From Escherichia phage ALITA: a stretch of DNA of 64,000 nt. The stretch lies in the sequence record PP359570; one strand, given 5' to 3'. Shown here piece after piece: positions 1 to 64,000 of this stretch; positions within the stretch are counted from its first letter, which is position 1; the number at the start of each line of letters is the position of its first letter. The notes under the pieces were generated by a model. That model did no database searches. It was not told where the DNA came from and saw only the letters and a program-made list of their open reading frames with translations. A program made the translations under genes and the position numbers.

Positions 1-25
1 TAATAAATTAAATAATAAATATCTA

Positions 26-54
26 TTGACTTTAGATCTATCTGTATGTAGAGT
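26..54 (+). promoter_or_regulatory. sigma70-like promoter (-35 TTGACT 26-31, -10 TAGAGT 49-54)
   Basis: Hexamers with 17-bp spacer upstream of the prs-like gene; member of a recurring TTGACA-N17/18-TAnAnT motif family in this window. Confidence 0.5.
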
Positions 55-93
55 AGAGAACATAAAGTCCTAACTCAACTAAGGAGATAAACA

Positions 94-987
94 ATGAAAG
101 TTAGTATTCTACATGGTGTTGACTGTTATGTTACTGATGTAGACGTTAAAGTCTTTACATTCTCTGGTGGAGAACAACATGTTCAACTAGACACGAATCT
201 ATCAGGTTTCAATCATGCTACAGACAGAATCTTACTCTCTTTAGAAGTAAGATCTGCTAAAGACTTGATGACTTTGGTTATGACTAAGAATGCATTGGAC
301 AATATGCTATATCATAAACCATATTGTGTTGATTTACTCATGTTGTATGTGCCGTATGCACGACAAGACAGAGTGTGTGAGCCTGGGGAAGCATTCGGAG
401 TTAAAGCCTTTGCTTCTATAATTAATTCATTAAATTTCTCACGTGTTATCGTTGCTGATCCACATAGTGATGTTACTCCGGCAGTGTTTGACAGACTCTG
501 TGTAATACCTCAAGAAGAGATTGCTTACGAAACTTTAAAGTGGAAGTTACGTATGGAGAATTTTGCTCTTGTTAGTCCTGATGGTGGTGCTCTTAAGAAA
601 ATATTTAAATTATCTAAGAAAATGTCTTTAGATGTGTTCTGTGCAGAGAAGGTTAGAGATACTGCAACAGGTGCTATTGTTCGTACAGACATTTCTGTAC
701 AGGATTTCAATAAGCGTAACCTGATGATCGTAGATGATATCTGTGACGGCGGTAGAACTTTTATTGAATTGGCTAAAGTGCTACGTGCTCGTAACGCAGG
801 TAAGATTGAGTTATATGTTACACACGGTATCTTTTCTAAAGGTCTTAAAGAGTTAAGTGAGCACTTTGACTGCATTCATTCTCTTAATGTGTGGGAAGAT
901 AACATCCAAGAAGATTCCGGTGTTCTTGTTAAGAATCAGTCAGATTTGCAACAACAAATTGTATCTCCATACGTGTGGAATTTTTAA
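94..987 (+). CDS. ribose-phosphate pyrophosphokinase (Prs)-like phosphoribosyltransferase-fold enzyme; possible ADP-ribose pyrophosphokinase of an NAD+ reconstitution pathway
   Basis: 297-aa ORF, SD aaggag 81-86 then ATG 94; PRPP-binding loop MIVDDICDGGRTF near C-terminus and Prs-like N-terminal half; directly followed by NAMPT-like gene. Confidence 0.8.
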   Translation: MKVSILHGVDCYVTDVDVKVFTFSGGEQHVQLDTNLSGFNHATDRILLSLEVRSAKDLMTLVMTKNALDNMLYHKPYCVDLLMLYVPYARQDRVCEPGEAFGVKAFASIINSLNFSRVIVADPHSDVTPAVFDRLCVIPQEEIAYETLKWKLRMENFALVSPDGGALKKIFKLSKKMSLDVFCAEKVRDTATGAIVRTDISVQDFNKRNLMIVDDICDGGRTFIELAKVLRARNAGKIELYVTHGIFSKGLKELSEHFDCIHSLNVWEDNIQEDSGVLVKNQSDLQQQIVSPYVWNF

Positions 988-997
988 ATAATAAGTG

Positions 998-1026
998 TTG
1001 ACAATAGGGAGTATGCTTAGTAAGAT
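998..1026 (+). promoter_or_regulatory. sigma70-like promoter (-35 TTGACA 998-1003, -10 TAAGAT 1021-1026)
   Basis: Consensus -35 with 17-bp spacer upstream of NAMPT-like gene. Confidence 0.5.
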
Positions 1027-1058
1027 ACTCCCACACTAACAAACAAGGAGACATAACT

Positions 1059-2792
1059 ATGAATATTTTTGCACCTTTTGCTACTGATTGGTATAAACCT
1101 GGTCACAAGCAGATGTACAACCAAAATACAAAACTCATTTTCTCTAATTTAACTCCTCGTAATGATAAAAACTTTGCACACTATGCAGATCGTGAAGCAC
1201 GTGGTGTAATTGTTTTAGGTATTCGTCGAGCAGTTACTGATGCTCTTGTAACTATGTGGGATAGCTTCTTTAAAATGTCTCGTAGTGCAGCAGTAAATAA
1301 ATTTTATCGTATGTCTAAAAATGCATTAGGTGCTTCTGCTCCTTCTGCTGAATGTTGGGGAGAATTGCACGATTTAGGTTATCTTCCGCTGGAAGTTCGA
1401 TCTCTGCCAGAAGGTGTTTTGTGTCCTATTGGTGTTCCTGTGTTTACTGTGCATAATACTTTAGAAAAATTCTTTTGGTTAACTAACTATGTGGAAACAC
1501 TATTGTCAGATGAAACTTGGAAGACAATGACTAATGCTACAGCAGCTTTTCAGTATAAGCGTATTGCTATGGCATATGCGATGGCAACGTGTGATAATAT
1601 TGATCATGTTAACTTCCAGTGTCATGATTTTAGCCTACGTGGTTTAAGTAATATCGAAGATGGTTATAAGAGTGGTATCGCTCATTTGGCATCTTTCACA
1701 GGAACAGATAACATTCTGGCTATTGAGACTGTGCATGATTATTATGGTATTGATTATGATCAGTTTGTTGCAGGTTCTATTCCGGCAACAGAACATTCAG
1801 TAGCAACGACTAACATTGGAGCTATTGTTGAAGATCTGAAGAAACATTTCCCACATCTTAAAGATGATGTTGATGGGCTTCGTTATGTAGCAGAGAAAGA
1901 GTTTCTTCGCCGCTATATTGAAGAAATTGTTCCAGAAGGTTTTTGTTCATATGTAGCAGATTCTTATGACTACTGGGCTGTCTTGACTCGCATTCTGGTC
2001 GAGTTGAAAGATTCCATTATGTCACGAAATGGTCGTCTTGTTATTCGTCCAGATTCAGGAGATCCGGTTAAAGTTGTTGCAGGATACAATGTTGAATCTT
2101 TTGATAACTATGAAGACCTTTTAAATAATGGTATTGCTACAGCCACTGAAGTAGTTCATTTGGCTGATGTTAATAAGTATTACAATGTTCTTCAGGATTG
2201 CAGTGTTGCTGATTGTATTGATGAAACTTATGAGATTCCTTATTGTGAAGCAGTAGGTTCTATTCAAATCCTTTGGGAAGTGTTTGGTGGTACTATCAAC
2301 CGAAAAGGCTACAAGGTTCTTGATCAGCACATCGGTATGATTTATGGTGATTCTATTACTGTTGAACGAGAACACGAAATCTTACGCCGACTGAAGAAGA
2401 AAGGTTTTGCAGCTTCCAATATTGTATTTGGTGTTGGTAGTTATACTTATCAGTTCAATACACGAGATACTTTTGGTTTTGCTGTTAAAGCAACAGGTAG
2501 TATCATCGGTGAACACGAAATTTTGGTAAGTAAGGAGCCTAAAACTGATCCTGGTAAACGTTCTGCAAAAGGTTTTATTAAGGTTGTTAAGGATACAAAC
2601 GGTAAACTTTCTCTCGTGGATAATCTTTCTTTTAAAGATATTCAAGATGAAGACAATGAGTTAAAAGTTATCTTCAGGGATGGTACGGTTATTACACCAC
2701 AAGTAGAAGGACGTGATGAAACATTTACGGATATCCGCAATCGTGTTGATGTAGAGGTTCTTCGTACTATGGGAACCATCCAGGTTGACTAA
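1059..2792 (+). CDS. nicotinamide phosphoribosyltransferase (NAMPT/NadV)-like enzyme
   Basis: 577-aa ORF, SD aaggag 1045-1050; N-terminal TDWYKPGHKQMY resembles the NAMPT family N-terminus; tandem with Prs-like gene. Confidence 0.75.
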   Translation: MNIFAPFATDWYKPGHKQMYNQNTKLIFSNLTPRNDKNFAHYADREARGVIVLGIRRAVTDALVTMWDSFFKMSRSAAVNKFYRMSKNALGASAPSAECWGELHDLGYLPLEVRSLPEGVLCPIGVPVFTVHNTLEKFFWLTNYVETLLSDETWKTMTNATAAFQYKRIAMAYAMATCDNIDHVNFQCHDFSLRGLSNIEDGYKSGIAHLASFTGTDNILAIETVHDYYGIDYDQFVAGSIPATEHSVATTNIGAIVEDLKKHFPHLKDDVDGLRYVAEKEFLRRYIEEIVPEGFCSYVADSYDYWAVLTRILVELKDSIMSRNGRLVIRPDSGDPVKVVAGYNVESFDNYEDLLNNGIATATEVVHLADVNKYYNVLQDCSVADCIDETYEIPYCEAVGSIQILWEVFGGTINRKGYKVLDQHIGMIYGDSITVEREHEILRRLKKKGFAASNIVFGVGSYTYQFNTRDTFGFAVKATGSIIGEHEILVSKEPKTDPGKRSAKGFIKVVKDTNGKLSLVDNLSFKDIQDEDNELKVIFRDGTVITPQVEGRDETFTDIRNRVDVEVLRTMGTIQVD

Positions 2793-2863
2793 ATAAAAAC
2801 TTCGTGATAAGATTAAGGTAAGGAGAGCCTGCAACTGCCCTGGATGGGCTTCACGAAGGATTT

Positions 2864-3085
2864 ATGAAACAACATAATTTTTATTTTCGTTGCCGAGCCT
2901 GTAACAGACACTTGACTAATCATTCCCGTAGAGACAGGAATGGTAATATTCAAGAGTCGGATCTATGCTCGATTTGTACAAGTTTGGCATTCGACGACAG
3001 TCCCGAAAGGGTTTATCAACATCAAAGTGTAACTGATCTTCTTCTAAATTACACAGCACCAGAGGAGGAATTAGATTTCACATAA
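2864..3085 (+). CDS. hypothetical small protein with two CxxC pairs (zinc-ribbon-like)
   Basis: 73-aa ORF; CRACNRH...CSIC motif; weak SD. Confidence 0.4.
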   Translation: MKQHNFYFRCRACNRHLTNHSRRDRNGNIQESDLCSICTSLAFDDSPERVYQHQSVTDLLLNYTAPEEELDFT

Positions 3086-3098
3086 TTAAGGAAACAGT

Positions 3099-3209
3099 AT
3101 GTCTACAGAAATTATTTTTGGCTTATCTGTTTTTATTGCTATTGTATCTTTTGTATGCGGTTATACACTAGGTTACAGATCAAGAAAAAATATTGTAAAA
3201 ACTAGTTGA
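3099..3209 (+). CDS. small hydrophobic peptide (36 aa, single predicted transmembrane helix)
   Basis: ATG 3099 preceded by aagga SD; translation MSTEIIFGLSVFIAIVSFVCGYTLGYRSRKNIVKTS; below the 60-aa cutoff of the ORF track. Confidence 0.35.
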   Translation: MSTEIIFGLSVFIAIVSFVCGYTLGYRSRKNIVKTS

Positions 3210-3235
3210 CAACATAGCTAGTTATTTGCTAAGAT
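3206..3235 (+). promoter_or_regulatory. sigma70-like promoter (-35 TTGACA 3206-3211, -10 TAAGAT 3230-3235)
   Basis: Consensus -35, 18-bp spacer; upstream of ORF 3266. Confidence 0.5.
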
Positions 3236-3265
3236 AAGCACAAGTTAAACAAAAAGGAGAAAACT

Positions 3266-3532
3266 ATGACAGAAAAGACTTATGGTAAAGAATTGATTGA
3301 GAAGCACGTATTGATTGATAATAAAGGTGGAGCAATCTTTATTTTTGAACCTGAATCAGTTCTTACTGAAAACGAAAATGGTAGCGTTAGCCTTAAAACA
3401 GAAAGTTTGGTAATTGACTTCCTTGCTCTTCTGGATGAAATGGGGCTTCCTCACGAAGAAGAAGCAGCTATTGCTTTGATTGCAGTTCTTCTGGAGAAAC
3501 GCGAAGCTGGTGAAATGACCCAGTATGCTTAA
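3266..3532 (+). CDS. hypothetical protein
   Basis: 88-aa ORF with strong SD aaaaaggag before ATG 3266. Confidence 0.6.
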   Translation: MTEKTYGKELIEKHVLIDNKGGAIFIFEPESVLTENENGSVSLKTESLVIDFLALLDEMGLPHEEEAAIALIAVLLEKREAGEMTQYA

Positions 3533-3539
3533 TATTCAA

Positions 3540-3615
3540 GGTTCCATAGCTCACTGACGAGAGCGCACACCTCATAAGTGTCGAGGGCAGGGATTGTAAC
3601 CCTGGGGAACCACCA
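3540..3615 (+). tRNA. tRNA-Met/Ile2 (anticodon CAT)
   Basis: Cloverleaf: acceptor GGTTCCA/GGGAACC, D-stem GCTC/GAGC, anticodon loop CTCATAA, T-stem CAGGG/CCCTG with atypical T-loop ATTGTAA, 3' ACCA encoded. Confidence 0.75.
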
Positions 3616-3646
3616 TTTAAAAGGAGGTGCTATGCATCTCCTATAT

Positions 3647-3732
3647 GCAAGTGTGGTGGAATTGGTGATACACATTGTGCTTAAAACGCAACGCTTAAAT
3701 GCTTGAGGGTTCGAATCCCTCCACTTGCACCA
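3647..3732 (+). tRNA. tRNA-Leu (anticodon TAA), type II
   Basis: Acceptor GCAAGTG/CACTTGC, anticodon loop CTTAAAA, 13-nt variable arm, T-loop GGGTTCGAATCCC, CCA encoded. Confidence 0.8.
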
Positions 3733-3734
3733 AC

Positions 3735-3840
3735 GCCTAGTAGGGTATTTGGTAATTCCGAGGCCATCAAAGCCTGAAAAATATGTTAGACCGTTTTGTC
3801 TAACTAAATACGAAATATGGTTCGATTCCATAACTAGGCT
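3735..3840 (+). tRNA. atypical long tRNA-like gene (about 106 nt), candidate anticodon TCA (would read UGA); Sec/Ser-like architecture
   Basis: Perfect 7-bp acceptor GCCTAGT/ACTAGGC, 6-bp D-stem with 4-nt loop, anticodon arm AGGC-CATCAAA-GCCT, long variable hairpin GTTAGAC-CGTTTT-GTCTAAC, canonical T-arm TATGG-TTCGATT-CCATA; no encoded CCA. Confidence 0.4.
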
Positions 3841-3875
3841 CCCGATTTAAATAGTAATTTTTTAATAAAAATATC

Positions 3876-3904
3876 TTGACATTTACTTAGTTTTTTGTTA
3901 TAGT
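3876..3904 (+). promoter_or_regulatory. sigma70-like promoter (-35 TTGACA 3876-3881, -10 TATAGT 3899-3904)
   Basis: Consensus hexamers, 17-bp spacer, TG upstream of -10; precedes tRNA at 3916. Confidence 0.55.
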
Positions 3905-3915
3905 CATTATGAAAA

Positions 3916-3997
3916 CGGGGTGTATCTCACCTGACTTCTAATCAGGCGTTAACCGAGTAATTGGAGTATGCAGGTTCGAATCCTGTCACCCCGGCCA
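3916..3997 (+). tRNA. tRNA-Arg-like (anticodon TCT), atypical: no canonical D-arm, 23-nt extra region
   Basis: Perfect acceptor CGGGGTG/CACCCCG, anticodon arm CCTGA-CTTCTAA-TCAGG, T-arm GCAGG-TTCGAAT-CCTGT, GCCA 3' end; only 7 nt between acceptor and anticodon stem. Confidence 0.45.
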
Positions 3998-4015
3998 AAA
4001 AGTTTTAAAAACTAC

Positions 4016-4044
4016 TTGACAAGCAAGATAGTTTTATGTTAGAT
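4016..4044 (+). promoter_or_regulatory. sigma70-like promoter (-35 TTGACA 4016-4021, -10 TTAGAT 4039-4044)
   Basis: Consensus -35, 17-bp spacer; precedes tRNA-Ser. Confidence 0.5.
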
Positions 4045-4060
4045 TTAAAGTATGGTAACA

Positions 4061-4150
4061 GGAAGGTAGGGCGCAGCGGTGCGCAACCAGGTTTGAACCC
4101 TGGCCCATTGTAGCGATACGGTGATGGTTCGACTCCATTATCTTCCTCCA
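4061..4150 (+). tRNA. tRNA-Ser (anticodon TGA), type II
   Basis: Acceptor GGAAGGT/ATCTTCC, anticodon arm CCAGG-TTTGAAC-CCTGG, long variable arm, T-loop GGTTCGACTCC, CCA encoded. Confidence 0.75.
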
Positions 4151-4168
4151 AATTCGCTTAGGAGCTTT

Positions 4169-4321
4169 ATGAATTATAAAACTATTGGACAGGTTGTTAC
4201 CGGAGTTAAGATTGTAAATAATAAAGTTGTTTATGAGTATTCTAATCTTCAACAATCTGAAGATGGTAAGAATATTTGTATGGTAAAAGCAGAACAAAAA
4301 GATTCCGGTTGTTTTGAATAA
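4169..4321 (+). CDS. hypothetical small protein (50 aa)
   Basis: ATG 4169 after SD aggag 4160-4164, immediately downstream of tRNA-Ser; ORF-track ORF 4121..4321 starts inside the tRNA so the internal ATG is preferred. Confidence 0.4.
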   Translation: MNYKTIGQVVTGVKIVNNKVVYEYSNLQQSEDGKNICMVKAEQKDSGCFE

Positions 4322-4329
4322 TTAAAAAC

Positions 4330-4415
4330 GGTAGATTGGTGAAATGGTAGCCACAACAGTTTGCTAAACTGTCGTCGGAAACGGCGTGTAGGTTCAAGTC
4401 CTACATCTACCGCCA
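4330..4415 (+). tRNA. tRNA-Ser (anticodon GCT), type II
   Basis: Acceptor GGTAGAT/ATCTACC, anticodon arm ACAGT-TTGCTAA-ACTGT, variable arm, T-arm GTAGG-TTCAAGT-CCTAC, CCA encoded. Confidence 0.8.
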
Positions 4416-4541
4416 AGTTATCTTTAATGTAGCTTGTAATCTTACTTTAGCAGAGTAAATCTTCGGCAAGTGGCAGTAACCACTTTACCGATAGCCCATA
4501 GTCAAGTGCCGCAAACACTGGCTATTTTAAAGATAATTTAT

Positions 4542-4617
4542 ACATCGTTAGCTTAGTTGGTAGAGCAAGGGGCTTTTAACTCCAAGGTCGAAGGTTCGAA
4601 TCCTTCACGATGTACCA
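4542..4617 (+). tRNA. tRNA-Lys (anticodon TTT)
   Basis: Acceptor ACATCGT/ACGATGT, D-arm GCTT-AGTTGGTA-GAGC, anticodon loop CTTTTAA, T-arm GAAGG-TTCGAAT-CCTTC, CCA encoded. Confidence 0.8.
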
Positions 4618-4622
4618 AACAC

Positions 4623-4709
4623 GTAGGTATCGCATAGCGGCAATTGCTGGAGACTGTAAATCTCTTGCCCTTCGGGGCTTCGTTGGTTCGAGTCCAACTA
4701 CCTGCACCA
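4623..4709 (+). tRNA. tRNA-Tyr (anticodon GTA), type II
   Basis: Acceptor GTAGGTA/TACCTGC, anticodon arm GGAGA-CTGTAAA-TCTCT, variable arm TGCCCTTCGGGGCTTC, T-arm GTTGG-TTCGAGT-CCAAC, CCA encoded. Confidence 0.75.
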
Positions 4710-4716
4710 AATTAAA

Positions 4717-4801
4717 GATGGATTGGCCTAGTGGTTGGGCGACGGACTGTTAATCCGTGAACGAAAGTTCTAGCAAGGTTCAAATCCTTGATCCATCGCC
4801 A
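4717..4801 (+). tRNA. tRNA-Asn (anticodon GTT) with unusually long variable arm
   Basis: Acceptor GATGGAT/ATCCATC, anticodon arm ACGGA-CTGTTAA-TCCGT, variable hairpin GAAC-GAAA-GTTC, T-arm CAAGG-TTCAAAT-CCTTG, CCA encoded. Confidence 0.6.
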
Positions 4802-4805
4802 AATA

Positions 4806-4873
4806 GTGCTTGTAGAGTTAATAGAAACCTCTAGAATTTTCTAGAATTGTAGGTATCAAATCCTACCAAGCAA
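4806..4873 (+). pseudogene. tRNA-like remnant (acceptor and T-arm-like pairing, no anticodon arm, no CCA)
   Basis: GTGCTTG/CAAGCAA acceptor-like pairing and GTAGG-TATCAAAT-CCTAC hairpin; internal region contains palindrome TCTAGAATTTTCTAGA instead of an anticodon arm. Confidence 0.25.
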
Positions 4874-4880
4874 ATATTTT

Positions 4881-4955
4881 GCTCCTATCGTATAACGGCT
4901 ATTACGGTTGCCTTGTAAGCAACTTATCAGGGTTCGAGTCCTTGTGGGAGCACCA
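4881..4955 (+). tRNA. tRNA-Thr (anticodon TGT)
   Basis: Acceptor GCTCCTA/TGGGAGC, anticodon arm GTTGC-CTTGTAA-GCAAC, T-loop GGGTTCGAGTCC, CCA encoded. Confidence 0.75.
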
Positions 4956-4977
4956 ATTTAACTCTAAAGGAGTGTAT

Positions 4978-5301
4978 GTGACAGAAAAAGAGTTAGAGAA
5001 ATATTTTAATATCAATGTTTTCGATGGTTTTGATGATATTGAAGATGTTGAAAGATATTATGAAGTAGAGTTAGATAAGGATAACATTGTAATTCTTTCT
5101 GCCACTTATGATTGTGCATATTATGAAGGCGAATCTCACGTTTATTTCTATGATATGAAAACATCTTTGTTTTATGAAGTACACGCATATCATTGTTCTT
5201 GTTATGGCTTAGAAGGTCAGTGGGAACCTGAAGAAATAGGTGATTTGAGCTTTACGGTTGCATATCTAAACAGACGTGGTGCATCTACTATTTTAAAATA
5301 A
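4978..5301 (+). CDS. hypothetical protein (acidic, Cys/His-containing)
   Basis: ORF-track ORF 4879..5301 begins inside tRNA-Thr; in-frame GTG 4978 follows SD aaggag 4967-4972 and is the likely start. Confidence 0.5.
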   Translation: MTEKELEKYFNINVFDGFDDIEDVERYYEVELDKDNIVILSATYDCAYYEGESHVYFYDMKTSLFYEVHAYHCSCYGLEGQWEPEEIGDLSFTVAYLNRRGASTILK

Positions 5302-5315
5302 ATATTAAAAGCCTC

Positions 5316-5345
5316 TTGACAAAGGGGCTAATAATATGTTAGAGT
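5316..5345 (+). promoter_or_regulatory. sigma70-like promoter (-35 TTGACA 5316-5321, -10 TAGAGT 5340-5345)
   Basis: Consensus -35, 18-bp spacer; precedes tRNA-Gly. Confidence 0.5.
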
Positions 5346-5356
5346 AATATTGTTAA

Positions 5357-5431
5357 GCGGGTATAGTGTTAATGGTAGCATATGAGGTTTCCACCCTCCA
5401 GGTGCAGGTTCAAGTCCTGTTACTCGCTCCA
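5357..5431 (+). tRNA. tRNA-Gly (anticodon TCC)
   Basis: Acceptor GCGGGTA/TACTCGC, anticodon loop TTTCCAC, T-arm GCAGG-TTCAAGT-CCTGT, CCA encoded; resembles bacterial tRNA-Gly(UCC). Confidence 0.8.
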
Positions 5432-5530
5432 AGATTATTTAAATGGAATCGCTAGAGAAAATTTCTCTTTTCGCTCATGGTTTTCTCCTTCAAACTCTAG
5501 CGGTTCTTTTTAAGTGATTTTTAGTTTTAT

Positions 5531-5605
5531 TGGAGATTAGCCTAGTGGGAAGGCAACGGCCTTTGAAGTCGTGATGACTAGGTTCGATTCCTAGATCTCC
5601 AGCCA
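5531..5605 (+). tRNA. tRNA-Gln (anticodon TTG)
   Basis: 5' U1 with A72 (TGGAGAT/ATCTCCA) as in bacterial tRNA-Gln, anticodon arm ACGGC-CTTTGAA-GTCGT, T-arm CTAGG-TTCGATT-CCTAG, GCCA end. Confidence 0.8.
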
Positions 5606-5647
5606 ATTAATTGCATAGCATGAGTATTTCTCATTGGTTAAAAGGAG

Positions 5648-6013
5648 ATGCAAGTGAATTGTGAACATTGTGGTAGTGAGTTTACTTTGATAAAAGGTCA
5701 TGGTGGACAAAACAGATCATACTGTTACACTTGTATTCCAGAAGGTTTAGATAAACAAGTACGCACAAGATTACATCAAGAACTTAGAAGAGAGCGATCT
5801 CATAAGATGAAACTTGATTTAGGTTGCAAAGTGTGTGGTTATGCTAAATGTGCAGTAGCACTAGAATGGCATCACCCAGAGGACGATAAGAAACACGATC
5901 CATCTAATGCAATCAAAAGATCTTGGTCTGCTTACTTAGAAGAGACTGAAAAGTGTATCTTACTATGTGCCAATTGTCATAGAGAAGTACATGCTGGTCT
6001 TATACAGGTTTAA
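5648..6013 (+). CDS. HNH homing endonuclease (free-standing, inside tRNA array)
   Basis: 121-aa ORF; CxxC...CxxC zinc-binding pairs and HNH motif WHHPEDDKKHDP...LLCANCHREVH; alternative start GTG 5654 has better SD spacing. Confidence 0.85.
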   Translation: MQVNCEHCGSEFTLIKGHGGQNRSYCYTCIPEGLDKQVRTRLHQELRRERSHKMKLDLGCKVCGYAKCAVALEWHHPEDDKKHDPSNAIKRSWSAYLEETEKCILLCANCHREVHAGLIQV

Positions 6014-6014
6014 T

Positions 6015-6090
6015 CAGTGCGTAGCGCAGTTGGTAGCGTGGGAGCCTTGGACGCTTCAGGTCGCAGGTTCGAGTCCTGCCGCACTGACCA
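6015..6090 (+). tRNA. tRNA-Pro (anticodon TGG)
   Basis: Perfect acceptor CAGTGCG/CGCACTG, anticodon arm GGAGC-CTTGGAC-GCTTC, T-arm GCAGG-TTCGAGT-CCTGC, CCA encoded; starts 2 nt after HNH stop. Confidence 0.8.
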
Positions 6091-6095
6091 AATTT

Positions 6096-6170
6096 GCAGA
6101 GATAGCTGAGACGGATTAGTGCTACCCTGAAAAGGTAGAAAGGATGGATCGTTACCATCTCTCTGCACCA
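6096..6170 (+). tRNA. tRNA-Phe (anticodon GAA)
   Basis: Acceptor GCAGAGA/TCTCTGC, anticodon arm CTACC-CTGAAAA-GGTAG, T-arm GATGG-ATCGTTA-CCATC (non-canonical T-loop), CCA encoded. Confidence 0.7.
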
Positions 6171-6247
6171 GATAATACCATCCAAGGAGAATACTTGGTT
6201 AACTGTCAATAGCACATTGAGGCTTCTTACAGTGGTGTACTTATTAT

Positions 6248-6332
6248 GGCTAAGTGGTGGAATGGTATACACGATACGCTTAGAACGTATTGCCCCAAGG
6301 GATTGTGAGTTCGAGTCTCACCTTAGCTACCA
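6248..6332 (+). tRNA. tRNA-Leu (anticodon TAG), type II
   Basis: Acceptor GGCTAAG/CTTAGCT, anticodon arm ATACG-CTTAGAA-CGTAT, variable hairpin CCC-CAA-GGG, T-arm GTGAG-TTCGAGT-CTCAC, CCA encoded. Confidence 0.75.
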
Positions 6333-6347
6333 AATTATTACAGGTTT

Positions 6348-6426
6348 CGCGGGATAGAGGAGTCTGGTCGTCCTCGCCAGTTTCATATGCTGGAGATCGT
6401 AGGTTCAAATCCTACTCCCGTTACCA
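6348..6426 (+). tRNA. tRNA-Met/Ile2 (anticodon CAT), second copy
   Basis: Acceptor CGCGGGA/TCCCGTT (terminal mismatch), D-arm GAGG/CCTC, anticodon arm CCAGT-TTCATAT-GCTGG, T-arm GTAGG-TTCAAAT-CCTAC, CCA encoded. Confidence 0.6.
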
Positions 6427-6470
6427 ATAAATACCTCCCTTCTGGTGTAATGATTAAATTACATTGACAC

Positions 6471-24974: not shown

Positions 24975-25712
24975 ATGGATGCTTTAAATTTTGTAACAGC
25001 AATCCGTGGATTAATCAACGAGCAAGTTGCGGAAGTACATACATCTTTACCTGTAAGGGTAATTGGTGTAGATTATGGATCTAAGACAGTAACTTTAGAA
25101 TCTATTGTAAAAAACACCAGATCTACTGAAGATGAAATAGATTACCCAACATTCCACGATGTTCCTTTTATGGTAAATGGTGGTGGTACAGGTAGAATTT
25201 CATTTCCAATTAAAGCAGGAGATATTGGTGTTGTTGTCTTTTCAGAAAGAGATCCGTCGAATGCTTTCCAGACAGACGGAGATACAGCCAGCAGCGGAAC
25301 ATTAATTCAACCTTGTGGTTTGTATCCAGCCTGTTTTATTCCTAAGATAGCAACAGCTACAGATTCTTCTGAAGAAGTAGACTCTGAAAAAGTTGTTATC
25401 TCAAATAATAAGCAAACTTACGCTTCGTTTGATCCTAACGGTAATATATCTGTGTACAACACACAAGGTATGAAAATAGATATGACACCAAACAGTATCG
25501 TTCTTACTGATGCAGGAGGAGGAAAACTTACACTGCAAGGTGGGACTATGACATATAAAGGTGGTACTGTAAATTTAAACGGTTTAACAATCACACCTGA
25601 CGGTCGTATGAAAGATAGTGGTGGCATTGGTTTACACACACATACACACCCTGTACGCGGTGTTGAAACTGGTGGTAGCACTGTTACTTCCGACAAACCA
25701 AATGGAGGTTAA
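24975..25712 (+). CDS. baseplate central spike-like protein
   Basis: 245-aa ORF, Gly/Thr-rich C-terminus with HTHTHP motif; precedes gp25/W-like gene. Confidence 0.45.
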   Translation: MDALNFVTAIRGLINEQVAEVHTSLPVRVIGVDYGSKTVTLESIVKNTRSTEDEIDYPTFHDVPFMVNGGGTGRISFPIKAGDIGVVVFSERDPSNAFQTDGDTASSGTLIQPCGLYPACFIPKIATATDSSEEVDSEKVVISNNKQTYASFDPNGNISVYNTQGMKIDMTPNSIVLTDAGGGKLTLQGGTMTYKGGTVNLNGLTITPDGRMKDSGGIGLHTHTHPVRGVETGGSTVTSDKPNGG

Positions 25713-25715
25713 CAG

Positions 25716-26351
25716 ATGGGAATACCATTTGATTTAAAACTTGATGGTTCTAATGATTTAGTGATGGTGGATGGTGATTTAACACTAACCACAACTAAAA
25801 GTGAAATTGCAGCACAGACGCTTGGAATAACACTTAGAACTTTCCGTGGAGAATGGTTCCTCAATTCTAATTTTGGGGTTCCATATCTGCAAGAGATTAT
25901 TGGTGTTGCCAAGAAGAAAGAGATTGTTGATCGCATTTTCTTATCAACTATCGCAAGTAATGTTTATATAGATAATATTAATTCATACACGTCCTCTTAT
26001 GATAGAGATGATAGGTATTACTCAATGAACGTTACTGTTACAGTTGGTGAACAAGTTGTTAGTGCGCTGTTCAGTACGCAGCCGTCTGAAGAATATATCT
26101 ATCCAGAAGCTGGTGATGATAATGCAGCAATCACTTGTGAAGCATTTGAAATTGTTGAATCTGCAAATAGACTCTATCGCTTTATTAACATTGTTGGTCT
26201 TCCTAGAGATACTTATTCTACTTGGTGGAATGAATGGTCTAACGAGGCATTGATTGAAAAATACCTTGTTAACGAAGCCAATAAAGGTCTTGCAACCAAT
26301 TACAACTATGCTATAACAGCAACAATGGGAGCTACAAATAATAATGGCTGA
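25716..26351 (+). CDS. baseplate wedge protein (gp25/GPW-like)
   Basis: N-terminal MGIPFDL...DGDL...IAAQTLGITLRTFRGEWFLNSNFGVPY resembles the GPW/gp25 family signature. Confidence 0.55.
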   Translation: MGIPFDLKLDGSNDLVMVDGDLTLTTTKSEIAAQTLGITLRTFRGEWFLNSNFGVPYLQEIIGVAKKKEIVDRIFLSTIASNVYIDNINSYTSSYDRDDRYYSMNVTVTVGEQVVSALFSTQPSEEYIYPEAGDDNAAITCEAFEIVESANRLYRFINIVGLPRDTYSTWWNEWSNEALIEKYLVNEANKGLATNYNYAITATMGATNNNG

Positions 26352-26817
26352 TTTAACTACAATCAAGGTGTCTGATCTACCTGTAACAACATCTGTTTCA
26401 GACACAGATTATTTTGTAACAGATCAATCAGGCATCACTAAGAAAACATCATTACGTGTTCTTCTTGCGGGTGCTGGTGTTACACGAAATCGTCTTTCTG
26501 CAAGGGGTACTGTCACAAATACCCTAGCTTTAGATATTAGCACGGCAGAGTATTTCTCTGCCACTTTATCTAGTCCAACTTGCAGTATTTCATTTAGTAA
26601 TGTTCCAGTTACAACTAACATTGTTCAAAACTTTACTCTATCTCTACGTCAAGGTAGTGGAGCAAATAAAGTAACGTGGCCTCAATCTGTTAAATGGAGT
26701 TTTGGTCGCGCTCCTGTTTTGAGTTATAAACAGGGAGCTACAGATATTTTTGAATTTGTTAGTTATGATAATGGAGCTACCTGGATAGGTAGTTTAGTGA
26801 TGGCAGGAGTGATTTAA
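26344..26817 (+). CDS. hypothetical baseplate protein
   Basis: 157-aa ORF overlapping neighbours by a few nt. Confidence 0.4.
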   Translation: MADLTTIKVSDLPVTTSVSDTDYFVTDQSGITKKTSLRVLLAGAGVTRNRLSARGTVTNTLALDISTAEYFSATLSSPTCSISFSNVPVTTNIVQNFTLSLRQGSGANKVTWPQSVKWSFGRAPVLSYKQGATDIFEFVSYDNGATWIGSLVMAGVI

Positions 26818-29693
26818 TGTCAAGAATTAAGCACAGAATTGACAATGTTTTCCAACTGATCGATGGACATATTCAGTTCTTAGATCGTAATACAGGTTTA
26901 ACTGTAGATCCTACAGTGCAACACTATGTATTAAACCCACAAAACGTTCTAGCTAATAACAGACACTTTATAAACTGGACTGCTCAAGAAGGGCAACCAA
27001 ACGGGGATGCTACAACAGAAGGTCAATCCGTGCTTATTCTTGGTTGCGCTTATGCATACCTGGCTTCCGGCGATACAAAGTATTTAGACTCTGCTAAAAA
27101 ATATTGGCAAGCCTATATAGATTACTTCTTTGGTGGTCAGCCTATTCCAGACCCGCCAGCAAAATATCGCCCTAACTGGATTATTAACGGTAAAGAACCA
27201 CGTCTTGCGCACTATCCTCTTACAGATGATGGCTACCCTACACACGGAGGTTTTAAGGGTAGCTTAATGACGTGGACTAACGGTAGAACAGTTATTCCTC
27301 ATGGTGCTCCTCATTGGGGAGAATACCTTGACAAAGCATGGTTTGCTTTTAATGGTAATCTAGGATGGAACTCTGTAAACGCTACAGTATATGCTGTTAA
27401 TGCAGATGGTACAACAGATTGGTCTAAGAAGGGAGATCAATGGGATGTTGATTGGATCATTGATCGTCTAGGACGTAAAGTTGATTGGGATGGAAATATC
27501 TTAGAAGAAGGTTTTCCAACATCCCAATACGGAACAGTTCAACTAAAAAATACTTCTGTAAACGGTACATATAAATTTAACTACGCGACTTGTAACCCTG
27601 TTGAACACGGTGGTTATTTAATGGAGCGTAACACTATGTGGCATAACAGACCAGTTAACGTTCCGGTAGAAATGGGCTTTCAGGATAATGCGTCAGATGC
27701 CGAAACTTGGTGGTGTGATGCTAACTACCTGATGTACCAAATTACAGGGGAAAGAAAATATTGGTTATGCTGGCAGTCTTCACTGTTAGTGTGTCAAGAT
27801 TACTCAAACATTGATATGTTTGATAAATTCTTCCGTAAGTCTACATATGCAACTATTCCGTTTACAGATGGCATCTCTTACGATTATTCGTATCCATCTA
27901 CAGCAATACCTAAATATTCAAGAGATACTTTAGGCTATATTGTTATTAGACAAGATGTTGCTGCTCAAACAACATTAGAACAGCAAGCCATTTGGTTTAA
28001 AGTTGATCAGAACTCTAAGTTACGAGTCCAGTTTCAAGGTGTAGATGACGCAGGACATGGTATTCTTTTCCGTCCAGAGTTGGAATTAAGTAAGACCAAA
28101 GATGAAAATAACACAGTAATTTACCGCTGTGGCTTACCACTAGGTACAGCTAATATGACAAGCATGGATATTCCACTATCCAGCTTTATGAGAAGTACCC
28201 CTCCTAGTGGTGGAACATATATTATCGCAGATCCGCGAATTATTGTTGACTGGGGTGACAATACTGTGGTACAATATAAGTATGTAACAGGTATTGCTGG
28301 AACTAATAATGACCAGATTGTTACTGCATCAATGGATACGGATGGTGGTGTTACTGTTGGTTTTTGGTTAACTCCTACATCAAAAGCTAATGTTAAGTCT
28401 ATTACATATAGAACATATGAAGATGACTTTAACATGACTATCACGGATGCTCAAGGTTGGAGATGGTGGGCTATGCTGCCTAAAACGCAAGGGGCATGGA
28501 GTACGAAGACTTTATCAGCCTCTGCTTTTAAGTTAAGTGCTTACCAGCCTAATCATCCAGAAACAGATCCTAAACCTTCAGCAATAAATCTTACTGCTGT
28601 AGATCAGGTAAATTTAGTTCTTGATACGGCTCCTGTCAATGGTTTAACAGGAACAATAGATTTCTATTGTATTAACGATGTACCTGAAAGATATTCGTCA
28701 TCTTCTGGTGATGATTATACCATGTACTTCCGTATTACTGTACAGGCTTCAAGTCCTCATACTGCTAAGTTAGGTGATTGTACTATTATTGACTATAAGT
28801 TAAATAGTCTTAATTACACACCAGGAATAATTCCATTCTCTAATATCAGTGACCCAAACACTGCATTATACGATGGATGGCGTGGTATTCCATACCCAGG
28901 ATACCAGTATCCTTCCTTATACTGTTTCGCAGGTAGGGATATTGATTGGACACGTTTAAACAACAGTATTGATTTCTTGTATGATGCTCAAATGTGGTTT
29001 TATAACACGTTTGATCCTGTGATGCCTGGGCCTATGGCACAAGCCTATGTGTGGGATCGTTGGGATGCAAGAAAATACGGTGAACCTAATACGTTTACAA
29101 TGAAACACTGGAATGAAAAAGCGTGGGATGGTTATGAAGCTCGTGCATTCTACTGTGCTTGTCATGCTGTATACGAACTTGTACAAAGAGGAGAAACACC
29201 TCCTGAAAAACTAGTAACTGTTTGTAAAAATTGGATCAACTACCTTAAATGGTTCCAAGACAATAATGATGGAAGAACACCAACTATCTTTAATCCAGAT
29301 GGTACAGTTCTTGCACCTATAGATGACTTTACTAGTCATATGTCTGCACTGTTTATGGCGGGTTGTTCAATCATGGGCTTGGCAGGTTATGATTCACAAA
29401 TTCCAAACATTGGTATTGTAGCAGATAGATGTTTTGATCTGATTCAGCAAAACTATATTGTGCTTTCCCCTAACCATCCGATGAATGGTTCCTGGAGTGT
29501 TGCACCACGCCCAGATTCAGATAACGGAATGTTCTTTGGTTTCCATGCTGGAGAACTATTACGTGGTTTTGGTTTATATGCCTTGTATCGTAAACTAAAC
29601 CCTCAAAACGCTTTACCAATTTTGGATAATAGTAACATACCAACACTAACTGTTCTAACTATGAATGATATTAGTGTTGATGTAACCAAATAA
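26817..29693 (+). CDS. large tail-fibre/baseplate structural protein (958 aa)
   Basis: Long ORF in tail block; Trp/Tyr-rich, no clear motif. Confidence 0.5.
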   Translation: MSRIKHRIDNVFQLIDGHIQFLDRNTGLTVDPTVQHYVLNPQNVLANNRHFINWTAQEGQPNGDATTEGQSVLILGCAYAYLASGDTKYLDSAKKYWQAYIDYFFGGQPIPDPPAKYRPNWIINGKEPRLAHYPLTDDGYPTHGGFKGSLMTWTNGRTVIPHGAPHWGEYLDKAWFAFNGNLGWNSVNATVYAVNADGTTDWSKKGDQWDVDWIIDRLGRKVDWDGNILEEGFPTSQYGTVQLKNTSVNGTYKFNYATCNPVEHGGYLMERNTMWHNRPVNVPVEMGFQDNASDAETWWCDANYLMYQITGERKYWLCWQSSLLVCQDYSNIDMFDKFFRKSTYATIPFTDGISYDYSYPSTAIPKYSRDTLGYIVIRQDVAAQTTLEQQAIWFKVDQNSKLRVQFQGVDDAGHGILFRPELELSKTKDENNTVIYRCGLPLGTANMTSMDIPLSSFMRSTPPSGGTYIIADPRIIVDWGDNTVVQYKYVTGIAGTNNDQIVTASMDTDGGVTVGFWLTPTSKANVKSITYRTYEDDFNMTITDAQGWRWWAMLPKTQGAWSTKTLSASAFKLSAYQPNHPETDPKPSAINLTAVDQVNLVLDTAPVNGLTGTIDFYCINDVPERYSSSSGDDYTMYFRITVQASSPHTAKLGDCTIIDYKLNSLNYTPGIIPFSNISDPNTALYDGWRGIPYPGYQYPSLYCFAGRDIDWTRLNNSIDFLYDAQMWFYNTFDPVMPGPMAQAYVWDRWDARKYGEPNTFTMKHWNEKAWDGYEARAFYCACHAVYELVQRGETPPEKLVTVCKNWINYLKWFQDNNDGRTPTIFNPDGTVLAPIDDFTSHMSALFMAGCSIMGLAGYDSQIPNIGIVADRCFDLIQQNYIVLSPNHPMNGSWSVAPRPDSDNGMFFGFHAGELLRGFGLYALYRKLNPQNALPILDNSNIPTLTVLTMNDISVDVTK

Positions 29694-29701
29694 GGAAAAT
29701 A

Positions 29702-31861
29702 ATGAAACAGGCTATTTTTACTGTAACTCGAAATACGAGAGTAAATGCCAGTTCATTCAGCTATAAGACCGTCGATGGAACGGCGGTCGCTGGTAGAGAT
29801 TATGTAGCTAAACAGGGAACAGTAACGTTCCCTTCTGATGCAGATTCTGCTACTGTAGTGGTTGATGTATATGAACGTCCGGCAAACTCTTTAGATCTTT
29901 ATTTTACTCTTGAGATTACTAGCATAAGTCAAAATAACATGATGATCAACGAAGAAATTCGTTGTGTTATTACGACTGATCAATCGAATACAACCCCACT
30001 AACTTGGCCTGTTGTGAAGTCTAGAATGTTTGATCCTAAGTTTTGGACAATAGATTCTCAAGCAACAGAGAGTTGTTCTATTATCTCTAATGGTGATTCT
30101 TTCACAGCAAGAATGGTTAATAGGACAGTGGCTGGTCTTGCTGGGATTATTTGGTCAACTTACGATAAATATGATCACAAAGGATTAGGCTACCAAGAAC
30201 ATTCTGACTTAAGTAAAGAAAAACTTTGGTTTAAAATGGAACTTAGTCAAGGTGTTCCTGGATTAAAAGAAGAAAAATTAATACCATCCTTAACAGTGAC
30301 ACTGAAGGATGAAACAGTTCATTATGTATCTCTAAACTTTTATGCAGAAGAAGTTTCAGAAGATGGTAAGACAGCAACAATCAAACTAGATTTCTCAAAT
30401 TTAAAATCTGGGCCAGAAAATGATATTGTTGTTGACACTACACAGATAGATAATATGTTCTTCTCCTTGATCTCCACAAGGTATCAAGAAATTGAAGATA
30501 TTATTCCTGTAGACAATGTGGATCTTTCCTTTAAGTTTACCATACTAGAGCCTGATACTGGTTACAGTATGATGAATATGGGTAATTTAAATGTTCCGGC
30601 GCACACCATAAGAATGTGTACATCTTATGATGATATGTATAACCTAACCCCAGAGCGAGTTATTTCTAACACCTATAGATTAGGTTATAGAGATATGATT
30701 AACCATTATAATGGTATGTCACACTATTATCAATTCAGTTGGGATGCTGGATCTAATAAATGGGCTTTGAATAGAACAGAATATTTAAACCCAGCAACAG
30801 AAGCCTGGTTTGATAATTTCCACGCTAATGCAAAAGCTATGGGCTACACAGTAATGAACTCCTTAAGTTTTGAACTTATGAGTACAGTGTGTCCTGTAGA
30901 ATGGGTACAACATACTTGGAATGATGATCTGGCTGCTACAGGTTATGAGCCACCAAGTTATGTTTTATCTCCTTCAATTGATGAAGGGATGAATTATTTA
31001 CAAGGTGTAATAAATAAGATAGCTTCTATATCCGCTGCCAATGATCTTCCTGTTATTATTCAGGTTGGTGAACCGTGGTGGTGGTATAACACAGCTACCA
31101 ATCTCCCGTGTATTTATGATTATGCAACCAAAGTTGCATTTAATAATGAAACTGGATTATATGCACAAGATGTTGGTACAGTTAAGAATTATAAAACTGG
31201 TACACCATATGATGAATATTATGCATTCCTATCTAAAACATTAGGACTGCGTGTTGCTAAATTTGCAACAGATACTAGATTAGCATATCCTGGAGCAAAA
31301 GTTACATTGTTACCATTTGTGCCATCCATCTTAGGTAACGGTATGATGGAGTTTGTTAACTTCCCTAAAGATCATTATATCCCAGAAAACTTTGACTTTT
31401 ATTGTTCAGAATGTTATGACTGGTTGTTGGAAGGTCAGATGGAAAGATCTTTCGACGCTATCACAATACCTAATGAGCAACTAGGTTTTAGTTATGATAA
31501 GATACATTATCTTGCAGGGTTTGTTCCAGATGCAACTCTAGCACCATTATATGGCTTTGATCCTGAATCAGACTACAGAACATATTTGTGGAAAATGATT
31601 ATAGGTAATATTGTATTGAATGACCAGAAGTTTGTTGGTTTGTATCAATACATATGGGCTTATCCACAAATTATGGCAGATTCATTAACTGTTCTTAATT
31701 CAAAATCCCAAGTTTTTTATATGGGTAATGTGCCTTTGAATTGCTATTTGCAAGATATCACTCTTAAACAGGTAAATGTTGAGATTGCCACCATAGGTGG
31801 AATTACATTAGCCACTAAATCTGGAGAAGATTTAGTAACAACACAAAAATTTTATATATAG
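29702..31861 (+). CDS. large tail-fibre/baseplate structural protein (719 aa)
   Basis: Long ORF with SD. Confidence 0.5.
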   Translation: MKQAIFTVTRNTRVNASSFSYKTVDGTAVAGRDYVAKQGTVTFPSDADSATVVVDVYERPANSLDLYFTLEITSISQNNMMINEEIRCVITTDQSNTTPLTWPVVKSRMFDPKFWTIDSQATESCSIISNGDSFTARMVNRTVAGLAGIIWSTYDKYDHKGLGYQEHSDLSKEKLWFKMELSQGVPGLKEEKLIPSLTVTLKDETVHYVSLNFYAEEVSEDGKTATIKLDFSNLKSGPENDIVVDTTQIDNMFFSLISTRYQEIEDIIPVDNVDLSFKFTILEPDTGYSMMNMGNLNVPAHTIRMCTSYDDMYNLTPERVISNTYRLGYRDMINHYNGMSHYYQFSWDAGSNKWALNRTEYLNPATEAWFDNFHANAKAMGYTVMNSLSFELMSTVCPVEWVQHTWNDDLAATGYEPPSYVLSPSIDEGMNYLQGVINKIASISAANDLPVIIQVGEPWWWYNTATNLPCIYDYATKVAFNNETGLYAQDVGTVKNYKTGTPYDEYYAFLSKTLGLRVAKFATDTRLAYPGAKVTLLPFVPSILGNGMMEFVNFPKDHYIPENFDFYCSECYDWLLEGQMERSFDAITIPNEQLGFSYDKIHYLAGFVPDATLAPLYGFDPESDYRTYLWKMIIGNIVLNDQKFVGLYQYIWAYPQIMADSLTVLNSKSQVFYMGNVPLNCYLQDITLKQVNVEIATIGGITLATKSGEDLVTTQKFYI

Positions 31862-31869
31862 GAGTAAAA

Positions 31870-33726
31870 ATGTCAACTACAATTACTAATTTACCCGAAA
31901 CATCAAAAGTTAATGGTTCAGATTACCTGGTTTTAGATCAATCTGATAAAACTGTTAAAAGCACAGTTTCCAACTTTCTTACTGACACTGGGGTGGTTTT
32001 AGCCACCCAGTTGAAAGATACAGATGGAGCAGAGTTAATAGGACATAGAAACGCTACGGTTGGCACTACTCTGGATTCAATTGCAGTCCGCTCAGATCAA
32101 TTTTCTACTATTCAGGAATGGGCATCATACCCAGCAAAGCACAAAACTTTAGCAGGCGGAACATATACTCTGGACTCTACTCTCAGTGTTGAATGTGAAT
32201 CACTGACCACTGAGGGTGTAGTTACTATAAATGCTTCTGGTTCATTCATCGCTATGTATTTTGGTACAAATCAGCGAGATTTACTAACCACTCTTAGCTC
32301 TGATATTTCAAAAGGGATAACCAGTCTTACTGTCGATAATGTTCAGGAAGGAGATACTTTATGCTTTTATAATCCTTCTGATTTTTCATGGTCTGGATAC
32401 CGGAATTATTATCGTAGTGGAGAGTTTGTTAAGGTTGTTAGATATTCAAATGGGATTGCACACTTCAATGGAGGGACGAAAGCCGCATACCCATCTGGGA
32501 CTCAAGTTTACAAGCTAAAAACAAAAAAAGTTTCTGTAAGCGGGGCTTTTGTATTTAATTTTCCTTCATACGACAAAACTGCTATGGCTATGCAATTCGA
32601 GCAGATAGCTGATGGTAACTTTGACAATCTCGTTGTCACATCTCACACCGCCCCTTATGCCGTTCAGTTTAAACGTTGTTTCAATCTTACCGGTAAGGGG
32701 ATGCGTCTCACACAGGAATCTCCTTCTGTAAGTTTTGGCTTAGAATATGGTTGCTACATCTGCAATAGCCAGAATATTGATTTTGAAGGTATATTCTGTG
32801 CAGAGCGCCATGCAGTCACTGTTACAGGTAATGATGAAATCTGCGGTATTGTTAACAGATTTGTCAGTGTTAACGCCAGCGGTGGCGGTGCAATCATGAC
32901 CACAGGGCAAGGCAAGGTTGCAGCAGCAGACTGGCACGGAAACACTGAAAAGTGCAGGTATGGTGGATATATTCAAGGGCTTGCTTGTGGTGGGTCTAAA
33001 AATAGCGCACGTGGTGCTCATATCGACCACGTACCTAACACCCCGGCATGGCCTAACATACTCGCTACGGAACTTAAGTCAATTGAGTTTGATTTAAGCA
33101 ATATCCATGTTACAGGGATAGGTGATCCATCTTCAGTAAACAGAGGTTGTATTGATTTTGGAGGTAACTCCACTGCATTTGGAGCTAATACTGTAGAACC
33201 TGGCACTTTGAATCTTTCTGGGGCTGTTATTGATTCTCCCGCAAACGTGTTGATTGAGATAAGGAACAGGGGTTCATTGGCTGCTCACACCATAAATCTT
33301 AATGGAGTTACCGCTAATGCAGAGAGCGGTAAGTACACGGTCAGGATTGCGCCAATTGGAGAAGGTATTTCCCCTTCAGATGTTTACATGGCAGGATTTA
33401 AGATGCCTGACGGCAGTATCTCACAGATAAATAACCTGTCATCAGTGAACGTACACGGGGTGTCCAAAAAAGGTAGATCTTCTATAACCATACCAAGTGG
33501 GGCCAGTTCTGCGGAGTTAACCATCCCTTTCGATTCCACTGTACTTGGTGCTCCGAAATCAGTTCAGTTTAATCGGTCAGGGCTTGTTCCAGCGGCACAA
33601 GCAAGGATTGTATTCTCTGAACGAACTTCGTCACCAACAGGGTTTCGGGTTATCGCGGCAACAGCTAACGGTAATACGCTCTCAGCAGACCTTACTATAC
33701 CGTTCTCATGGCGTGCAGATTGGTAA
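31870..33726 (+). CDS. tailspike-like protein (618 aa)
   Basis: Long ORF with SD; Gly/Ser/Thr-rich beta-type composition. Confidence 0.45.
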   Translation: MSTTITNLPETSKVNGSDYLVLDQSDKTVKSTVSNFLTDTGVVLATQLKDTDGAELIGHRNATVGTTLDSIAVRSDQFSTIQEWASYPAKHKTLAGGTYTLDSTLSVECESLTTEGVVTINASGSFIAMYFGTNQRDLLTTLSSDISKGITSLTVDNVQEGDTLCFYNPSDFSWSGYRNYYRSGEFVKVVRYSNGIAHFNGGTKAAYPSGTQVYKLKTKKVSVSGAFVFNFPSYDKTAMAMQFEQIADGNFDNLVVTSHTAPYAVQFKRCFNLTGKGMRLTQESPSVSFGLEYGCYICNSQNIDFEGIFCAERHAVTVTGNDEICGIVNRFVSVNASGGGAIMTTGQGKVAAADWHGNTEKCRYGGYIQGLACGGSKNSARGAHIDHVPNTPAWPNILATELKSIEFDLSNIHVTGIGDPSSVNRGCIDFGGNSTAFGANTVEPGTLNLSGAVIDSPANVLIEIRNRGSLAAHTINLNGVTANAESGKYTVRIAPIGEGISPSDVYMAGFKMPDGSISQINNLSSVNVHGVSKKGRSSITIPSGASSAELTIPFDSTVLGAPKSVQFNRSGLVPAAQARIVFSERTSSPTGFRVIAATANGNTLSADLTIPFSWRADW

Positions 33727-33827
33727 ATATTTATACTAAAAACTAAGACCCCAAACTATGCCTTTATTTATACATATAAAGTTTATTGTTTGTACTACCC
33801 CCATAGGATAGTGGGTGTTATGTCTAG

Positions 33828-34019
33828 ATGTCTTTCAACATACTAAGTATTATCTATGATAAGGAGACGCAAAGGGCGTATTCCCTACCTGCTGATATTG
33901 CCCCAGGTATTACTGCCATTAGTCTTAGTGCTGCTGTACTTGTGCATTCAGCGGGTTCTGTAGACCTTGGGGAATTAGCTGTATATCGTGATTTAAAAAG
34001 TAATGAGAACGCACCATGA
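33828..34019 (+). CDS. hypothetical small protein
   Basis: 63-aa ORF, weak SD. Confidence 0.3.
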   Translation: MSFNILSIIYDKETQRAYSLPADIAPGITAISLSAAVLVHSAGSVDLGELAVYRDLKSNENAP

Positions 34020-34261
34020 GAAAATTTTTAATAGGTATGTTTTGTACATATCCTGATAATAAAGTCAGTTCTACTAAAGTTTGGAATGCTATTGGTATGA
34101 TTGTTATGTCCAGTATGTTTATTTATTTGGGAATTGACAAAGAAATTCCTGAATGGATGGGCTGGGCTTTTGTTTTTATGATCACACCATCCAGACTAAT
34201 GAAGAATTTAATAGATTTACGTTGGGGCAGATCACCTGCCCCTGATAAGGAGGATAACTAA
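34016..34261 (+). CDS. small membrane protein with two predicted TM helices
   Basis: 81-aa ORF; hydrophobic VWNAIGMIVMSSMFIYLGI and EWMGWAFVFMITP. Confidence 0.4.
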   Translation: MRKFLIGMFCTYPDNKVSSTKVWNAIGMIVMSSMFIYLGIDKEIPEWMGWAFVFMITPSRLMKNLIDLRWGRSPAPDKEDN

Positions 34262-35748
34262 TGGCAGATTATGGTTTAACAGATGCTGGTTTTGTCATTC
34301 CAACGTTTGATGATATTCTAAATAATTATATGACAGCATTGAAAAACACTTTCGGTGCAGATACAGCTACATCTGAAGATACAGTCTTTGGTCAACTGTT
34401 TCGTATTATTGCATATACAGATTACACCCTTTGGGAAGGTATGCAAGGTGTTTACAATACCCAAACCTTAGATGGTGCAGAAGGTATTTACCTTGATGAA
34501 ATCTTCTCTAAAAGAGGTTTTTATCGTAAAGCTGCTTCTGCTGGTAGTGGTTATGCTTATGTTAAATCTAACAATAAGGCAGCTTGGACTTATGAACTAA
34601 GCACAGATGTTTATTTTAATGCCGATAACGATTTGACATATTATGTCAGTGCACCAACAATGTTGAATGCTAAGATTGGAGCATATACCATTTCTAAAGC
34701 AAACGCAACAGCTTCTGGTGAAACTTCTATTACTTTCTACATTCAAAGTGCTATTGATGGTGGTCTTAACAGTAAAACACTAAGTCCTAGCAATACAAAC
34801 TTTATTGTAGATCTCACGAATTTCATTAAAGCTAACGTATCAACAACAGATCGTGCTTTAGTATGGAATGATGCTGGTAATGTTTATATGGGTTATAATC
34901 CAGAAGATAATGTTAACCCAATAGGTCTAGTAACACCCGTGAAATTTTATGCATCTATTGCCATTGGTACAAAATGGAGTGAAATTCCAGTTACGTGTTC
35001 AGACGTTGGTTATAATCCAGTAGGTACAGAAAGTATTACAGGTATTTCTTCAACGTTTACAGGCTTTTTAGATACAGGTAACTTCTATCCGTTCTCTCCA
35101 GGTACAGATGTTGAAACAGATGCAGAATTCCGTTCTCGTTTCAATGATAATATGGATGAAGCTAATGCTGCTACTCGTGCTGCTATTGTTAAAGCTCTAT
35201 TACTGACAGATGGTGTGACAAAGGTTAAGATTTACGATAACCCTACACTACACGATCAGGAACATGCTCCAGCTATGACATTCCAGACTATTGTGTATGG
35301 TGGTACAGCAGAAGAAGTTGCACAGGTTATTTATAATACTAAGCCTATTAACACATTAACTTATGGTACGACAGCAATTACTATCGTAACAGAAGATGGT
35401 GGTCAAGAAGTAATTCGTTTTTCTCCTGGTGATAATGCGGAATACTCACTTAAACTGGTATATCAAACTGGTAATGGTAGTGTGTTAAGTACAACAGAAA
35501 GAGAAAATATTGTTTCTGCTCTTGCAAACTTACAGGCTTATTTTGAATTAGGGTCAACAGTAACTAACGATCAGATAAAAGGTGTAATTTATTCTGCACT
35601 TGCGTTCGGACGCTTGACTTCTCTCCGTGTTTATGTTAAACTTAATACTGAGGATGACAGTAAATATAATGAGGGAGATATCACTCCAGCGTACAATGTT
35701 GTACCATCCTTTGACCTTGATAATATTTCCTACGAGTACGGAGTCTAA
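34261..35748 (+). CDS. baseplate J-like protein
   Basis: 495-aa ORF; N-terminal region resembles baseplate J family; followed by smaller baseplate protein and fibre genes. Confidence 0.55.
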   Translation: MADYGLTDAGFVIPTFDDILNNYMTALKNTFGADTATSEDTVFGQLFRIIAYTDYTLWEGMQGVYNTQTLDGAEGIYLDEIFSKRGFYRKAASAGSGYAYVKSNNKAAWTYELSTDVYFNADNDLTYYVSAPTMLNAKIGAYTISKANATASGETSITFYIQSAIDGGLNSKTLSPSNTNFIVDLTNFIKANVSTTDRALVWNDAGNVYMGYNPEDNVNPIGLVTPVKFYASIAIGTKWSEIPVTCSDVGYNPVGTESITGISSTFTGFLDTGNFYPFSPGTDVETDAEFRSRFNDNMDEANAATRAAIVKALLLTDGVTKVKIYDNPTLHDQEHAPAMTFQTIVYGGTAEEVAQVIYNTKPINTLTYGTTAITIVTEDGGQEVIRFSPGDNAEYSLKLVYQTGNGSVLSTTERENIVSALANLQAYFELGSTVTNDQIKGVIYSALAFGRLTSLRVYVKLNTEDDSKYNEGDITPAYNVVPSFDLDNISYEYGV

Positions 35749-35750
35749 AA

Positions 35751-36380
35751 ATGGCAGTGAGTGTTGACCATGTGACAACGTGGGATAGTATCAATGAAGA
35801 TGTTAAAGACCTACTGATTGAAGATTTTAAATCTTCTCCGAACATTGTCAAACTACTCTATATCATTTCTAGCGAAAAACAAAAGATAGATCAGGCAATG
35901 ATCTATCTTGCCAAACACCGCTTAATCTCTACTGCAACTGGTAAGTATTTAGATCTTATTGGTGAAGAGATGGGGATGGAAAGAAATGGTGCTACAGATG
36001 AAGAGTATCGTACAATATTAAAAATCAGGGCTTATCGTGTTGCGTCTTCTGGTACGCGAGATGATATCATTGATATGTTCGCTCGTTTTACAGGAACAGA
36101 AAAAGAAACGATTAATACATACGTTGGATTAAATAAAACATTCGACGTATTCTTTTATAATTTGTGTCTACAATCCGATCAGGCAGTAGCACAGTTACTT
36201 AACGTTTTCCCGATCCTAAGTAGTTATCGCTTAGGTGCGAAAGCGGGTGCAGCCTTTGGTTTCACTTCCTATTATGCCACAACTCCACCTCATGGTATAG
36301 GTGGTTTAGGTTCTCTTTACACAGAGGCTGAAGGAGATGATACAGGGCGAATGACTATGCTGATAGCTCAAATAGAATAA
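35751..36380 (+). CDS. baseplate protein (I-like, follows J-like gene)
   Basis: 209-aa ORF; assignment by position. Confidence 0.4.
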   Translation: MAVSVDHVTTWDSINEDVKDLLIEDFKSSPNIVKLLYIISSEKQKIDQAMIYLAKHRLISTATGKYLDLIGEEMGMERNGATDEEYRTILKIRAYRVASSGTRDDIIDMFARFTGTEKETINTYVGLNKTFDVFFYNLCLQSDQAVAQLLNVFPILSSYRLGAKAGAAFGFTSYYATTPPHGIGGLGSLYTEAEGDDTGRMTMLIAQIE

Positions 36381-36393
36381 GGAGTTACTCTTA

Positions 36394-37377
36394 ATGGCAA
36401 AGCCACAATACTACCCTGACTGGGCGACACAAACAGTAACCCTCCCAGGAACGGGAAACACAAACAAGATTAGACCAAAAGAAACCATCCGTAATGTTGG
36501 TATGGACTTTGGTCAGATTATGACTTGTGAAGAAATGAACTGGATCTTAAACAATATTGGGTCTTGGATTCGCTATATGCAAGATGAATTCTTCCCAACA
36601 TTGCCTACTACATATCTTCCTATAGTCGGTACTAAAATTACAATGGCAGGTGATGCTACAGGTGAAGTTACATGGAATGGTAATGCTGCTGTAACATTAT
36701 CTATTCAAGTCGTAGATAACAGCCATAATCACTTATCAGCTAACATTACAGACGCAACATCAAACCAAGTTGTAGGGAATGTCCTTGTTAAGCGTGATAA
36801 TGGTGGTGCTATCTATGCAGGCGATATTTATACCTGTGGTACAGGTGCTACAGATCCTGCAACATTATTTTTTAGAAACTACAACGGACAAACAGTAGGT
36901 AATATGTCCTCTGAACCAGGTGCAGGTGGTCAACTCTATATTTATAGAATGAACCCATCAACTGGAGGAACATCTTGTGCAGTCCGTTTATATGATGCAG
37001 GTTATGTTTTAATAGACAACCCTCGTTCTAATTCTGGTCAAGATACTGGTAATGGTAATGCTCTTGTAAGATTAGACTATCTTAACTCCAGACTAAACTC
37101 ATTGCAAAGCACACTGCAAAATAATATTAACAACGTTAATAGTAACTTGCAAGGCCAAATTAATAGCATTAACAATAGAGTTTCTTCTGTTGTGTCTGCT
37201 ATCCGTCTTGGAACACGTATCCAAGCTGGTGTGTCTGAGTCTCGTTTCTATGCTGGTCACGTGATCACAGGTTGGGGTTTTGGTGACAAGAAAGAACTTC
37301 GTGGTGCTTGGTATTGGTCAGCCCCGCTACAATATTATATTAATGGTAGCTGGATAACAGTAACCAACGTTTCGTAA
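36394..37377 (+). CDS. tail fibre protein
   Basis: 327-aa ORF with SD after baseplate genes; Gly/Asn-rich. Confidence 0.45.
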   Translation: MAKPQYYPDWATQTVTLPGTGNTNKIRPKETIRNVGMDFGQIMTCEEMNWILNNIGSWIRYMQDEFFPTLPTTYLPIVGTKITMAGDATGEVTWNGNAAVTLSIQVVDNSHNHLSANITDATSNQVVGNVLVKRDNGGAIYAGDIYTCGTGATDPATLFFRNYNGQTVGNMSSEPGAGGQLYIYRMNPSTGGTSCAVRLYDAGYVLIDNPRSNSGQDTGNGNALVRLDYLNSRLNSLQSTLQNNINNVNSNLQGQINSINNRVSSVVSAIRLGTRIQAGVSESRFYAGHVITGWGFGDKKELRGAWYWSAPLQYYINGSWITVTNVS

Positions 37378-37386
37378 GGAGAGTCT

Positions 37387-37938
37387 ATGAAAAAAGACAT
37401 TATTTTTACAGGTTTTGAATTGTATGAACCAGAATTAACAGAAGAAAATATTCTTTATCTTTCTGTTGGTGGTGGTTTTTTGCAAGACAAAGATGGTAAC
37501 GACTGGTATCAGCTTCAAAAAACTTTGATGGTAGAATATCCCGACGCTTATTTTATTACCTTAGATGATAATAATATTGTACGTGGTGCTACTAAAGATG
37601 TTACTACCTATTTCCCTGCCGGACAATCTATTTTAGTTACATATAATGTACCAGATAAAATAGAAGATGAAAGTAATATTGGCTCTTGGCAATATGTTGA
37701 AGGTAAGTTTGTTCCTCACAATAATCTTGCTATTGAAGATGCTACTCTTAGGTTAGAAAAGGAGCTAACTTGGGCTACGAATCAAGTATCTGCGATTCAA
37801 GATTTAGAGGAATTACAAGGTTTATCTGAAGAACAAAAAGATTGGTTAGGAAAAGTTAAACTCTATCGTGCAACATTAATTCAAATTAACGTTGAAGATG
37901 CACCTAATATAACTTGGCCTACAAGACCTAAGAAATAG
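37387..37938 (+). CDS. putative tail fibre assembly protein
   Basis: 183-aa ORF immediately after fibre gene. Confidence 0.35.
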   Translation: MKKDIIFTGFELYEPELTEENILYLSVGGGFLQDKDGNDWYQLQKTLMVEYPDAYFITLDDNNIVRGATKDVTTYFPAGQSILVTYNVPDKIEDESNIGSWQYVEGKFVPHNNLAIEDATLRLEKELTWATNQVSAIQDLEELQGLSEEQKDWLGKVKLYRATLIQINVEDAPNITWPTRPKK

Positions 37939-37947
37939 GGGCAATGT

Positions 37948-38289
37948 ATGGAGCTAACAGAAGTATGGGATATCGCTAAAGAGGCGATTATCCCTCTTAT
38001 TGGCGTAATCTGGGTGGTCTTCAAACAGAAGATAGATGATATGGCAAGTGATTTGGATAAAATGGAAGACAAATACCGCGAACTAGAAAAGAAGTTGGTG
38101 TTTGTTGAATCCACTTATGCTACCAAAGCAGAACTTGCTCAAATGCTTAACCAGATCAACTCTACATTAATGGCAAATAATACTGCCTTAGAACAGAAGA
38201 TTGAAAAAATAATGGATTTAAAAAATGCTCCTGTTCAATTAATGCTAGAGGAGATTACAAAGCGCACACAAAGTAAGGACAAAAATTAA
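37948..38289 (+). CDS. hypothetical protein (N-terminal TM helix plus coiled coil)
   Basis: 113-aa ORF. Confidence 0.35.
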   Translation: MELTEVWDIAKEAIIPLIGVIWVVFKQKIDDMASDLDKMEDKYRELEKKLVFVESTYATKAELAQMLNQINSTLMANNTALEQKIEKIMDLKNAPVQLMLEEITKRTQSKDKN

Positions 38290-40703
38290 TGGCGAATTTT
38301 CCAACATATCCTGCTACGACACTAGAACAAGGTGTTGATCTGGTTATATTCTCGTCTAACCAGATGCATGATGTTATTAATGGGGATGCTACAGCAACTG
38401 TAGAAACCGAAACAGGTTTAATACCTACACTGCGTAAAGCACTTGTTGATAACTTCTTCTTTAAGAGTCCTGTTGCTTGGTCAGCAGGATCAACTGAAAC
38501 TGTATTTAACCAGTTACGTTATTTTGAAAACGGTATCTTGAGTGGGTACTATTATGCCCCATCTGCCACTACTGCGAACCCTGTACCTATGCAGGGCACA
38601 CCTGTAGGGGACAGTAACTGGACTCTGTACGCTCTTAAAACTGAACAGTTAGCTTCAGATGTGTATCCTTGGTATTTTAAAGGTGCTACAGGATATGAAA
38701 CAGAAATCAGTCCTCCTTATATCTTTGATAATGCTATTGTCACCATTAACGGTGTAATTCAGATTCAAGGTGAAGCATTTACTATCAAAGATAGTAAAAT
38801 TATTCTGGCAGAACCATTAGGTTTAGATCCGTCTACTGGTCTACCTAACAAATTGTTTGCTTTTATTGGTAAAACAACAGCCTCTACTTCTTACGTAGAG
38901 AAAAACCTTTTGTCATCTACCACTGGTGCAGCAATGGTTGGTCTTCCATCTGGAGGCAACCTGTTACAAGCTCAATACTTTGTAACGCCTGAGCAGTTTG
39001 GTGCAATTGGTGATGGAGTTACCGATGATACTCAAGCAATTTTAAAAACTATTACTTTCGCTAACACGAATAACATTCAAGTACGTGCAGATAAGAATTA
39101 TAGATTCACAAGCTCAATTGCTATGTCTGGTATTCGTTGGTATGGTGGTACATTCACTGGTAACGGTGGAACAATGATTTCTACTGTGTCCTGTTGGATG
39201 GAAAACGTTCGCTTTGAAAAATGTTATGTTAAGATGTTAGGTGGTGATTGCCGATTCTATCGTAATATCTTCTCCAACGCAACATCTACAGCAGCATTCT
39301 TAATGCAAGCAATGACAAGTGAAGGTACGTTGGACTTCAGTTACAACGAAATGTATGGTTGTAAATATGCGATCCTGCAACAAGGTACTGGAGAAGTAAT
39401 GACCTACGGGCGTTACTCTAACAACTATATTCACGATATCAAAGGTGATGCTATTGAACTTAACGTAGTTCAAAAACACTACACTGAAGGTTTGATTATC
39501 GAGAATAACCACATTGCTAACGTAGATGCTTCTGGACAAGGTGCAAACTGGGGTATTGGTATTGGTGTAGCAGGTAGTGGCCCATATGGTGTTGATGTTC
39601 CTGATTCACAATATGTACGTAATTTCAGTATCGTTGGGAATAGGGTTTACAATTGCCGTCAATGTCTACACGTTGAAATGGGTAAAAACTTCACAATACG
39701 TGATAATGAAGTTTATCCTAACACAGCAGTTTCAACAGGTACAGGTTTAACTACTTGTGGTGTTGCATTATACGGATGCCAAGATTTTGAAGTTGATGGT
39801 TTAACTGGTTATCTGCTCAATGATCCGTCTGTTTCAACACGTATGGTCTTTATTGACTGGGGTGTTAACAGTGGAAGATATGCGGGGCCACCAATTAACT
39901 TTACAATTAAGAATTTGGATATTCCAGAATCTTCAATTGAGATTGCAACCTCTGGATCAGATGCTTGGGAAAACTCTACAATTGTTAGTAATATCAATTG
40001 TAATGTTTTTAAATGGCGTGGGCTACCATCTAGCTCTACTTTTAATAATATTCGTTGCCGTAGTATTGACTTTATTGGTCAACACGGAAGCGGAGAAGGA
40101 AGTGGTGGCGGTTTCTATACTCGCAGCCAATTCACGTATATGAAGTGGGTAGGATGTACAGCACTTAGCGGAGATGAAACAACAGTTTCTTTTGCTAAAA
40201 TCTACACTGATCGTTGCGATCAGGTTGGAAATAACTTTGGTGTTCCAACTGCTGTTGATGGTACAGGTCATCGTGGGCCAGTTTTAACTACTATTTCTGA
40301 ACAATATTTTACAGCTTATGATGAATTCCCAGGTGGGCGTGAATTCCCTACTGGAACAGTTATTCATTGTGCAAGCGGTAAAAAACATGTTGTTACAGTA
40401 GGTGGTGCTTTCTTTAGTGCCAACGAGAAAATAAAAGCAACTGTTACAGGTCAAACCTATCTACAGTCTAATGCTTTAAACTGGGCTAGTAATGGCTACG
40501 CTAAAGCAGCAGGTACTAAGATTGTTATTCCAGGTGCAGGTGCAAATGGCGGCGATCTTGTGACAACTATAGCACGTGCTACATATGTGACAAATAGTTT
40601 GTACACAATAGATATTGCAGATCCAATTGTAACACCTACAGCAGAGAATACACAAATTAAAGCTCTGAATCCTGTTACTTTTGTTACTGTCAACAATGCT
40701 TAA
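38289..40703 (+). CDS. tailspike with pectate-lyase-like right-handed beta-helix domain (putative depolymerase)
   Basis: 804-aa ORF; segment GAIGDGVTDDTQAILKTI typical of the N-terminus of pectate-lyase-superfamily beta-helix domains. Confidence 0.55.
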   Translation: MANFPTYPATTLEQGVDLVIFSSNQMHDVINGDATATVETETGLIPTLRKALVDNFFFKSPVAWSAGSTETVFNQLRYFENGILSGYYYAPSATTANPVPMQGTPVGDSNWTLYALKTEQLASDVYPWYFKGATGYETEISPPYIFDNAIVTINGVIQIQGEAFTIKDSKIILAEPLGLDPSTGLPNKLFAFIGKTTASTSYVEKNLLSSTTGAAMVGLPSGGNLLQAQYFVTPEQFGAIGDGVTDDTQAILKTITFANTNNIQVRADKNYRFTSSIAMSGIRWYGGTFTGNGGTMISTVSCWMENVRFEKCYVKMLGGDCRFYRNIFSNATSTAAFLMQAMTSEGTLDFSYNEMYGCKYAILQQGTGEVMTYGRYSNNYIHDIKGDAIELNVVQKHYTEGLIIENNHIANVDASGQGANWGIGIGVAGSGPYGVDVPDSQYVRNFSIVGNRVYNCRQCLHVEMGKNFTIRDNEVYPNTAVSTGTGLTTCGVALYGCQDFEVDGLTGYLLNDPSVSTRMVFIDWGVNSGRYAGPPINFTIKNLDIPESSIEIATSGSDAWENSTIVSNINCNVFKWRGLPSSSTFNNIRCRSIDFIGQHGSGEGSGGGFYTRSQFTYMKWVGCTALSGDETTVSFAKIYTDRCDQVGNNFGVPTAVDGTGHRGPVLTTISEQYFTAYDEFPGGREFPTGTVIHCASGKKHVVTVGGAFFSANEKIKATVTGQTYLQSNALNWASNGYAKAAGTKIVIPGAGANGGDLVTTIARATYVTNSLYTIDIADPIVTPTAENTQIKALNPVTFVTVNNA

Positions 40704-40707
40704 TTAA

Positions 40708-40730
40708 AAAGGGGCGAAAGCCCCTTTATA
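40708..40730 (+). terminator. rho-independent terminator
   Basis: GGGGC-GAAA-GCCCC followed by TTTATAAAA. Confidence 0.5.
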
Positions 40731-40744
40731 AAAGGAGTAGTAAA

Positions 40745-42706
40745 GTGATTTTAACACGTCCAAATAGTGCCATTGCAGACATGGTAGAGTCTCGCTATAG
40801 AAAGCGTAGAAGTTTTGCAAGTGGTTTTACCTTAAGAGATGCTCGTGAAGCATTGCTCTTTGAAACTGACGGTAACTACTATCAGTGGAAAGGTTCTCTA
40901 CCTAAAGTTGTACCTGCTAACTCTACTCCTACATCTACTGGAGGGATTTCAGATACAGCTTGGAAAAATGTGGGTAATGCAGATGACATTGCTCAAATAG
41001 AATCAGAATTAGATGCTATTGAAGCTGAAATTGAAGATCTTAGAGAATCCATTCCAGAGGCTGGTAAATCAGCTTACCAGATTGCCGTAGACAATGGTTT
41101 CCAAGGTACTGAGACAGAGTGGTTGGCTTCTTTAAAAGGTGATCCAGGTGCTCCATTAAAGCTGCTAGGGACGCTATCTAATACCAACCAATTACCTACA
41201 ACTGGAAACAATGCAGGAGATGCATGGATTGTAGGCGAGAATATGTATGCTTGGGATGGTACGGCTTGGAGAAAAGTAAACTCACAGGGGCCAGAAGGTA
41301 AATCCGCTTATCAAGTTTGGCTTGCAGCAGGAAACCAAGGTACAGAACTAGATTATCTTGCTTCAATTAAAGGTGATAAAGGGGAGCCTGGCCCAGAGGG
41401 GCCACAAGGTGTGCCAGGTAACAATGCTAATGGTTTTGATTACCAAGGTGCAGCTAATTCCGTTTCAGATCTTCCTTCTGCATCTCCTGGAAACACATCT
41501 CAAGCATGGAGTATTGGTACATATCTATACGTGTCAAACGGTGTAGAATGGATCAATATGGGTGCTATAGTGGGGCCAAAAGGAGATAAAGGCGACAAAG
41601 GAGATAAGGGTAACACTGGTGATTCTGCTTATCAAGTCTGGTTAAATGCTGGTAACGTTGGTACTATTGACGAATATATTGCCTCTCTGAAAGGAGAAAA
41701 AGGTGATAAGGGAGACAAGGGTGATCAAGGTGAGCAGGGTATACAAGGCTTGACGGGGCCAACTGGTGCAGGGTTGACCATTATTGATATTCTGACTGAC
41801 ACTTCTGAACTACCAGGAACTGGAGAAGATGGTGATGGTTATCTGATCAATAATGAACTTTGGGTTTGGTTGCAAGGAGCCACACAGTGGACAAATGTTG
41901 GTCGTTTAGCTGGTACTCCAATCACTGCAAAAGGACACGTTGCGTCTGCAAGTGCACTTCCTCCTACATCCAATTACGGTGATGCTTATCTGACGGAAGA
42001 TACAGGTCATCTTTACATTTACACCTATGATGAACAAACTCAAACTGCTGAATATGTAGATATGGGTAGTTTGAAAGGTGATAAGGGTGAGAAAGGTGAC
42101 GCTGGTACTAACGGTACGGATGGTGCAACTTGGATTGTTAAAACAACAGATCCAATCTCTAGTGATGGTAAACAAGGTGATTATGCCTTTAATATCTCCA
42201 CTGGCGAGGTGTTCTTAAAAACATCTGCAACTGTCTGGACTTCTCAAGGTACACTACCTAGCATCACAGATGCACCTAGTGACGGTAAGATCTATGCTCG
42301 TAAAGATGGAGCATGGGAAGAACTCACTAGTTCTGTAGATGGTCAAGATATAGTTCCAACAAAAGTAACAACTAATTTTATAGAGGTTACAGCATACACC
42401 AACAACTCTGTTACAGGGGACTGGACACCTCCAGGAACACATAACATGAATGTGTTGAATCTTACTGGTAACTCTACTATAAAAGCATGGCCTGGTGTCG
42501 AAGATAGCACAAAACCTAAACCATTCTCTGCAATAGTTTATCTTATCCAAGATGCCACTGGGGGTCATACTGTTACTTTAGATCCATCTTACAAAGTAAT
42601 TGGTTCTAGTGATATTAATACAGATCCTAACGGAGTAACAATACTACAACTAACATATTGTGGTGTTGGTGATTACGTGGATGCTATTGTTGCTAAACGC
42701 ACATAA
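40745..42706 (+). CDS. tail fibre protein with collagen-like G-X-Y repeats
   Basis: 653-aa ORF; runs such as GDKGEPGPEGPQGVPG, GPKGDKGDKGDKGNTGD, KGEKGDKGDKGDQGEQGIQGLTGPTGAG; three copies of a GKSAYQ...SLKG module. Confidence 0.65.
   Translation: MILTRPNSAIADMVESRYRKRRSFASGFTLRDAREALLFETDGNYYQWKGSLPKVVPANSTPTSTGGISDTAWKNVGNADDIAQIESELDAIEAEIEDLRESIPEAGKSAYQIAVDNGFQGTETEWLASLKGDPGAPLKLLGTLSNTNQLPTTGNNAGDAWIVGENMYAWDGTAWRKVNSQGPEGKSAYQVWLAAGNQGTELDYLASIKGDKGEPGPEGPQGVPGNNANGFDYQGAANSVSDLPSASPGNTSQAWSIGTYLYVSNGVEWINMGAIVGPKGDKGDKGDKGNTGDSAYQVWLNAGNVGTIDEYIASLKGEKGDKGDKGDQGEQGIQGLTGPTGAGLTIIDILTDTSELPGTGEDGDGYLINNELWVWLQGATQWTNVGRLAGTPITAKGHVASASALPPTSNYGDAYLTEDTGHLYIYTYDEQTQTAEYVDMGSLKGDKGEKGDAGTNGTDGATWIVKTTDPISSDGKQGDYAFNISTGEVFLKTSATVWTSQGTLPSITDAPSDGKIYARKDGAWEELTSSVDGQDIVPTKVTTNFIEVTAYTNNSVTGDWTPPGTHNMNVLNLTGNSTIKAWPGVEDSTKPKPFSAIVYLIQDATGGHTVTLDPSYKVIGSSDINTDPNGVTILQLTYCGVGDYVDAIVAKRT
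41063..42130 (+). repeat. intragenic collagen-like triplet repeats and tripled module within tail fibre gene
   Basis: Repeated ggtgataaRggNgaN DNA units and three SAYQ-module copies near 41065, 41296, 41618. Confidence 0.55.
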
Positions 42707-42707
42707 T

Positions 42708-42734
42708 CAAAGCCCCTTCGGGGGCTTATTGTTT
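42708..42734 (+). terminator. rho-independent terminator
   Basis: AGCCCC-TTCG-GGGGCT followed by TATTGTTT. Confidence 0.55.
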
Positions 42735-42745
42735 AAGGAGATTAA

Positions 42746-44905
42746 ATGTATCCTATTCCTTTATTTATGTCAACAACATCAGCTTCAGTAGTAACAGCTA
42801 CATCTATAACTACTTCCTCTATTGGTATTGCAATAGTTGGTGGTAAAAAACAACTGACATACACAGTTACACCCGAAGATGGTGCGTTATTTGATATAGC
42901 TTTTTCATCTTCAGATGATACCAAAATGGTTATAGATAATAGTGGTATGATGGAGTTTGTTGCCGAAGGTGGTTTTGATGCAATAATGACAGCTAAAAAT
43001 AATTTAGGTGCTGTCTTAACTGATCAATCTGGTGGTTATGCTTCAGAATTAAGTGTGTACACTGAAAGTCTATCGGCTATGGATGTAGGCACTACTCAAC
43101 AGTTGGTTGCTACAATCAGTCCAGAAGGTGCTAAAGACCTTCCAGATATGGTAATTACATACACCACAACAGATCCAGAAGTAGCTACTGTAAGCCCTAC
43201 AGGGTTAATAACTGCTCTTAAAGATGGCGGTTGCCGTATAGGTTGTACTGCAACGTATCAAGGAACAGTTGTGGCCTCTGATAGTTCTTATTTAGGTGTT
43301 AATGCTATTCCTGTTATTTCTAATGTAACAGCCGTGGCAAACAGCTATGGAGACGTTCGTGTTGCTTGGGATGTAGCTGATCCGCTAGACGGTGATACTT
43401 ATACTGTAGAAGTATTAGATTTAAGTAATAATAGTGTTCAGTGGACTACAACAACCACGAATACTTACGCCTACTTTGATATCTCTGACTCTATTCCTCT
43501 TTATGGGTTTGCTCCAACATACCTTAAAATTAGCGTTAAGAGCACCAAAGCAGCAGCCGTTATCTTTAATAACTCAATAGCTACAGATGATTCGTTCATT
43601 AAAGAAGTTATTGTCTTTGCTGGACAAGATAACGTAAATGCACACTTTACAGAACTATCTGGTGCAAATAAAGCAGCAATGGGTAGCACAACAGCCCGTA
43701 ATGCATATGCTACGCAACGTGGTTTAGCAAATGCTGAAGTTCTTCCGTTAAATACAGCTTCTGGATCATCAGCAGCAGATAAATATGCTGACGATAAAGC
43801 TGGAACAGGTACACCAGATAACTACTGGTATGATTTGGATAACACAGCAGATGGGCCATGCTTAACTAACTTTATCACTAAAGTCACACCTTATGCAAGT
43901 AAGGTTAAAGCAATTATTTGGGGACAAGGTGAAAATGATGCTGTATCAGCATCTTCGACTGTTGCAGGTAGGTACAGTAACACTACACGTTACCATGATG
44001 CTACGATAGCTATCTTTGATAAGATGCGTACAATAGTTCCTGCTTCTCAAGCAAAAATTGTTTGGCAGATCCTAGGACGTTCTTATTTATATGGTGTAGA
44101 AGTTAATGGTGTGGATTGGCAGAAGTACAGAAATGTACAAAGAACCATCTCTACAGCACGTGATGATGTTATCATTGGTTCTTGGGTAGATGGTGCTGAA
44201 CGTTACAGTGGTTATGTTTATGAAGAAGGTATTGATGGTCGTATCCATTATGTTTCTTCTGTATACCAAACAGCAGCTACAAAACTTGCTAAATCAGCAG
44301 CAGACGGTACAGACTTAACATCAACGTCACCTGTTTGGGTTGATATGGCTGTTCCAACTGGAGCAACAGCTACTTCCCAACCTAATCAAGATACAATTTT
44401 AGCATGGGATGCTCAAGGCTATAGTAAACACTACTTCCGTAATATTAACGTCTTAACCGCATCTGTATTAACTGAACAAACGCTTAATACGAACAGTTAT
44501 ACGTTTACCTATGCAGATCAAGTAGAACAATATGGTTTTGCAGCAGGAACTACTATATTTGATGTTGCATATTATGACGAAGCAAATGATGTGTTATCTC
44601 CTTTAGTACGTTTTAATGTTAACGTTACAGCAGGAACCGTAGAAGATAAACCTGTCGTGATGGACTATGATTTGACGCAAGAAACTCTTCCATCAGATGT
44701 TAAGGTTAATGGTGGGAACTCTTTTGCTCGTGCTTCTGGAGATATACTTGTAGCCACTAACACCTTGGTTGCTCCGTTGGAGTATGTTGGTAATACCCCT
44801 GTAGGTAGACGTGTAACAGCTAACACAGCTTCACAAATTTTTGTCAACAACGCCTTAACAAGTGCAAGCCCGTGGGTAAAGACCAACTTAACTGTTGCAG
44901 CTTAA
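42746..44905 (+). CDS. tail fibre / tailspike with SASA-type (SGNH-like) carbohydrate esterase domain
   Basis: 719-aa ORF; esterase-like motifs VIVFAGQDNVNAHF and KAIIWGQGENDA in the central region; Ig-like N-terminal region. Confidence 0.5.
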   Translation: MYPIPLFMSTTSASVVTATSITTSSIGIAIVGGKKQLTYTVTPEDGALFDIAFSSSDDTKMVIDNSGMMEFVAEGGFDAIMTAKNNLGAVLTDQSGGYASELSVYTESLSAMDVGTTQQLVATISPEGAKDLPDMVITYTTTDPEVATVSPTGLITALKDGGCRIGCTATYQGTVVASDSSYLGVNAIPVISNVTAVANSYGDVRVAWDVADPLDGDTYTVEVLDLSNNSVQWTTTTTNTYAYFDISDSIPLYGFAPTYLKISVKSTKAAAVIFNNSIATDDSFIKEVIVFAGQDNVNAHFTELSGANKAAMGSTTARNAYATQRGLANAEVLPLNTASGSSAADKYADDKAGTGTPDNYWYDLDNTADGPCLTNFITKVTPYASKVKAIIWGQGENDAVSASSTVAGRYSNTTRYHDATIAIFDKMRTIVPASQAKIVWQILGRSYLYGVEVNGVDWQKYRNVQRTISTARDDVIIGSWVDGAERYSGYVYEEGIDGRIHYVSSVYQTAATKLAKSAADGTDLTSTSPVWVDMAVPTGATATSQPNQDTILAWDAQGYSKHYFRNINVLTASVLTEQTLNTNSYTFTYADQVEQYGFAAGTTIFDVAYYDEANDVLSPLVRFNVNVTAGTVEDKPVVMDYDLTQETLPSDVKVNGGNSFARASGDILVATNTLVAPLEYVGNTPVGRRVTANTASQIFVNNALTSASPWVKTNLTVAA

Positions 44906-45046
44906 TCTGATAAATCTCCGGCTGGAACTACTGCCAATGTATTCAAATTAACTCCGACTACAACCTCTGGTAGTCATATCTTAACTGCAACATATACTAA
45001 CGCGTACAACATATCTGCCGGACGTAACTGGTCTGCCTCTGTTTTC

Positions 45047-45565
45047 TTGAAAGCGAACGGGATCACTAAGGCCAAACTAAGATTAAAAGCAGGAACTGAA
45101 GTTAATGAGGGTACTTTTGATTTAGCAGCAGGTACATTCACAGGAAGTGAAGCTAATATTATATCTATGGGCAACGGTTGGTATCGTGCTATTCTGCATA
45201 AAACAGGGATAGCCAAACAGTCCTCCATAAGTTTTGAAATAATTGCCTTGGATGCAACTGGTGCGGAGATTTTCGCTGGAGATGGTACTAGTAACCTTGC
45301 AGTTTGGTTGCCACAGCTTGAAGGTGCTTCTACAGGAGAAACATCAAAAGCTGGATCGCCTTATGTCTGCACATATCCTGGAAATTTAGGAGGAGTATCC
45401 TTCACTATACCAAGGAACGGACATACTGGTGTGGATGTTTACTATTCCAACGGAGACGTTGTTCGTGACGTATTCTCTGGTACGGCATCTACTTGGACAA
45501 TAAACTACTCCAGCTTGTACGATTGGGGATCAGTCTTTATTACAGGTTTGAAATATTACGACTAA
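45047..45565 (+). CDS. ORF in the same frame as the upstream tail fibre gene, separated only by a TAA (possible read-through extension, C-terminal domain gene or pseudogenised 3' part)
   Basis: 44906-45046 contains 47 sense codons in frame with 42746..44905; first conventional start is TTG 45047 without SD. Confidence 0.3.
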   Translation: MKANGITKAKLRLKAGTEVNEGTFDLAAGTFTGSEANIISMGNGWYRAILHKTGIAKQSSISFEIIALDATGAEIFAGDGTSNLAVWLPQLEGASTGETSKAGSPYVCTYPGNLGGVSFTIPRNGHTGVDVYYSNGDVVRDVFSGTASTWTINYSSLYDWGSVFITGLKYYD

Positions 45566-45567
45566 TA

Positions 45568-45597
45568 AAAAAGGAGCCATTAGGCTCCTTTTCTTTT
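45568..45597. terminator. bidirectional rho-independent terminator between convergent gene blocks
   Basis: AAGGAGCC-ATTA-GGCTCCTT hairpin flanked by AAAAA upstream and TTCTTTT downstream. Confidence 0.65.
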
Positions 45598-45600
45598 ATC

Positions 45601-46032
45601 TTAGTCAGTGAAAATTACGCTTACATCTTCTTTAGAAAAGAGTTTATGATCTTCACCTTTTGTCTCAAGAGTTTCATACAGATTAAGAAGTTCTGAAACA
45701 TCTTTCTCTACCAGTTTCTTCAATGTTGCAATTTTCTGTTTGCGACTCTTAATACGTTCAGCTACAACCTTACGCTGGTATCCGGCAGTACGATAACCTG
45801 AGAAAGTTACACCAGTAAGGCTTGCAGTCACAGGATCGTAGTGACGTTCAATCTGAAACTTATTAAAAGGTACAGCGTCATCACGAATAATCTTACCGCC
45901 ATTACTTACCTGACGAAGACCAGTAACTTGCTCCAGTCGTGCCATAGAAATCTTTGGAGACAGACCAGAGTCCAGGTTCATACCATTGTTAATCAGTGCT
46001 TTCAGGGTGATTTTGCTGTTCAGTGTACTCAT
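45601..46032 (-). CDS. hypothetical protein
   Basis: 143-aa ORF; 5' end overlaps methyltransferase gene 3' end by 44 nt. Confidence 0.45.
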   Translation of the reverse strand: MSTLNSKITLKALINNGMNLDSGLSPKISMARLEQVTGLRQVSNGGKIIRDDAVPFNKFQIERHYDPVTASLTGVTFSGYRTAGYQRKVVAERIKSRKQKIATLKKLVEKDVSELLNLYETLETKGEDHKLFSKEDVSVIFTD

Positions 46033-46720
46033 TTAGTCGTTCCTCCGCTTGCTTAAAAATATTTACATCGGCTTCACAGCCTAAGTATTCTCTACCTGTT
46101 AAAAGTGCCGCAACTTGTGTTGTTGCACTTCCAGAGAAGAAGTCTAAGACTACATCTCCTTCGTTGGTGTGTATATTAATAAGGTCACAAAACAAAGTCA
46201 AGTGTTTTTGTGTTGGATGAAAACGATCTGCTCCTTGATAGATAGGATACTCAAACACACCCTTATGGTAGGAAGCATTGAAGGTTGGCTTCGAACCTTT
46301 AACACAAACAATAGCCATCTCTTTAGCGTTACTAAGGTAGTTAACACCACTGTTGATGGGTACAGGGTTTGTTTTAATCCATTCGATAGTACGGAACATA
46401 CGAAAACCAAGCGGTTCAAGGATTTCACGTAGCTCCTGGATCTTCCAGATATCATACCAAACTATGCAAGTACCACCTTTTCTAAGCACCCTGTAGGCTT
46501 CTTTGAATACTTCTTTAAAGTAAGGAATATCTACAACATCCCAATCACCGAAGTTGTAAGATACACGGAATCTATCCGTATCTTTTCCAGTCGGCTCTCC
46601 AGATTGAAAATTTGTGTCACGAGAAATAGCATATGGTGGGTCAGTAAGAATCAAATCTACACTATTGCTTTCGAGGGTTTGCAGGTAGTTTAATGCGGTG
46701 TTGTTTACAAATTCGCTCAT
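45989..46720 (-). CDS. DNA methyltransferase, beta class (N6-adenine or N4-cytosine)
   Basis: 243-aa ORF; DPPY motif (LILTDPPYAI) near N-terminus and AdoMet-binding FFSGSATT near C-terminus; SD aaggag. Confidence 0.85.
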   Translation of the reverse strand: MSEFVNNTALNYLQTLESNSVDLILTDPPYAISRDTNFQSGEPTGKDTDRFRVSYNFGDWDVVDIPYFKEVFKEAYRVLRKGGTCIVWYDIWKIQELREILEPLGFRMFRTIEWIKTNPVPINSGVNYLSNAKEMAIVCVKGSKPTFNASYHKGVFEYPIYQGADRFHPTQKHLTLFCDLINIHTNEGDVVLDFFSGSATTQVAALLTGREYLGCEADVNIFKQAEERLNEYTEQQNHPESTD

Positions 46721-46736
46721 TATATCTCCTTCAAAG

Positions 46737-46758
46737 AAAAGGAGCCGTTAGGCTCCTT
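46737..46758 (-). terminator. rho-independent terminator / attenuator on minus strand
   Basis: GGAGCC-GTTA-GGCTCC hairpin, T-run on minus strand; near-duplicate of the hairpin at 45571-45590. Confidence 0.45.
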
Positions 46759-46780
46759 ATATTCACACAATATTTAACTA

Positions 46781-47728
46781 TTAGAAACAGTGCAGGAAGT
46801 TTCGACCATACTGCAAACCAATAGGAGCAAATGGGATATCATCATCGAAATCTTGAACAACAGGTTCTGGTTCTTTCGGTGCTGGCTCTTTCTTCTCTAC
46901 TTTTTTAGTTTCTTTCTTAACTTCTTGTACCGGGGTAGACATTCCACGGATAGCAGCAGCTACTTTATCAGACAAAGCAAGAACTTCACGAGCAGCTTCA
47001 ATAATCTCTTCTGCCGTTACAGTTTTACCTGTATGATCACGACAAGCGTTAAGAATTGCGTGTCCAACTGAAGCACCAAGATCATAGTCAGTTACATCAA
47101 CGCCACGATCTTTAGCAATTTCTGCTTTCAGAGTAACAGTTGCAGATTGTACCACACCAGCCAAGTCGAAAGCATCACCTTTCACACCAGCACGTAGAAG
47201 CTCCAGAGCGCCGTTTACAGCGTGTCCTGTTTCAATCCCTACGGTATCACGTTTTTTGTAGTTAGGCTTGCTACCTTCGTTATTAGATGGCTTATTTCCA
47301 CCTTTTGAAGAAGATTGTGCTTGCTGAACACCTTCTGTTGAAAGAATAGTGATTTTACCTTTAGAGGAATTGTAGTATGTTTTGCCATTCCATTCAGAAG
47401 GTTTAACATCCATAGTTAGTTCTACACCTTTTTCGATAGTAACCCACTTATCACCATCTTTAACTTGCAGGTTTTCATGTTCTGGGTGCAGTTTAACTTC
47501 ACCTAGGCTAACCCAAACACCTTTATCATCAGCACCAGCACCTTTCTCTTTAATAAGCAGGGATGCTTTGTGAGTTGATTCAATTTTCTTATCTGGCTGA
47601 CCTGCAACCTTAATATAAGAAACTTTCATTTCATCAAACTTATCTAGTTTGACATATTCAACGATACCTTCAGCCCAGAATGCTTCTTTTTTAGTACGAC
47701 GGTCGATTTCAGAATTAATTACTGGCAT
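46781..47728 (-). CDS. SSB-like protein (contains DFDDDIPF acidic tip motif followed by a 15-aa extension)
   Basis: 315-aa ORF with SD; Gly/Ser/Asn-rich linker then VQDFDDDIPF near C-terminus. Confidence 0.5.
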   Translation of the reverse strand: MPVINSEIDRRTKKEAFWAEGIVEYVKLDKFDEMKVSYIKVAGQPDKKIESTHKASLLIKEKGAGADDKGVWVSLGEVKLHPEHENLQVKDGDKWVTIEKGVELTMDVKPSEWNGKTYYNSSKGKITILSTEGVQQAQSSSKGGNKPSNNEGSKPNYKKRDTVGIETGHAVNGALELLRAGVKGDAFDLAGVVQSATVTLKAEIAKDRGVDVTDYDLGASVGHAILNACRDHTGKTVTAEEIIEAAREVLALSDKVAAAIRGMSTPVQEVKKETKKVEKKEPAPKEPEPVVQDFDDDIPFAPIGLQYGRNFLHCF

Positions 47729-47744
47729 AAATTCTCCTCTATAA

Positions 47745-48143
47745 TTACATTACTTTAACACAAAACTCTCGTAAAAGAGTAGCGTCAGTTTCTTCCAACA
47801 GGTATTTACCAAGACCAATACCAAATCCTATTTCACCACTTTCGAAATGGAGGATTTGTATCTTTTCTCCACCAAGGTTAATTACTTTTGCTTTTCCAGG
47901 ATTATCCAAAACATCTCGTATTGTATCCTGTAGTAGCATTAGTTCACGTTTTGTGATAGTGGTTTCAGATATCTCTTTGTTTTCTACTCTCACTGTTAAA
48001 CGGTTGTATCCACCAAAGAGACATAGTATTTGAATAAAAAAGGTATTATCTTGAGGTTCAACATCTTTTTTAGTTAGTTCAAGACGATTAGTTTCTCTAC
48101 TATAGAACGTCTCGACTAAGATTTTAGAACGATTATCTGTCAT
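47745..48143 (-). CDS. hypothetical protein
   Basis: 132-aa ORF with SD. Confidence 0.45.
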   Translation of the reverse strand: MTDNRSKILVETFYSRETNRLELTKKDVEPQDNTFFIQILCLFGGYNRLTVRVENKEISETTITKRELMLLQDTIRDVLDNPGKAKVINLGGEKIQILHFESGEIGFGIGLGKYLLEETDATLLREFCVKVM

Positions 48144-48186
48144 TCAAGTCCTCATAATAACACATAATTATAATGTTTGTCAACAC

Positions 48187-48780
48187 TTAAATTTTAAATT
48201 CTTCACTGTTAAATGAATCCAGTGTACGTACTTCTGGTTCTTTGGGAATGAAAACATCTTTTACAAAGCGGAACATAGGGAAACGTTCTGCCATTTTACG
48301 GACGTGTGCTTCTTTACCTGTGTATCGGTGATTAATAGTACAAATATTAGTTTTCAGTGCAAATTCAAAATCTGGATGATATACATAATTTTGACCGTCC
48401 CAGTAACACAGGCAAATAGCTACATCAAAGTTCCATACGATTTCACTGCGTACACCTTCTTCCATGATCATAAAGTTAAACTTAAGATCTTTATAGTATG
48501 CTTCAAATACCCATTTCAAATGTGGTAGTTCGGCATAAGTGTGTTCTGTTTGCTTAGTAAGTTGTTTAACATTACGTGCACCAACACCCAACATCAAAAA
48601 TTTCTCTACTAATACGAGTGTATTGTGGTTAGGCATACGCAAGTAAATGTCAATATCTTGCGCAGGTTTCTCTAATCGCCAGTCACGTACAGCGCCGCCA
48701 GCTACAATTGCAAACGGATCTACCAGTTGGCACATACGTAATACTTCTAAAGCTCGTACTTTTTGATCTTCAATATTCAT
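48187..48780 (-). CDS. minimal nucleotidyltransferase of the CCA-adding enzyme / poly(A) polymerase head-domain family
   Basis: 197-aa ORF; motif IVAGGAVRDWRLEKPAQDIDIYL matches the GGxVRD...DxD signature of class II tRNA nucleotidyltransferases. Confidence 0.55.
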   Translation of the reverse strand: MNIEDQKVRALEVLRMCQLVDPFAIVAGGAVRDWRLEKPAQDIDIYLRMPNHNTLVLVEKFLMLGVGARNVKQLTKQTEHTYAELPHLKWVFEAYYKDLKFNFMIMEEGVRSEIVWNFDVAICLCYWDGQNYVYHPDFEFALKTNICTINHRYTGKEAHVRKMAERFPMFRFVKDVFIPKEPEVRTLDSFNSEEFKI

Positions 48781-48919
48781 ATTTTCTCCTATCTCTTATG
48801 GTCTTTGCGTTATTCTAGATGTTCAAACATCTAATTATGAAATAGTTTAAAAGTGCGGAACAACCTTGGCAATCACAGATTGTTCCACATAAAAACTCCT
48901 TATAAAACAATATGTTAGA

Positions 48920-51499
48920 CTAATGACAAGACGCCCATGAGTTACCAACATCGTAACCAGCAGTGAGAGGTACATTAAGATTGTAATACTCACCAGCTTT
49001 ATTAACAGCGATAGATGCTAATTCTCCAGCACGACTGTAGGCTGTAAACCAACCACCTTTCGGAGATTCATGTACGTTAGCCCAAATCTTGCCAGTACGT
49101 TTCTCTTCCTCTTCTTTCCAGGCATTAACCTTATCCAAACATTCTTTATCAATTTTCTTTTGTTCTTCTGGATCATCAACTTGAGTCCAACCTAAAGATT
49201 CTTTAGAGAACCATTTAAAATGCACCAGATCACGAGTTACTTCAAGCTGTGCTTCATCGTGATATGCAATCATTTGTTGAACGAATGACTTATTTTTCCA
49301 GTCATCAACAAAAAAGTCAACAGCTAATCCTTCTTCTTCGATAAGATCGTCGTAGATAACCATTGCTCTTTTTGCACAAATAACACCACCACTCTGGAAC
49401 AGAGAGTTAAGTATTGCGTGTGCAGATCGTGTAGGTACTTTCCTACCATCAATACCAAGAATGTATTTCTTACCTGTTTTAACCCAAAAATCATGCAGAC
49501 GTTCTTTAAGAAGCGCAAGAGGTTTTGCAGCTTCCCAGAAAGCATCGTATACAAGCTGTCCTGTATACATATCACTACCTATAGTTTTTGCTACTTTTGC
49601 AGCTTGAGCACCATAAGTAATACCATACTTAACAGATTTAGCAGGGCTTCGTTCAAACTTACGACCAATAGTGTCAGAAATACGTCGAGCCATCATTGTA
49701 TGAACATCATTAGGTTTTTCCAATAATAGAGCATTACAATATTCGTGTGGTTCCTGCTCGTACCGCCAACAGTAGTGTGATTCTATTTTTGCCTCAAGAG
49801 AATCAAAGTCATAACCAATTTGGAAGTATTTTGGAACTTCTACACCAAATAAGTTACGCATTTCATATCCGTACAGAGATGTTACACGTGGGATATTTGC
49901 TACTAACCTATGTTTCATACGAGACGTAGCTGCATCACACGTTGCAGCAGGAGTTGGTATACGACCATCAGCCCTTACTGCTGCCAGATAACCTTTATCG
50001 TAATCCTCTTCATCTTCTTCCCAATCAGCACCACCCCCTAGAATAGAGTTCCTACGGTGTTTATACGTAAGATACTGCACAATCTGCGTAGCATAAGGAA
50101 ACTTTTCACCTAGTGCTTCCAAGTTAGGACAAATATCTTTCTCTTGCCCTTTTGTAAAGGAAGGGTTAGTAAGCACTTTAACACCACGACCTTTAGCTTT
50201 AGCAATACGATCTCTTAGTTTCCATTCCAAAGTTTCTGGTGTGCACTCCAGATGATCACATCTGTCCTGGCAGAAGTTAGATGCTAACGTTTGATCAACA
50301 TAGTCACGAATAGCTTTCTCCATCTGTGCTTCATCTTTCTTAATCTTAGTGCCAGATTTAAGAGTGATATCTTTATCTTTATATTCAGATGGACTCCAAC
50401 CTAAACCAACTAACCAATTTTTAATATGTGTAGTGTCGTCTAAAGTAGCAGGTACTGTAGGATCACAAATAGGTTCTTCTGCTGGAATAGGCAGTTTAAA
50501 CTCTTTACCTAATGCAAATAACCACCAACCATCTTCTTTTTGTACAAGTTCACCAGAATGTTTCTCTGCAAACTTTATCATGTTACTTGAAGGTTCACCA
50601 TTCTTTTTAAACTGTAGTTTAGGTGGAATGAATGATTTCAAATAACCTTTAGTAGCAGGTTTAGGAGGTAGCACAGGTTCTGCCTCTAAACGACATGCTT
50701 CCATTCGAGCATCCAGATCACGAATATTATCTTCTGCTTGCTTCATATTGAAAGCAAAGCCACGGTGCTCTTGACGTGTAATAATATCAGCTACACGTTG
50801 TTCTAAGTTAAATGGTTCAGACCACTTATTATAATCACCCCACTCTTCCATCAAATAACGGAACACTGCGGTGTTAGCTTTGTTATCGTAAATACAGTAA
50901 TACAGCATATCTGCTGCAAATGTTTTAAATCTTTCAGTTTCAGGGATGTTTTTTCTAAAATCAATTTTAACATCCCCTCCAGCTTTCTTAGATAACTCTG
51001 CCAGACTATGACCACCGAAGCGATCAGGGTTTAGTGTCTTACTTAAGATCATAGTATCACAAATTTCAATGTTACTATTACCCCAAGTATTGTACTTAAT
51101 ACTGTAGTTGAGTTTAAAAAATAATTTAATTGCCAGTAAGTCAAAGTTAATGATGTTATGTCCAACTACTTTGGTAATTTTATAGTTTGAATTACCTTTA
51201 AATTTACCTGTTCCATTTACAAAATCAGGAAAATCTTTAAGAGGGAAATGGGTATATTCTAAATGCTCATATTCCTCCAGTCGGTATTCATACTTTCCGT
51301 CAGTCTCAATATACGGACGACCATCGAAAAGATATTTATCACCATCATGGAAAGCAATAATCTCTCCAGTATCATGACTTTCGCACACAATACAGTGCAT
51401 TGCAAAACTATCTTTTAAACGATATGGACTTGCCAAGTAATCTACACTTTCGTCATTAAGCAAGTTGTTACTTTCAATGTCGAAAGTAAAAGCTCCCAT
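48920..51499 (-). CDS. DNA polymerase, family A, with 3'-5' exonuclease domain
   Basis: 859-aa ORF; N-terminal exo motif FTFDIES, motif B-like KSVKYGITYGAQAAK, motif C MIAYHDEAQLEV; strong SD. Confidence 0.9.
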   Translation of the reverse strand: MGAFTFDIESNNLLNDESVDYLASPYRLKDSFAMHCIVCESHDTGEIIAFHDGDKYLFDGRPYIETDGKYEYRLEEYEHLEYTHFPLKDFPDFVNGTGKFKGNSNYKITKVVGHNIINFDLLAIKLFFKLNYSIKYNTWGNSNIEICDTMILSKTLNPDRFGGHSLAELSKKAGGDVKIDFRKNIPETERFKTFAADMLYYCIYDNKANTAVFRYLMEEWGDYNKWSEPFNLEQRVADIITRQEHRGFAFNMKQAEDNIRDLDARMEACRLEAEPVLPPKPATKGYLKSFIPPKLQFKKNGEPSSNMIKFAEKHSGELVQKEDGWWLFALGKEFKLPIPAEEPICDPTVPATLDDTTHIKNWLVGLGWSPSEYKDKDITLKSGTKIKKDEAQMEKAIRDYVDQTLASNFCQDRCDHLECTPETLEWKLRDRIAKAKGRGVKVLTNPSFTKGQEKDICPNLEALGEKFPYATQIVQYLTYKHRRNSILGGGADWEEDEEDYDKGYLAAVRADGRIPTPAATCDAATSRMKHRLVANIPRVTSLYGYEMRNLFGVEVPKYFQIGYDFDSLEAKIESHYCWRYEQEPHEYCNALLLEKPNDVHTMMARRISDTIGRKFERSPAKSVKYGITYGAQAAKVAKTIGSDMYTGQLVYDAFWEAAKPLALLKERLHDFWVKTGKKYILGIDGRKVPTRSAHAILNSLFQSGGVICAKRAMVIYDDLIEEEGLAVDFFVDDWKNKSFVQQMIAYHDEAQLEVTRDLVHFKWFSKESLGWTQVDDPEEQKKIDKECLDKVNAWKEEEEKRTGKIWANVHESPKGGWFTAYSRAGELASIAVNKAGEYYNLNVPLTAGYDVGNSWASCH

Positions 51500-51540
51500 T
51501 CTCCCTCCTTAAAATATTTCTAAAGTCTTAATTTGTTAAT

Positions 51541-51569
51541 ACTGTACCACAAATTAATTGTTTTGTAAA
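51541..51569 (-). promoter_or_regulatory. candidate sigma70-like promoter for DNA polymerase gene (minus strand: -35 TTTACA, -10 TACAGT)
   Basis: Reverse complement reads TTTACA-N17-TACAGT about 45 nt upstream of pol start. Confidence 0.35.
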
Positions 51570-51584
51570 GGGGCTTTCGCCCCT
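51568..51584 (-). terminator. hairpin / terminator upstream of polymerase gene
   Basis: AAGGGGC-TTTC-GCCCCTT stem-loop between genes. Confidence 0.4.
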
Positions 51585-51589
51585 TCTTG

Positions 51590-51985
51590 TTATTTATTGT
51601 CAGCACTTAGTTGTACTTTAATAAGGCAATTAGGGACACCATTGGTATTTCTCAAGCCTACACGTTCAATTTTAACAGTGCCTGTCAAACCATTAAAAGT
51701 GGAAACAATGTTATTAATGTTTTCATCCTTACTAGTGATATCAAGAATAACTTTATCACTGACATTTTTCAACATACGATCTACAAGCTCTCCCACAAAA
51801 CCACTGGTAGTTTGAATGAGAAGGTATAGACAACCATCCTCAAACCACAAATGTTCACCATAAGCATAACCGTATGGTTCTAATTCTGATCCGTCTTGAA
51901 ATTTAAACTTAGCAATAGTTTTCGTATAATCATACGCTAAAGCAGAAGGGCATACCCCATAGAGGATGTTTTCGTTGTCTTTCAT
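51590..51985 (-). CDS. hypothetical protein
   Basis: ATG at 51985 with SD aaggag; ORF-track start 52114 lies inside the primase-helicase gene. Confidence 0.5.
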   Translation of the reverse strand: MKDNENILYGVCPSALAYDYTKTIAKFKFQDGSELEPYGYAYGEHLWFEDGCLYLLIQTTSGFVGELVDRMLKNVSDKVILDITSKDENINNIVSTFNGLTGTVKIERVGLRNTNGVPNCLIKVQLSADNK

Positions 51986-51995
51986 ATTTTTCTCC

Positions 51996-53768
51996 TTAAT
52001 AAGAACCAGCAGAAATATTTTCTGGGTTACTTGTGTATTGATCGTAATCGTGAAGTGTAGCTGTTTTAATCTCATAGAAGAAACTACCTGCTGCACCAGT
52101 CTCTGAGAACTCACGGTTCTTTAGAATGTAGCAATATGTGCGGTTACGTTCCATAGGATCTTCAGCTTGTTTATCACGCTCCAGCGCAATTGTGATACCA
52201 GCACCTTTAGCAAGGAAGCTACTACCCATTGCATCATCTTCTACAATATGTTCATTACTATTGTTAGAAGACTTTTTAACGTGTGAAATTACAACAATGG
52301 TTATTGCATACTCTTTCATAATGCGTTTCAGCCACGTCGCAAGTTCCTCTTGTTGTGACACGTCCATACCAGAAAGCAAATCAGAATAAGGGTCGATAAC
52401 AAGAATGGTTACTCCGAAATAAATAATCATTTCCAGAACCTTCTCTTTAATCACATCTACGTTAGCTCCACGATCATCACAAACATAGAAACGTGGTGTT
52501 CCATCTTCTCGTTCGTAAAAATCACGAATCTTTTCTTCATTATCTTTTAAAATCTTTTCCTTCTCTTCTTTCGTTTTACGGTGAAGAGGGATATGCAAGA
52601 ATGAAGACAGTAAGTTACGAGAATACTTCTTATACGTTGCCTCCAAAGATAAAATACCAAGAGTATGTTCTGGGTGTGCAAGAATAATGTGTTTCGTAAT
52701 CTCGTTAACCAACAGTGTCTTACCGATACTTGTTTTTGCAAGTATAACAGTAATTTCTTCTTCTACCAAGCCTCCACCTAACATATTCGAAGCAACACGC
52801 ATGAATGGAGGAAGGGTGATCATTTTAGCTTCCAGGCATTCCAAGGCTGCTTCATATAGTACGTTAGAAGCGTAAACACCAGCAGGTGTGTACAGTTTAG
52901 CTTTGAAAAAGCGATCAATAAAATGATCAATTTTTCCTTCTACTAGTGCCTGGTTAGGATCTTTAACATCCGTTAGTTCCATCACGTAAACTTTATTACG
53001 TGGTAAGATTTTAACACATTTCTCAACTGCTGCACGTCCAGCTTCATCATTATCCATACATAGAACAATCTTTTTAAATTGATCTAAGAATTTATAACGA
53101 TGTTGAAGCTGCTTATGCAGAGATGTTTCGCCACAAGTACCAGATACTACAGCAGGAACAGGATATTTACCACCCTTGTTATAATCTTTTAGCATCTGTG
53201 TTGCAGCCAGCATATCGTGTTCACCACCAACGATTAGAATAGTACCGCTGTGGTTACGATATTTAAACTCCCCAAAAAGATCACAATCCTTTCCTGTTTC
53301 ACCGATAGGATGTGAGAAATCTTTTGGATCGATACGTTGTTTATACCCAGCAATATTGTAATCTTTAGTTGTAGGGTATAGTGTTGAAATTACTTCGCCA
53401 GTAGCTTCATCGTACATATAACGTACACCGAAAGGCTTAGAGATATCTTCACGAATACCGCGATAACCTTTTGGATTAGTTCCAGTGCTGGCTTTTAGTT
53501 TATCATGTACTTCTGGATTAAACTCACTACCCAAGATATCCTCCTCTTCAATTTCTTCGCCGTGTGCATTTAACCATTTTTGATCAGGGATAGTAAAGCC
53601 ACAAGAAAAACAATGTGCGCCTCGATGGTCTTCATCGGCATCTAAGCCATATACCATCAAATTGTTTTGTGATCGATCACGCCCTCCTTTCATACAACGA
53701 GGACACCCAGTATGTCCTTCTTGACTTAGATCAATGTTATACCCATATTTATTTACAACATAAGACAC
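51996..53768 (-). CDS. DNA primase-helicase (zinc-binding N-terminus, TOPRIM primase, SF4 helicase)
   Basis: 590-aa ORF; CPRC...CFSC zinc finger, TOPRIM-like ILIVGGEHD...CMDNDEAG, Walker A AKTSIGKT. Confidence 0.85.
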   Translation of the reverse strand: MSYVVNKYGYNIDLSQEGHTGCPRCMKGGRDRSQNNLMVYGLDADEDHRGAHCFSCGFTIPDQKWLNAHGEEIEEEDILGSEFNPEVHDKLKASTGTNPKGYRGIREDISKPFGVRYMYDEATGEVISTLYPTTKDYNIAGYKQRIDPKDFSHPIGETGKDCDLFGEFKYRNHSGTILIVGGEHDMLAATQMLKDYNKGGKYPVPAVVSGTCGETSLHKQLQHRYKFLDQFKKIVLCMDNDEAGRAAVEKCVKILPRNKVYVMELTDVKDPNQALVEGKIDHFIDRFFKAKLYTPAGVYASNVLYEAALECLEAKMITLPPFMRVASNMLGGGLVEEEITVILAKTSIGKTLLVNEITKHIILAHPEHTLGILSLEATYKKYSRNLLSSFLHIPLHRKTKEEKEKILKDNEEKIRDFYEREDGTPRFYVCDDRGANVDVIKEKVLEMIIYFGVTILVIDPYSDLLSGMDVSQQEELATWLKRIMKEYAITIVVISHVKKSSNNSNEHIVEDDAMGSSFLAKGAGITIALERDKQAEDPMERNRTYCYILKNREFSETGAAGSFFYEIKTATLHDYDQYTSNPENISAGSY

Positions 53769-53780
53769 AGGATTCTCCTA

Positions 53781-54050
53781 CTAAAATGATTCGTTTGTCT
53801 CCATAATATATTGCATTTCCAAATCTTCCATATGTTTCTTAAATTGGTAAACAATTTCCGATGGGGAAATATCTATATCAAAAAGTTCTTTTGTACCAGA
53901 ATAAAACCTAATACCATCAACAATAAGACCACCATAATAATCCCAATCACTTTCTCGTGAGAAAGGGTTAGGTTCTTCATAATAGTAATCTACTTCAACA
54001 ATAATAGGTTCTTTATTATCTTGTTTATACTCAAAATCAAAAGTGTGCAT
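53781..54050 (-). CDS. hypothetical protein
   Basis: 89-aa ORF with SD, start overlaps stop of upstream gene. Confidence 0.45.
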   Translation of the reverse strand: MHTFDFEYKQDNKEPIIVEVDYYYEEPNPFSRESDWDYYGGLIVDGIRFYSGTKELFDIDISPSEIVYQFKKHMEDLEMQYIMETNESF

Positions 54051-54985
54051 TATAAATCCTCGATAAGCAGTCTGCGGGTTTCATTTAAATTGTAGTTATC
54101 TCTTACATACTTAGCAAGAGCCAATCCTTTCTCAATACAAACATCAGGGGATTCGATTAAGTATTCTACAATATCTTTCCACTCTTTAACTGAATCAGCA
54201 AAGAAGATTAGATCTTTAAATTCTTCAGTATAATAGTTCTCTCGTGGCGAACAAACGAGTGGCAAACCTTTAGCACCAGCTTCAAGAATTTTTAAATTAC
54301 TTTTGGCATTATTAAAATGATTATTTACTAATGGAGCTATGGAGATTTGATGACCATCGTATGCTTCCATATAACACTCATAAGGACGAATACCTTCATA
54401 AACACAATCTGGTTGAATATTTTCTTTAATTTGCAACCATTGAGCACTACTTAACTCTTCGTGATCTCTACGAAATCCACATAAAGTTAAATCTTTACCA
54501 AAATCAGGAAGAATTGCTAAATCATGTTTATGTGTTTCACTTCCCGCCCAAACCAGTGGACTTTTAGAATAACGATCTTTAGTAAGAACAAACTGTCCTT
54601 CATCAAAAGGTAGTCCGTTAGGCACAATATGTACATTATCATTGTATTGGCTTAATTCAACCTTTAATGCCGGAGTTGTTGTAGTTACAAGATCACTTCT
54701 TTCAAGGAACCATTTTAGGTCATCTCGGATTTGATTTTCAAATAATCCTTCAAGCATATGCCCTTCAGGAATAATTAAAGAATCATCCAGATCCATTACC
54801 AATTTAAACCCAAGTTGTTTAAGAGCCAGGAAACCTGGCTTTCCACGTGTTGGTACTCCATTGAACACAAAAATATTATGCTTAGGATTAATTGTCAGTT
54901 TGCGTTTATATGGCAAAATGATTCTATGAAAATCACATACACTATACTTTTCATTTCCGCGTGTGTCAAGAATAATATTAGGCAT
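54050..54985 (-). CDS. putative GT-B-fold glycosyltransferase (paralogue A)
   Basis: 311-aa ORF; C-terminal KSNLKILEAGAKGLPLVCSP resembles GT-B nucleotide-sugar-binding motif; clear paralogue of the next gene. Confidence 0.5.
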   Translation of the reverse strand: MPNIILDTRGNEKYSVCDFHRIILPYKRKLTINPKHNIFVFNGVPTRGKPGFLALKQLGFKLVMDLDDSLIIPEGHMLEGLFENQIRDDLKWFLERSDLVTTTTPALKVELSQYNDNVHIVPNGLPFDEGQFVLTKDRYSKSPLVWAGSETHKHDLAILPDFGKDLTLCGFRRDHEELSSAQWLQIKENIQPDCVYEGIRPYECYMEAYDGHQISIAPLVNNHFNNAKSNLKILEAGAKGLPLVCSPRENYYTEEFKDLIFFADSVKEWKDIVEYLIESPDVCIEKGLALAKYVRDNYNLNETRRLLIEDL

Positions 54986-54996
54986 ATATCTCCTTG

Positions 54997-55971
54997 TTAA
55001 AGACTTTCAATAACTTGACGACGCAGTTCATTGGCATCTGCAAGATTATAATTAAGACGAACGTGTTCTGCAAGCATCATACCACGATCTTCTGTGTATC
55101 TAGGGTTCCTCATTAGCTTGACAACTTCATAATGCCAAGATGCTTTAGAGTCTGCATAGATAACAGCCTTTGCATCTACCGGATTGAAGTACGGCAGCAC
55201 AGGAGAACAGATAATAGGAAGACCCTTTGCACCTGCTTCCAAAATCTTCAAATTGCTTTTACAGTTGTTGAAGTCATTATCTACCAGGGGAGCAATTGCA
55301 ATACTGTGACCGTCATACACAGACATATACTCACCTAAATTTTTAATAGCTGGTTTATACTGTGCATTTGGAATCTTACGTTTTATTTTAACCCACTCCG
55401 CAGTAGTTAGATACTGACTATTATTTCCAACAGGTGCAGAAGGATACACTTCATACCCTGCAATTGTCAATAGTGTATCATCAAATGTATTAGCTACAAG
55501 AGATAAATCAGGTTCGTGGCTTGCTCCTCCAGCCCAGATAATAGGCGTGTCAGAATTACGGTCTTTTGTCAAAGTAAATTGACCTTCGTCGTAAGGTAGT
55601 GCGTTTCTAATAACGACAACATTACGATTTAAATGACGAATTTTGTAAGCTAGGTATTCTGTTGTTACAGTAACAACATCTGCTAACTTGACCATCTCTA
55701 CAATAGTCTTTGAGTGATTAGTAAATACGCCAGCCATATAATGTTCAGGATTAAGTGAATAAAAATCATCTAAATCAACAATAATCTTAACACCTTGTGC
55801 CTTCAGGCGTTTAACCTCGTCTGCTCCACGAGAATACACTCTATTAAAAACTAAAACGTCTTTCTTAGGTTTAAACGTATTTCCAGCAAATGGCATTACA
55901 ATACGATGGTAATCACAACCACTGCCTAACTTATTATCACACTTAAGTACAGGAGTATTAGGATTTACCAT
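54997..55971 (-). CDS. putative GT-B-fold glycosyltransferase (paralogue B)
   Basis: ATG 55971 after SD gaggagg; shares CD(F/Y)HRI, LP(F/Y)DEGQF.LTKDR, YDGH.I.IAPLV, KSNLKILEAGAKGLP blocks with paralogue A. Confidence 0.5.
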   Translation of the reverse strand: MVNPNTPVLKCDNKLGSGCDYHRIVMPFAGNTFKPKKDVLVFNRVYSRGADEVKRLKAQGVKIIVDLDDFYSLNPEHYMAGVFTNHSKTIVEMVKLADVVTVTTEYLAYKIRHLNRNVVVIRNALPYDEGQFTLTKDRNSDTPIIWAGGASHEPDLSLVANTFDDTLLTIAGYEVYPSAPVGNNSQYLTTAEWVKIKRKIPNAQYKPAIKNLGEYMSVYDGHSIAIAPLVDNDFNNCKSNLKILEAGAKGLPIICSPVLPYFNPVDAKAVIYADSKASWHYEVVKLMRNPRYTEDRGMMLAEHVRLNYNLADANELRRQVIESL

Positions 55972-56644
55972 ATTTTTGAGCCTCCTCATAAGAGATAAAA
56001 GTTTTACCATTGCGAAGATCCTCCAGTGATTGTTTATATTGTTCCCAGTTTACACCAATCCCCTGTTCTTTCTCTTCTTTTGACAGATTCGCAAAAGGTA
56101 AAGGATTATCTCCAAATACATCATCAGGATGGATAAACGCCATAATTCGAATAGGACATGGCACGCCTTGAATACCTCGGTTCAAACCTGCCAGTGGAAC
56201 GCGATGAATCCACTCTGCATCTTCATATCCATAACCGTGGGTGTATGAGCGGAAATAGCCAGCTTTCTCAATAACTGCACGGGAATACATACCAAACTGG
56301 CACATACCTAGTTCCCAAATAACCACTTCCCCTTCAATACCTTTTACTTTATCTTTAAAGTATTCAGGCATACCAAAGAAATCCCAACCATTTTCCTTCG
56401 CCTGTTTTACAAAATATGTTTCCCAACCTTGAACAACAGGATAGCAATCATCATCAAAAATAAACCAGTAATCATACCCTTCATCATAAAACTTTTTCAT
56501 CAGTTCATTACGAGCATATGCAACACCTTTTCGTTCCCGATCATACTGTACAACAAAAGTAGCATTAGGATCAGTCACAAGATAATCTTTAAGAGGACGC
56601 TTACCTACAGTAATAACACCAACACCAATTTTTGTATTTTCCAA
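55958..56644 (-). CDS. putative GT-A-fold glycosyltransferase
   Basis: 228-aa ORF; DxD-type motif FIFDDDCYP and downstream GYGYEDAEW resembling GT-A acceptor-side motifs. Confidence 0.5.
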   Translation of the reverse strand: MENTKIGVGVITVGKRPLKDYLVTDPNATFVVQYDRERKGVAYARNELMKKFYDEGYDYWFIFDDDCYPVVQGWETYFVKQAKENGWDFFGMPEYFKDKVKGIEGEVVIWELGMCQFGMYSRAVIEKAGYFRSYTHGYGYEDAEWIHRVPLAGLNRGIQGVPCPIRIMAFIHPDDVFGDNPLPFANLSKEEKEQGIGVNWEQYKQSLEDLRNGKTFISYEEAQKYGKS

Positions 56645-56653
56645 AATAACTCC

Positions 56654-57217
56654 TTAAATAATTTTATTCATGTCTTGACAATGTAAAAGGTGTGAAATAG
56701 CTTTTCTAGGATCATCATTACCTAAACGGTATGTGTGAAATAAATATAACCCACGTAGTAAACCTAGCCTTTTATTGTTAGCGTGCAATGCTTTAGAGAA
56801 AATTATATCAAACTGTATTGATCTTTCCTCAAAAGGGATTTCATTCCACAGACTCTTACGAAAGAGAAGAAAGAATCCTGCTAAGATAGCATCTGTAGGT
56901 ACTTCCTCTATTGAGTTTCCCCATTCTAGATGTGCTCTTTTTGCAATCTCAATGTGGTGTAATATATTCGGATCTTCACTTCTTTCATTATTAAATAATT
57001 GATATGTTGATCCCAATCTATTACAAGATGCACCAAGAACATCAAAATCAGGATTTGAACGGACTATTGATTCCAGCCAAGCAGGTTGTTCTGGAAGAAG
57101 AAACATTGTATCAATGTCTCTTAGGCAAATCCAACTATCTTCTGGTAAGACACTTATTGTGTCATTGATACCTTTTCCAATATCTCCAGAAAGATAGGGA
57201 GTTATGTGAAATATCAT
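56654..57217 (-). CDS. possible glycosyltransferase-like protein (DxD motif)
   Basis: 187-aa ORF; ICLRDIDTMF; assignment weak. Confidence 0.3.
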   Translation of the reverse strand: MIFHITPYLSGDIGKGINDTISVLPEDSWICLRDIDTMFLLPEQPAWLESIVRSNPDFDVLGASCNRLGSTYQLFNNERSEDPNILHHIEIAKRAHLEWGNSIEEVPTDAILAGFFLLFRKSLWNEIPFEERSIQFDIIFSKALHANNKRLGLLRGLYLFHTYRLGNDDPRKAISHLLHCQDMNKII

Positions 57218-57274
57218 ACTCCCTCCGTATTATTACTTTAGCATTTTTAGACTAAAAAGTCCAAATGGTTTTAC

Positions 57275-57469
57275 CTATTGATTACGTTTTGCGAGTTCCA
57301 TTTGGATAGCTAAACTGTGATCTCGTGCTTCCATATACTCTTTATATGTTTCATTAAGATGATCACGACAAACATCACGCAGTTTAATCAGTTTATCTGT
57401 AGGGATACCACTAAGATCATCCCAAGATTTTACAACTTCACCAGTATCATTGATCCCAATGGTTTTCAT
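57275..57469 (-). CDS. hypothetical small protein
   Basis: 64-aa ORF with strong SD aaggagg. Confidence 0.45.
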   Translation of the reverse strand: MKTIGINDTGEVVKSWDDLSGIPTDKLIKLRDVCRDHLNETYKEYMEARDHSLAIQMELAKRNQ

Positions 57470-57677
57470 CTACAACCTCCTTAATTGCTACAGCACAGTT
57501 TTTGCAGATACACTGCCCTTTACCTTTAGAAATCTGGATGTAAGGTTCATTTTCATTTTCGCCCTTACGTGAGTCATATATTACAGTATTGAAGCACACA
57601 ACGCAAATATTTTTTAAGATTGTATACTTATCAACTTTCTTTTTTGTTTTAAAGTTAACTTCAATAACATCAGCCAT
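57447..57677 (-). CDS. hypothetical zinc-ribbon protein
   Basis: ATG 57677 (overlapping upstream stop, SD gggag); CVVC...CICKNC cysteine pairs. Confidence 0.4.
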   Translation of the reverse strand: MADVIEVNFKTKKKVDKYTILKNICVVCFNTVIYDSRKGENENEPYIQISKGKGQCICKNCAVAIKEVVDENHWDQ

Positions 57678-57955
57678 CAGTGTAACACTCCCAGTATGTT
57701 GCTTTGTGACATAACCATAGAACATTCAACATTATCGTGACTACGTGAAAAACGTTCCCAAACATCTTCATCGACTCGTAAAGCTATACAAGGATAGACG
57801 TTATCATTGATCATTTCAATTGAATAAACATCCATATTGTCTTCGTCTTCGATGAACATCATTGCAAACTGTTCTAAATGTTTCCTAATGTAATGTACAT
57901 CCTCTTCTGTAAGACCAATAACAAGATAACTTGCAACGATAACGCCATCTTTCAT
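57677..57955 (-). CDS. hypothetical protein
   Basis: 92-aa acidic ORF. Confidence 0.4.
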   Translation of the reverse strand: MKDGVIVASYLVIGLTEEDVHYIRKHLEQFAMMFIEDEDNMDVYSIEMINDNVYPCIALRVDEDVWERFSRSHDNVECSMVMSQSNILGVLH

Positions 57956-57965
57956 CTATATCTCC

Positions 57966-58475
57966 TTAGCGATAAAATTGATGTTCTTTGTAGCGGTACA
58001 CTAGAACCATATCTTTTTCCCAGTGTGCTCTTATTGTAGATTTTTTAAAGTATAATGCTCCTTTTGTAATATCTAATGCAATTCGTAATTCTGGAAAATG
58101 CGTATCGAGATAAAGTAGACGTTCTGCTATAGCCTTAGCTTCCTTCCACTTATCACGTTCCATAACGTTGAATGTCTTTGTGTAAGAGAATTGTCCTTTT
58201 TGAAACAAAACTTCTTTTATAGTATCAGGGAAATATGAATCTCTAGCCCTATTCAATACTACATTACCAACAGCAGACATACCGCGCTTTCCTTGATTAC
58301 GACTTTCTGCATAGATTGCACAAGCTAATAGATTTTCTTTACTATCACGCTTTGTACACTTGTGAACTACTTTAGCAGTTTTTACGTTTGCAGCTTCGGC
58401 TTGCGCCACAACAGGTGTAAATGTAAAAGCAGTTAAGGATAGTAACGCAATTGCGACAAAGGTTTTTATTGACAA
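57966..58475 (-). CDS. secreted cell-wall hydrolase (SleB/CwlJ-type Hydrolase_2 family), candidate endolysin
   Basis: 169-aa ORF; N-terminal signal peptide ending AQAEA; motif CAIYAESRNQGKRGMSAVGNVVLNRA...FPDT...FQKGQFS. Confidence 0.6.
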   Translation of the reverse strand: MSIKTFVAIALLSLTAFTFTPVVAQAEAANVKTAKVVHKCTKRDSKENLLACAIYAESRNQGKRGMSAVGNVVLNRARDSYFPDTIKEVLFQKGQFSYTKTFNVMERDKWKEAKAIAERLLYLDTHFPELRIALDITKGALYFKKSTIRAHWEKDMVLVYRYKEHQFYR

Positions 58476-58567
58476 ACTTGCCTCCTATTTTGTTAAACGA
58501 ACTTTTATTGTAACACAGAAGAGGCTGTTTTGCAAGTGGAGGGGGATAATCCCCCTCTTACATTCTG

Positions 58568-59170
58568 TTAGATGTTGTAAACCTTTGTATGAGTTACTAC
58601 ACCATCTTCTACAAAATCAATACGTTCTTGATCCGTAACTAGTGCAGACAATACTTTAAATTTAATTGTTACACGTTCAAAAGCTGGTTGACCATCTTTA
58701 AGATAATTATGTTCGGTTGTCACTGTCTTGTTTACAAAATCAACTTTCGCTTTACCGTTTTCGCGCAAGTGGAATGTTTTTCCTGCTTTATACACAATTT
58801 CAACATTACCTTCGAGAGTAATTCCTTCAAAAAGTTCACCCTCTTCTTCATTTTCTTCGCTTTTGAACAGACGACGAAACTCTTCCATATCAAGATAAAC
58901 AACATCTTCAGAATAACTATCAGTAAGGTATGTCTTACCATCCATTAACCCGAAATATTGCCAGATCGCAGAATAAACATCACTAGTTGATCCAAGGGTT
59001 TCTCTGAGTTTAGTTCCACGGATTACTTCATAAACTTCAAAATTGAAACCAGACTGCAAAGCATTAAACAGTACATCACTAACTTCTAAAGCATAATCTT
59101 CATTGTTGTCAATATCCACAAGAAAATTACCGCTGCGAATAAGTTTTTGACCTTCTAAAGTAATACCCAT
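58568..59170 (-). CDS. hypothetical protein
   Basis: 200-aa acidic ORF between hydrolase and TerD-like genes. Confidence 0.45.
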   Translation of the reverse strand: MGITLEGQKLIRSGNFLVDIDNNEDYALEVSDVLFNALQSGFNFEVYEVIRGTKLRETLGSTSDVYSAIWQYFGLMDGKTYLTDSYSEDVVYLDMEEFRRLFKSEENEEEGELFEGITLEGNVEIVYKAGKTFHLRENGKAKVDFVNKTVTTEHNYLKDGQPAFERVTIKFKVLSALVTDQERIDFVEDGVVTHTKVYNI

Positions 59171-59197
59171 TGTTTTCTCCTCTTCTATTTAAAATAT

Positions 59198-59213
59198 GCG
59201 CCCCGAAGGGCGC
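59198..59213 (-). terminator. hairpin / terminator after TerD-like gene
   Basis: GCGCCC-CGAA-GGGCGC with A/T-rich flanks. Confidence 0.45.
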
Positions 59214-59222
59214 TATGATTTA

Positions 59223-59819
59223 TTACTCGAACCAATCGTCGCCAGCGCCAAACGCTTTAACTACATCATAAATGTCAAGTCCAGCTTTACCTACACCATA
59301 TGCTTTCAGTTTCCATTCGCTATCTTCCCGCACCAGGGAGGCAACGTGGCAAATGGTATTACCTGCAAGTTCTGGAGCCAAGAAGTCAAAATCCAGCAGT
59401 TCAACGTTACGTTCATCATCGAAGATTTTAAGGAAACCTTCGGTAGCGTGACCAAGGCGTTTCTTACCCGTTTCGTCATCAATAGTGATTACGAATGCAA
59501 TTTCCTGTGCTTCAGCAGAGATATTATCCAGTGTAACATCAATCTGCTCCATTTGTCCTACACCGTCACGAACATCTTCACCTGCAAAAGTAGAACGTTC
59601 AGGATCAAATTTCTGTGCGTAGCATACCAGGTGGCGAGGAGACAACAGTTCCGGCAGACCAGATGCATTGTGTCGGCAAATCAGAGCACTAACATCCAGA
59701 TCCAGTTTTTCGTTAGATTTCCAAGAGAATTCCAGACGAATGCGTTTCAGTGCTGGTGCAATCTTTTTCAGAGAAACTTTTTCGCTAGAACCTTTTTTCA
59801 GGGAAATTTTCTGAGTCAT
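59223..59819 (-). CDS. TerD-domain protein
   Basis: 198-aa ORF with SD; ISLKKGSSEKVSLKK, LDLDVSALICR, GEDVRDGVGQMEQIDVTL, IAFVITIDD, EWKLKAYGVGKAG match TerD-family architecture. Confidence 0.75.
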   Translation of the reverse strand: MTQKISLKKGSSEKVSLKKIAPALKRIRLEFSWKSNEKLDLDVSALICRHNASGLPELLSPRHLVCYAQKFDPERSTFAGEDVRDGVGQMEQIDVTLDNISAEAQEIAFVITIDDETGKKRLGHATEGFLKIFDDERNVELLDFDFLAPELAGNTICHVASLVREDSEWKLKAYGVGKAGLDIYDVVKAFGAGDDWFE

Positions 59820-59891
59820 AATTTATTATCTCCTTTGTTGTTAATTTACGTTGTCTATTTTACTAATCTTTTCTACAAAGTCAAGCGTTTT

Positions 59892-60686
59892 TTACGCTTT
59901 TGCTCCAAATTTTTTAACCCACTCGCCAAACTCTTCGGATAGCAGTTTATCGTAAAGTTCTTCGTCAGACAAGGACAAATCTGCAATACCGATAAAATCA
60001 ACGTTATCGTATTCTTTTGCCAAGTCTTTCAGGAATTTAAAGTTTGCATTACCTACACCAACCATAAACCAGTAAACAGGAGTGTTGCGGTGTTTGTTCA
60101 GCAAACTACGTACTGCTGAAGTATCCATGTTCTCCCCGTCAGTTTGGAAGAAAATCATTGCAGGAGTACGATCAACTTGTGCATCAGTATCTACAACCTG
60201 TTCTACAACAGTACGTGTAACTTCTACACGTTCTTTTTTACCAGTTAGTTTAGCAAGGAAACCCTTAGCCGGAACTTCTTCATACTCAACGACTTCGCGT
60301 GTAATATTTTTCATAGGTACACTACCGAAGTATGTATCATAGATCTCTTGCATTACTGGAGCATAAGCTGTACCACCATTGATGCAAACATTAGACATAC
60401 AAGAGCCGACATAATCATCATATACATCAGCCGTTGCAGGAGGCAGTTCAAAAGAAGAACTATTGAAAGCCCACATGTCAATCTGTGCATTATCATCAAA
60501 CTTCATACCAAACGGCAGCAGCTTACCTACAAAATCACTAACAGTGCCATCACGATACAGCTCACACATACTACCCGAAATATCTAAGGCGCTACCGACA
60601 CGAAGAACAACATCGTTAATCTTTTTCTTACGCAGAGATACGGTAAGAGTTTCTTGACGTTTTTTAAGACTGATTTTATTGGACAT
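59892..60686 (-). CDS. von Willebrand factor A (vWA) domain protein, TerY-like
   Basis: 264-aa ORF with SD; MIDAS motif DISGS plus downstream Thr and Asp (GGTAY, QTDGE). Confidence 0.65.
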   Translation of the reverse strand: MSNKISLKKRQETLTVSLRKKKINDVVLRVGSALDISGSMCELYRDGTVSDFVGKLLPFGMKFDDNAQIDMWAFNSSSFELPPATADVYDDYVGSCMSNVCINGGTAYAPVMQEIYDTYFGSVPMKNITREVVEYEEVPAKGFLAKLTGKKERVEVTRTVVEQVVDTDAQVDRTPAMIFFQTDGENMDTSAVRSLLNKHRNTPVYWFMVGVGNANFKFLKDLAKEYDNVDFIGIADLSLSDEELYDKLLSEEFGEWVKKFGAKA

Positions 60687-60687
60687 A

Positions 60688-60957
60688 TTATTTCTCCTTT
60701 CTGAGTGTAATGTTAGTAACTTCTAAATCCACTTCTACCACTTCTGTATCATATAAAATACAGTTAAGTTGACCTCTTTGTGAACCGTTCAGACACATTG
60801 CTTGGTTTGTATTAACCTTAATAAACACTAAGTTTCTGAACGTATCTAAACCAGCATCTTGATAGGCAACATAATATACGAATGTATCACCTGTGTCAAG
60901 TTCTCCAAAACATTTAGGTTCATCTGATTTGTCGTCTTTGATATTAAATTTAAGCAC
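60688..60957 (-). CDS. hypothetical protein
   Basis: 89-aa ORF. Confidence 0.4.
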   Translation of the reverse strand: MLKFNIKDDKSDEPKCFGELDTGDTFVYYVAYQDAGLDTFRNLVFIKVNTNQAMCLNGSQRGQLNCILYDTEVVEVDLEVTNITLRKEK

Positions 60958-61513
60958 TGTCTTCTCCTTTACCTGCTCTCAAGCCTAAATAGAAAGCCTC
61001 TCTGGTGATCTTTTGCAACTCGTTTAAAGAGATAGTTACAACTAAATCATCTTCAATTTCTAGCTTTGAGTCTTCTTCTGTCTCAATGCAAGTATTATGC
61101 ACTTTGTGGTAAGGATTGTCAACACGTTTAAATTTATTATTTTCAGTGCTGAAGAAGCAATCTGGATCTTCTTCCCCATCACCCCAACCCTGGTTAGGAT
61201 CTTCTTCAGATCTTTCTGTTGGGATCTCGCCTGTAAAGTGCTCTTCTAATACCAGAGCAATCCCATCTCCAAGATCGGAAGAGAACATCAAATTACAAAC
61301 TTCTTCCCAAGGCATAGACCACTTAAATCTTTTACGATTGCCATGTTTATCTTCTTCGTTAGAGAAAACACTACCATAGCTATCATAATTCCCATACATC
61401 TCTTCGACAACCTTACCACCTTTCAAAAGAAATAGGTAGCAAGGAGAGCCATCGAAAGAGGTAGAAAGAGCAGCATTACCAGACTCTTTGCACAAGAAAC
61501 TAAAACACCCCAT
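60950..61513 (-). CDS. hypothetical protein (acidic)
   Basis: 187-aa ORF. Confidence 0.4.
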   Translation of the reverse strand: MGCFSFLCKESGNAALSTSFDGSPCYLFLLKGGKVVEEMYGNYDSYGSVFSNEEDKHGNRKRFKWSMPWEEVCNLMFSSDLGDGIALVLEEHFTGEIPTERSEEDPNQGWGDGEEDPDCFFSTENNKFKRVDNPYHKVHNTCIETEEDSKLEIEDDLVVTISLNELQKITREAFYLGLRAGKGEDSA

Positions 61514-61713
61514 TATACACCAGCCTTAAGATCAATTAAAGCCAAAGTTGTTTCAGAGTGTGTTTGCTCGTCTACAGGTGCAGTCATATGATAATACAAA
61601 AAATCTTCGGCATCATACCAATCTGATTCTTGACCTTGTTTCCAACCATCAATGAAAGCATCTTCCATAATGGTTTGCAATTCTTCACGAGTTAAGTGAA
61701 TATCTTTACTCAT
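61513..61713 (-). CDS. hypothetical small protein
   Basis: 66-aa ORF. Confidence 0.35.
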   Translation of the reverse strand: MSKDIHLTREELQTIMEDAFIDGWKQGQESDWYDAEDFLYYHMTAPVDEQTHSETTLALIDLKAGV

Positions 61714-61946
61714 TACACATTCTCCTCTTTTACCAATTCCATTGTTGAATTGTCAAAACCATCTTTAGAAGAATAGGTATAGACAGCACGTAGTTCTCGC
61801 AGGACAGTGAATACATTAGGATCATCTAACCAAGCATCCTGGAGGAGAACATAACGATCTTCATTGTCATACTGGACAGCAATCATAGAGCCAGACAGTT
61901 TGTAAATTTTAATATTCATAATATATTTCTCCTTAAAGTAGACCAC
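61713..61946 (-). CDS. hypothetical small protein
   Basis: 77-aa ORF. Confidence 0.35.
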   Translation of the reverse strand: MVYFKEKYIMNIKIYKLSGSMIAVQYDNEDRYVLLQDAWLDDPNVFTVLRELRAVYTYSSKDGFDNSTMELVKEENV

Positions 61947-63036
61947 GTTTAACAGTTTGAATCATACCATCTTCAAGAGATTGCACTTCTTGAATGTAAT
62001 CAATACGAGCAGCACGGGCTTCAGTGTTGATTCGGTTAGTTTCTTCCAACATTTTAACTAAGTTTTCTTGATCACGACGCAATGTTTCAATATCCAATAC
62101 TTGACGATTAGCAAGTTGTGTAGCTTCAATCTGGTTTTGTGCAGCCAGATCACTACCCATTGCAATAGCAGCATTAAATTCATTCAGTACGTTGTTCTGT
62201 GTATCGGCTGCTTTCTTCTGGCGCAGACTTTCAATATACATAGAAAAGTTTGCAGAGTAAGCAGGAATAACATTGTTCACAATATTACGGGCTGATCGCA
62301 TCAAACTTGCAGATACTTTCTGCATACTTTGTACACGTGGCCCCATCTGAACGCACAGTAAGCGTAAGGCTTTCAGGTCTGCAATACGAATTTCAAGCAG
62401 ATCCATAGTGTCACGAGTACGTTGACGCTCTTCTACTTCATTTTCAGGTAGTGTATTAAGGCGAACTTCTTCTTTTTCATAAGTAGCTGTTAGAAGCTCT
62501 ATATCCCTGTTTAAGCTAAGAGCATATTTTGCAATAGCCTCCTCTAAACGTTGCAGATATCGTAAAGAATCTTCTTCTTTTTTCAAGTCTGTTTGGAGTG
62601 TCTTTACCAAACCCTCAATACGATTATTGATGGTGTCAAATTCTCCAAACAAATCTTCTTTCATACCTAATACTTTCTTAACTAACTTACCTAAACCTTT
62701 AGATTGTTTAATAGAATTAGGATCAAGTTGCTTTGCTTGCTTAATAAGTGCAGTTAAACGTTCACTCATTTCATCTCCCTGAGATGAACGCTGGTGTTTA
62801 AGCACTTCAGCATTAAGGTTACGAAGAGTAAGTCCTGCATCAGCACCAACTTGTTCAATCTCTTCACGAGACATTGGAGGCAGCATTTGTACAGGTCGTG
62901 CAACAGCAGGGGCATATACAGGACTTGCATCCATAGCACTTGGAGCAAACAAAGACTTACTTTTTTCTGTTGTTGCCGTGAATACACTCATTTCAGACGG
63001 TTTGCTTTTTACGGCACTGATAAAAGGACTGGACAT
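61933..63036 (-). CDS. helical coiled-coil protein, possible TelA/KlaA-like (toxic anion resistance family)
   Basis: 367-aa ORF with SD ggagg; long predicted helices; family assignment based on size, composition and co-location with TerD and vWA genes. Confidence 0.3.
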   Translation of the reverse strand: MSSPFISAVKSKPSEMSVFTATTEKSKSLFAPSAMDASPVYAPAVARPVQMLPPMSREEIEQVGADAGLTLRNLNAEVLKHQRSSQGDEMSERLTALIKQAKQLDPNSIKQSKGLGKLVKKVLGMKEDLFGEFDTINNRIEGLVKTLQTDLKKEEDSLRYLQRLEEAIAKYALSLNRDIELLTATYEKEEVRLNTLPENEVEERQRTRDTMDLLEIRIADLKALRLLCVQMGPRVQSMQKVSASLMRSARNIVNNVIPAYSANFSMYIESLRQKKAADTQNNVLNEFNAAIAMGSDLAAQNQIEATQLANRQVLDIETLRRDQENLVKMLEETNRINTEARAARIDYIQEVQSLEDGMIQTVKRGLL

Positions 63037-63104
63037 TCAATTTCCTCCATATTCTTTAGTAGATGGTGATACCTCTGTACCACCATCATAACACAAATTA
63101 AGTA

Positions 63105-63956
63105 TTAAACAAACATATCTAAATAATTTGTAGTAATAAATGCTCCATCTGCTTCCAGATTAACATAACCAGTAGCATTAGTGGTTAAGAAATCCAGATC
63201 GAAGGACTCTTTAACACCCCGTACCTCAACACGAGAGATATCGAATACAGGTAGTGTAACAGCCTCTTCGTGCAATACCGTACCTTTGTAGGTTGCCTTA
63301 ATGATAAACTTGATATTACCCGTTCCAGCATCATACAAAACACTTTCAAACCCTTTGAGAGTATATTTATCACCAGAAGTGAAGTGCAAAGTTGCTTTGT
63401 TTACAGTACGTTTTTTACGAGGAGTTCCTTTCACACGTTTATGATCACTACGTTTTTTGTATTTAGGAATGAATACAAACGATACACTCTCAAGAAAGGT
63501 ATCAACATCAAGGATTTTAATATCCTCTGTTGCAGCAAATTTTGAAGTCGTTGCATCAAAATGCTTTTCCCTGCGATCATACATAAAGATATCAAACCGA
63601 TCTTCTAAATCAAACAAATTATGTATTTTAATTTCAGAATGCTTGCGCATTGCAGCAACCTTGAACTCTTCAAAACGTGGGTGTTCTACAAGTTCTTCAA
63701 GTTTTACACCAAAGACAGTATATTGCTTCGAAGTCTTTTCTGGTGTTGGCATTACAGAAGCATAATCACCGATTGCGCTCTTAAAGCAAAATTGTTCTTG
63801 ACCTGTATTTTTACCAACGAATTTACAGTATTCGTCATTGTGCATACTTTCCTTAGTAGTACCAACAAACTCAAAACCATCTTTATTCTTCTCAAGGATT
63901 TCTTGATTAAAGATCCAACCTTCCAGGCGATATACTTTACCAACTTCTAGTTTCAT
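63105..63956 (-). CDS. hypothetical protein
   Basis: 283-aa ORF with SD aaggag. Confidence 0.45.
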   Translation of the reverse strand: MKLEVGKVYRLEGWIFNQEILEKNKDGFEFVGTTKESMHNDEYCKFVGKNTGQEQFCFKSAIGDYASVMPTPEKTSKQYTVFGVKLEELVEHPRFEEFKVAAMRKHSEIKIHNLFDLEDRFDIFMYDRREKHFDATTSKFAATEDIKILDVDTFLESVSFVFIPKYKKRSDHKRVKGTPRKKRTVNKATLHFTSGDKYTLKGFESVLYDAGTGNIKFIIKATYKGTVLHEEAVTLPVFDISRVEVRGVKESFDLDFLTTNATGYVNLEADGAFITTNYLDMFV

Positions 63957-64000
63957 CTGTTTCTCCTTCTTATTTAATCTGTATTAAATTATTAACGACG

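Follow-up and report, generated by a model that had tools for sequence, protein, structure and literature searches.

A tandem gene pair of a phi92-like Escherichia phage is predicted to encode the two enzymes of NAD+ reconstitution pathway 1

[quoted passage not shown] A host defense system (SIR2, TIR, SEFIR and similar) would sense infection and cleave NAD+ to ADP-ribose and nicotinamide; Adps would then transfer the beta-gamma pyrophosphate of ATP to the 1'' position of the terminal ribose of ADP-ribose to give ADPR-pyrophosphate (ADPR + ATP -> ADPR-PP + AMP), and Namat would combine this product with nicotinamide (ADPR-PP + nicotinamide -> NAD+ + PPi), so that NAD+ would be regenerated directly and the phage could replicate. 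We infer this chemistry and the anti-defense phenotype from the homologues in phages Bas63, SPbetaL1, FADO and ICP1. The pair is clearly a copy of an already described pathway, so it is real and not new; our literature search found no paper that joins NARP1 with Justusliebigvirus or phi92.

Both genes lie on the + strand, separated by a spacer of 71 nt. The first ORF (adps; positions 94–987, ATG start, TAA stop) encodes 297 amino acids and the second (namat; 1059–2792) encodes 577; each is preceded by a ribosome-binding site AAGGAG read from the sequence (81–86, 7 nt upstream of the ATG at 94, and 1045–1050, 8 nt upstream of the ATG at 1059; both + strand). The preliminary description had called them tandem Prs-like and NAMPT-like genes, and the family profiles agree: the adps product matches PF00156, PF14572 and phrog_619 (E 5e-91) and narrowly passes TIGR01251, a broad Prs subfamily model (118.8 bits; cut-off 113), and the namat product matches PF04095 (E 6e-38), phrog_448 (E 7e-188) and NF006629 (461 bits; cut-off 405). 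In most database records, the first gene carries the annotation Prs and the second that of a nicotinate or nicotinamide phosphoribosyltransferase.

The assignment of the first protein to Adps is supported by a neighbor-joining tree (500 bootstraps, as for the second protein, vide infra) of 15 Adps-type sequences and three Prs (E. coli, B. subtilis and human PRPS1). The two groups are split with 100% bootstrap support; the adps product is found on the Adps side, where it nests among the validated Adps of Bas63, ICP1, SPbetaL1 and FADO and shares a clade with that of ICP1 (77% support; 37% identity). Profiles for Adps, Prs, Namat and Nampt were built from validated proteins only; with these, the window Adps reaches 202 bits for Adps and 77 for Prs (~2.6-fold), and true Prs reach 80–95 bits for Adps; pairwise scores are 136 bits versus Bas63 Adps and 73 versus E. 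coli Prs. The equivalog-level Prs models of NCBIfam all fall far under their cut-offs (e.g., NF002095, 98 vs 296; NF002844, 65 vs 438).

The active-site residues are those expected for Adps. The enzyme from Vibrio phage ICP1, for which crystal and cryo-EM structures are available (PMC13586617), defines a signature that consists of a hairpin Lys with a catalytic role, the acceptor residues R87, H121, D161, D212, D213 and D216, a remodeled PP loop and the loss of alpha11-alpha12. In the alignment, the catalytic beta-hairpin of the window Adps is E-K186-V-R-D-T-A-T-G-A-I (646–678, + strand), with K186 equivalent to K185 of ICP1 and K162 of SPbetaL1; the form K-x-R-[DN]-x-x-T-G is common to all 15 Adps-type sequences, in contrast to K-[RE]-R-[PK] in the three Prs. 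The loop MIVDDICDGGRTF, reported earlier as a PRPP-binding loop, is indeed present at residues 211–223 of the 297-residue ORF (nt 724–762); the part that aligns as the PP loop or acceptor loop, D214-D215-I-C-D218-G-G-R-T-F223 (733–762, + strand), keeps D212, D213, D216 and F221 of ICP1 as well as its C-D-G form, and the Prs have D-T-x-G-T-[LI]. Altogether, F23, R90, H124, D163, K186, D214, D215, D218 and F223 correspond to the ICP1 contacts F18, R87, H121, D161, K185, D212, D213, D216 and F221. Two adenine contacts of ICP1, F92 and F223, are changed (to C95 and E225); the validated Bas63 Adps likewise departs from ICP1 at both (M and E, respectively).

The class I Prs (E. coli, B. subtilis and human PRPS1) share with the window Adps the two-domain PRTase fold, the Y-A-R-Q-D-R motif, the catalytic Lys and the D-D acceptor dyad; however, their identity to it is 21–24%, and the alignment shows that it lacks their N-terminal helix, their C-terminal alpha11-alpha12 module and their basic regulatory loop, has DPHS in place of DLHA, and has one extra residue and a T-G pair in the hairpin. 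The comparators for B. subtilis Prs, human PRPS1 and human NAMPT were compared with PDB chains: those for NAMPT (2GVG_A) and B. subtilis Prs (1DKR_A) are identical at every residue, and that for PRPS1 was checked at the level of score (full-length top match 8DBC_A, 704 bits).

The second protein gives the same picture. In a tree of 10 Adps-associated Namat and eight Nampt-type sequences, the two groups are again split with 100% bootstrap support, and the namat product is on the Namat side, nested among validated members. Its profile scores are 530 bits for Namat and 240 for Nampt (~2.2-fold); pairwise, it scores 398 bits versus Bas63 Namat and 381 versus SPbetaL1 Namat, and its match to the validated KVP40 Nampt is in two pieces (134 + 85 bits). 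Its top matches among solved structures are those of SPbetaL1 Namat (9W5X/9W5W, 397 bits), and human NAMPT scores 167; the third-best match, 9KE8/9KEO (339 bits), was traced to no paper and is left out of the argument.

Selectivity for ADPR-PP follows a published sequence-structure rule (PMC12774641) that involves a selectivity-clamp helix (SCH) and a selectivity-clamp loop (SCL). The SCH motif of the window Namat, G460-S-Y462-T-Y-Q-F466-N-T-R-D470 (2436–2468, + strand), exactly matches the published ADPR-PP selectivity motif; the corresponding segment begins with G-G-G-L-L-Q in seven of the eight Nampt-type sequences and with G-G-K-L-V-H in the eighth (Yen9-03). The SCL, N35-D-K37-N-F39-A-H-Y-A-D-R-E-A-R48 (1161–1202, + strand), is longer than that in the phage Nampt-type proteins aligned (S-R-G-G-K-F). 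By the SCL rule, position 3 holds Arg, Lys or Tyr, and with Lys or Tyr there the stacking falls to position 4; K37 fits at position 3, and N38 at position 4 is non-aromatic and is followed by F39. The catalytic histidine aligned with H247 of human NAMPT is H246 (1794–1796, + strand; in A-T-E-H-S), and every residue that serves catalysis or contacts NMN in SPbetaL1 Namat is kept (D10, Y12, F191, R194, D217, R330, D332, G430, D431, R469 and D470). Two insertions (approximately residues 255–277 and 343–395) are missing from the solved SPbetaL1 enzyme; these, the non-aromatic N38, the two altered adenine contacts of Adps and the narrow TIGR01251 pass are points against the NARP1 assignment.

Because sequence-structure rules have now been published for both Namat (PMC12774641) and Adps (PMC13586617), the chemistry has become readable from sequence. 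The preliminary description had named two options, one of them NAD+ reconstitution, and held that sequence alone could not tell which applies; trees, profiles and signature motifs favor reconstitution and group both proteins with NARP1, and the phylogenetic check that it proposed puts both with validated Adps and Namat.

One of the closest known systems, with the same host species, is NARP1 of Escherichia phage Bas63 (JohannRWettstein, genes 79–80), which was validated in vivo (bioRxiv 10.1101/2024.02.11.579819); a ~20-fold drop in plaque counts was seen for Bas63 on SIR2-HerA. The two systems share the order adps -> namat, similar protein sizes (293 and 593 residues in Bas63; 297 and 577 in the window), the DDICDGGRTF loop, the type of SCH motif, the Lys at SCL position 3 and a variable insertion in Namat after RPDSGDP. 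However, Bas63 is a Felixounavirus, the pairwise identities are only 35% (Adps) and 40% (Namat), and its SCL has K-W where the window has K-N-F; also, 45 nt separate its genes, which are part of a long series of genes on one strand, whereas the window pair opens a transcription unit at a divergent junction with a promoter-like site for each gene. The system of Bacillus phage SPbetaL1 (Adps WIT26982; Namat WIT26983) resembles that in the window in its NAD+-contact residues (kept or conservatively replaced), its SCH (GSFTYQYNTRD there, GSYTYQFNTRD here) and its catalytic Lys in Adps; it differs in a shorter Namat (491 residues, without the insertions of the window protein), an Arg at SCL position 3, an Adps PP loop of the S-F-G-G-T-F rather than the D-G-G-R-T-F type, and its setting in a temperate phage of a Gram-positive host. 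The ICP1 Namat also is without the insertion. The Nampt (NadV) of KVP40 NARP2 and human NAMPT share with the window Namat the fold and the catalytic core (D, Y, F, R, D, H, R, D, G-D, R-D), but their alignment identity to it is ~30–32%, and the G-S-aromatic-T-aromatic-Q-aromatic of Namat corresponds to G-G-G-L-L-Q in them; KVP40 has a short loop at the place of the SCL, and the partner enzyme in NARP2 is Nmnat instead of Adps.

The pairing and the sequences of the two genes are conserved. The order adps -> namat is kept in all seven diverse phages compared and recurs in a phage from metagenomic data that has an Adps of 66% identity. The first 3 kb of the window are 100% identical to phage inny, and the inny proteins MN850601_00081 and MN850601_00082 are identical to the adps and namat products, respectively; Osterman et al. 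(bioRxiv 10.1101/2024.02.11.579819) list both in their Supplementary Tables 1 and 2, the former as an Adps homologue with 'Namat within 10 genes: Yes' and the latter as an 'Adps-associated' Namat homologue. Compared with phage PaulScherrer (Bas60 of the BASEL collection), adps has 13 synonymous and no nonsynonymous codon differences and namat has 16 and five; compared with phage alia, the numbers are six and none for adps and eight and one for namat. Both genes are under purifying selection. The spacer is identical in alia, and one base is changed in PaulScherrer. As a separate observation, sister genomes of the phi92-like phage encode a SIR2-family protein.

The preliminary description had also given each gene its own sigma70-like promoter, and promoter-like sites are present at both places: TTGACT-17 nt-TAGAGT upstream of adps (26–54, + strand; motif scan) and TTGACA-17 nt-TAAGAT in the spacer (998–1026, + strand; 10 of 12 consensus positions). 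A generic promoter scan of the window gave no enrichment (17 sites vs 12.4 ± 4.3 in shuffles); a stricter motif, composed only after the matches from the generic scan were known, gave 16 sites versus 2.9 ± 1.8 expected, and seven of these 16, including that at 26–54, are + strand sites in the first 5.4 kb. Because of this excess with the stricter motif, the sites are real as a sequence pattern; as promoters they are putative.

The separate signals for namat bear on the possibility that the NARP1 pair has a dual use, with Namat, expressed from its own promoter, also using host PRPP for salvage in the manner of a Nampt and raising NAD+ even in hosts that have no defense system. We regard this as improbable. 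The site at 998–1026, the separate ribosome-binding site, the overlapping or abutting adps and namat genes of other phages (unlike those in the window) and the PRPP-dependent activity of Namat that persists in vitro (PMC12774641) would be consistent with it; however, the promoter is only putative, the NARP1-specific metabolites of Bas63 were found only when a defense system was present (bioRxiv 10.1101/2024.02.11.579819), and NMN would need host enzymes because the annotation of a sister genome includes no NMN adenylyltransferase. There is likewise only a slim chance that the phi92-like module goes beyond a copy of NARP1, perhaps by recycling ADP-ribose and nicotinamide from an NAD+-consuming enzyme of the phage itself or by using a modified ADP-ribose donor; this idea arises from the separate promoter-like sites, the longer K-N-F clamp loop, the genus-specific Namat insertions and the SIR2-family protein of the sister genomes.

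Classical salvage, in which a true Prs makes PRPP, a true Nampt/NadV makes NMN and host NadR/NadD adenylate NMN to NAD+, is what most database records imply, and the passing scores with TIGR01251 and NF006629 and the complete set of Nampt catalytic residues in the window Namat agree with it. We nevertheless consider it very improbable: neither protein belongs to the Prs or the Nampt clade, their scores on the Adps and Namat profiles are more than twice those on the Prs and Nampt profiles, the window Adps fails the Prs equivalog models and is without the Prs regulatory modules, and the window Namat has the ADPR-PP clamp motif that is missing from Nampt-type sequences. In the NARP1 paper (bioRxiv 10.1101/2024.02.11.579819), purified SPbetaL1 Adps gave no product in an assay of PRPP synthesis from ribose-5-phosphate and the authors ruled out NMN synthesis by the pair; according to a figure legend there, the Bas63 infection was repeated in a host lacking pncC and nadR. 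Some salvage activity may persist because Namat enzymes retain PRPP-dependent NMN synthesis in vitro (PMC12774641). The 'classical NAD+ salvage' arrangement named in the preliminary description reflects the older annotation; for this clade, the NARP1 paper has overturned it. Because database records still carry the Prs and nicotinate/nicotinamide phosphoribosyltransferase labels, the practical value of assigning the pair to NARP1 is a corrected annotation and not a discovery.

An extended or alternative pathway, that is, NARP1-AP (with a Macro-domain ADPR-1''-phosphate phosphatase, Adpp), NARP2 (Nampt and Nmnat) or NARP3 (PnuC and NadR), is scarcely credible even though related phages do have such variants, as in Vibrio phage BBMuffin, where a Macro-domain ORF separates adps from namat, for the 71-nt spacer here is too small for a Macro domain and none occurs in the ten neighboring ORFs scanned (against NARP1-AP), the window enzyme is outside the Nampt clade (against NARP2), and, in an annotation-level check of the whole alia genome, no Nmnat (against NARP2), PnuC or NadR (against NARP3) or Macro product is annotated. 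The lone 'nucleotidyltransferase' (197 residues; 48187–48780) was considered as a hidden NMN adenylyltransferase and discarded; it has no Nmnat match and gives only a weak match to the PolyA_pol head (polymerase-beta-type).

With no Macro-domain phosphatase nearby and no Nmnat, PnuC or NadR annotated in the sister genome, the window system reads as a plain two-gene NARP1. NARP1 is a widespread phage counter-defense that defeats many NAD+-depleting immune systems, and it occurs in 859 sequenced phage genomes (4.3% of the set; bioRxiv 10.1101/2024.02.11.579819). Its predicted presence in phi92-like therapeutic coliphages should aid the prediction of host range on strains with SIR2, TIR, SEFIR and DSR systems; the aRES systems are beyond the reach of plain NARP1, so phi92-like phages are predicted to remain sensitive to aRES.

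The gene pair at the start of the window is a real but already catalogued instance of NARP1. Its two ORFs, on the same strand at 94..987 (297 aa) and 1059..2792 (577 aa), lie exactly where the preliminary description had placed them; according to Pfam, NCBIfam and PHROGs, the first, which carries the loop MIVDDICDGGRTF at residues 211-223, belongs to the phosphoribosyltransferase/ribose-phosphate pyrophosphokinase superfamily, and the second is a member of the NAPRTase/NAMPT family. Osterman et al. (bioRxiv 10.1101/2024.02.11.579819) established that the annotation 'Prs + NadV' is wrong for such pairs: Adps pyrophosphorylates ADP-ribose, Namat converts ADPR-pyrophosphate and nicotinamide to NAD+, and together they allow phages to escape NAD+-depleting defence systems. 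They validated NARP1 by genetics and metabolomics in Bas63 and FADO and by biochemistry with the SPbetaL1 proteins. Their Supplementary Table 1 includes MN850601_00081, identical in sequence to the window's first protein, with the entry 'Namat within 10 genes: Yes', and Supplementary Table 2 includes MN850601_00082 as 'Adps-associated'. Later work provided a structure of Namat, together with a rule for recognising ADPR-PP specificity from sequence (PMC12774641), and structures of ICP1 Adps (PMC13586617), and described both a form of NARP1 in which a Macro-domain phosphatase deals with what the aRES system produces and an unrelated pathway, NARP3.

The preliminary description offered two readings of the pair, NAD+ salvage by Prs and NAMPT or NAD+ reconstitution by Adps and Namat; judged by trees, profiles and residues, the second appears to be correct. 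The second protein scores 398 bits with the Bas63 Namat and 381 with the SPbetaL1 Namat; the validated KVP40 Nampt matches it with 134 + 85 bits. Among solved structures, SPbetaL1 Namat ranks best (9W5X/9W5W, 397 bits; human NAMPT, 167). In a sampled tblastn ranking of a phage collection, full-length matches extend down to ~35% identity (E ~1e-90), and after a gap come T4-like and jumbo phages, with ~26% identity and E ~1e-33 or weaker. Neighbour-joining of 18 sequences separates 10 Adps-associated from 8 Nampt-type proteins (KVP40 and human among them) with 100% bootstrap, and the protein scores 530 bits with a Namat profile built from two validated Namats only vs 240 with a Nampt profile built from KVP40 and human. 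The catalytic core is intact, including H246, and G460-S-Y-T-Y-Q-F-N-T-R-D470 matches the published Namat signature exactly; in Nampt-type proteins this segment begins G-G-G-L-L-Q (7/8). In the clamp loop, the diagnostic third position is Lys, followed by Asn-Phe, with no directly adjacent aromatic residue.

The first protein likewise departs from Prs: it scores 136 bits with the Bas63 Adps and 73 with E. coli Prs, and 202 bits with a validated-Adps profile vs 77 with a Prs profile. All NCBIfam Prs equivalog models fall far under cut-off, and the only NCBIfam Prs model that it passes, narrowly, is the broad subfamily TIGR01251. The tree splits three bona fide Prs from the 15 Adps-type sequences with 100% support. 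Its branch for the window protein is placed between Bas63 Adps, which is validated, and the Adps of SPbetaL1 and FADO, and shares a clade (77% support) with ICP1 Adps, whose structure is characterised. Nine active-site residues of ICP1 Adps (F18, R87, H121, D161, K185, D212, D213, D216 and F221) have identical counterparts in it. All aligned Adps-type sequences, this one included, are distinguished from Prs by a K-x-R-D-x-x-T-G hairpin, DPHS instead of DLHA, a PP loop ending in Phe and a non-basic regulatory loop, and all lack the N-terminal helix and the C-terminal alpha11-alpha12 module of Prs. The PP loop D-G-G-R-T-F is shared with Bas63 and other Gram-negative phages, whereas in phages of Bacillus, Staphylococcus and Listeria it reads S-[FY]-G-G-T-F.

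No Macro-domain gene was found between or beside adps and namat, and no Nmnat, PnuC or NadR is annotated in the whole genome of the sister phage alia; by its sequence, the pair is a plain two-gene NARP1. This differs from Vibrio phage BBMuffin, in which a Macro-domain ORF (gp178; 1935-2411 of record region L009) between adps and namat makes a three-gene NARP1-AP. The local peculiarities, that is, the separate promoter-like sites, the longer clamp loop and the Namat insertions, give no reason to expect a different chemistry; the Bas63 Namat has a larger insertion than the window's and is still functional in vivo.

Compared with SPbetaL1 Namat, for which a structure is solved, the window Namat has two variable insertions, at residues ~255-277 and 343-395 (window 1821-1889 and 2085-2243), the second located after the RPDSGDP strand. 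The Namats of Bas63, SCUT-S2, 0507-KN2-1, P100 and BBMuffin each have a version of the second that differs in length and sequence; the Namats of ICP1, Staphylococcus phage K and mycobacteriophages lack it, as do the Nampt-type proteins shown in the alignment (KVP40, Matisse and human).

Both genes have AAGGAG 7-8 nt 5' of the ATG. The sigma70-like promoter proposed for each gene is borne out as a sequence match, TTGACT-17-TAGAGT at 26-54 and TTGACA-17-TAAGAT at 998-1026. A generic promoter scan showed no enrichment over shuffles; a stricter motif, composed after the hits were known, has 16 sites in 64 kb vs 2.9 +/- 1.8 expected, and 7/16 fall on the + strand within 5.4 kb of the window start, before the gene pair and the ensuing tRNA genes. 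At a divergent junction, the pair starts a rightward transcription unit with 15 tRNA genes downstream.

Over bases 1-3000, the window has 100% identity with Escherichia phage inny (MN850601.1), which encodes identical versions of both proteins, and 98.5-99.5% identity with ~50 other phi92-like phages (Justusliebigvirus); other parts of the window match inny with 99.3% identity, plus indels, so that the window derives from inny or, at any rate, a very close relative. Synonymous:nonsynonymous codon differences are 13:0 (PaulScherrer) and 6:0 (alia) for adps, and 16:5 and 8:1, respectively, for namat. The order adps-namat is kept in 7/7 diverse phages examined, and also on a 157-kb metagenomic phage contig (Adps 66% identical) on which the upstream genes are syntenic too.

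Just 5' of the window start, on the opposite strand, the inny record (region L002, 3297-6046) contains an RNA-repair-like cluster: a T4 Rnl1-type RNA ligase, an AAA_33 kinase-like ATPase, a weak metallophosphoesterase match and a protein with a cREC_REC 'cyclic-phosphate processing' domain. Genes for RNA ligase or polynucleotide kinase are found near NARP1 in SCUT-S2, BBMuffin, Miley16 and Bas63 as well, which suggests a clustering of counter-defence functions. In alia, outside the window, gp165 (region L022, 1319-2131) is a SIR2-family protein (PF02146, E 2e-22), that is, an NAD+-consuming type of enzyme alongside NARP1, and gp113 (region L021, 31674-31889) is annotated 'phosphoribosylpyrophosphate synthetase'; at 71 aa it is too short for the enzyme, so the annotation is probably a carry-over.

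In a bacterium, Geminocystis sp. NIES-3708, the chromosome (region L024, 5001-8191) has three genes in succession: an Adps-like gene with 45% identity to the window's Adps, a Namat-like gene that contains the clamp motif in full (GSYTYQYVTRD), and a gene whose domains are Nudix and an NrtR winged helix. NrtR is a regulator that responds to ADP-ribose. This arrangement suggests a chromosomal ADPR-recycling operon; NrtR is not mentioned in the Namat structure paper (PMC12774641), and Osterman et al. (bioRxiv 10.1101/2024.02.11.579819) hint at housekeeping roles of this sort.

Immediately 3' of namat, a + strand ORF of 73 aa (2864-3085), preceded by TTGACT-17-TAAGAT at 2785-2813, has two CxxC pairs and is zinc-ribbon-like, with a weak RecR_ZnF match; it is annotated in PaulScherrer and unannotated in inny. 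The tRNA cluster (3540-6648) is interspersed with small ORFs, with sigma70-like matches at 3206, 3876, 4016 and 5316. Between its tRNA-Gln and tRNA-Pro genes, a Cys-rich + strand ORF of 121 aa (5648-6013) with the C-terminal HNH-like motif CANCHREVH looks like a mobile homing-endonuclease insertion; from tRNA spacing, it is missing from inny, PaulScherrer and alia, and VEcB contains the stretch, with an HNH endonuclease among the record features under the match. On the - strand, a 197-aa nucleotidyltransferase (48187-48780; phrog_1614) has no Nmnat match and a weak match to PolyA_pol-head, a family that includes CCA-adding enzymes; its role may possibly be tied to the phage tRNA set.

Follow-up and report, generated by a model that had tools for sequence, protein, structure and literature searches.

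Does an atypical tRNA-like gene of a coliphage, carrying a candidate UCA anticodon that would pair with the UGA stop codon, represent a genuine tRNA, and does the phage depend on it to read UGA? The gene had been flagged by an inspection of the letters alone (hereafter the sequence-only reading) within a 64,000-nt stretch of Escherichia phage ALITA (sequence record PP359570; referred to throughout as the window). The source of the window is a Justusliebigvirus (i.e. phi92-like, Stephanstirmvirinae) coliphage. Comparative analysis supported three conclusions as highly probable: the element genuinely belongs to a family of irregular class-II-like tRNAs found only in phages, it is not a tRNASec and it is not required for the decoding of any gene. 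No description of the element was found in the literature that was searched; individual family members are already present in GenBank under inconsistent labels.

Location and parts of the element

The element occupies positions 3735-3840 on the + strand (106 nt) and folds as a cloverleaf. The surrounding region exhibits 99.7% identity to Escherichia phage inny and 97-99.5% identity to ~30 other Justusliebigvirus phages. A tRNA cluster at 3540-6650 contains 15 genes according to ARAGORN and 14 according to Rfam, and the element is the sole tRNA of this cluster without U33. The features of the locus are as follows:

3206-3235 (+): sigma-70-like promoter, TTGACA-18-TAAGAT (10/12 matches), of the presumed transcription unit that includes the element
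3540-3615: tRNA-Met, member of the presumed unit
3647-3732: tRNA-Leu(UAA), ending 2 nt upstream of the element
3735-3741 / 3833-3839 (+): acceptor stem, GCCTAGT/ACTAGGC, seven perfect pairs, three of the seven with compensatory changes in the family
3742-3743 (+): linker AG; A at position 8 in place of the usual U (A8 in 21/21 members) and A or G at position 9 in 21/21
3744-3759 (+): D arm, GGTATT-TGGT-AATTCC; 6-position stem and 4-nt loop as in tRNASec, with three covarying stem pairs
3760 (+): spacer G, in a G.G mismatch with 3776
3760-3776 (+): anticodon arm, G.G (3760/3776) plus AGGC-CATCAAA-GCCT at 3761-3775; 4-bp stem and 7-nt loop
3777-3784 (+): 5' flank of the variable region, A-rich AAAAATAT; GAAAA(A)UA is kept in all groups
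3785-3804 (+): variable-arm hairpin, GTTAGAC-CGTTTT-GTCTAAC; both the MFE and the centroid fold give 7 bp
3805-3815 (+): 3' flank of the variable region, TAAATACGAAA, which includes AAUAC
3816-3832 (+): T arm, TATGG-TTCGATT-CCATA; covarying stem and canonical T loop, with C56 covarying with the D loop
3840 (+): discriminator T; U in all UCA-type and NCC-type members, A in the UUU type
3841-3843 (+): 3' trailer CCC, not CCA; no CCA is encoded
3876-3904: strong promoter just downstream of the element
4016-4045: further strong promoter downstream of the element

The promoter-like site upstream, the strong promoters after the element and the 2-nt spacing to tRNA-Leu(UAA) suggest that the element is probably the last gene of a single unit consisting of a small ORF, tRNA-Met, tRNA-Leu(UAA) and the element itself. 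Most relatives also carry the element within 2-7 nt 3' of another tRNA, the exceptions being Ro1 and the rV5 group.

The perfect 7-bp acceptor stem, the anticodon arm, the 7-bp variable hairpin, the T arm and the lack of CCA were all found where the sequence-only reading had placed them. Its 4-nt D loop also stood, but the proposed 6-bp D stem consists in the window of five Watson-Crick pairs and one U.U mismatch; relatives have a clean 6 bp. The anticodon loop presents TCA at 3767-3769 (i.e. positions 34-36), preceded by A at position 33 (3766) and followed by A37 and A38, in agreement with both the UCA anticodon and the unusual A33 reported earlier. Inspection of alternative registers identified none that placed U at position 33 with a paired stem. 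The element has the 7/5 branch of a canonical tRNA, together with G18G19 and an elbow formed with a T-psi-C loop, and all four arms covary; in place of a 5-bp anticodon stem and U33, it has 4 bp plus G.G and a 7-nt loop with A33.

Covariation in every arm of the predicted fold

ARAGORN made no call at 3735-3840, and folding as a conventional Ser or Leu tRNA with a sense anticodon was not obtained. Rfam at gathering thresholds likewise gave no match to this interval. With permissive filters, the Rfam tRNA-Sec model aligned along the whole of the element at 29.4 bits (E = 2.8e-4), as compared to a gathering score of 47; the copies of phages Hena1 and UTK0002 scored 39 bits with the same model. 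The single-sequence fold had a z of -3.0 relative to shuffles.

Homologues were sought using BLAST and pattern scans, yielding 21 distinct sequences across ~220 phage records. Standard pairing was observed in 99.3% of stem cells of these 21 sequences, as compared to 32-50% when the 3' partners were slid by 1-3 columns. Double-sided changes were present at 10 of the 22 pairs, including the G19:C56 elbow pair, with three covarying pairs in the acceptor stem, three in the D stem, two in the anticodon stem (where an A-U pair becomes G-C in relatives) and one in the T stem. For the elbow, a D loop of UGGY is found with a T loop of UUCGAUU (13 sequences) and UGUC with UUAGAUU (8 sequences), such that G19:C56 changes to U19:A56; in the window, the covarying positions are G 3752 and C 3823. 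The variable hairpin is wholly different in sequence between lineages and yet is always a hairpin, with compensatory changes, read by eye, such as CCUCC/GGAGG, CCCCC/GGGGG, CUCUC/GAGAG, GUC/GAC, GCC/GGC and UCC/GGA. Its loop also differs within Justusliebigvirus (i.e. CGTTTT, CACTTT and CGCTTT). A covariance model built from 16 family members gave scores of 75-127 bits for members, and no ordinary tRNA exceeded 27 bits, the best ordinary match being the tRNA-Ser(UGA) of the window (4061-4150; 27 bits).

As covariation extends to every arm and to the elbow, a chance fold and a protein-coding reading are both excluded and selection for an L-shaped tRNA is demonstrated. The covariance comparison with related phages that had been suggested as a check of the sequence-only reading therefore bore out its proposal of a tRNA-like gene, the element being of genuine tRNA type. 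Protein-coding annotations (i.e. 35-aa 'hypothetical proteins') cover the element in phages cardinal and SSE121, but the substitutions are of the compensatory RNA type and not codon-based.

A tRNA family restricted to phages

Family members are 100-110 nt in length and were detected in the following groups:

Justusliebigvirus: ~30 records keep the element
Vequintavirus: ~125 rV5-like records; unannotated, 'tRNA-OTHER' or 'tRNA-Lys'
Seunavirus: PVP-SE1, SSE121, 4MG, GAP31, EspYZU15 and FENT2
Mydovirus: KB57, KPP-1, Ro1 and DP
Henunavirus (Erwinia): Hena1 and pEp_SNUABM_01; labelled tRNA-TERM or tRNA-sup(tca) in GenBank
Schitoviridae: UTK0002, one N4-like Salmonella phage; copy unannotated

A few metagenomic viral contigs also carry family copies. 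Across ~220 phages, the gene has been missed by standard tRNA finders or variously labelled as tRNA-Lys, tRNA-sup, tRNA-OTHER, 'hypothetical protein' or nothing, and the phages concerned include model and therapy-candidate ones (i.e. rV5, PVP-SE1 and phi92-like phages). Screening of 185,579 bacterial and archaeal genomes with two scaffold patterns produced no match, and one metagenome scan gave only another phi92-like contig; the idea that the family arose in bacteria or has copies in prophages was rejected within this scope. The combination of CTAAATAC with the T loop was rejected as a family marker, its matches being mostly unrelated tRNAs and tmRNA-like sequences.

In the shared body, the acceptor/T branch is 7/5, position 8 is A and the D arm has six stem positions and a 4-nt loop (21/21); a G facing G closes a 4-bp anticodon stem, and the T arm is canonical. 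The 6-position D stem with a 4-nt D loop is a feature of tRNASec and allo-tRNAs (PMC7609411, PMC5389517). In the variable region of 30-40 nt, a hairpin separates GAAAA(A)UA from (N)NAAUACAUAG, and both single-stranded flanks are near-invariant across groups. The 3' flank reads (CU/AG/UG)AAUACAUAG in most relatives; AAUAC is constant in one family alignment, metagenomic contigs L066 and L067 have ACAUAC and CCAUAC, respectively, and the core AUAC is present in 21/21 members.

Comparison of UTK0002 with FSL SP-058 revealed a clean 113-nt gain or loss between tRNA-Ser(UGA) and tRNA-Asn, and the UTK0002 copy was 88-89% identical to those of the Erwinia myoviruses. A clean indel of this size and such identity across unrelated phages point to a tRNA-sized mobile cassette for which no phage-specific partners are needed.

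Anticodon loops and acceptor ends differ between lineages

The anticodon arms fall into the following types:

Group A (window, Henunavirus, UTK0002 and contig L066): stem RGGC/GCCY, loop CAUCAAA (AAUCAAG in L066)
Group B (all Seuna- and Mydovirus copies and L067): stem AGGYC/GRCCU, loop CAUCCA, CAGCCA (4MG) or CCUCCA (Ro1)
Group C (rV5-like): stem AGGA/UCCU, canonical loop UUUUUAA with U33, anticodon UUU and A73
Group C, Av-05 type (L065): loop UUUAUAA, anticodon UAU and U73

In group A, the A33-U34-C35-A36-A37 core, and with it both the UCA anticodon and A33, is kept in four independent lineages (i.e. Justusliebigvirus, Henunavirus, UTK0002 and L066) of ~70% overall identity. As positions 32 and 38 and the stem vary over the same sequences, the anticodon is under selection. 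The CAUCAAA loop of the window matches the Rfam tRNA-Sec consensus CUUCAAA save for position 33. Formation of the closing C-G pair would leave a group B loop of 6 nt, as compared to 8 nt without the pair; NCC is constant and positions 33 and 34 are variable. Groups A and B have U as the discriminator.

The acceptor ends also differ. CCA is encoded in all Henuna-, Seuna- and Mydovirus copies and in those of UTK0002, L066 and L067. It is not encoded in group C (rV5-like/Av-05) or in Justusliebigvirus, where the trailer is CCC in the window and inny and TCA in PATM and cardinal.

In the cluster stretches examined (13.4 kb of L059 and 2 kb of L060), the rV5-like copy was the sole tRNA with a Lys anticodon by ARAGORN. 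Some submitters have labelled the rV5-like copy as tRNA-Lys.

Search for UGA codons that would need the element

TGA codons bridging two coding stretches were sought with a requirement for at least 60 codons on each side in the window and the whole of UTK0002 and at least 50 in the rest of the inny genome. The earlier impression that the window contains no in-frame TGA gene pair held, and neither the window nor UTK0002 nor the remainder of the near-identical inny genome yielded a TGA-interrupted gene. For seven of the nine bridging-TGA candidates, an annotated gene or long ORF occupies the opposite strand or another frame. A candidate at inny_226/227 was the true TGA stop of inny_226, beyond which the frame stays open for 63 codons across the overlapping inny_227, though not in the frame of that gene, and one at inny_10/inny_11 was an ordinary junction (TGA-GGAGGCAAT-ATG) with inny_11 having its own Shine-Dalgarno site and ATG. 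In-frame extensions past TGA stops in the window did not exceed 25 codons.

TGA was the stop codon in 34 of 213 crudely called ORFs of this genome (~16%), as compared to 27% in the first 50 kb of phAPEC8, a related phage not confirmed to be element-free. Avoidance of TGA as a footprint of a strong suppressor was rejected, the difference being too small and confounded by gene class. Obligatory recoding of UGA was rejected as well: with no interrupted gene and with TGA still acting as a normal stop, the phage keeps the standard code, and many of its proteins would be lengthened by an efficient suppressor.

Candidate roles of the element

Two readings of the UCA copy carry most of the weight. The one that is slightly favoured, though held tentatively, is that this copy is charged and acts as a low-efficiency reader of UGA (and probably UGG). 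The element would be co-transcribed with tRNA-Met and tRNA-Leu(UAA), excised by RNase P at G3735 and then trimmed at its 3' end, with CCA being added to the Justusliebigvirus copy by the host CCA-adding enzyme. Charging would be carried out by a host synthetase, for which U73, C35 and the long arm suggest GlyRS, CysRS and SerRS as candidates. The UCA anticodon followed by A37-A38 would then pair with UGA, and probably UGG, generating an opal suppressor whose activity may be kept low by A33, the short stem and the lost CCA.

Selection of the loop core in the four group A lineages is consistent with decoding of UGA, as is a discriminator that tracks the anticodon. As leads to the charging enzyme, U73 together with C35 and C36 agrees with the identity set of GlyRS and A73 with UUU agrees with that of LysRS, while U73 with C35 and A36 resembles that of CysRS. 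SerRS accepts either G73 or U73 in the presence of a long arm, and tRNACys(UCA) is charged by some CysRS enzymes (PMC5389517). A mature acceptor end evidently matters, CCA being encoded outside Justusliebigvirus and group C, and the 113-nt gain or loss in UTK0002 indicates that the family works without phage-specific partners. The textbook loop of the rV5-like copies (i.e. UUUUUAA with U33 and A73), their Lys anticodon and the tRNA-Lys labels that they have received suggest that the family body is probably competent for translation. There is also precedent in tRNASec-like tRNAs with U73 and UCA that are opal suppressors and in allo-tRNAs that carry many anticodons (PMC5389517), and engineered long variable arms stay translationally active (PMC7590224).

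Other properties of the element fit poorly with UGA reading. A33 stands in place of a near-universal U33, and the anticodon stem has only four pairs. The closest sisters (i.e. the Seuna- and Mydovirus copies), which share U73, CAUC and A33, have a 6- or 8-nt loop and no conventional decoding; if function is common to the sister groups, this loop makes decoding doubtful. The genome, like that of UTK0002, has no gene with an in-frame TGA, an efficient suppressor would be harmful where ~16% of ORFs end in TGA, and the Justusliebigvirus copy lacks CCA (CCC or TCA) and has the U.U mismatch in its D stem. The opal suppression that the sequence-only reading had proposed, should the loop be read conventionally, found no support, given the lack of a TGA-interrupted gene, the use of TGA as a stop and sisters with other anticodons or 6/8-nt loops.

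Almost as likely is that the element is a non-decoding tRNA-like RNA, whose L-shaped body and acceptor end would be recognised by a host or phage factor. It could, for example, occupy tRNA-targeting defence nucleases or tRNA-modifying toxins as a decoy or as a competitor that resists cleavage, or be the substrate of a non-ribosomal enzyme that uses aminoacyl-tRNA, and the 'anticodon' loop would be a lineage-specific recognition loop. This assessment stems from A33 and the 6/8-nt loops of sister copies, which are hard to reconcile with decoding, and from the finding that the invariant parts are the body and the motifs of the variable domain. Of the functional parts, the loop varies most between lineages (UCA, UCC/GCC in 6/8 nt, UUU and UAU), whereas the body and the single-stranded GAAAAUA and AAUACAUAG segments are near-invariant. 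The A33 of all UCN-type copies (C33 in Ro1) would break the U-turn, no TGA-containing gene is in need of a reader and TGA stops have not been purged. tRNAs are the target of many bacterial defences, which phage tRNAs counteract (PMC10264068, PMC11464382, PMC11555353, PMC13056530), and allo-tRNA(UAU) has been proposed to stay out of translation (PMC5389517). Against a non-decoding role, no partner protein or defence system was identified and tRNASec is the sole host tRNA with a UCA anticodon to mimic. The rV5-type loop is, moreover, fully canonical, and the tracking of anticodon by discriminator (A73-UUU, U73-NCC) and the conservation of CCA are predicted by synthetase recognition but not obviously by a pure decoy. 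If the element is non-decoding, it would be a candidate RNA counter-measure to tRNA-targeting defence.

A more speculative and rather unlikely extension is that large virulent phages of the Enterobacterales share an irregular tRNA chassis, with a compact tRNASec-like D arm and a long variable domain of conserved sequence, as a cassette that moves between unrelated phages and whose loop is repeatedly rewritten, the chassis escaping or jamming tRNA-targeting immunity and the loop being tuned to the tRNA under attack. On this conjecture, the rewritten loops would correspond to Lys (UUU), Ile-like (UAU), Gly-like (NCC, within a loop of non-standard size) and opal (UCA, with A33) versions. The UCA/A33 version might then be, with no greater likelihood, either an uncleavable mimic or a deliberate low-level reader of UGA/UGG.

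It is improbable that the element is a decaying relic, i.e. that the family was once functional and the Justusliebigvirus copy is drifting towards a pseudogene. Such decay would account for the loss of the encoded CCA (CCC, TCA), the U.U mismatch in the D stem and a variable-region 3' flank that is changed and one nucleotide longer, and the element is no better conserved within the genus (95-100% identity) than the surrounding kilobase (97-99.7%). However, the helices are all intact, the variable hairpin is the best in the family (7 bp) and the element is kept in ~30 genomes. The three distinct Justusliebigvirus sequences, moreover, differ in the hairpin loop and 3' trailer and not in the stems or anticodon loop. 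Phage tRNAs without an encoded CCA are matured by host enzymes, as known from T4, which also counts against decay.

A selenocysteine tRNA (i.e. serylated, converted by SelA and delivered by SelB to UGA with a SECIS) would explain the top Rfam match, the 6/4 D arm, the long variable arm and the near-consensus loop but is exceedingly improbable and was ruled out, as every score is below the gathering value of 47, the branch is 7/5 (12 bp) and not 8/5 (13 bp) with an eighth pair made impossible by A8 facing A or C, the discriminator is U73 and not G73, the anticodon stem has 4 and not 6 bp, A33 is present, sister copies have UUU, UAU or NCC anticodons and no gene of the window, the rest of inny or UTK0002 contains an in-frame TGA.

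Comparison with known systems

The closest described kind is the allo-tRNA/selC* tRNACys of Mukai et al., Nucleic Acids Res 2017 (PMC5389517), for which roles as a nonsense or missense suppressor and/or a regulatory RNA have been proposed. Both combine a long variable arm with a D arm of the tRNASec type (long stem, tetraloop), and both came to light as sub-threshold matches to tRNA-Sec covariance models. The discriminator is U73 or G73 in allo-tRNAs and U73, or A73 in the UUU type, in the phage family. One body likewise carries many anticodons, including UAU and UCA among the allo-tRNAs and UCA, UCC, GCC, UUU and UAU in the phages. Allo-tRNAs differ in having an 8/4 or 9/3 branch and long anticodon stems, whereas all phage members are 7/5 with a 4-bp stem, set the variable hairpin between long conserved single strands and, in UCN copies, have A33. 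The hosts differ too, the phage family being found only in virulent Enterobacterales phages and allo-tRNAs in Acidobacteria, Clostridia and delta-proteobacteria. Irregular tRNASec-like tRNAs with swappable anticodons, so far described from soil and anaerobic bacteria, are thus also present in cultured coliphages, where copies can easily be deleted, expressed and assayed. Such a scaffold, able to accommodate a variable domain of 40 nt as well as changes of anticodon, may also be of interest for genetic-code engineering.

Bacterial tRNASec (RF01852) resembles the element in its 6-bp D stem, 4-nt loop, long variable arm, UCA followed by AA and a position-26 spacer that is absent or only G. It differs in its 8/5 branch, G73, 6-bp anticodon stem and SECIS-type targets, as compared to 7/5, U73, 4 bp and A33 in the element. 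The selenocysteine-like character proposed by the sequence-only reading is therefore retained for the D arm only, while the branch, discriminator, stem length and score (29.4 versus 47 bits) speak against it.

The suppressor tRNAs of recoded crAss-like and Lak phages are not known to depart from an ordinary shape. They are phage-encoded with anticodons matching a stop codon and belong to phages whose genes are full of in-frame reassigned stops (PMC10879173, PMC12386605), whereas no gene here has an in-frame TGA and TGA is a normal stop. Should the UCA copy turn out to be charged and to decode, it would represent a natural opal suppressor in a standard-code phage, with a bearing on the onset of stop-codon reassignment.

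The species 1 and 2 RNAs of T4 (rnaC and rnaD) are likewise extra small stable RNAs of unknown function in a phage tRNA cluster and are co-processed with tRNAs. Kinship with these RNAs was rejected, as they have no match to the family covariance model and no similarity in sequence or structure and are not full cloverleaves.

Classical genetics provides a further parallel in the glyT-derived UGA suppressors of E. coli, in which the UCC anticodon of a tRNAGly is changed to UCA. The glyT tRNA is a short class-I tRNA and differs from the element in having U33 and a 5-bp anticodon stem. It shares U73, G1:C72, C2:G71 and a retained C35 with the element, and the NCC of sister copies and the UCA of group A are separated by the same one-base change.

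Unusual tRNA genes within the cluster

Odd features of the irregular UCA-anticodon tRNA-like element were also observed in a tRNA gene called as Ser(UGA) at 4061-4150 (+). In both, positions 8-9 form an AG linker, the discriminator is U73 in place of G73 and the D arm is similar; in the Ser(UGA) tRNA, this arm comprises a 5-6-bp stem and a 4-nt loop (i.e. GCGG). As this gene was the top match outside the family (i.e. the element and its phage homologues) for the family covariance model, with a score of 27 bits, the element's scaffold may have evolved from the Ser(UGA) tRNA.

A second irregular tRNA was detected at 3915-3997 (+), with a score of 38.6 bits against the Rfam tRNA model but no call by ARAGORN in a scan of the window. 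The D arm is absent and replaced by a 7-nt linker (i.e. TATCTCA), while a small variable hairpin and a normal T arm are present and the 3' end consists of G73 followed by an encoded CCA. Annotations of this tRNA in relatives carry the labels tRNA-Undet or tRNA-OTHER. Its stems and the predicted promoters of the cluster are as follows:

Within 3915-3997, + strand, acceptor stem of this tRNA, 7 bp (CGGGGTG/CACCCCG)
Same gene, + strand, anticodon arm (CCTGA-CTTCTAA-TCAGG), UCU = Arg
3876-3904, + strand, near-consensus sigma-70 promoter (TTGACA-17-TATAGT) with a TG extension
4016-4045, + strand, near-consensus sigma-70 promoter (TTGACA-18-TAGATT)

The first of these promoters would provide the 3915-3997 tRNA with a strong promoter of its own. 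Both lie directly 5' of individual tRNA genes, an arrangement suggesting that the cluster would be transcribed as several short units.

Two other genes had unusual forms. The tRNA-Asn(GUU) at 4717-4801 (+) is class-II-like because of its variable-arm hairpin (GAAC-GAAA-GTTC) and length of 85 nt, a form that is unusual for an Asn tRNA. Between tRNA-Met and tRNA-Ile, an unannotated and partly degenerate tRNA-like sequence was found at 6486-6566 (+), whose 5' end (GCCGGGTAG) is the same as that of the family. It contains a T loop of TTCGATT, imperfect acceptor and T stems, and the following arm:

Within 6486-6566, + strand, anticodon arm (TATGG-CTCCAAA-CCATA), CCA, Trp-type loop

The family covariance model matched this sequence weakly (15.5 bits), and neither ARAGORN nor Rfam, at the gathering score, produced a call.

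Observations in related phages

Outside the window, a non-coding region of ~190 nt directly follows the CCA of the element in four Vequintavirinae relatives:

L004, 1617-1810, ~190-nt non-coding region
L040, 1112-1300, ~190-nt non-coding region
L043, 1083-1275, ~190-nt non-coding region
L045, 711-900, ~190-nt non-coding region

These regions share the motif CTTAAAA-C-T-CTGCA-CTA-TGGGRTGTGA and are closed by an ~18-bp stem starting right at the CCA end (e.g. AACATCTTATGTACGGG...CCCGTACATAAGATGTT). No Rfam family matched at E<0.01. The region could represent either a structured RNA not yet described or a small inverted-repeat element.

Phage inny, which has a near-identical genome (L053), encodes a putative RNA ligase at 35608-36540, just outside the window. 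The best match named in its annotation comes from KB57, a Klebsiella phage that also carries the element, and this protein could serve in tRNA repair, which would matter in conflicts involving anticodon nucleases.

For Salmonella phage FSL SP-058 (KC139517.1), the GenBank tRNA coordinates are ~1.1 kb off the ARAGORN gene positions, which looks like an annotation error of the record; one of the annotated tRNAs overlaps a CDS.

What the first reader, a model, noticed from the sequence alone, without database searches (positions are those of the whole stretch)
3916..3997. tRNA-Arg(UCU)-like gene without a canonical D-arm
Acceptor (CGGGGTG/CACCCCG), anticodon arm (CCTGA-CTTCTAA-TCAGG) and T-arm are all canonical, and a GCCA 3' end is encoded. 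Only 7 nt separate the acceptor from the anticodon stem, and a 23-nt region lies between anticodon and T-arm. Either a D-armless tRNA, a tRNA with an unusual extra arm, or a misfolded prediction.
Basis: seen in the sequence. Interest (0 to 1): 0.45.

Follow-up and report, generated by a model that had tools for sequence, protein, structure and literature searches.

The report
Rewired phage arginine tRNA family
This is a real, strongly conserved phage gene for an arginine tRNA (anticodon UCU) whose D-arm is not lost but wired differently from every textbook tRNA, and it belongs to a large, mostly unannotated family spread across phages of many bacteria.

Summary
Window 3916-3997 (+) encodes a tRNA-like RNA with a canonical acceptor stem, anticodon arm (UCU), T arm and GCCA end, but only 7 nt where the D-arm should be and 23 nt before the T arm. 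Rfam's tRNA model scores it 38.6 bits (cut-off 29); ARAGORN misses it. It is not a pseudogene. I collected 120 distinct UCU and 94 distinct ACG relatives, plus CCU and UCG copies, in which all stems covary. The new finding is a 3-bp long-range helix: C3926-U-C3928 of the linker pairs with G3955-A-G3957. This helix encloses the anticodon arm and is proven by covariation (94% paired, against 19-69% in shifted registers). It is followed by a D-loop-like motif, UAAnUGGA (A14, A15, G18, G19, A20). So the D-stem and D-loop exist, but with changed strand connectivity. The scaffold occurs only with arginine anticodons and keeps ArgRS determinants A20 and C35. It replaces a canonical tRNA-Arg(UCU) at a syntenic locus (Felixounavirus versus Sf14). 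Most arrays that carry it lack a canonical AGA decoder. The most likely function is an arginine-accepting elongator tRNA that supplies the AGA codons the phage over-uses. Expression and charging are untested. I found no prior description.

The parts
3876..3904 (+). Sigma-70-type promoter-like site, TTGACA-17 nt-TATAGT with a TG before the -10 hexamer. It ends 11 nt upstream of the tRNA 5' end.
   Evidence: Consensus scan, 11 of 12 matches. Inferred function only.
3916..3922 (+). Acceptor stem 5' strand, CGGGGTG (positions 1-7).
   Evidence: Pairs with 3987-3993. All 7 pairs show compensatory double changes across the family, and 99% of cells are paired.
3923..3925 (+). Connector T-A-T. The first two bases correspond to U8 and A9.
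   Evidence: The linker starts with TA in 214 of 214 family members, and no search pattern forced these positions in the relaxed scans.
3926..3928 (+). Helix X, 5' strand CTC. It takes the place of the D-stem 3' strand (22-25) and runs on through A3929 into the anticodon stem.
   Evidence: Pairs C3926:G3957, T3927:A3956 and C3928:G3955. Covariation is shown.
3929..3929 (+). Single unpaired A between helix X and the anticodon stem (position-26-like).
   Evidence: This nucleotide is unpaired with its potential partner in 105 of 120 sequences and 33 of 39.
3930..3946 (+). Anticodon arm: stem CCTGA/TCAGG and loop CTTCTAA, with anticodon TCT (UCU) at 3937-3939, U33, A37 and A38.
   Evidence: All 5 stem pairs show compensatory changes. 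The loop is identical to the canonical phage tRNA-Arg(UCU) of Sf14.
3947..3954 (+). 8-nt asymmetric bulge CGTTAACC between the anticodon stem 3' strand and the helix X 3' strand.
   Evidence: Its length is 3-10 nt across subfamilies. Its sequence is nearly invariant within the main subfamily.
3955..3957 (+). Helix X, 3' strand GAG. It takes the place of the D-stem 5' strand (10-13).
   Evidence: An alignment-free positional rule gives 94.2% paired cells, against 19-69% in every shifted register and 55.7 +/- 2.3% in partner shuffles (0 of 2000 reach the observed value). Pairs 1 and 2 are 100% Watson-Crick and use all four pair types.
3958..3965 (+). D-loop-like motif TAATTGGA, read as U13, A14, A15, N16, U17, G18, G19, A20.
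   Evidence: It is conserved where the pattern did not force it. With any base other than A after GG there are only 4 raw hits and 1 valid member in IMG/VR, against at least 120 stretches with A. Canonical phage tRNA-Arg genes carry the same motif in their D-loops.
3966..3969 (+). 4-nt tail GTAT leading into the T stem. The final AT is a candidate for position 48 (A15:U48 Levitt-type pair).
   Evidence: The last two nucleotides are AT in 210 of 214 members and were not forced by the patterns. The tertiary role is inferred.
3970..3986 (+). T arm: stem GCAGG/CCTGT and loop TTCGAAT (T54, psi55, C56, R57, A58).
   Evidence: 3 of 5 stem pairs show compensatory changes and 99% of cells are paired.
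3987..3997 (+). Acceptor stem 3' strand CACCCCG, discriminator G3994 and encoded CCA.
   Evidence: Read from the sequence. The discriminator is G or A in 107 of 120 UCU members, and CCA is encoded in 61 of 120.

Best explanation
Window 3916-3997 encodes a functional elongator tRNA-Arg(UCU) with a re-wired D domain. SHOWN: the acceptor, anticodon and T arms are canonical. SHOWN: there is no local D hairpin. Instead, three nucleotides of the 5' connector (C3926 U C3928) pair with three nucleotides 3' of the anticodon arm (G3955 A G3957). This 3-bp helix encloses the anticodon arm and sits where a D stem would stack on the anticodon stem. SHOWN: it is followed, as in a normal tRNA, by a D-loop-like strand UAAnUGGA, and then by a short tail ending in AU that enters the T stem. 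INFERRED: relative to a normal tRNA, the three junction connections are cyclically exchanged. The acceptor now leads into the '22-25' strand, the anticodon stem 3' end leads into the '10-13' strand, and the D-loop end leads into the T stem. INFERRED: the universal tertiary partners are all retained (U8, A14, A15, G18, G19, U48-like, T-loop T54/psi55/C56/A58), so the RNA can fold into a near-normal L shape. INFERRED: it is transcribed from its own sigma-70 promoter, matured by RNase P, charged by host ArgRS through A20, C35 and U36, delivered by EF-Tu, and used to read AGA (and AGG by wobble). These codons are common in the phage and rare in E. coli. It belongs to a large phage-borne superfamily restricted to arginine anticodons (UCU, ACG, CCU, UCG). 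The simplest explanation for that restriction is a single origin from a tRNA-Arg, followed by anticodon switches that keep ArgRS identity.
For: Gene and arms. Rfam tRNA scores 38.6 bits against a cut-off of 29. Compensatory changes occur in 7 of 7 acceptor, 5 of 5 anticodon and 3 of 5 T-stem pairs.

Long-range helix. In 120 distinct UCU sequences, a purely positional rule pairs the 3 nt before the last linker base with the 3 nt 5' of TAAnTGGA. It gives 94.2% paired cells, against 19-69% in the 24 shifted registers and 55.7 +/- 2.3% in shuffles (0 of 2000). Pair 1 is CG 101, GC 9, UA 8, AU 2. Pair 2 is UA 48, GC 40, CG 20, AU 12. At least 13 distinct fully complementary triplet combinations occur. 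The formal count on 39 equal-length sequences gives 100% pairing for the three pairs, with double changes at two of them. The helix also holds in the ACG set, with the mismatches concentrated in a few triplet types such as CCC:AGG, and in the Streptomyces phage copies, CCG:CGG and ACC:GGT.

D-loop and identity. The UAAnUGGA motif matches the D-loops of canonical phage tRNA-Arg genes. A after GG is essentially invariant: 1 valid exception against at least 120 stretches. PMC9976931 states that A20 is the main E. coli ArgRS determinant, together with C35, U/G36 and A/G73.

Arginine-only. In 2.95 Mb of held phage DNA containing 1263 ARAGORN tRNAs of all isotypes, an anticodon-blind scan found the scaffold with UCU 64, CCU 3, ACG 1 and UCG 1, and nothing else credible. 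The ACG pattern gave 95 valid distinct sequences. The Lys-UUU control gave none that are credible.

Functional equivalence. Sf14 (Mooglevirus) has a canonical tRNA-Arg(UCU) exactly where Felixounaviruses have the rewired gene, with roughly 95% identical flanks. The window's gene shares its 5' acceptor strand plus U8 A9, and 30 of 31 3'-terminal bases, with a canonical T5-like tRNA-Arg(UCU). Of 44 loci with at least 10 tRNAs and a member, only 3 also have a canonical Arg(UCU). The window's 15 other tRNAs include no Arg.

Demand. AGA is 27% of Arg codons, 10.6 per 1000, in the window's large ORFs. The Felix O1 paper noted that AGA is over-used and that the expected tRNA was missing (PMC3185647).

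Expression signal. A promoter matching 11 of 12 consensus positions lies 11 nt upstream.
Against: There are no expression, processing, aminoacylation or decoding data of any kind. The function is inferred from sequence.

The helix is short, at 3 bp, and only 2 Watson-Crick pairs plus a mismatch in several subfamilies. It closes an asymmetric 1 x 3-10 internal loop. Nearest-neighbour energy puts it at -21.4 kcal/mol, against -26.3 for the competing local hairpin and -22.7 for the three arms alone. RNAalifold on the equal-length class predicts only the three arms.

The L-shape and the tertiary pairs are argued by analogy and were not modelled.

Many motif positions were forced by the search patterns (ascertainment), although each was left free in at least one scan. 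Sequences are related, so counts are not independent events.

Nine loci carry both a rewired and a canonical Arg(UCU), so replacement is not strict.

Only the 64-kb window, not the whole phage genome, was checked for a canonical tRNA-Arg.

Whether ArgRS can reach the relocated A20 is unknown.
Confidence: 0.72

Rival explanations
1. It is a tRNA-like decoy that is not used in translation. It mimics tRNA-Arg in order to titrate or block a host factor, such as an anticodon nuclease of a defence system or of a colicin-D-like toxin (which cleaves tRNA-Arg isoacceptors), or ArgRS itself.
For: The core is non-canonical. Phage tRNAs are known to counter tRNA-cleaving defences (general knowledge, not tested here). 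The anticodon loop is strictly conserved, and some members carry a C38 variant, CTTCTAC. Restriction to arginine anticodons would also fit a decoy for a nuclease that attacks all tRNA-Arg species.
Against: The RNA keeps every feature needed for charging and for EF-Tu and ribosome use that a decoy of an anticodon nuclease would not need. These are the 7-bp acceptor stem with compensatory evolution, the discriminator, the often-encoded CCA, the T-loop consensus and A20. It replaces a canonical tRNA-Arg(UCU) at a syntenic site. It is largely mutually exclusive with canonical Arg(UCU) in large arrays that otherwise cover the code. The phage over-uses AGA.
Confidence: 0.1
2. It is a functional tRNA that is charged with an amino acid other than arginine. 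For example, SerRS or LeuRS might charge it because of the long region before the T arm, as in class II tRNAs and allo-tRNAs. It would then recode AGA.
For: The 23-nt region lies where class II tRNAs have their long variable arm, and the MFE fold draws a small hairpin there. ARAGORN draws two members as long-variable-arm tRNAs.
Against: The hairpin is not conserved: it shows one-sided changes only, its fourth pair fails, and it is impossible in other subfamilies. No helical variable arm exists once helix X is formed. The discriminator varies (G, A, U, C), which does not fit the strict discriminator requirements listed in PMC9976931, Table 1 for Leu (A73). All anticodons found are arginine ones, and A20 and C35 are invariant.
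Confidence: 0.04
3. It is a decaying tRNA pseudogene: a tRNA-Arg that suffered a D-arm deletion and an insertion in the variable loop.
For: Rfam aligns it exactly that way. ARAGORN rejects it. Most GenBank records leave it unannotated.
Against: More than 200 distinct sequences keep the architecture with compensatory changes in four helices. The non-stem positions are nearly invariant across phage families infecting Proteobacteria and Actinobacteria. A pseudogene would not show this.
Confidence: 0.02
4. It is a precursor that is cut and re-joined (intron removal, or a permuted gene processed through a circular intermediate) into a normal cloverleaf tRNA.
For: Split, permuted and intron-containing tRNA genes exist in archaea and algae (PMC3218864 title and abstract). 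Some phages encode RNA ligases (general knowledge).
Against: The acceptor 5' and 3' strands are in the normal order at the two ends. Circular permutation of the whole molecule therefore cannot restore the canonical order. Moving the GAG + D-loop segment in front of CUC would need two cuts and two ligations. No bulge-helix-bulge motif or group I intron signal was found (one search lists nothing else credible). ARAGORN's intron mode finds nothing here.
Confidence: 0.02

Closest known systems
Canonical bacterial and phage tRNA-Arg(UCU), for example Shigella phage Sf14 tRNA-Arg(TCT), the T5-like Epseptimavirus tRNA-Arg and E. coli argU
   Same: It has the same anticodon loop CUUCUAA, the same T-arm type and the same D-loop motif (A14, R15.., G18, G19, A20). 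It occupies the same genomic slot in Ounavirinae. The window's acceptor and T minihelix is nearly identical to that of a T5-like canonical tRNA-Arg. The ArgRS determinants A20, C35, U36 and G73 are all present (for the rules).
   Different: The strand order of the D domain differs. A canonical tRNA runs 10-13, D-loop, 22-25, 26, anticodon arm, variable loop. This one runs '22-25'-like strand, A, anticodon arm, bulge, '10-13'-like strand, D-loop, short tail. It has no local D hairpin and no separate variable loop.
D-armless mitochondrial tRNA-Ser(AGY/AGN) of metazoa
   Same: There is no D hairpin between the acceptor and anticodon stems, only a connector of a few nucleotides (PMC7609411, PMC11551756, PMC4013460). 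By coincidence both decode the AGN box, and some of the mitochondrial ones also carry UCU.
   Different: The mitochondrial tRNAs are confined to mitochondria with co-evolved synthetase and EF-Tu. They are shorter and are described as Y-shaped, with the D-loop/T-loop contact missing (PMC11551756). The phage RNA is full length (79 nt plus CCA). It keeps G18, G19 and a consensus T loop, has a covarying D-stem-equivalent helix, and must work with unmodified bacterial cytosolic machinery.
Class II tRNAs, tRNA-Sec and allo-tRNAs (long variable arm, 8/4 or 9/3 acceptor/T geometry)
   Same: They also have a long stretch between the anticodon and T arms, and they are also non-standard cloverleaves found partly by metagenome mining (PMC7609411).
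   Different: Those tRNAs retain a normal D hairpin and add a helical variable arm. Here the stretch contributes one strand of the D-stem equivalent plus the D-loop, and the acceptor/T geometry is the standard 7/5.
Permuted and split tRNA genes (red alga Cyanidioschyzon, Archaea)
   Same: The order of tRNA segments in the gene departs from the canonical order.
   Different: In those genes the rearrangement is at gene level and processing restores a normal tRNA. Here the acceptor halves are in the normal order, and the mature RNA itself is predicted to have the altered connectivity.
Engineered 'mini HisT' non-canonical tRNA evolved in E. coli (PMC11551756)
   Same: It is a tRNA without a D hairpin that E. 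coli translation can use.
   Different: That tRNA is synthetic, needed host adaptation and lacks a D-loop/T-loop elbow. The phage family is natural, abundant and keeps the elbow elements.

Membership tests
tRNA (Rfam RF00005; elongator tRNA) | Score at or above the curated gathering threshold of the covariance model | tested here: met
   38.6 bits against 29, with full-length model match 1-71.
tRNA (Rfam RF00005; elongator tRNA) | 7-bp acceptor stem, discriminator base and 3' CCA | tested here: met
   3916-3922 pairs with 3987-3993, followed by G3994 and CCA 3995-3997. All 7 pairs covary.
tRNA (Rfam RF00005; elongator tRNA) | 5-bp anticodon stem with a 7-nt loop, U33 and a purine at 37 | tested here: met
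   CCTGA / CTTCTAA / TCAGG. All 5 pairs covary.
tRNA (Rfam RF00005; elongator tRNA) | 5-bp T stem with a T loop of consensus TTCRANY | tested here: met
   GCAGG / TTCGAAT / CCTGT. 3 of 5 pairs covary.
tRNA (Rfam RF00005; elongator tRNA) | Local D hairpin (stem 10-13:22-25 closing the D loop) between the acceptor and anticodon stems | tested here: not met
   Only 7 nt lie between the stems. The Rfam alignment deletes the D-arm. A D-stem equivalent is formed instead by long-range pairing around the anticodon arm.
tRNA (Rfam RF00005; elongator tRNA) | A mature RNA that is aminoacylated and used on the ribosome | not testable with these tools
   No expression or charging data are available.
Bacterial tRNA-Arg (ArgRS substrate; identity set per PMC9976931) | C35 and U36 or G36 in the anticodon | tested here: met
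   The anticodon is TCT. All family anticodons are UCU, CCU, ACG or UCG.
Bacterial tRNA-Arg (ArgRS substrate; identity set per PMC9976931) | [quoted passage not shown] | tested here: inconclusive
   An A directly 3' of the GG of the D-loop-like motif (A3965) is essentially invariant: 1 exception against at least 120 stretches. Whether it occupies the variable pocket in three dimensions could not be tested.
Bacterial tRNA-Arg (ArgRS substrate; identity set per PMC9976931) | Discriminator A/G73 (U73 is also listed) | tested here: met
   The window has G3994. The UCU set has G 58, A 49, U 11, C 2.
D-armless mitochondrial tRNA-Ser(AGY/AGN) | No D hairpin; a short connector between the acceptor and anticodon stems | tested here: met
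   The connector is 7 nt.
D-armless mitochondrial tRNA-Ser(AGY/AGN) | Mitochondrial origin and serine identity, with loss of the D-loop/T-loop elbow elements | tested here: not met
   It is encoded by phages. It has arginine anticodons and A20. G18, G19 and a consensus T loop are retained.
Class II tRNA (helical long variable arm) | A conserved base-paired variable arm in addition to a D arm | tested here: not met
   The candidate hairpin shows only one-sided changes and its fourth pair fails in 19 of 39 sequences. It is absent in L087, in the second L134 copy and in other subfamilies.
Permuted or split tRNA gene | The 3' half is encoded upstream of the 5' half, or on another locus, with a processing motif | tested here: not met
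   The acceptor 5' and 3' strands flank the gene in the normal order. Intron mode finds nothing.
tRNA pseudogene | No purifying selection; stems decay without compensation | tested here: not met
   Four helices show compensatory changes in more than 200 distinct sequences.

The most novel reading that the evidence does not exclude
This is a natural tRNA fold with cyclically re-wired core connectivity (D-stem strands swapped around the anticodon arm, no variable loop) that the ordinary bacterial cytosolic machinery (RNase P, ArgRS, EF-Tu, ribosome) can use. It has spread through phages of Gram-negative and Gram-positive hosts because the re-wiring makes the phage's own tRNA-Arg invisible to a host or phage factor that reads the canonical D-arm and variable-loop geometry of tRNA-Arg, for example a tRNA-Arg-directed defence nuclease. 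The RNA stays chargeable through A20 and C35.
Probability: 0.2. Interest if true: 0.92.

Novelty: new variant of a known kind. Interest (0 to 1): 0.82.

Why it matters
Recent literature states that all known bacterial tRNAs are canonical cloverleaves and that natural armless tRNAs exist only in mitochondria (PMC11551756). If this RNA is charged and used, it is a counter-example. It is also not rare: it occurs in classic, easily grown phages (Felix O1, phi92, rV5-like, 121Q-like, T5-like Klebsiella phages, Streptomyces and Microbacterium phages) and in hundreds of metagenomic phage contigs.

It would show that the L-shape can be built with a different strand topology. That is directly testable by structure probing, cryo-EM and ArgRS kinetics in E. 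coli. It would also offer a natural scaffold for orthogonal or engineered tRNAs.

There are practical consequences too. The Felix O1 genome paper expected an AGA-decoding tRNA and did not find one. Standard annotation misses or mislabels these genes: ARAGORN overlaps only 7 of 158, and GenBank records say nothing, 'tRNA-OTHER', 'tRNA-TERM', 'tRNA-Phe(gaa)' or 'tRNA-Val'. Phage tRNA inventories and codon-adaptation analyses therefore systematically lack their arginine tRNAs.

The restriction to arginine raises an open question about why this isotype alone tolerates or needs the re-wiring.

Tried and rejected
1. Local hairpin CCGA/UUGG (3953-3956 with 3961-3964) from the MFE fold. Rejected as the conserved structure. 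It shows only one-sided changes, its fourth pair fails in 19 of 39 sequences, and it cannot form in L087, in the second L134 copy or in most other subfamilies. It also overlaps helix X.

2. Pairing of CUC with the second GAG (3964-3966). Rejected because that GAG is disrupted in L087 and absent in other subfamilies.

3. A weak D-like hairpin GAGU[AAnUGGA]GUAU next to the T stem. Rejected because it has no support outside the main subfamily.

4. ARAGORN in standard, relaxed, mitochondrial and intron modes. No usable call at this locus.

5. RNAalifold on the equal-length class. It recovers only the three classical arms, so energy-driven prediction neither supports nor contradicts helix X.

6. 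The GGATAG-type pattern. It yielded only 2 true members among 76 chance hits.

7. The genome-contig scan with the main-subfamily pattern. It gave only 2 hits, both on MAG contigs of about 40 kb. Only that one subfamily pattern was tested against cellular genomes, so 'phage-restricted' is shown only for it.

8. Supplementary files of the Sf14 paper. They hold no sequences, so I read the Sf14 gene directly and found it canonical. The paper's 'Arg_TCT' is therefore not a prior report of this fold.

9. Eight literature search attempts, one of which was rejected on a term error. They found no description, but subscription journals are not covered.

10. Pfam scan of neighbouring proteins. There is no tRNA-related enzyme next to the array; the neighbours are PRPP synthetase-like, NAPRTase and terminase.

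11. Not done: a CM build and search, a metagenome scan, and a check of the rest of the phage genome outside the window.
Full report
**1. What is at the coordinates**

The window is a phi92-like Escherichia phage (Justusliebigvirus), 98% identical to phage VEcB over the tRNA array. Positions 3916-3997 on the + strand read:

CGGGGTG TATCTCA CCTGA CTTCTAA TCAGG CGTTAACCGAGTAATTGGAGTAT GCAGG TTCGAAT CCTGT CACCCCG G CCA.

There is a 7-bp acceptor stem, a 5-bp anticodon stem with a CTTCTAA loop (anticodon UCU), a T arm with a consensus T loop, and an encoded GCCA. Seven nucleotides stand where the D arm should be, and 23 nt precede the T arm.

Rfam's tRNA model matches 3916-3994 end to end at 38.6 bits (gathering score 29). 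It does so only by deleting the D arm and inserting 20 nt in the variable region. ARAGORN finds 15 ordinary tRNAs in the same array but not this one. Relaxed, mitochondrial and intron modes give nothing usable.

**2. It is a conserved gene, not a relic**

The 82 nt recur over at least 80% of their length in 253 GenBank phage records. These include:

- Justusliebigvirus, including phi92 itself;
- Felixounavirus, including Felix O1 at NC_005282 25951-26032;
- Vequintavirinae;
- the jumbo Asteriusvirus PBECO4;
- Kuravirus;
- a T5-like Klebsiella Sugarlandvirus.

Between these groups the acceptor, anticodon and T stems differ by compensatory changes. The linker, the anticodon loop and the 23-nt region stay almost constant. 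On 39 distinct sequences, 7 of 7 acceptor, 5 of 5 anticodon and 3 of 5 T-stem pairs show double changes, with 97-100% of cells paired. No shuffle or slid register comes near this.

Almost all records leave the locus unannotated or cover it with an HNH endonuclease CDS. A few call it tRNA-OTHER, tRNA or tRNA-TERM.

**3. The actual structure**

The thermodynamic fold adds a small hairpin inside the 23-nt region. That hairpin shows only one-sided changes, and its fourth pair fails in half of the sequences.

Two divergent relatives pointed elsewhere: L087 and a second copy on contig L134, whose linker is TATGCCG. What they share with the main group is the motif TAAnTGGA(TA)G. This reads like the D loop of canonical phage tRNA-Arg genes. 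Compare Sf14 AAACGGATA, T5-like TAAGGGATA and L148 AACGGATA.

A relaxed scan of IMG/VR was anchored only on the anticodon loop, that motif and the T loop. It returned 121 distinct sequences, 120 of them with a 7- or 8-nt linker, and with regions of 18-28 nt. In these, the three nucleotides before the last linker base are complementary to the three nucleotides immediately 5' of the motif. Observed combinations include CTC:GAG, CGG:CCG, CCC:GGG, CAC:GTG, CGC:GCG, CAG:CTG, CAT:ATG, TCC:GGA, ACC:GGT, CTT:AAG and CAA:TTG.

I tested this with a purely positional, alignment-free rule:

- 94.2% of cells pair in this register.
- 19-69% pair in the 24 shifted registers.
- 55.7 +/- 2.3% pair when partners are shuffled, and 0 of 2000 shuffles reach the observed value.
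- The first two pairs are Watson-Crick in all 120 sequences and use all four pair types.
- The third pair is mismatched in 21 sequences.

The formal pair-count tool on 39 equal-length sequences gives 100% pairing for the three pairs, with double changes at two of them. The rule also holds in the ACG set and in copies from a Streptomyces phage.

In the window the helix is C3926:G3957, T3927:A3956 and C3928:G3955. It encloses the anticodon arm. A single A (3929) lies on one side and an 8-nt bulge (3947-3954) on the other.

Two caveats apply. Nearest-neighbour energy disfavours this helix (-21.4 against -26.3 kcal/mol). RNAalifold on the mostly uniform equal-length class predicts only the three classical arms. 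The evidence for the helix therefore comes from covariation, not from thermodynamics.

**4. How the parts map onto a normal tRNA (inference)**

- The CUC strand is continuous with the anticodon-stem 5' strand through one A. This is what strand 22-25 and position 26 do in a normal tRNA.
- The GAG strand is followed directly by U-A-A-n-U-G-G-A. This is what strand 10-13 followed by A14, R15, .., G18, G19, A20 does.
- The linker always begins with UA (214 of 214), matching U8 A9.
- The last two bases before the T stem are AU in 210 of 214. This gives a candidate U48 to pair with A15.
- The T loop has the universal T54, psi55, C56 and A58 positions.

All partners of the universal tertiary contacts are therefore present, but the chain visits them in a different order. 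Acceptor position 7 leads into the '22-25' strand. Anticodon-stem position 43 leads, by a short bulge, into the '10-13' strand. The end of the D loop leads into T-stem position 49. The variable loop that normally climbs the D-stem groove is no longer needed.

The RNA is therefore best described as a tRNA with a re-wired D domain rather than as D-armless. The three-dimensional claim was not modelled.

**5. Why arginine, and why a working tRNA**

- *Only arginine anticodons.* An anticodon-blind scan covered 2.95 Mb of held phage DNA containing 1263 ARAGORN tRNAs of every isotype. It found the scaffold with UCU (64), CCU (3), ACG (1) and UCG (1), plus two obvious mis-parses. The same scan with the Lys-UUU loop gave none that are credible.
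- *The arginine determinant is fixed.* With any base but A after the GG, the whole collection holds 4 raw hits and one valid member. With A there are at least 120 stretches. According to PMC9976931, A20 is the main determinant for E. coli ArgRS and is unique among tRNA families. It acts together with C35, U/G36 and A/G73.
- *Syntenic replacement.* Shigella phage Sf14 (Mooglevirus) has a canonical tRNA-Arg(UCU) between tRNA-Ile(GAT) and tRNA-Ser(TGA). Felixounaviruses have the rewired gene in the same place, with roughly 95% identical flanks. The window's gene shares its acceptor and T minihelix with a canonical T5-like tRNA-Arg(UCU).
- *Complementarity.* Among 44 loci with at least 10 tRNAs and a member, only 3 also have a canonical Arg(UCU), while a canonical Arg(ACG) is often present. 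The window's other 15 tRNAs include no Arg.
- *Demand.* AGA is 27% of Arg codons, 10.6 per 1000, in the window's large ORFs. The Felix O1 genome paper listed AGA as over-represented and remarked that a matching tRNA might have been expected (PMC3185647).
- *Expression signal.* A promoter, TTGACA-17-TATAGT, ends 11 nt upstream.

Together these make an arginine-accepting AGA decoder the best explanation, with confidence about 0.7. The existence of the helix itself is close to certain.

**6. Rivals**

- *Decoy for a tRNA-Arg-directed nuclease.* Not excluded. It explains neither the preserved charging and EF-Tu features nor the syntenic replacement (0.1).
- *Charging with another amino acid.* Disfavoured by A20 and C35, by the variable discriminator and by the lack of a helical variable arm (0.04).
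- *Pseudogene, or a processed or permuted precursor.* Effectively excluded by the covariation and by the normal order of the acceptor strands (0.02 each).

**7. Distribution and novelty**

Members occur in phages of Escherichia, Salmonella, Klebsiella and Shigella. They also occur in Streptomyces, Microbacterium and Mesorhizobium phages.

In Streptomyces phage Mildred21 one copy is annotated tRNA-Phe(gaa). It actually has a CTTCGAA loop, which is Arg-UCG. A second copy, Arg-ACG, is unannotated.

The main-subfamily pattern found only two hits in one genome each of 185,579 bacterial and archaeal species. Both are on MAG contigs of about 40 kb.

ARAGORN overlaps 7 of 158 members.

Seven completed literature searches and the reviews on non-canonical tRNAs gave no description of such a family. 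PMC11551756 states that natural armless tRNAs exist only in mitochondria. The library lacks most subscription journals, so prior description cannot be excluded.

I rate it a new variant of a known kind: a tRNA with a new core topology.

**8. Limits**

- Nothing here shows that the RNA is made, charged or used.
- The sample was gathered with sequence patterns that forced parts of the motif, although each part was left free in at least one scan.
- Sequences are related, so counts are not independent events.
- Only the window, not the whole phage genome, was checked for another tRNA-Arg.

Noticed in passing
window 3735-3839 (+): A second non-canonical tRNA-like gene lies between tRNA-Leu(TAA) and the rewired tRNA-Arg. 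It has acceptor GCCTAGT/ACTAGGC, a good T arm (TATGG-TTCGATT-CCATA) and an anticodon-like loop CATCAAA (UCA, opal-reading, with A at position 33). It also has a variable region of about 38 nt with a 7-bp stem (3786-3804). Rfam tRNA-Sec scores 29.4 bits, below the cut-off of 47. ARAGORN calls it only in intron mode, as tRNA-Leu(caa) with a 24-nt intron. It is present in VEcB and inny but absent from phi92 and Antha, where the spacer is about 120 nt shorter. It could be a suppressor-like tRNA, a degenerate tRNA or a small mobile insert.
   Followed up: partly
L493 (Streptomyces phage Mildred21, NC_042008.1) 3368-3443 and about 6860-6940: The gene annotated tRNA-Phe(gaa) has the loop CTTCGAA and the rewired scaffold (helix CCG:CGG, TAATGGA), so it is a rewired tRNA-Arg(UCG). 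A second, unannotated rewired tRNA-Arg(ACG) lies 3.4 kb downstream. A canonical tRNA-Arg(CCT) is in the same array. Streptomyces phage Yaboi has a related locus annotated tRNA-Val (H53).
   Followed up: partly
NC_005282.1 (Felix O1) 25951-26032 and many Felixounavirus records: The rewired tRNA-Arg gene lies under, or next to, a CDS annotated as HNH endonuclease or hypothetical protein in several records. Either an over-called ORF overlaps the tRNA gene, or homing endonuclease genes sit right beside it. HNH genes also flank members in AmPh_EK80 and Mildred21. That could bear on how the cassette moves between phages.
   Followed up: no
L134 (IMGVR_UViG_3300049893_000411) 12999-13078 and 13346-13425: One contig with 28 tRNAs carries two rewired arginine tRNAs of different subfamilies only about 270 nt apart. 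One is CCU with linker TATCTCA, the other UCU with linker TATGCCG. The contig also carries canonical Arg(ACG) and Arg(CCG).
   Followed up: partly
L492 (IMGVR_UViG_3300024520_000119) about 4376-4419: This is the only architecture-valid member found with a non-A base (U) at the position equivalent to A20 (TAATTGGT). It is a natural test case for the role of that base.
   Followed up: no
window 3876-3904 and 4016-4045 (+): The rewired tRNA-Arg and the following tRNA-Ser(TGA) each have their own near-consensus sigma-70 promoter-like site (TTGACA-17-TATAGT and TTGACA-18-TAGATT). This suggests single-gene promoter-tRNA cassettes rather than one long array transcript.
   Followed up: no
GenBank MG065689.1, MG065639.1, MG065645.1, MG065656.1 ('Campylobacter phage' A110a, A150, A145, C3; about 146.4 kb): Records labelled as Campylobacter jejuni phages contain the window's tRNA gene at 100% identity and have the size of phi92-like coliphages. 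The host label may be wrong, or these may be contaminants.
   Followed up: no
L130, L131, L132, L147 and the canonical tRNA-Arg on L148: Several members, and one canonical phage tRNA-Arg(UCU), carry C instead of A at loop position 38 (CTTCTAC). Anticodon-loop variants of phage tRNAs have been linked to escape from anticodon nucleases (general knowledge). I did not examine this.
   Followed up: no

Follow-up and report, generated by a model that had tools for sequence, protein, structure and literature searches.

The multivalent adsorption apparatus of Escherichia coli phage phi92 is said in later papers to have been described by Schwarzer in 2012, with Maffei (2021) also credited. The literature on the apparatus (PMC5380687, PMC8594841, PMC11984140) records that it accompanies a broad host range (PMC5380687) and that its fibres are displayed simultaneously (PMC13450770), and phages of this kind have been called a 'Swiss army knife' (PMC8594841, PMC11984140). 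A cryo-EM study of 2026 (PMC13450770) places three fibre sets on a baseplate wedge made of gp145 and gp146, with the fibres attached to gp145. Gp147 is fibre III, gp143 was assigned to fibre I only by inference, and fibre II was left without a gene. Only fibre-shaped candidates, gp140 among them, were screened in that study, leaving out gp141 and gp142, which are globular and have enzyme folds; colanidase activity of phi92 gp150 is also cited there. The short fibre gp147 and the chaperone gp148 are homologous to gpS and gpU of phage Mu (PMC8594841). Gp142 has been named as the receptor-binding protein for the NGR glycan (bioRxiv 10.64898/2026.04.02.716166), and NGR dependence is common to the N4 and phi92-type phage groups (PMC8669472). 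In rV5/PVP-SE1-like phages (Vequintavirinae) and in Phapecoctavirus, the lateral-fibre loci likewise contain large orthologous multi-gene sets of glycan-hydrolase fibres that are mostly conserved and include a few variable alleles, and the Vequintavirinae carry two paralogous short fibres (PMC8594841).

The window analysed here is a 64,000-nucleotide stretch of Escherichia phage ALITA (GenBank accession number PP359570). Positions 26344-45592 very probably form the module with which a phi92-like myovirus of the genus Justusliebigvirus adsorbs to its host, with a set of glycan-directed tools co-displayed on the wedges. The locus is the tailspike and tail-fibre set already well described for phi92-like E. 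coli phages and is real and ordinary for the group, and an arsenal that had been called unusually large from the sequence alone is instead a hallmark of these phages. DNA identity to phages PaulScherrer and alia is approximately 98%, with 98.5% nucleotide identity over 90% of the region. The gene order of the phi92 and PaulScherrer records is retained throughout, from the hub/spike through gp140-143, the gp145/gp146 wedge and the short fibre with its chaperone to gp150, gp151 and the last fibre. Protein identities to phi92 are 96-100% for gp140-142, gp144-147 and gp149-151 and 80% for gp148, and the gp143 slot is the only variable gene of the locus. The colanidase, the NGR-type protein and the wedge and short-fibre core are shared with phi92, and five of the six large predicted proteins are 97.9-99.7% identical to phi92 gp141, gp142, gp150 or gp151 or to the last fibre of PaulScherrer.

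Table 1. Gene content, orthologues, domain and fold assignments, cassette boundary and premature stop codon observed in the adsorption locus of phage ALITA. Positions are counted from the first letter of the window.
Feature	Position	Strand	Length	Details
gp140 orthologue, small fibre-like protein	26344..26817	+	157 aa	100% identical to phi92 gp140
gp141 orthologue	26817..29693	+	958 aa	(alpha/alpha)6-barrel glycoside-hydrolase fold with beta-sandwich inserts
gp142 orthologue	29702..31861	+	719 aa	98.2% identical to phi92; Calx-beta, N4 gp65-like N-terminal domain, N4 Gp64-like TIM barrel
gp143-slot tailspike	31870..33726	+	618 aa	anchor (approximately aa 1-60), Ig-like domain, pectate-lyase-fold beta-helix (LKA1 gp49-like)
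Spacer 3' of cassette	33727..34015	+		3' recombination boundary (blastn)
gp144 orthologue, small membrane protein	34016..34261	+	81 aa	96-99% identical to phi92 and PaulScherrer; from annotation
gp145 orthologue, baseplate wedge	34261..35748	+		Baseplate_J/T4 gp6-like; PF04865, phrog_6; 99.4% identical to phi92
gp146 orthologue, second wedge subunit	35751..36380	+		DUF2612, P2 gpI position; PF11041; 100% identical to phi92 gp146
gp147 orthologue, short tail fibre ('fibre III')	36394..37377	+		Mu gpS-like; phrog_4465, E=2e-108; 98.5% identical to phi92
gp148 orthologue, tail-fibre assembly chaperone	37387..37938	+		Caudo_TAP, PF02413; 98% identical to PaulScherrer, 80% to phi92
gp149 orthologue	37948..38289	+	113 aa	99-100% identical to relatives
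gp150 orthologue, colanic-acid-degrading tailspike (colanidase)	38289..40703	+	804 aa	PDB 6e0v (phi92 gp150), 1430 bits
gp151 orthologue, fibre	40745..42706	+	653 aa	PF18668, PF01391, PF07921; 97.9% identical to phi92
Last fibre gene	42746..45565	+	2820 nt, 939 codons	in-frame TAA at 44903-44905; two ORFs, 42746-44905 and 45047-45565
Terminator-like hairpin	45569..45592	+		10-bp stem and T-run; ends the + strand structural module

The module is composed of a Mu/P2-like core of wedge, short-fibre and chaperone genes (gp145-148) with an accessory block on either side, gp140, gp141, gp142 and the gp143-slot tailspike upstream and gp149, gp150, gp151 and the last fibre downstream. No significant family match was found for gp149. 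Genes beyond the hairpin are on the - strand. The ORFs of 958, 719, 618, 804, 653 and 719 aa listed in the sequence-only reading are present, all on the + strand. They do not follow the baseplate genes as a contiguous run, as the wedge genes (34261-36380), the short fibre, the chaperone and two small genes sit between the third and fourth. Several distinct tailspikes and fibres are indeed encoded, but the 958-aa product is neither fibre- nor spike-like, and the sixth ORF is part of an interrupted gene.

This sixth, '719-aa' ORF had been taken as a gene in its own right. It and the 172-aa ORF that follows form a single gene, which encodes 939 aa in relatives. Alignment places the interruption at a C-to-A change at position 44904, with TAA here and TCA or TCG in relatives, and the truncated product of 719 aa lacks the distal 219 aa, in which a match to NF048003 (60.8 bits) falls. 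The 2820-nt coding sequence is intact in PaulScherrer, KMB37, inny and Paula, and 30 of 31 close protein clusters are 936-939 aa long, with one of 899 aa and none ending at 719. In phi92, the gene has decayed independently through a 218-nt deletion and a frameshift into gp152 and gp153, whereas here a full-length gene is cut by a nonsense codon. At least two independent events, one in phi92 and one in the present genome, would have removed or shortened the last fibre gene, and its decay in phi92 indicates that the loss is tolerated. Natural short forms of 645-647 aa, and the phi92 frame ending in '...FTVNVT', stop upstream of the TAA site, so the 719-aa product keeps a complete known architecture. 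An error of sequencing or of assembly, or else a minority variant in a population in which the sixth fibre is intact, would fit a lone C-to-A substitution that was found in none of the 16 matching phage records and is absent from all listed protein clusters, with a product for which no database record was found. It is nevertheless considered unlikely, as finished phage assemblies rarely contain single-base substitution errors, decay of this gene is also seen in phi92 and the whole short-form architecture is retained. A genuine nonsense codon is preferred, and the truncated fibre probably still assembles, minus its distal domain.

The last fibre consists of an N-terminal Big_2 part, which is common to 890-aa proteins of Phapecoctavirus, and an SGNH-like body; in the Phapecoctavirus proteins, the Big_2 anchor is followed by an RCC1-type body instead. 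An SGNH/SASA esterase had been proposed for one of the large ORFs. This is only partly borne out: the domain is SGNH-like and homologous to N4 gp65, but the match to Pfam SASA (PF03629; E=0.02, 14.9 bits) is below the gathering score of 24.8 and the nucleophile Ser is replaced by Asp. A profile of residues ~281-523 matches two N4 gp65 domains (E=2.7e-32). A low-confidence model (pLDDT 54.5), in which beta-alpha alternation extends over residues 287-519, retrieved N4 gp65 as the first Foldseek match, followed by SGNH-fold enzymes, with PatB (TMt 0.50) and LAE5 (TMt 0.55) among the matches. The block I sequence is FAGQDN (aa 291-296), as it is in every close relative and in phi92. The corresponding sequence is GGDN in homologues P0152-154 and GQSN in the N4-like homologues P0156 and P0157, and N4 gp65 also carries the Ser. 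Block III (QGE.D) is present as WGQGENDA (aa 392-399), and the block V histidine as GRIHY (aa 498-502). Because the SGNH-like domain is without the canonical serine, an enzymatic role for the last fibre is doubtful.

The other two large proteins of the downstream block are a colanidase and a segmented fibre. The gp150 orthologue is 99.6% identical to its phi92 counterpart, belongs to phrog_6117 and has a WcaM-like beta-helix. Gp151 begins with a CBA120 TSP-type N-terminal anchor (Tail_spike_N, TSP1/gp66; 75.5 bits, with PDB anchor-domain matches), after which three repeats of ~65 aa alternate with four GXY runs of 6, 6, 9 and 6 triplets (27 in total); a fibritin-C-like segment follows, and the C-terminus is a knob. 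The collagen-like stalk predicted earlier for one of the large ORFs is supported in this 653-aa ORF by PF01391 (32.5 bits against a cut-off of 27.2), but takes the form of four short GXY runs between globular repeat modules and not of a single long stalk. Gp151 starts with the same anchoring domain as spikes of the branched TSP1-4 complex of CBA120 (Kuttervirus) and of G7C gp63.1/gp66. CBA120 and G7C carry several different spikes per particle, whereas only one protein bears the Tail_spike_N domain here.

In the upstream block, gp140 is annotated as a tail fiber protein in the phi92 record, and its aa 9-46 resemble the anchor of the gp143-slot tailspike (39% identity, E=4e-5). Gp141 had no Pfam or NCBIfam match. 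The barrel fold found for it is GH8/GH76/GH105-like, with 8-13% identity to the matched structures, and many Asp, Glu and Trp residues are invariant. Homologues share 44-57% full-length identity at a near-constant length of ~940 aa across distant hosts. In a P2-like prophage, a gpI-like wedge protein is fused to a gp141-like body, and in an SU10-like podovirus a gp141-like body is fused to gp142 domains. We infer that gp141 is a conserved peripheral appendage module and not a fibre.

Gp142 matches PF03160, PF23844 and PF23845 (274 bits), as well as Gp64 (PDB 9lc0_M, E=2e-28) and gp65 (9lc0_I, E=2.5e-12) of N4, and includes the NGR-associated motif GMSHY at aa 338-342 (nt 30713-30727). The non-contractile sheath of N4 is a Gp64/gp65 heterodimer (PDB 9lc0, 9yf4); gp142 resembles Gp64 together with the NGR-motif segment of gp65, and the last fibre resembles gp65 domains. 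Unlike in N4, these domains are found on two proteins of a contractile-tailed phage, without a tube-sheathing role. Gp142 is predicted to bind or modify the NGR glycan.

Most of the large ORFs could in principle encode structural parts of the baseplate or wedge, and not receptor-binding or glycan-active proteins. Conservation like that of gp141 is seen more often in structural parts than in variable receptor binders, and across the genus five of the six proteins hardly vary. In one P2-like prophage, gp141 is moreover joined to a wedge protein. A wedge identity had been raised by the sequence-only reading itself, but Baseplate_J and DUF2612 signatures are confined to the ORFs of 495 and 209 aa and are absent from all six large ones. 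The colanidase gp150 has been crystallised, gp142 is a homologue of the receptor-binding sheath of N4 and carries the NGR motif, the 618-aa tailspike is shared with a P22-like prophage, and gp141 has a glycosidase fold and is also part of the wedge-less tail of a podovirus. A purely structural role for most of these proteins is consequently very unlikely. The two gene fusions suggest a chain running from the gpI-like wedge subunit to gp141 and on to gp142. Tentatively, gp141 and gp142 may form the 'arm' of a phi92-type baseplate, as the scaffold of the L-shaped fibre I or as fibre II, and the last fibre may carry, in its SGNH-like domain, a catalytically dead, lectin-like derivative of the N4 gp65 domain. 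A branched apparatus, as had been suggested, is plausible, the CBA120-type Tail_spike_N anchor on gp151 and the gp141-gp142 fusions being hints in this direction.

The 618-aa ORF in the gp143 slot has the pectate-lyase-like beta-helix that had been proposed for one of the large ORFs, matching PF22442 (47 bits against a cut-off of 27) and LKA1 gp49 (PDB 4ru4, E=2e-21), with further matches to PF20745 and to PDB 4ru5 and 4y9v. Only aa 1-54 or 1-61 are common to phi92 EndoN92 or the PaulScherrer allele, respectively (92% identity), and the remainder is unrelated; the phi92 protein is a 918-aa endosialidase. The cassette body was found at 93% amino acid identity in three O177-isolated phages only, shares 87% nucleotide identity with a P22-like prophage tailspike and has a local GC content of 0.44-0.46. 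The protein is like the O-antigen lyase tailspikes LKA1 gp49 and phi297 gp27 and those of P22-like prophages in its body (PF22442, 4ru4, 4ru5), but its anchor is of the Justusliebigvirus gp143 type and not a podovirus head-binding domain. Downstream, blastn homology resumes at 33844 for PaulScherrer and at 33896 for KMB37, and a 63-aa ORF (33828-34019) is the counterpart of the small 'tailspike protein' remnant annotated in relatives (bas60_0028 in PaulScherrer). The gp143 slot is the sole exchangeable cassette of the locus and here contains a swapped tailspike, which, judging from its homologues and from the sharing with a P22-like prophage, is predicted to be an O-antigen-specific depolymerase.

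A programmed host-range switch, in which DNA inversion, shuffled cassettes or a diversity-generating mechanism would bring in alternative fibres, might be suggested by the homology of gp147 and gp148 to gpS and gpU, the proteins that Mu swaps by inversion of the G segment, but is improbable in the extreme, as all genes of the locus are on one strand, inverted repeats in the 26-46 kb interval are short and imperfect (20-32 nt, 71-86% complementary) and without flanking geometry, neither cassette duplicates nor a duplicated alternative fibre or chaperone pair are present, a scan of ORFs in the region yielded no invertase or reverse-transcriptase domains, and relatives vary by cassette replacement and not by orientation. 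The proposal of a 'switchable' host range thus gives way to evolutionary exchange at one slot. That of a multi-receptor adsorption apparatus is borne out by several different glycan-active tailspikes and fibres, as reported for phi92 and the genus.

A single virion would be expected to carry several glycan-directed tools together on its six wedges, their co-display being drawn from the literature. These would include the predicted O-antigen tailspike of the gp143 slot, gp150, the NGR-targeting gp142, gp141, the collagen-segmented gp151 and the fibre with Big_2 and SGNH-like domains. They would keep binding surface polysaccharides or clearing them away until gp147, the short fibre, contacts the outer membrane, when rearrangement of gp147 would trigger contraction of the sheath, in line with the trigger and the wedge and fibre architecture described by cryo-EM (PMC13450770). 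Between relatives, host range would shift as the body of the gp143-slot tailspike is swapped behind a conserved anchor of ~60 residues, with no programmed switch involved.

The 18.7-kb region shares 97-99% DNA identity over 85-90% of its length with many Justusliebigvirus Escherichia phages (subfamily Stephanstirmvirinae), close matches including PaulScherrer/Bas60, alia and KMB37. Every ORF of the locus could be mapped onto the type phage phi92, as listed in the table. The six large ORFs claimed for positions 26817-45565 in the sequence-only reading (958, 719, 618, 804, 653 and 719 aa) are all present on the + strand. They do not form a contiguous run, and ORFs of 81, 495, 209, 327, 183 and 113 aa lie between the third and the fourth. 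A 172-aa ORF at 45047-45565 shares its reading frame with the sixth. A role for the six as wedge parts was rejected, as wedge domains are confined to the 495-aa and 209-aa ORFs.

ORFs of the adsorption locus and the identity of their predicted products to those of phi92
Feature	Coordinates	Strand	Protein identity to phi92
gp140 orthologue	26344-26817	+	100%
gp141 orthologue	26817-29693	+	99.7%
gp142 orthologue	29702-31861	+	98.2%
gp143 slot	31870-33726	+	aa 1-54 only in common
gp144 orthologue	34016-34261	+	96%
gp145 orthologue	34261-35748	+	99.4%
gp146 orthologue	35751-36380	+	100%
gp147 orthologue	36394-37377	+	98.5%
gp148 orthologue	37387-37938	+	80%
gp149 orthologue	37948-38289	+	99%
gp150 orthologue	38289-40703	+	99.6%
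gp151 orthologue	40745-42706	+	97.9%
Last fibre gene	42746-45565	+	counterpart is the region annotated gp152 + gp153

Multivalent adsorption in phi92-like phages has reportedly been on record since 2012, and its structural resolution is said to be under way. A review citing Schwarzer et al. 2012 gives phi92 Gp143 as an endosialidase, Gp141 and Gp142 as glycosidases, Gp150 as a colanidase and Gp151 as a fibre. The orthologous loci of rV5-like, phAPEC8-like and phi92-like phages are described as a "nanosized Swiss army knife" that is mostly conserved with few variable genes (Maffei et al., PMC8594841), and a mostly conserved "Swiss army knife" locus is likewise stated for Justusliebigvirus in the Eryne genome announcement (PMC11984140). 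A 2026 cryo-EM account of phi92 (PMC13450770) assigns gp145 and gp146 to the wedge and gp147 to fibre III and infers that gp143 is the tip of the L-shaped fibre I; fibre II is presented there without an assigned gene. Given these descriptions and the near-complete orthology to phi92, the multi-receptor adsorption apparatus proposed earlier is a known system that was correctly recognised, and the locus itself adds little. Several glycan-directed proteins would be co-displayed around a core of Mu/P2-like wedge and short-fibre proteins, and one tailspike slot of the locus is evolutionarily exchangeable. What is new here is limited to three details: the cassette allele is rare, the nonsense codon is private and lies in a gene that is broken in phi92 as well, and fusions give hints on the placement of gp141 and gp142.

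The predicted 618-aa product of the gp143 slot contains a tailspike Ig-like domain and a Gp49 pectin-lyase-like beta-helix (Pfam), which bears out the pectate-lyase-like beta-helix predicted previously, and it matches the tailspikes LKA1 gp49 and phi297 gp27 in a PDB sequence search. Only the first 54-61 residues are common to this protein and the phi92 endosialidase or the PaulScherrer allele. The body was found at 93% aa identity in 3 of 50,697 phage records, all three from phages isolated on E. coli O177, and the next match in these records is 33%. A P22-like prophage tailspike in bovine E. coli (strain USDA-ARS-USMARC-50748, NZ_CP104117 1559931-1562003; 5560-7632 in the extracted locus L006), which adjoins the prophage integrase, shares 87% nucleotide identity with 76% of the cassette. 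A temperate podovirus and a lytic myovirus have thus exchanged a tailspike body. The GC content of the cassette is 0.44-0.46 versus 0.35-0.40 in the flanks, and homology to relatives restarts downstream at 33844-34021. The gp143-slot protein is thus the exchangeable cassette in this locus.

The spacer that follows the cassette includes a 63-aa ORF (33828-34019), probably left over from an earlier cassette. Small ORFs corresponding to it in PaulScherrer and KMB37 bear the annotation 'tailspike protein'. Residues 9-46 of gp140 share 39% identity (E=4e-5) with residues 5-42 of the gp143-slot anchor (31870-32010), and the type of docking site may be common to both proteins.

The last fibre is 939 aa in PaulScherrer, KMB37, alia, inny and Paula. 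Here, a C-to-A change at 44904 makes codon 720 TAA, versus TCA or TCG in relatives. This TAA is in none of 16 phage records matching the stretch. Among 31 close protein clusters, 30 have lengths of 936-939 aa and one of 899 aa, with none truncated at 719 aa, and a search of public assemblies found no record of a truncated 719-aa product. No suppressor tRNA for TAA was found among the 15 tRNAs of the window. The lost distal 219 residues bear a "head spike fiber" domain (NF048003, 60.8 bits versus a cut-off of 36). The 719-aa product would retain a complete known architecture, because short natural homologues of 645-647 aa, like the phi92 reading frame, stop approximately 90 residues upstream of the TAA. 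The phi92 counterpart (NC_023693; 31321-32983 in locus L003) is a pseudogene-like remnant with a 218-nt deletion, corresponding to nt 591-808 of the gene in the window, and an additional frameshift within the SGNH-like domain. The last ∼936 nt of the gene have no counterpart in phi92. The phi92 disruption and the TAA are independent hits on one gene.

An SGNH/SASA esterase domain had also been predicted among the six ORFs, and the last fibre holds an SGNH-like domain. The fold assignment is reasonable, but the Pfam SASA match is below threshold (14.9 bits versus a cut-off of 24.8) and the canonical nucleophile is absent. A five-sequence profile of residues ∼281-523 matched two N4 gp65 domains (E=2.7e-32). 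AF2 modelled the 939-aa fibre poorly (pLDDT 54.5), and Foldseek was used only together with this independent profile match; its top match was N4 gp65 (E=4e-24), with SGNH-fold enzymes such as PatB ranked lower. SGNH block III (WGQGENDA) is present, as is the histidine of block V. Block I reads FAGQDN in this genome, all close relatives and phi92, GGDN in a sister group and GQSN in N4-like homologues, and the serine is kept in N4 gp65. The domain is likely inactive, though this is not proven because one unconventional deacetylase triad (9h4u) is among the fold matches.

No sequence match for gp141 (958 aa) was found in Pfam, NCBIfam or PDB. Members of its family are 44-57% identical over their full length, have a near-constant size of ∼940 aa, and were found in Enterobacter and E. 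coli contigs, Pseudomonas, a Stenotrophomonas phage and marine bacteria. Because the predicted model is confident (pLDDT 85.8, pTM 0.82; 39 sequences), gp141 is predicted not to be fibre-shaped. Two fusion proteins include a gp141-like body. In P0089 (L007 7001-10294), it follows Tail_P2_I at aa 6-142, and the gene is in a P2-like prophage with the gene order V, W, J, I::gp141. In P0091 (L008 6691-11364), from the tail module of an SU10-like podovirus, it is followed by NCTSP_N and an NCTSP TIM barrel, equivalent to gp141 fused to gp142. Taken together, these arrangements suggest that gp141 physically links the wedge to gp142. Since the fusions occur in both a P2-like prophage and an SU10-like podovirus, gp141 would be a portable peripheral appendage on different tail types rather than a core wedge part.

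Calx-beta, NCTSP_N and NCTSP TIM barrel domains (Pfam) are predicted in gp142 (719 aa), which matches N4 Gp64 (E=2e-28) and a segment of N4 gp65 (E=2.5e-12) in a PDB sequence search. It includes the motif GMSHY at aa 338-342. A 2026 preprint (bioRxiv 10.64898/2026.04.02.716166) reports this motif as perfectly conserved across phages binding NGR, an exopolysaccharide glycan, and names phi92 gp142 as the receptor-binding protein. Phi92-like phages are reported to need wecB and nfrB, as N4 does (PMC8669472). For the baseplate position of gp141 and gp142, the fusion evidence offers a cheap, testable proposal.

The gp150 product (804 aa) is the crystallised colanidase, matching PDB 6e0v with 1430 bits. 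The gp151 product (653 aa) has a CBA120-type Tail_spike_N anchor and a fibritin-C-like segment. The collagen-like domain predicted from the sequence is seen in this protein as four short GXY runs, which together comprise 27 triplets and are located between repeated ∼65-aa modules. A GC-rich hairpin, AAGCCCCTTCGGGGGCTT, with a weak T-tail directly follows the stop codon of gp151 (42710-42727) and might lower expression of the last fibre gene, which it precedes.

A switchable host range had been suggested. The genes of the locus are all on one strand, and a repeat search revealed no inversion or switch architecture. Apart from the GXY-coding triplets and the modules of gp151, no repeat is meaningful, the remainder being at chance level, and the inverted repeats are both short and imperfect. 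There is no support for a programmed switch. Matches to sigma-70-like promoters numbered 68, versus 65.7 expected from shuffled sequence, and no operon substructure is therefore claimed. The best terminator-like hairpin (45569-45592) is directly 3′ of the last fibre gene.

Elsewhere in the window, a cluster of 15 tRNA genes (3540-6648, + strand) includes two each for Met, Leu and Ser and one each for Lys, Tyr, Asn, Thr, Gly, Gln, Pro, Phe and Ile. The DNA polymerase (48920-51499, − strand) is 859 aa and is without the 245-aa intein of PaulScherrer and phi92, where the protein is 1104 aa. Its residues 1-577 and 577-859 correspond to the PaulScherrer extein segments 1-577 and 822-1104 at 100%, and the allele of this genome is intein-free. 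GC content rises to 0.436, with GC skew near 0, at 14001-16000, versus ∼0.37 in neighbouring sequence.

Besides the baseplate proposal, two points may be of practical relevance to users of such phages. Both phi92 and this phage have a broken last fibre gene, a sign that this fibre is to that extent dispensable, and the number of functional receptor binders is therefore lower than a count of the genes would suggest. A single exchangeable tailspike slot appears to be the main determinant of host range in Justusliebigvirus, and the allele carried here is a rare one, found elsewhere only in the O177-isolated phages and a bovine E. coli prophage.

Follow-up and report, generated by a model that had tools for sequence, protein, structure and literature searches.

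A single in-frame TAA probably truncates the lateral tail-fibre gene of Escherichia phage ALITA ahead of most of its putative receptor-binding tip

The head spike fibre Rcc01080 of the Rhodobacter capsulatus gene transfer agent (RcGTA) binds capsular polysaccharide (PMC10218006), and the function of a related module, the C-terminal appendage of the Shigella phage Sf11 distal tail protein gp17, has been stated as unknown (PMC12724387). In phi92, the type phage of the genus Justusliebigvirus, the tail-fibre gene considered here is split into two annotated ORFs, gp152 and gp153, the second carrying the remark 'no RBS identified; weak prodigal statistics'. Escherichia phage ALITA is a phi92-like Justusliebigvirus for which a literature search found no relevant paper. 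We analysed a stretch of 64,000 nucleotides of its genome (sequence record PP359570), hereafter the window, in which the corresponding fibre gene is also presented as two ORFs.

The fibre gene lies on the + strand and is preceded by an AAGGAG Shine-Dalgarno sequence at 42735..42740 (upstream sequence TTATTGTTTAAGGAGATTAA, then the ATG). The ATG ORF 42746..44905 comprises 719 codons and ends with TAA at 44903-44905, after which 47 stop-free codons (44906-45046) lead in frame into an ORF of 172 amino acids at 45047..45565 that starts with TTG. Altogether 219 codons are open downstream of the TAA, up to a double stop, TAA TAA, at 45566-45571; the coordinates and counts of the original prediction were exact. 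GenBank lists two proteins at this locus, WWP17711.1 (719 aa) and WWP17712.1 (172 aa, 'tail protein'). Stops occur at 0.059 per codon in the window when all three + strand frames are pooled, which gives 219 open codons a probability of about 2e-6; the open run is therefore not due to chance. The remaining long in-frame extensions in the window are neighbouring genes sharing a frame by coincidence; each of the three such cases on the + strand continues into a listed ORF that has an ATG of its own. The proportion of Gly, Thr and Ser is somewhat higher in the 219-codon extension than in the upstream part (34% versus 27%), as had been pointed out. An intrinsic terminator hairpin at 45569..45592 closes the fibre transcription unit and separates it from the convergent gene 45601..46032 on the opposite strand; in the related phage Paula, terminators are annotated there on both strands. 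No strong terminator-like site comparable to this hairpin, which has a 10-pair stem, was found after the TAA ending at 44905.

The TAA is not conserved: each of the 12 related sequences examined that extend over this region of the gene encodes serine at codon 720 (TCA in eleven, TCG in one). Ten related phage records have a single uninterrupted CDS of 933-942 amino acids in place of the two ALITA ORFs. In inny, Paula, alia, KMB37, PaulScherrer, phiWec187, JLBYU50 and PHB05 this is one collinear CDS of 2,820 nt, and codon 720 read directly in these equal-length relatives is TCA in seven and TCG in KMB37. Two diverged alleles, from EmilieFrey and 92CQ, also encode Ser at this point, and in EmilieFrey the homologous codon itself was read as TCA. 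A metagenome contig likewise shows TCA at codon 720. The orthologs inny_122 (QHR69792.1), Paula_0165, bas60_0037 of PaulScherrer and that of KMB37 occupy the same locus, between a collagen-like fibre gene and a convergent methyltransferase operon, and show 97.5-99.4% nucleotide identity over 2,820 nt in the same frame; unlike the ALITA gene they are uninterrupted, with a sense codon where ALITA has TAA. The closest sequence, Logan contig ERR15284730_1306, is 99.93% identical to the window over 9,962 nt, and within the 2,820-nt gene it differs at two positions only, 44904, where it has C (codon TCA), and 45560. At the protein level, the 219-codon extension and the C-terminal ends of the PHB05, W22 and EC.P2 genes are 100% identical. 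Thus the sense codon of the orthologs is one base away from the ALITA stop (TCA to TAA at 44904), and past the stop the ALITA sequence still follows the orthologs without a shift of frame.

Taken with this gapless collinearity, we consider it probable that the two ORFs are one lateral tail-fibre gene of 939 codons, 42746..45565, in which a single C-to-A transversion at 44904 turned Ser720 into an ochre codon. Since all relatives examined read Ser at codon 720, the break would be an ordinary truncation or a base-call error, and not a read-through site or a hidden gene. The original prediction had left a nonsense mutation removing the distal tip, programmed read-through and a non-canonically initiated gene open; the first is the one that the relatives' continuous gene bears out.

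The part lost beyond the stop is a recognizable domain. PHROG 32204 covers residues 1-628 of the fibre, and PHROG 11922 is matched consecutively across the stop, the upstream ORF aligning to its positions 382-650 and the extension to 653-870. A profile of the C-terminal module hit 6tb9, the head spike fibre of RcGTA (E 5e-50), 9occ, the C-terminal appendage of Sf11 gp17 (2e-29), and E217 gp45 / Pa193 gp46 (about 1e-17). An AlphaFold model of the homolog P0046, 81% identical, was used as a proxy for the ALITA module; its residues ~262-420 form a jelly roll in which the mean pLDDT exceeds 70 in nearly every block of 10 residues and reaches 96. Over the whole model the mean is 52, the jelly roll being the only confident part, unlike the last ~75 residues and the N-terminal part. 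Foldseek matches of the jelly roll were phage baseplate proteins and several carbohydrate-binding modules. From model, profile and Foldseek matches, the predicted tip domain is a jelly roll resembling carbohydrate-binding modules at about residues 705-863 (44858..45334, + strand), with the conserved motifs SPxGTT, GNGWYR and AGDGTS, and it falls in the class of the RcGTA head spike fibre as a putative receptor-binding domain. The stop is placed by the P0046 model directly after strand 2 of this jelly roll. The 719-codon ORF comprises Big_2 Ig-like domains, an SGNH/SASA-like domain and the first two tip strands, and the 219-codon remnant (44906..45565) corresponds by homology to the remaining jelly roll and a small C-terminal domain.

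A receptor-binding or a chaperone domain had been proposed for the downstream part. Homology favours the former, and binding of a surface glycan by the tip may be expected by analogy with its capsule-binding RcGTA homolog. Peptidase_S74 is the C-terminal chaperone domain of phage endosialidases; the 219-aa extension matches no Pfam family at E <= 0.1, so there is no match to that domain and the chaperone proposal falls away. Pfam Laminin_G_3 is present in one distant homolog of the tip module.

The alternative that survives best is that the deposited A at 44904 is wrong and that the phage has TCA and an intact 939-aa fibre; we regard this as unlikely while granting it some weight. The TAA allele is unique to the ALITA record among the phage collection, Logan/ENA and the metagenome matches: the 71-nt stretch spanning the stop has no 100% match among the records of the phage collection, no IMG/VR viral contig matched the exact pattern around the stop when scanned, and the exact 719-aa protein, known only from the NCBI record, is in no Logan or ENA assembly, so that the A is without independent confirmation. 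The undamaged state of the 219 codons, whose protein is identical to that of intact relatives, would also be expected under an error. Against this, when 47 CDSs of inny (about 43 kb coding) were compared with the window, the fibre gene was the only one with an internal stop, a single one at codon 720, and no frameshift-type disruption was found; therefore the assembly is not generally error-prone, and with no other broken gene a generally error-ridden assembly was ruled out. The change is moreover a substitution outside any homopolymer run, with no GATC or CCWGG motif nearby, and substitution errors of such a kind are rare in well-covered consensus assemblies. Genuine disruptions of the same fibre gene in phi92 and in a 687-aa allele also speak against an error. 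We infer that the A is real in the phage stock and that the lesion is an ordinary, recent truncating mutation, a base-call error being less likely.

These other damaged or shortened forms of the gene differ from that of ALITA in the nature of the lesion. The phi92 gene has an out-of-frame deletion of ~224 nt in the N-terminal third of a 628-aa allele, and not a point nonsense mutation. The 687-aa allele (P0025), found on contigs of up to 145.7 kb, departs from the full-length protein at about residue 686 (...GNTPCR versus ...GNTPVGRR...), a divergence consistent in sequence with a frameshift. The 628-aa allele of muut (muut_214), arall (arall_18), Eryne and VEcB is 94-95% identical over residues 1-628 and cleanly lacks the C-terminal cassette of the 939-aa allele (residues 629-939, 44630..45565, + strand), its terminator following directly after the stop, whereas ALITA retains the cassette DNA. 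In muut the last codons are ...GTT ACA TAA, and the terminator behind them is the one that also closes the ALITA fibre gene; in an ENA contig the 628-aa allele stands beside an identical upstream fibre gene. Since this allele stops just before the cassette, a tip-less fibre occurs in nature.

The phi92 deletion, the 687-aa allele and the 628-aa allele argue that this fibre gene is expendable and often damaged, and together the broken phi92 ortholog and the 628-aa allele suggest that on some hosts the phage can do without this fibre or without its tip. A stronger reading, in which the TAA is real and was selected and phi92-like phages grown on particular hosts repeatedly shed the tip of this accessory fibre, whether adaptively or neutrally, appears doubtful. 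If it held, ALITA, phi92 and the 687-aa and 628-aa alleles would be independent routes to a tip-less state, and loss of the tip might alter host range or cut unproductive binding.

It is very improbable that the downstream part is a gene of its own, with translation starting at TTG 45047 or at another non-canonical codon. GenBank does annotate the 172-aa protein, and a TTG is present at 45047, the first in-frame ATG, GTG or TTG past the stop. However, as had been noticed, this ORF has no ATG or GTG start and no Shine-Dalgarno sequence: no stretch within the 20 nt before the TTG (ACTGGTCTGCCTCTGTTTTC) is complementary to the anti-Shine-Dalgarno sequence, and the neighbouring genes mostly have AAGGAG-like sites. 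Six other in-frame starts are no better, none being gene-start-like; five have a complementary run of at most 5 nt, and TTG 45548, with a run of 6 nt, is only six codons from the gene end. The annotated relatives have one CDS each and no separate gene at this place. TTG 45047 is codon 768 of the full gene and corresponds to P0046 residue 325, inside the fifth beta-strand of the modelled jelly roll (E318-329), so that a product initiated there would miss the first four strands. The analogous phi92 leftover ORF, gp153, is itself flagged for its missing ribosome-binding site and weak gene-calling statistics. WWP17712.1 is most likely a gene-caller artefact.

Programmed read-through, in which occasional insertion of an amino acid at the TAA would yield fibres of two lengths from a single gene, is the least probable reading. 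The 219 open codons do encode a real domain, and a very low basal read-through is unavoidable. However, the TAA is missing from all relatives examined, including the 99.93%-identical contig, whereas a programmed signal would be conserved. UAA-U is reported to be the most efficient terminator in E. coli (Poole, Brown and Tate 1995), and TAA-T ends more of the long ORFs in the window than any other stop context (16 of 50). No anticodon reading UAA (UUA) occurs among the 15 tRNA genes of the window. A phage-encoded ochre suppressor among these 15 tRNAs was accordingly ruled out. Genome-wide reassignment of TAA was also rejected, TAA ending 44 of the 50 long ORFs in the window.

Under the preferred reading, a recent nonsense mutation, translation from ATG 42746 to the TAA would produce a 719-aa fibre that keeps residues 1-628 and 91 residues of the cassette, and that would be missing the small C-terminal domain together with nearly all of the jelly roll at the tip. 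Residues 1-628 would be able to stand alone, because the natural 628-aa allele is a complete gene product; compared with that allele, the ALITA product would bear the 91 residues as a stub. By analogy with the existence of the 628-aa allele, the truncated fibre may fold and assemble on the virion, and phages of this kind may tolerate loss of the tip since they have several receptor-binding proteins. The downstream 219 codons, 44906..45565, are probably untranslated and would represent a very young remnant, without further damage.

The practical consequence is a correction of the annotation: WWP17711.1 and WWP17712.1 are to be read as fragments of one fibre gene, and WWP17712.1 should not be regarded as a tail protein in its own right. 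For those using ALITA in host-range work or therapy, the sequence suggests that one of its several receptor-binding proteins is probably without its glycan-binding tip. No new translational mechanism is involved, and the finding is an ordinary one.

In relatives the gene product is labelled 'tail carbohydrate esterase', as in KMB37, or else 'lateral tail fiber protein'. Upstream of the cassette, Pfam SASA is matched at residues 374-436 only, with a score of 14.9 bits, below its curated cut-off of 24.8 (E 0.02). Fibre residues ~281-438 align with residues 432-592 of the phage N4 non-contractile tail sheath gp65 (PDB 9LC0 chain I; E 4.5e-11), with the common motifs FAG....HF and IIWGQG..DA; the homology is limited to one domain, and N4 gp65 has GESQ where ALITA-type proteins have GQDN. 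The Asp of GQDN aligns with the expected nucleophile Ser of GESQ; the catalytic serine of block I (GxSx / GQSN) was not found in the alleles examined, 14 of 14 having FAGQDN. Sequences similar to blocks III (WGQGEND) and V (DGRIH) do occur. At the C-terminal end, Rcc01080 (PDB 6TB9) is matched over its residues 20-278 and shares the motifs GNGWYR and GDG(T/A)SG, but it sits on the capsid vertex of a gene transfer agent, whereas the ALITA-type module belongs to a myovirus tail fibre. The jelly-roll homology is also shared by Sf11 gp17 (PDB 9OCC) and E217 gp45 / Pa193 gp46, in which the module is carried by a different protein, and with Sf11 gp17 it extends to the last small domain (...WGSxxIT..K).

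The ATG-started ORF 42746..44905 comprises 719 codons and ends at the TAA 44903-44905, past which the frame remains free of stops over 44906-45046 (47 codons), enters the listed TTG ORF 45047..45565 (172 aa) and is closed by TAA TAA at 45566-45571. By exact-sequence match, the products of the two ORFs are WWP17711.1 ('tail carbohydrate esterase') and WWP17712.1 ('tail protein') of the 147,398-bp ALITA genome; no paper on phage ALITA was found. With a stop frequency of 0.059 per codon, taken across the three plus-strand frames of the window, the chance of 219 open codons is p ~2e-6, and the extension is therefore coding sequence. The earliest in-frame start-type codon past the TAA is TTG 45047, where no Shine-Dalgarno sequence was seen, the neighbouring genes mostly having AAGGAG-like sites. 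The coordinates, codon counts, open frame and missing Shine-Dalgarno sequence of the original prediction were all confirmed. The tail protein family PHROG 11922 matched the 719-aa product at positions 382-650 and the 219-aa extension at 653-870, and the extension protein is 100% identical to the C-termini of the intact PHB05, W22 and EC.P2 genes. A strong terminator-like hairpin with a 10-pair stem (45569-45592) closes the fibre unit 3' of 45565, and none comparable follows the TAA at 44905. By these sequence features, the 719-aa and 172-aa ORFs belong to a single gene. The convergent genes 45601..46032 (143 aa, phi92 gp154-like) and 45989..46720 (N6/N4 DNA methyltransferase) lie on the minus strand, with a 44-nt overlap (45989-46032) likewise found in all relatives examined.

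The region is 97.5-99.4% identical to phi92-like Justusliebigvirus phages such as inny, Paula, alia, KMB37, PaulScherrer and PHB05. A single CDS, with no separate downstream gene, spans the whole stretch in all ten related phage records fetched; eight of these CDSs measure 2,820 nt (939 aa), while EmilieFrey's encodes 942 aa and that of 92CQ 933 aa. Base-by-base comparison with the equal-length relatives showed no indels. The stop is not conserved: codon 720 is TCA in seven equal-length relatives, TCG in KMB37 and TAA in the window, and serine also occupies the homologous codon of the diverged EmilieFrey/92CQ-type tip alleles, which share only ~60% protein identity with the ALITA extension. 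None of 50,697 phage records matched at 100% a 71-nt query with the stop at its centre. The most telling sequence comparison is that with the Logan metagenome contig ERR15284730_1306, found among contigs encoding a protein identical to ALITA's upstream fibre. Over 9,962 nt it matches the window at 99.93% identity (7 mismatches), and its 939-codon gene differs only at 44904 (contig C, window A) and 45560; in the metagenome collection, the codon is likewise TCA in the sole match to the exact flanks. The stop is therefore confined to ALITA and very young: one base change has turned the Ser720 codon TCA into the ochre codon TAA in an otherwise intact gene. Of the three options originally proposed, the right one was loss of the distal tip through a nonsense mutation, given the Ser codon in the intact orthologous gene. 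Elsewhere, the window carries an insertion of ~407 nt relative to inny (5608-6014) between tRNA-Gln and tRNA-Pro, which are 8 nt apart in inny; the sole match of its ORF 5648..6013 (121 aa) was a weak, below-threshold zinc-ribbon. The records 'Campylobacter phage A110a' and 'B15' (MG065689.1, MG065650.1; stated host Campylobacter jejuni) contain the fibre gene, with protein identities of 94% and 62%, and their genome sizes, typical of Justusliebigvirus and Phapecoctavirus, suggest mislabelled hosts or contaminating coliphages.

The TAA is probably a real ochre mutation. A base-call error at 44904 in the deposited sequence is considerably less likely. When 47 genes of inny, ~43 kb of coding sequence, were set against the window, this gene alone had a premature stop and none showed a frameshift-type disruption; the change is, moreover, a substitution at a site with no homopolymer run. 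The same fibre gene is also demonstrably damaged elsewhere. The ortholog of the type phage phi92 (FR775895.2 91320-92982) has an out-of-frame deletion of ~224 nt relative to a 628-aa allele and is annotated as gp152 (202 aa) and gp153 (295 aa), the latter with the remark 'no RBS identified; weak prodigal statistics'; a 687-aa allele, on contigs up to 145.7 kb, departs from the full-length sequence at about residue 686. K-12 strains are recognised through the N4 glycan receptor by phi92-like phages, which have a large complement of receptor-binding proteins (PMC11984140, PMC11990801, PMC8594841), so the loss of one accessory tip is plausibly tolerated.

As a proxy for the ALITA protein, the 81%-identical homolog P0046 was modelled with AlphaFold. 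The model is confident over a jelly-roll domain only (ALITA residues ~705-863), and its Foldseek matches were phage baseplate proteins and several carbohydrate-binding modules. Mapped on this model, the ALITA stop lies directly past the second beta-strand and TTG 45047 (codon 768) within the fifth. On this proxy, the tip of the 719-aa product is therefore reduced to a stub and the annotated 172-aa ORF could not form a self-standing domain. Against programmed read-through giving two fibre lengths stand the lack of the stop in all relatives examined and its TAA-T context, the most efficient terminator context in E. coli and the commonest ordinary one in the window (16 of 50 long ORFs; TAA, 44 of 50). 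The window's 15 tRNA genes include no ochre suppressor. The missing start signals, the single CDS in relatives and this domain geometry contradict a separate, non-canonical start for the downstream part.

The ALITA stop is nothing unusual: a known tail-fibre gene of phages has been truncated by a mutation specific to this strain, or possibly the sequence is in error. The practical result is a corrected annotation of the two fibre ORFs and caution regarding ALITA's receptor-binding repertoire. In the fibre's so-called 'carbohydrate esterase' domain, 14 of 14 alleles examined have FAGQDN as the motif resembling block I (residues 291-296, window 43616-43633). Sialate O-acetylesterases have GQSN at block I, and phage N4 gp65 aligns GESQ with FAGQDN; with Asp where the nucleophilic Ser is expected, the domain may be something other than a conventional esterase. 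Two domains of the phage N4 non-contractile tail sheath protein, the N-terminal one and the TIM barrel, are present in the 719-aa product of 29702..31861 (Pfam NCTSP_N and TIM-barrel_NCTSP, E 2e-81). It thus appears from sequence that parts of N4 gp65 are divided between this protein and the fibre 42746..45565; the N4 glycan receptor is used by both phage groups, which makes the split interesting. Window 31757-34016 has no counterpart in inny; it includes an additional tailspike gene, 31870..33726, whose 618-aa product has Gp49 pectate-lyase-like and TSP Ig-like domains. Gene 29702..31861, which precedes it, also diverges from inny_113 at its 3' end. This looks like an exchange of receptor-binding genes.

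The truncation falls in a C-terminal cassette of 311 residues (629-939, nt 44630-45565) that is cleanly present or absent between the window and relatives such as muut. The 628-aa allele of muut, arall, Eryne, VEcB and others of the genus lacks it, ending in VNVT and a stop with a terminator directly after. Both the 939-aa and 628-aa alleles adjoin identical upstream fibre genes, the short one beside ALITA's version on one ENA contig. Shorter Big_2 proteins of 436-496 aa (P0046-P0048) also carry the module in fusion, as does the distal tail protein of Kagunavirus/Sf11-like siphophages. A profile built from the cassette plus homologs was matched to solved structures: 6TB9 (E 5e-50), the head spike fibre Rcc01080 of the gene transfer agent of Rhodobacter capsulatus; 9OCC (E 2e-29), the C-terminal appendage of the Shigella phage Sf11 distal tail protein gp17, with an alignment extending fully to the C-terminus; and, at E ~1e-17, the baseplate proteins E217 gp45 and Pa193 gp46. 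The function of the Sf11 gp17 appendage is stated to be unknown (PMC12724387), and capsular polysaccharide is the ligand of the RcGTA head spike fibre (PMC10218006). By homology, the lost part is a putative glycan-binding, receptor-recognition module, in agreement with the receptor-binding nature first proposed for it.

Follow-up and report, generated by a model that had tools for sequence, protein, structure and literature searches.

A serine-less SASA/SGNH-fold domain in a modular tail-appendage protein of phi92-like phages, truncated in Escherichia phage ALITA

Locus and gene boundaries

The window, that is, the whole stretch of 64,000 nucleotides from Escherichia phage ALITA (PP359570) analysed here, belongs to a Justusliebigvirus (phi92-like myophage), and its DNA was 99.4% identical to that of phages inny and Paula. 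A 719-codon open reading frame (ORF) comes after the colanidase tailspike and collagen-like fibre genes, closes the tail-fibre/tailspike cluster (Table 1), and matched PHROG 32204 ("tail protein", E=0). It is an already known tail-appendage gene of phi92-like E. coli phages, present here as a serine-less variant that is truncated in this genome only. The original prediction had taken this ORF for the gene; the 719-aa plus-strand frame is real, but it is a truncated allele of a 939-aa frame that extends to position 45565. The 939-codon frame was intact in phages KMB37, PaulScherrer, inny, Paula, and alia, and in the window it was open throughout except at codon 720. The hairpin just past the natural stop, where terminators are also annotated in phage Paula, shows where the real 3' end of the 939-codon gene lies. 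The 172-aa ORF called mechanically in the distal part of the frame matched PHROG 11922 positions 699-870, and no evidence was found for separate translation of this stretch (45047-45565). One GenBank record labels an orthologue "tail carbohydrate esterase"; a literature search found no published biochemical data or assay for any orthologue.

Table 1 Features of the tail-appendage gene and of the separate TIM-barrel gene in the window
Feature	Position	Strand	Remarks
N4-sheath-type N-terminal domain + TIM-barrel gene	29702..31861	+	phi92 gp142 type, GMSHY motif
GC-rich stem-loop, terminator-like match	42710..42727	+	between upstream collagen-like fibre gene (40745-42706) and 719-aa ORF
Ribosome-binding site AAGGAG	42735..42740	+	5 nt before ATG at 42746
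ORF as encoded in the window	42746..44905	+	ATG to TAA, 719 codons + TAA
Full orthologous frame	42746..45565	+	939 codons + TAA at 45563-45565
Module N, aa 1-191	42746..43318	+	conserved N-terminal peptide (MYPIP...) + two Big_2 Ig-like beta-sandwiches
FN3-like beta-sandwich 1, aa ~192-277	43319..43576	+	AF2 strands aa 190-277, pLDDT about 88
SASA/SGNH-fold domain, serine-less, aa ~285-525	43598..44320	+	AF2, Foldseek, profile vs PDB, Pfam on homologues
Block I, G293-Q294-D295-N296	43622..43633	+	Asp295 (GAT, 43628-43630) at the nucleophile Ser position
Block III, Q394-G395-E396-N397-D398	43925..43939	+	SASA-type QGE motif, within W-G-Q394-G-E396
Block V His501 (CAT)	44246..44248	+	conserved in 44/47 homologues
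FN3-like beta-sandwich 2, aa ~540-627	44363..44626	+	AF2; end of module M
Module C, aa 632-939	44639..45562	+	linker, then jelly-roll lectin-like domain; interrupted in the window
Premature ochre codon 720 (TAA)	44903..44905	+	Ser codon in relatives
Mechanical ORF, TTG start, 172 aa	45047..45565	+	same frame; aa 768-939 of the orthologue
Hairpin + T-run, intrinsic-terminator-like	45569..45602	+	directly past the natural stop

Modular architecture of the protein

The full-length protein is a single bead chain of three modules: N (two Big_2 domains), M (an FN3-SASA-FN3 cassette, aa 192-631), and C. The full-length AF2 model, built on P0003 (a 99%-identical representative) in place of the stop-repaired window sequence, was a beads-on-a-string chain most similar to the N4 sheath protein gp65 (Foldseek, full length, 5.8e-30). 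The protein had been described as a tail fibre; its position at the end of the tail-fibre/tailspike cluster agrees with this, but "fibre" is a loose term for a gp65-like bead chain in which no trimeric fibre motif was seen.

In module N, the Ig-type repeats noticed earlier proved to be two Big_2 domains: Pfam Big_2 (PF02368) matched two stretches of the N-terminus (E 4.3e-12; 46.3 bits, cut-off 22.8), and AF2 placed beta-sandwiches at aa 14-100 and 101-187 with a pLDDT of about 90. BLASTP to Av-05 and P0081-83 showed that module N is common to all architectural variants, and its presence in every variant makes it the probable virion-docking end of the protein. Module M begins with an FN3-like beta-sandwich that had no Pfam match and is deleted in phi92. 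The Avunavirus orthologue (647 aa) stops after the second FN3-like beta-sandwich, and Av-05 aligned over aa 1-627 and ended there, so that an N+M variant occurs naturally. Natural N+C variants occur as well: P0081-83 aligned just over aa 1-191 and 632-939, and the gene neighbourhood of P0081 matches that of the window gene.

In module C, a low-confidence linker (aa 628-697) precedes a jelly-roll lectin-like domain in the AF2 model. Searched against PDB sequences with the stop repaired (310 aa), the module C region matched 9occ_C (6.8e-20) and 6tb9 (2.4e-13), whereas on the 172-aa fragment NCBIfam GTA_spike_fiber (NF048003) scored 35.2 bits, just short of its cut-off of 36. Module C is thus homologous to the head-spike fibre of RcGTA (6tb9; Rcc01080) and to the appendage at the C-terminus of Sf11 gp17 (9occ), although these domains ride on carrier proteins different from the window protein. 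GTA head spikes bind capsule. Sf11 gp17 is a distal tail protein whose appendage has no assigned function (PMC12724387). Some module C homologues carry a ConA-like domain (PF13385). The final ~90 aa vary in a subset of Justusliebigviruses, as expected for a specificity tip, and module C probably plays this specificity-determining role.

The central domain is a SASA/SGNH relative

AF2 predicted the central domain as a three-layer alpha/beta/alpha fold with high confidence (pLDDT 93, pTM 0.88). A Foldseek search with it returned 71 PDB matches at E<=1e-3, and most of the matches listed were SGNH/GDSL esterases; N4 gp65 came first (4.5e-15, TMq 0.73), followed by 1zmb, the best non-phage match (3.1e-7), and 2apj (4.3e-6). 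The family profile searched against the PDB found the same three proteins (N4 gp65 1.9e-84, 2apj 5.6e-6, and 1zmb 9.3e-6). Pfam SASA (PF03629) was matched at E<=0.01 by 25 of the 34 aligned homologues (best 2.1e-13). The window sequence alone remained below the gathering threshold of 24.8 bits (full ORF 14.9, domain 16.7), and its best stretch was aa 374-436. The homologue set came from an exhaustive representative search; a word-indexed protein search with the domain gave two fragments only.

The central domain is therefore a true evolutionary and structural relative of the SASA/SGNH family, as the original prediction had proposed. The HMM search that it had suggested succeeded with the homologues and not with the window sequence, and the structure prediction, in which the lack of an esterase fold was to count against the proposal, contains that fold with its SGNH matches. 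The SASA/CE6 esterases (PF03629; At4g34215 2apj, CAC0529 1zmb, and E. coli NanS) have the same SGNH fold and share with the window domain the Gln beside the nucleophile position in block I, the QGE of block III, and the His of block V. Like NanS, the window domain has no block V Asp. Unlike these enzymes, it has Asp in place of the nucleophile Ser and is set between FN3 domains of a phage structural protein.

The nucleophile serine is replaced by aspartate

Both motifs on which the esterase assignment had been based are present, VIVFAGQDNVNAHF at aa 288-301 and KAIIWGQGENDA at aa 388-399. Their resemblance to the GQSNM and QGE(N/S)D blocks exceeds chance for SASA, but block I reads GQDN and lacks the defining Ser. 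Asp295 directly follows beta-strand 1 (DSSP: strand aa 287-293, helix from aa 295), the place where the nucleophile Ser is located in SGNH enzymes (PMC9487903), and it aligned with the Ser of the GQSN block in 2apj and 1zmb. The nucleophile column held Ser in 40 of 47 homologue representatives, Asp in the window and in the Justusliebigvirus and Avunavirus representatives, and A, M, E, or V in five further representatives, so loss of the Ser recurs in the family (7/47). GQDN was found in all six Justusliebigvirus genomes checked (KMB37, PaulScherrer, inny, Paula, alia, and phi92) and GGDN in both Avunavirus genomes checked (Av-05 and 18-1-2). The retention of Asp in just these two lineages (41-47% identity) is weak evidence for selection on Asp and counts among the points against a pseudo-esterase.

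The other catalytic elements differ in their state. Gln at block I and (H)QGE at block III form the "inverted oxyanion hole" signature of SASA proteins (PMC9487903), and both Gln294 and QGE394-396 are present in the window protein. The Asp expected at position -3 of His501 is absent, Gly498 standing there and Asp497 at -4; close Ser-containing homologues likewise have no block V Asp, and neither has EcNanS (PMC9487903). The retained Gln294, QGE, and His501 could allow some chemistry to persist. The Avunavirus orthologue has additionally lost Gln294, the block II Gly, and Gln394, which suggests, from the alignment, relaxed constraint on the catalytic machinery.

In SGNH enzymes the Ser is the acyl-accepting nucleophile of a Ser acyl-enzyme route (PMC9487903). 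With Asp at position 295, the protein is not expected to show canonical esterase activity. The proposal that it deacetylates surface polysaccharide is not supported: all the Justusliebigviruses checked, and Avunavirus too, have Asp at this position, and there is no Asp at -3 of His501, although the close Ser-containing homologues lack that residue as well.

An active O-acetyl esterase fibre of the G7C gp63.1 type, in which Asp295 or another residue stands in for the Ser, is decidedly unlikely in our estimation. It is favoured by the SASA/SGNH fold with its retained pocket residues, by the Ser that makes most homologues look catalytically competent, and by the GenBank label. The replacement in every orthologue examined speaks against it, as does the finding that substitutions of SASA block I/III residues abrogate activity (PMC9487903), and the Avunavirus losses extend to other catalytic positions. 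No compensating Ser unique to the clade was found either, as the block II "GSS" occurs in Ser-containing homologues too. The esterase tailspikes of the N4-like phages Moo19/B2 are reported to be trimers that actively deacetylate by means of a Ser nucleophile (PMC11654681). They share with the window protein the concept of an SGNH-type domain in a receptor-binding protein aimed at surface polysaccharide. The same concept applies to G7C gp63.1, reportedly a trimeric esterase tailspike of an N4-like phage, of SGNH type with a Ser nucleophile, that deacetylates O-antigen. Compared with these proteins by description only, the window protein differs in having no Ser and in resembling a monomeric bead chain.

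Relationship to N4 gp65 and to the TIM-barrel gene

N4 gp65 (PDB 9lc0 and 9yf4), a domain chain of the virion, was the best match of the FN3-SASA-FN3 cassette in both sequence and fold, and gp65 relatives sit in N4-like phages of Achromobacter, Pseudomonas, and Delftia. Its domain 2 is also catalytically dead (GINQF, PWE, and His to Tyr), which provides a precedent within a solved virion protein. The two proteins differ in several respects. N4 gp65 has an N-terminal NCTSP_N domain and a TIM barrel where the window protein has two Big_2 domains; it has a pair of SASA-like domains, of which gp64 appears to complete the first, where the window protein has one; and it does not share the lectin-like C-terminal module. 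N4 is a podovirus, whereas the window phage is a myovirus.

All six close cassette homologues tested carried NCTSP_N and the TIM barrel upstream of the cassette within one polypeptide. NCTSP_N and TIM-barrel_NCTSP (PF23844 and PF23845) had no match in the 719-aa ORF and are carried in the window by the separate ORF 29702-31861. Judging from this domain fusion only, the SASA domain may share an exopolysaccharide partner with the TIM-barrel fibre, and the link hints at a second module with a possible part in recognising the N4 glycan receptor. The NGR-binding determinant is a phi92 gp142-type protein with a GMSHY motif (preprint 10.64898/2026.04.02.716166). The idea that the SASA-domain gene is the "glycan deacetylase fibre" of the wecB/NGR dependence (Maffei 2021; Sellner 2021) was rejected; the determinant is instead the gp142-type GMSHY protein, which corresponds to ORF 29702-31861.

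O-acetyltransferase genes occur in the Achromobacter nfr cluster, and from them came the idea that O-acetylation is involved. The explanation that E. coli phages lost the Ser because E. coli NGR is not O-acetylated found no support, since the first SASA-like domain of N4, with gp64, keeps Ser and His; it is also disfavoured by a Pseudomonas phage that lost both residues in domain 2.

Proposed function

We favour, with slightly better than even confidence, an accessory surface-glycan adhesin of the Justusliebigvirus tail in which the SASA domain is a glycan-binding pseudo-esterase rather than an esterase. Asp295 in place of the Ser would take the domain out of the Ser acyl-enzyme cycle, while the pocket typical of the SASA family would be kept through Gln294, QGE394-396, and His501. 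The domain would then more likely bind sugar in its pocket without hydrolysing it, as a lectin derived from an esterase, or would at the least be a bead in the structure.

If it were only a bead, the SASA-fold domain would be a ligand-free spacer or assembly element, and receptor contact would fall to module C or to other fibres. We regard this as unlikely. The repeated loss of catalytic residues in the family (7/47), the dead copy that N4 builds into its sheath as gp65 domain 2, and the N+C variant that does without the cassette are all in keeping with a spacer, but the pocket residues are retained in Justusliebigvirus. The Avunavirus orthologue, moreover, consists of N+M only, so its module M must supply the distal function of that protein.

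A further possibility, highly improbable by our reckoning, is that the Asp295/His501 pocket has been re-tooled, either as a lectin for acetylated or amino-sugar exopolysaccharide or as a carboxylate-based neo-enzyme on the SGNH fold, in a form shared by Justusliebigvirus and Avunavirus. The lectin version of this highly improbable reading would have a ligand such as the N4 glycan receptor and would act with the TIM-barrel fibre 29702-31861. If true, it would amount to a conserved conversion from esterase to lectin or neo-enzyme in Justusliebigvirus and Avunavirus of E. coli.

Phi92-like phages have a very broad host range owing to the many receptor-binding proteins they carry at once. Both host-range engineering and genome annotation profit from knowing whether a given one of these is an enzyme or a lectin, and the missing Ser makes the label "tail carbohydrate esterase" doubtful.

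The premature stop at codon 720

Codon 720 encodes Ser in five close relatives (TCA or TCG where DNA was aligned), and a C-to-A change in the window (TCA to TAA) takes off the last 220 residues of the 939-aa orthologue. The TAA allele, searched as 61 nt at 100%, was absent from 50,697 phage records (0/16 matching records were identical), and a search of IMG/VR for exact 32-mer matches was likewise negative. The 15 tRNAs examined include none that reads a stop codon, and suppression or readthrough of the TAA by a tRNA was rejected. Downstream of the stop, no decay was found: 1-6 codons differed nonsynonymously from the relatives, and there were no further stops. Because further lesions are missing, either the TAA arose very recently or the phage still uses the product.

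That the TAA is an error of sequencing or assembly, or comes from a minority variant, the real product being 939 aa long, appears quite improbable to us. It would fit a single base that differs from all relatives and a perfectly preserved downstream frame. The change is, however, a substitution and not a homopolymer indel. The adjoining genes have the same lengths as their counterparts in relatives, so the assembly is not generally error-ridden. Codon 723, three codons further on, is Lys in the window, inny, and Paula and Asn in KMB37, PaulScherrer, and alia, a pattern of normal divergence between lineages and not of local noise.

If the stop is genuine, translation would end where the folded C domain begins, and the product would comprise N+M and about 90 poorly structured residues. 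It would resemble the natural 647-aa Avunavirus orthologue, and the truncated appendage may still assemble, lacking its distal lectin tip.

A gene that is dead or decaying in this genome, with a truncated product that is unstable or unassembled and that the phage would manage without, is a doubtful though not negligible alternative. The uniqueness of the TAA and the want of a suppressor tRNA point towards it. The phi92 reference gene is likewise broken, with two frameshifts and without FN3-1 and module C, which indicates that loss is tolerated in culture; the N+C variant indicates that the M cassette is dispensable. Against a dead gene stand the unmarked sequence beyond the stop and the intact N+M part, which is the natural Avunavirus architecture. 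Together with the broken copy in phi92 and the N+M and N+C forms that occur naturally, the nonsense allele offers ready material for dissecting the roles of the modules.

Fold of the central domain

The DNA belongs to an E. coli myophage of the genus Justusliebigvirus (phi92-like, Stephanstirmvirinae). The last gene of its tail-fibre cluster starts with ATG at 42746, 5 nt downstream of the ribosome-binding site AAGGAG, and ends with TAA at 44905, giving 719 aa. The original prediction had placed this ORF exactly, and both motifs it quoted are present in the sequence.

The window sequence alone scored 14.9-16.7 bits against Pfam SASA, under the threshold of 24.8. An exhaustive HMMER search for homologues of the central domain gave 78 cluster representatives, and 25 of the 34 aligned homologues matched Pfam SASA (best 2.1e-13). 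The family profile identified the N4 sheath protein gp65 (9lc0_I, 1.9e-84) and the SASA structures 2apj (5.6e-6) and 1zmb (9.3e-6) in the PDB. AlphaFold2 modeled residues 270-560 confidently (pLDDT 93, pTM 0.88); Foldseek placed N4 gp65 first for this model (4.5e-15, TMq 0.73), followed by 1zmb, 2apj, and many GDSL/SGNH esterases. The SASA-specific signature, a Gln adjoining the nucleophile and held by the block III QGE motif (PMC9487903), corresponds to Gln294 and Q394-G-E396, and the block V His is His501. By profile and model, the central domain is a real SASA/SGNH relative. The family is already in databases and annotators had already noticed the esterase-like fold; the serine-less active site common to the E. 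coli myophage clade, the modular architecture, and a unique nonsense allele at codon 720 are new, as is, at the level of a lead, the fusion link to a TIM-barrel fibre.

Loss of the nucleophile

SGNH enzymes present the catalytic Ser just after β-strand 1 and proceed via a Ser acyl-enzyme (PMC9487903). The block I catalytic column holds Ser in 40 of 47 full-length homologues and Asp295 in the window protein, which the AlphaFold2 model positions directly after β-strand 1, at the helix start. Asp occupies this column in all six Justusliebigvirus genomes translated, phi92 included, and in both Avunavirus orthologues, where the block reads GGDN; five other representatives carry A, M, E, or V. No Asp stands three residues before His501 in the window protein. 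The first proposal was borne out as to a tail appendage that combines Ig repeats with a SASA-like fold; a deacetylating fibre is unlikely, since Asp295 replaces the nucleophilic Ser. Most economically, the domain would be a non-hydrolysing module that either binds sugar in a pocket or acts as a structural bead. A solved virion protein offers a parallel in the second SASA-like domain of N4 gp65, an unambiguous dead copy (GINQF, PWE, His to Tyr). No enzyme assay on the protein or its orthologues was found in the literature.

Modular architecture

Coordinates of genes and modules; module limits are from BLASTP and from AF2 modelling of the intact orthologue (99% identical)
Feature	Location	Strand	Description
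15-tRNA gene cluster	window 3540-6648	+	includes tRNA-Met x2, tRNA-Ser x2, tRNA-Leu x2
phi92 gp142-type fibre	window 29702-31861	+	719 aa; Calx-beta, NCTSP_N, TIM-barrel_NCTSP; GMSHY at nt 30713
Colanidase-type tailspike	window 38289-40703	+	PHROG 6117, TSP_Ig-like; length equal to relatives'
Fibre directly 5' of the ORF	window 40745-42706	+	Tail_spike_N, collagen repeats, fibritin-C-like end; length equal to relatives'
Module N	aa 1-191		two Big_2 sandwiches after conserved MYPIP N-terminus
Module M	aa 192-631		FN3, SASA, FN3
Module C	aa 632-939		low-confidence linker, then confident jelly-roll (aa ~700-870)
N4 gp65	N4 (L009) 3220-7368
N4 gp64	N4 (L009) 7401-8654

The full-length model matched N4 gp65 best in the PDB (5.8e-30), then bead-chain adhesins, and no trimeric fibre motif was seen in it. 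Module C is homologous to the C-terminal appendage, unmodelled in the structure, of the Sf11 distal tail protein (9occ_C, 6.8e-20) and to the RcGTA head-spike fibre (6tb9, 2.4e-13). N and M occur alone in Avunavirus Av-05 (647 aa), which stops where M stops. N and C occur alone in proteins P0081-83, and the gene neighbourhood of P0081 matches. A 496-aa orthologue from the Logan assembly SRR30535871 (L010 6001-7491), which lies in a matching neighbourhood, has the two Big_2 domains joined directly to the lectin-like C module, with the FN3-SASA-FN3 cassette missing; GenBank phage records covered at most 62% of it. N probably makes the virion contact, because it is the sole part constant across variants, and M and C are probably exchangeable distal heads. 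The megablast match stops at query nt 2544 of 2820 in EmilieFrey, JohannJBalmer, VivaForever, Nernie, and EC_OE_11; therefore, the extreme C-terminal tip (the last ~90 codons, window ~45290-45565) is a variable region, differing in a subset of Justusliebigviruses.

Relationship to N4 receptor-binding proteins

The first SASA-like domain of N4-type sheath proteins ends after block III (profile positions ~24-190), and what it lacks, the block V part with its His, is matched by the gp64 N-terminus (aa ~15-87). The gp65/gp64 heterodimer thus appears to share a single SASA domain between its two subunits. The block V match had E values of 1e-10 to 3e-8 in three N4-like phages and was weaker in phiAxp-2 (1.4e-4, no aligned His). 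Ser and His are kept in the split domain of N4, phiAxp-3, and Arace01.

For N4, Vequintavirinae, and phi92-like phages, both a dependence on wecB/nfrB (NGR glycan) and a common 'glycan deacetylase' fibre have been reported (Maffei 2021, Sellner 2021). A 2026 preprint traces this common determinant to GMSHY-containing proteins of the phi92 gp142 type and proposes that this fibre binds the NGR glycan (10.64898/2026.04.02.716166). The ORF at 42746-44905 is not that determinant, the GMSHY protein being encoded by a separate gene; their equal length is a coincidence. In each of the six close M-cassette homologues scanned, NCTSP_N and the TIM barrel precede the cassette within one polypeptide. N4 gp65 has the same fusion, whereas the window has separate genes ~11 kb apart, and thus carries the two halves of an N4-type receptor-binding protein on two genes. 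Fusion elsewhere suggests, as a lead, that the TIM-barrel fibre and the M-cassette protein may act on the same polymer.

A premature stop at codon 720

Over 42746-45565, megablast gave 99.4% identity with phages inny and Paula and 97.6-99.1% with ~20 others. The orthologous gene has 2820 nt (939 aa) in KMB37, PaulScherrer, inny, Paula, and alia. The window frame is open through 45565 but for codon 720, which reads TAA in place of the relatives' Ser codon (TCA or TCG), and judged by this alignment the 719-aa ORF is a truncated allele of the 939-aa gene. The 61 nt around this TAA recurred unchanged in none of the 16 GenBank phage records that matched, a 32-mer spanning it had no match in IMG/VR, and no suppressor tRNA was present among the window's 15 tRNAs. 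We interpret the TAA as a genuine nonsense mutation of recent origin, and not as general sequence noise, because it is unique, no further decay was detected from codon 720 to the natural stop, a strong terminator directly follows that stop at 45565, and neighbouring genes have exactly the lengths found in relatives. Because the stop lies exactly where the folded C domain begins, the product is predicted to comprise N and M plus ~90 poorly ordered residues, near the Avunavirus design.

The reference genome of the type phage phi92 (NC_023693, L006 1911-3573) has a broken copy, annotated as gp152 and gp153, which contains two frameshifts, lacks the first FN3 domain, and has no C-terminal module at all; given this copy, growth in culture evidently does not require the gene. 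Cumulative GC skew over the window rises until ~46 kb and falls afterwards, a turn that coincides with the switch from plus-strand structural to minus-strand replication genes directly after the 939-codon gene.
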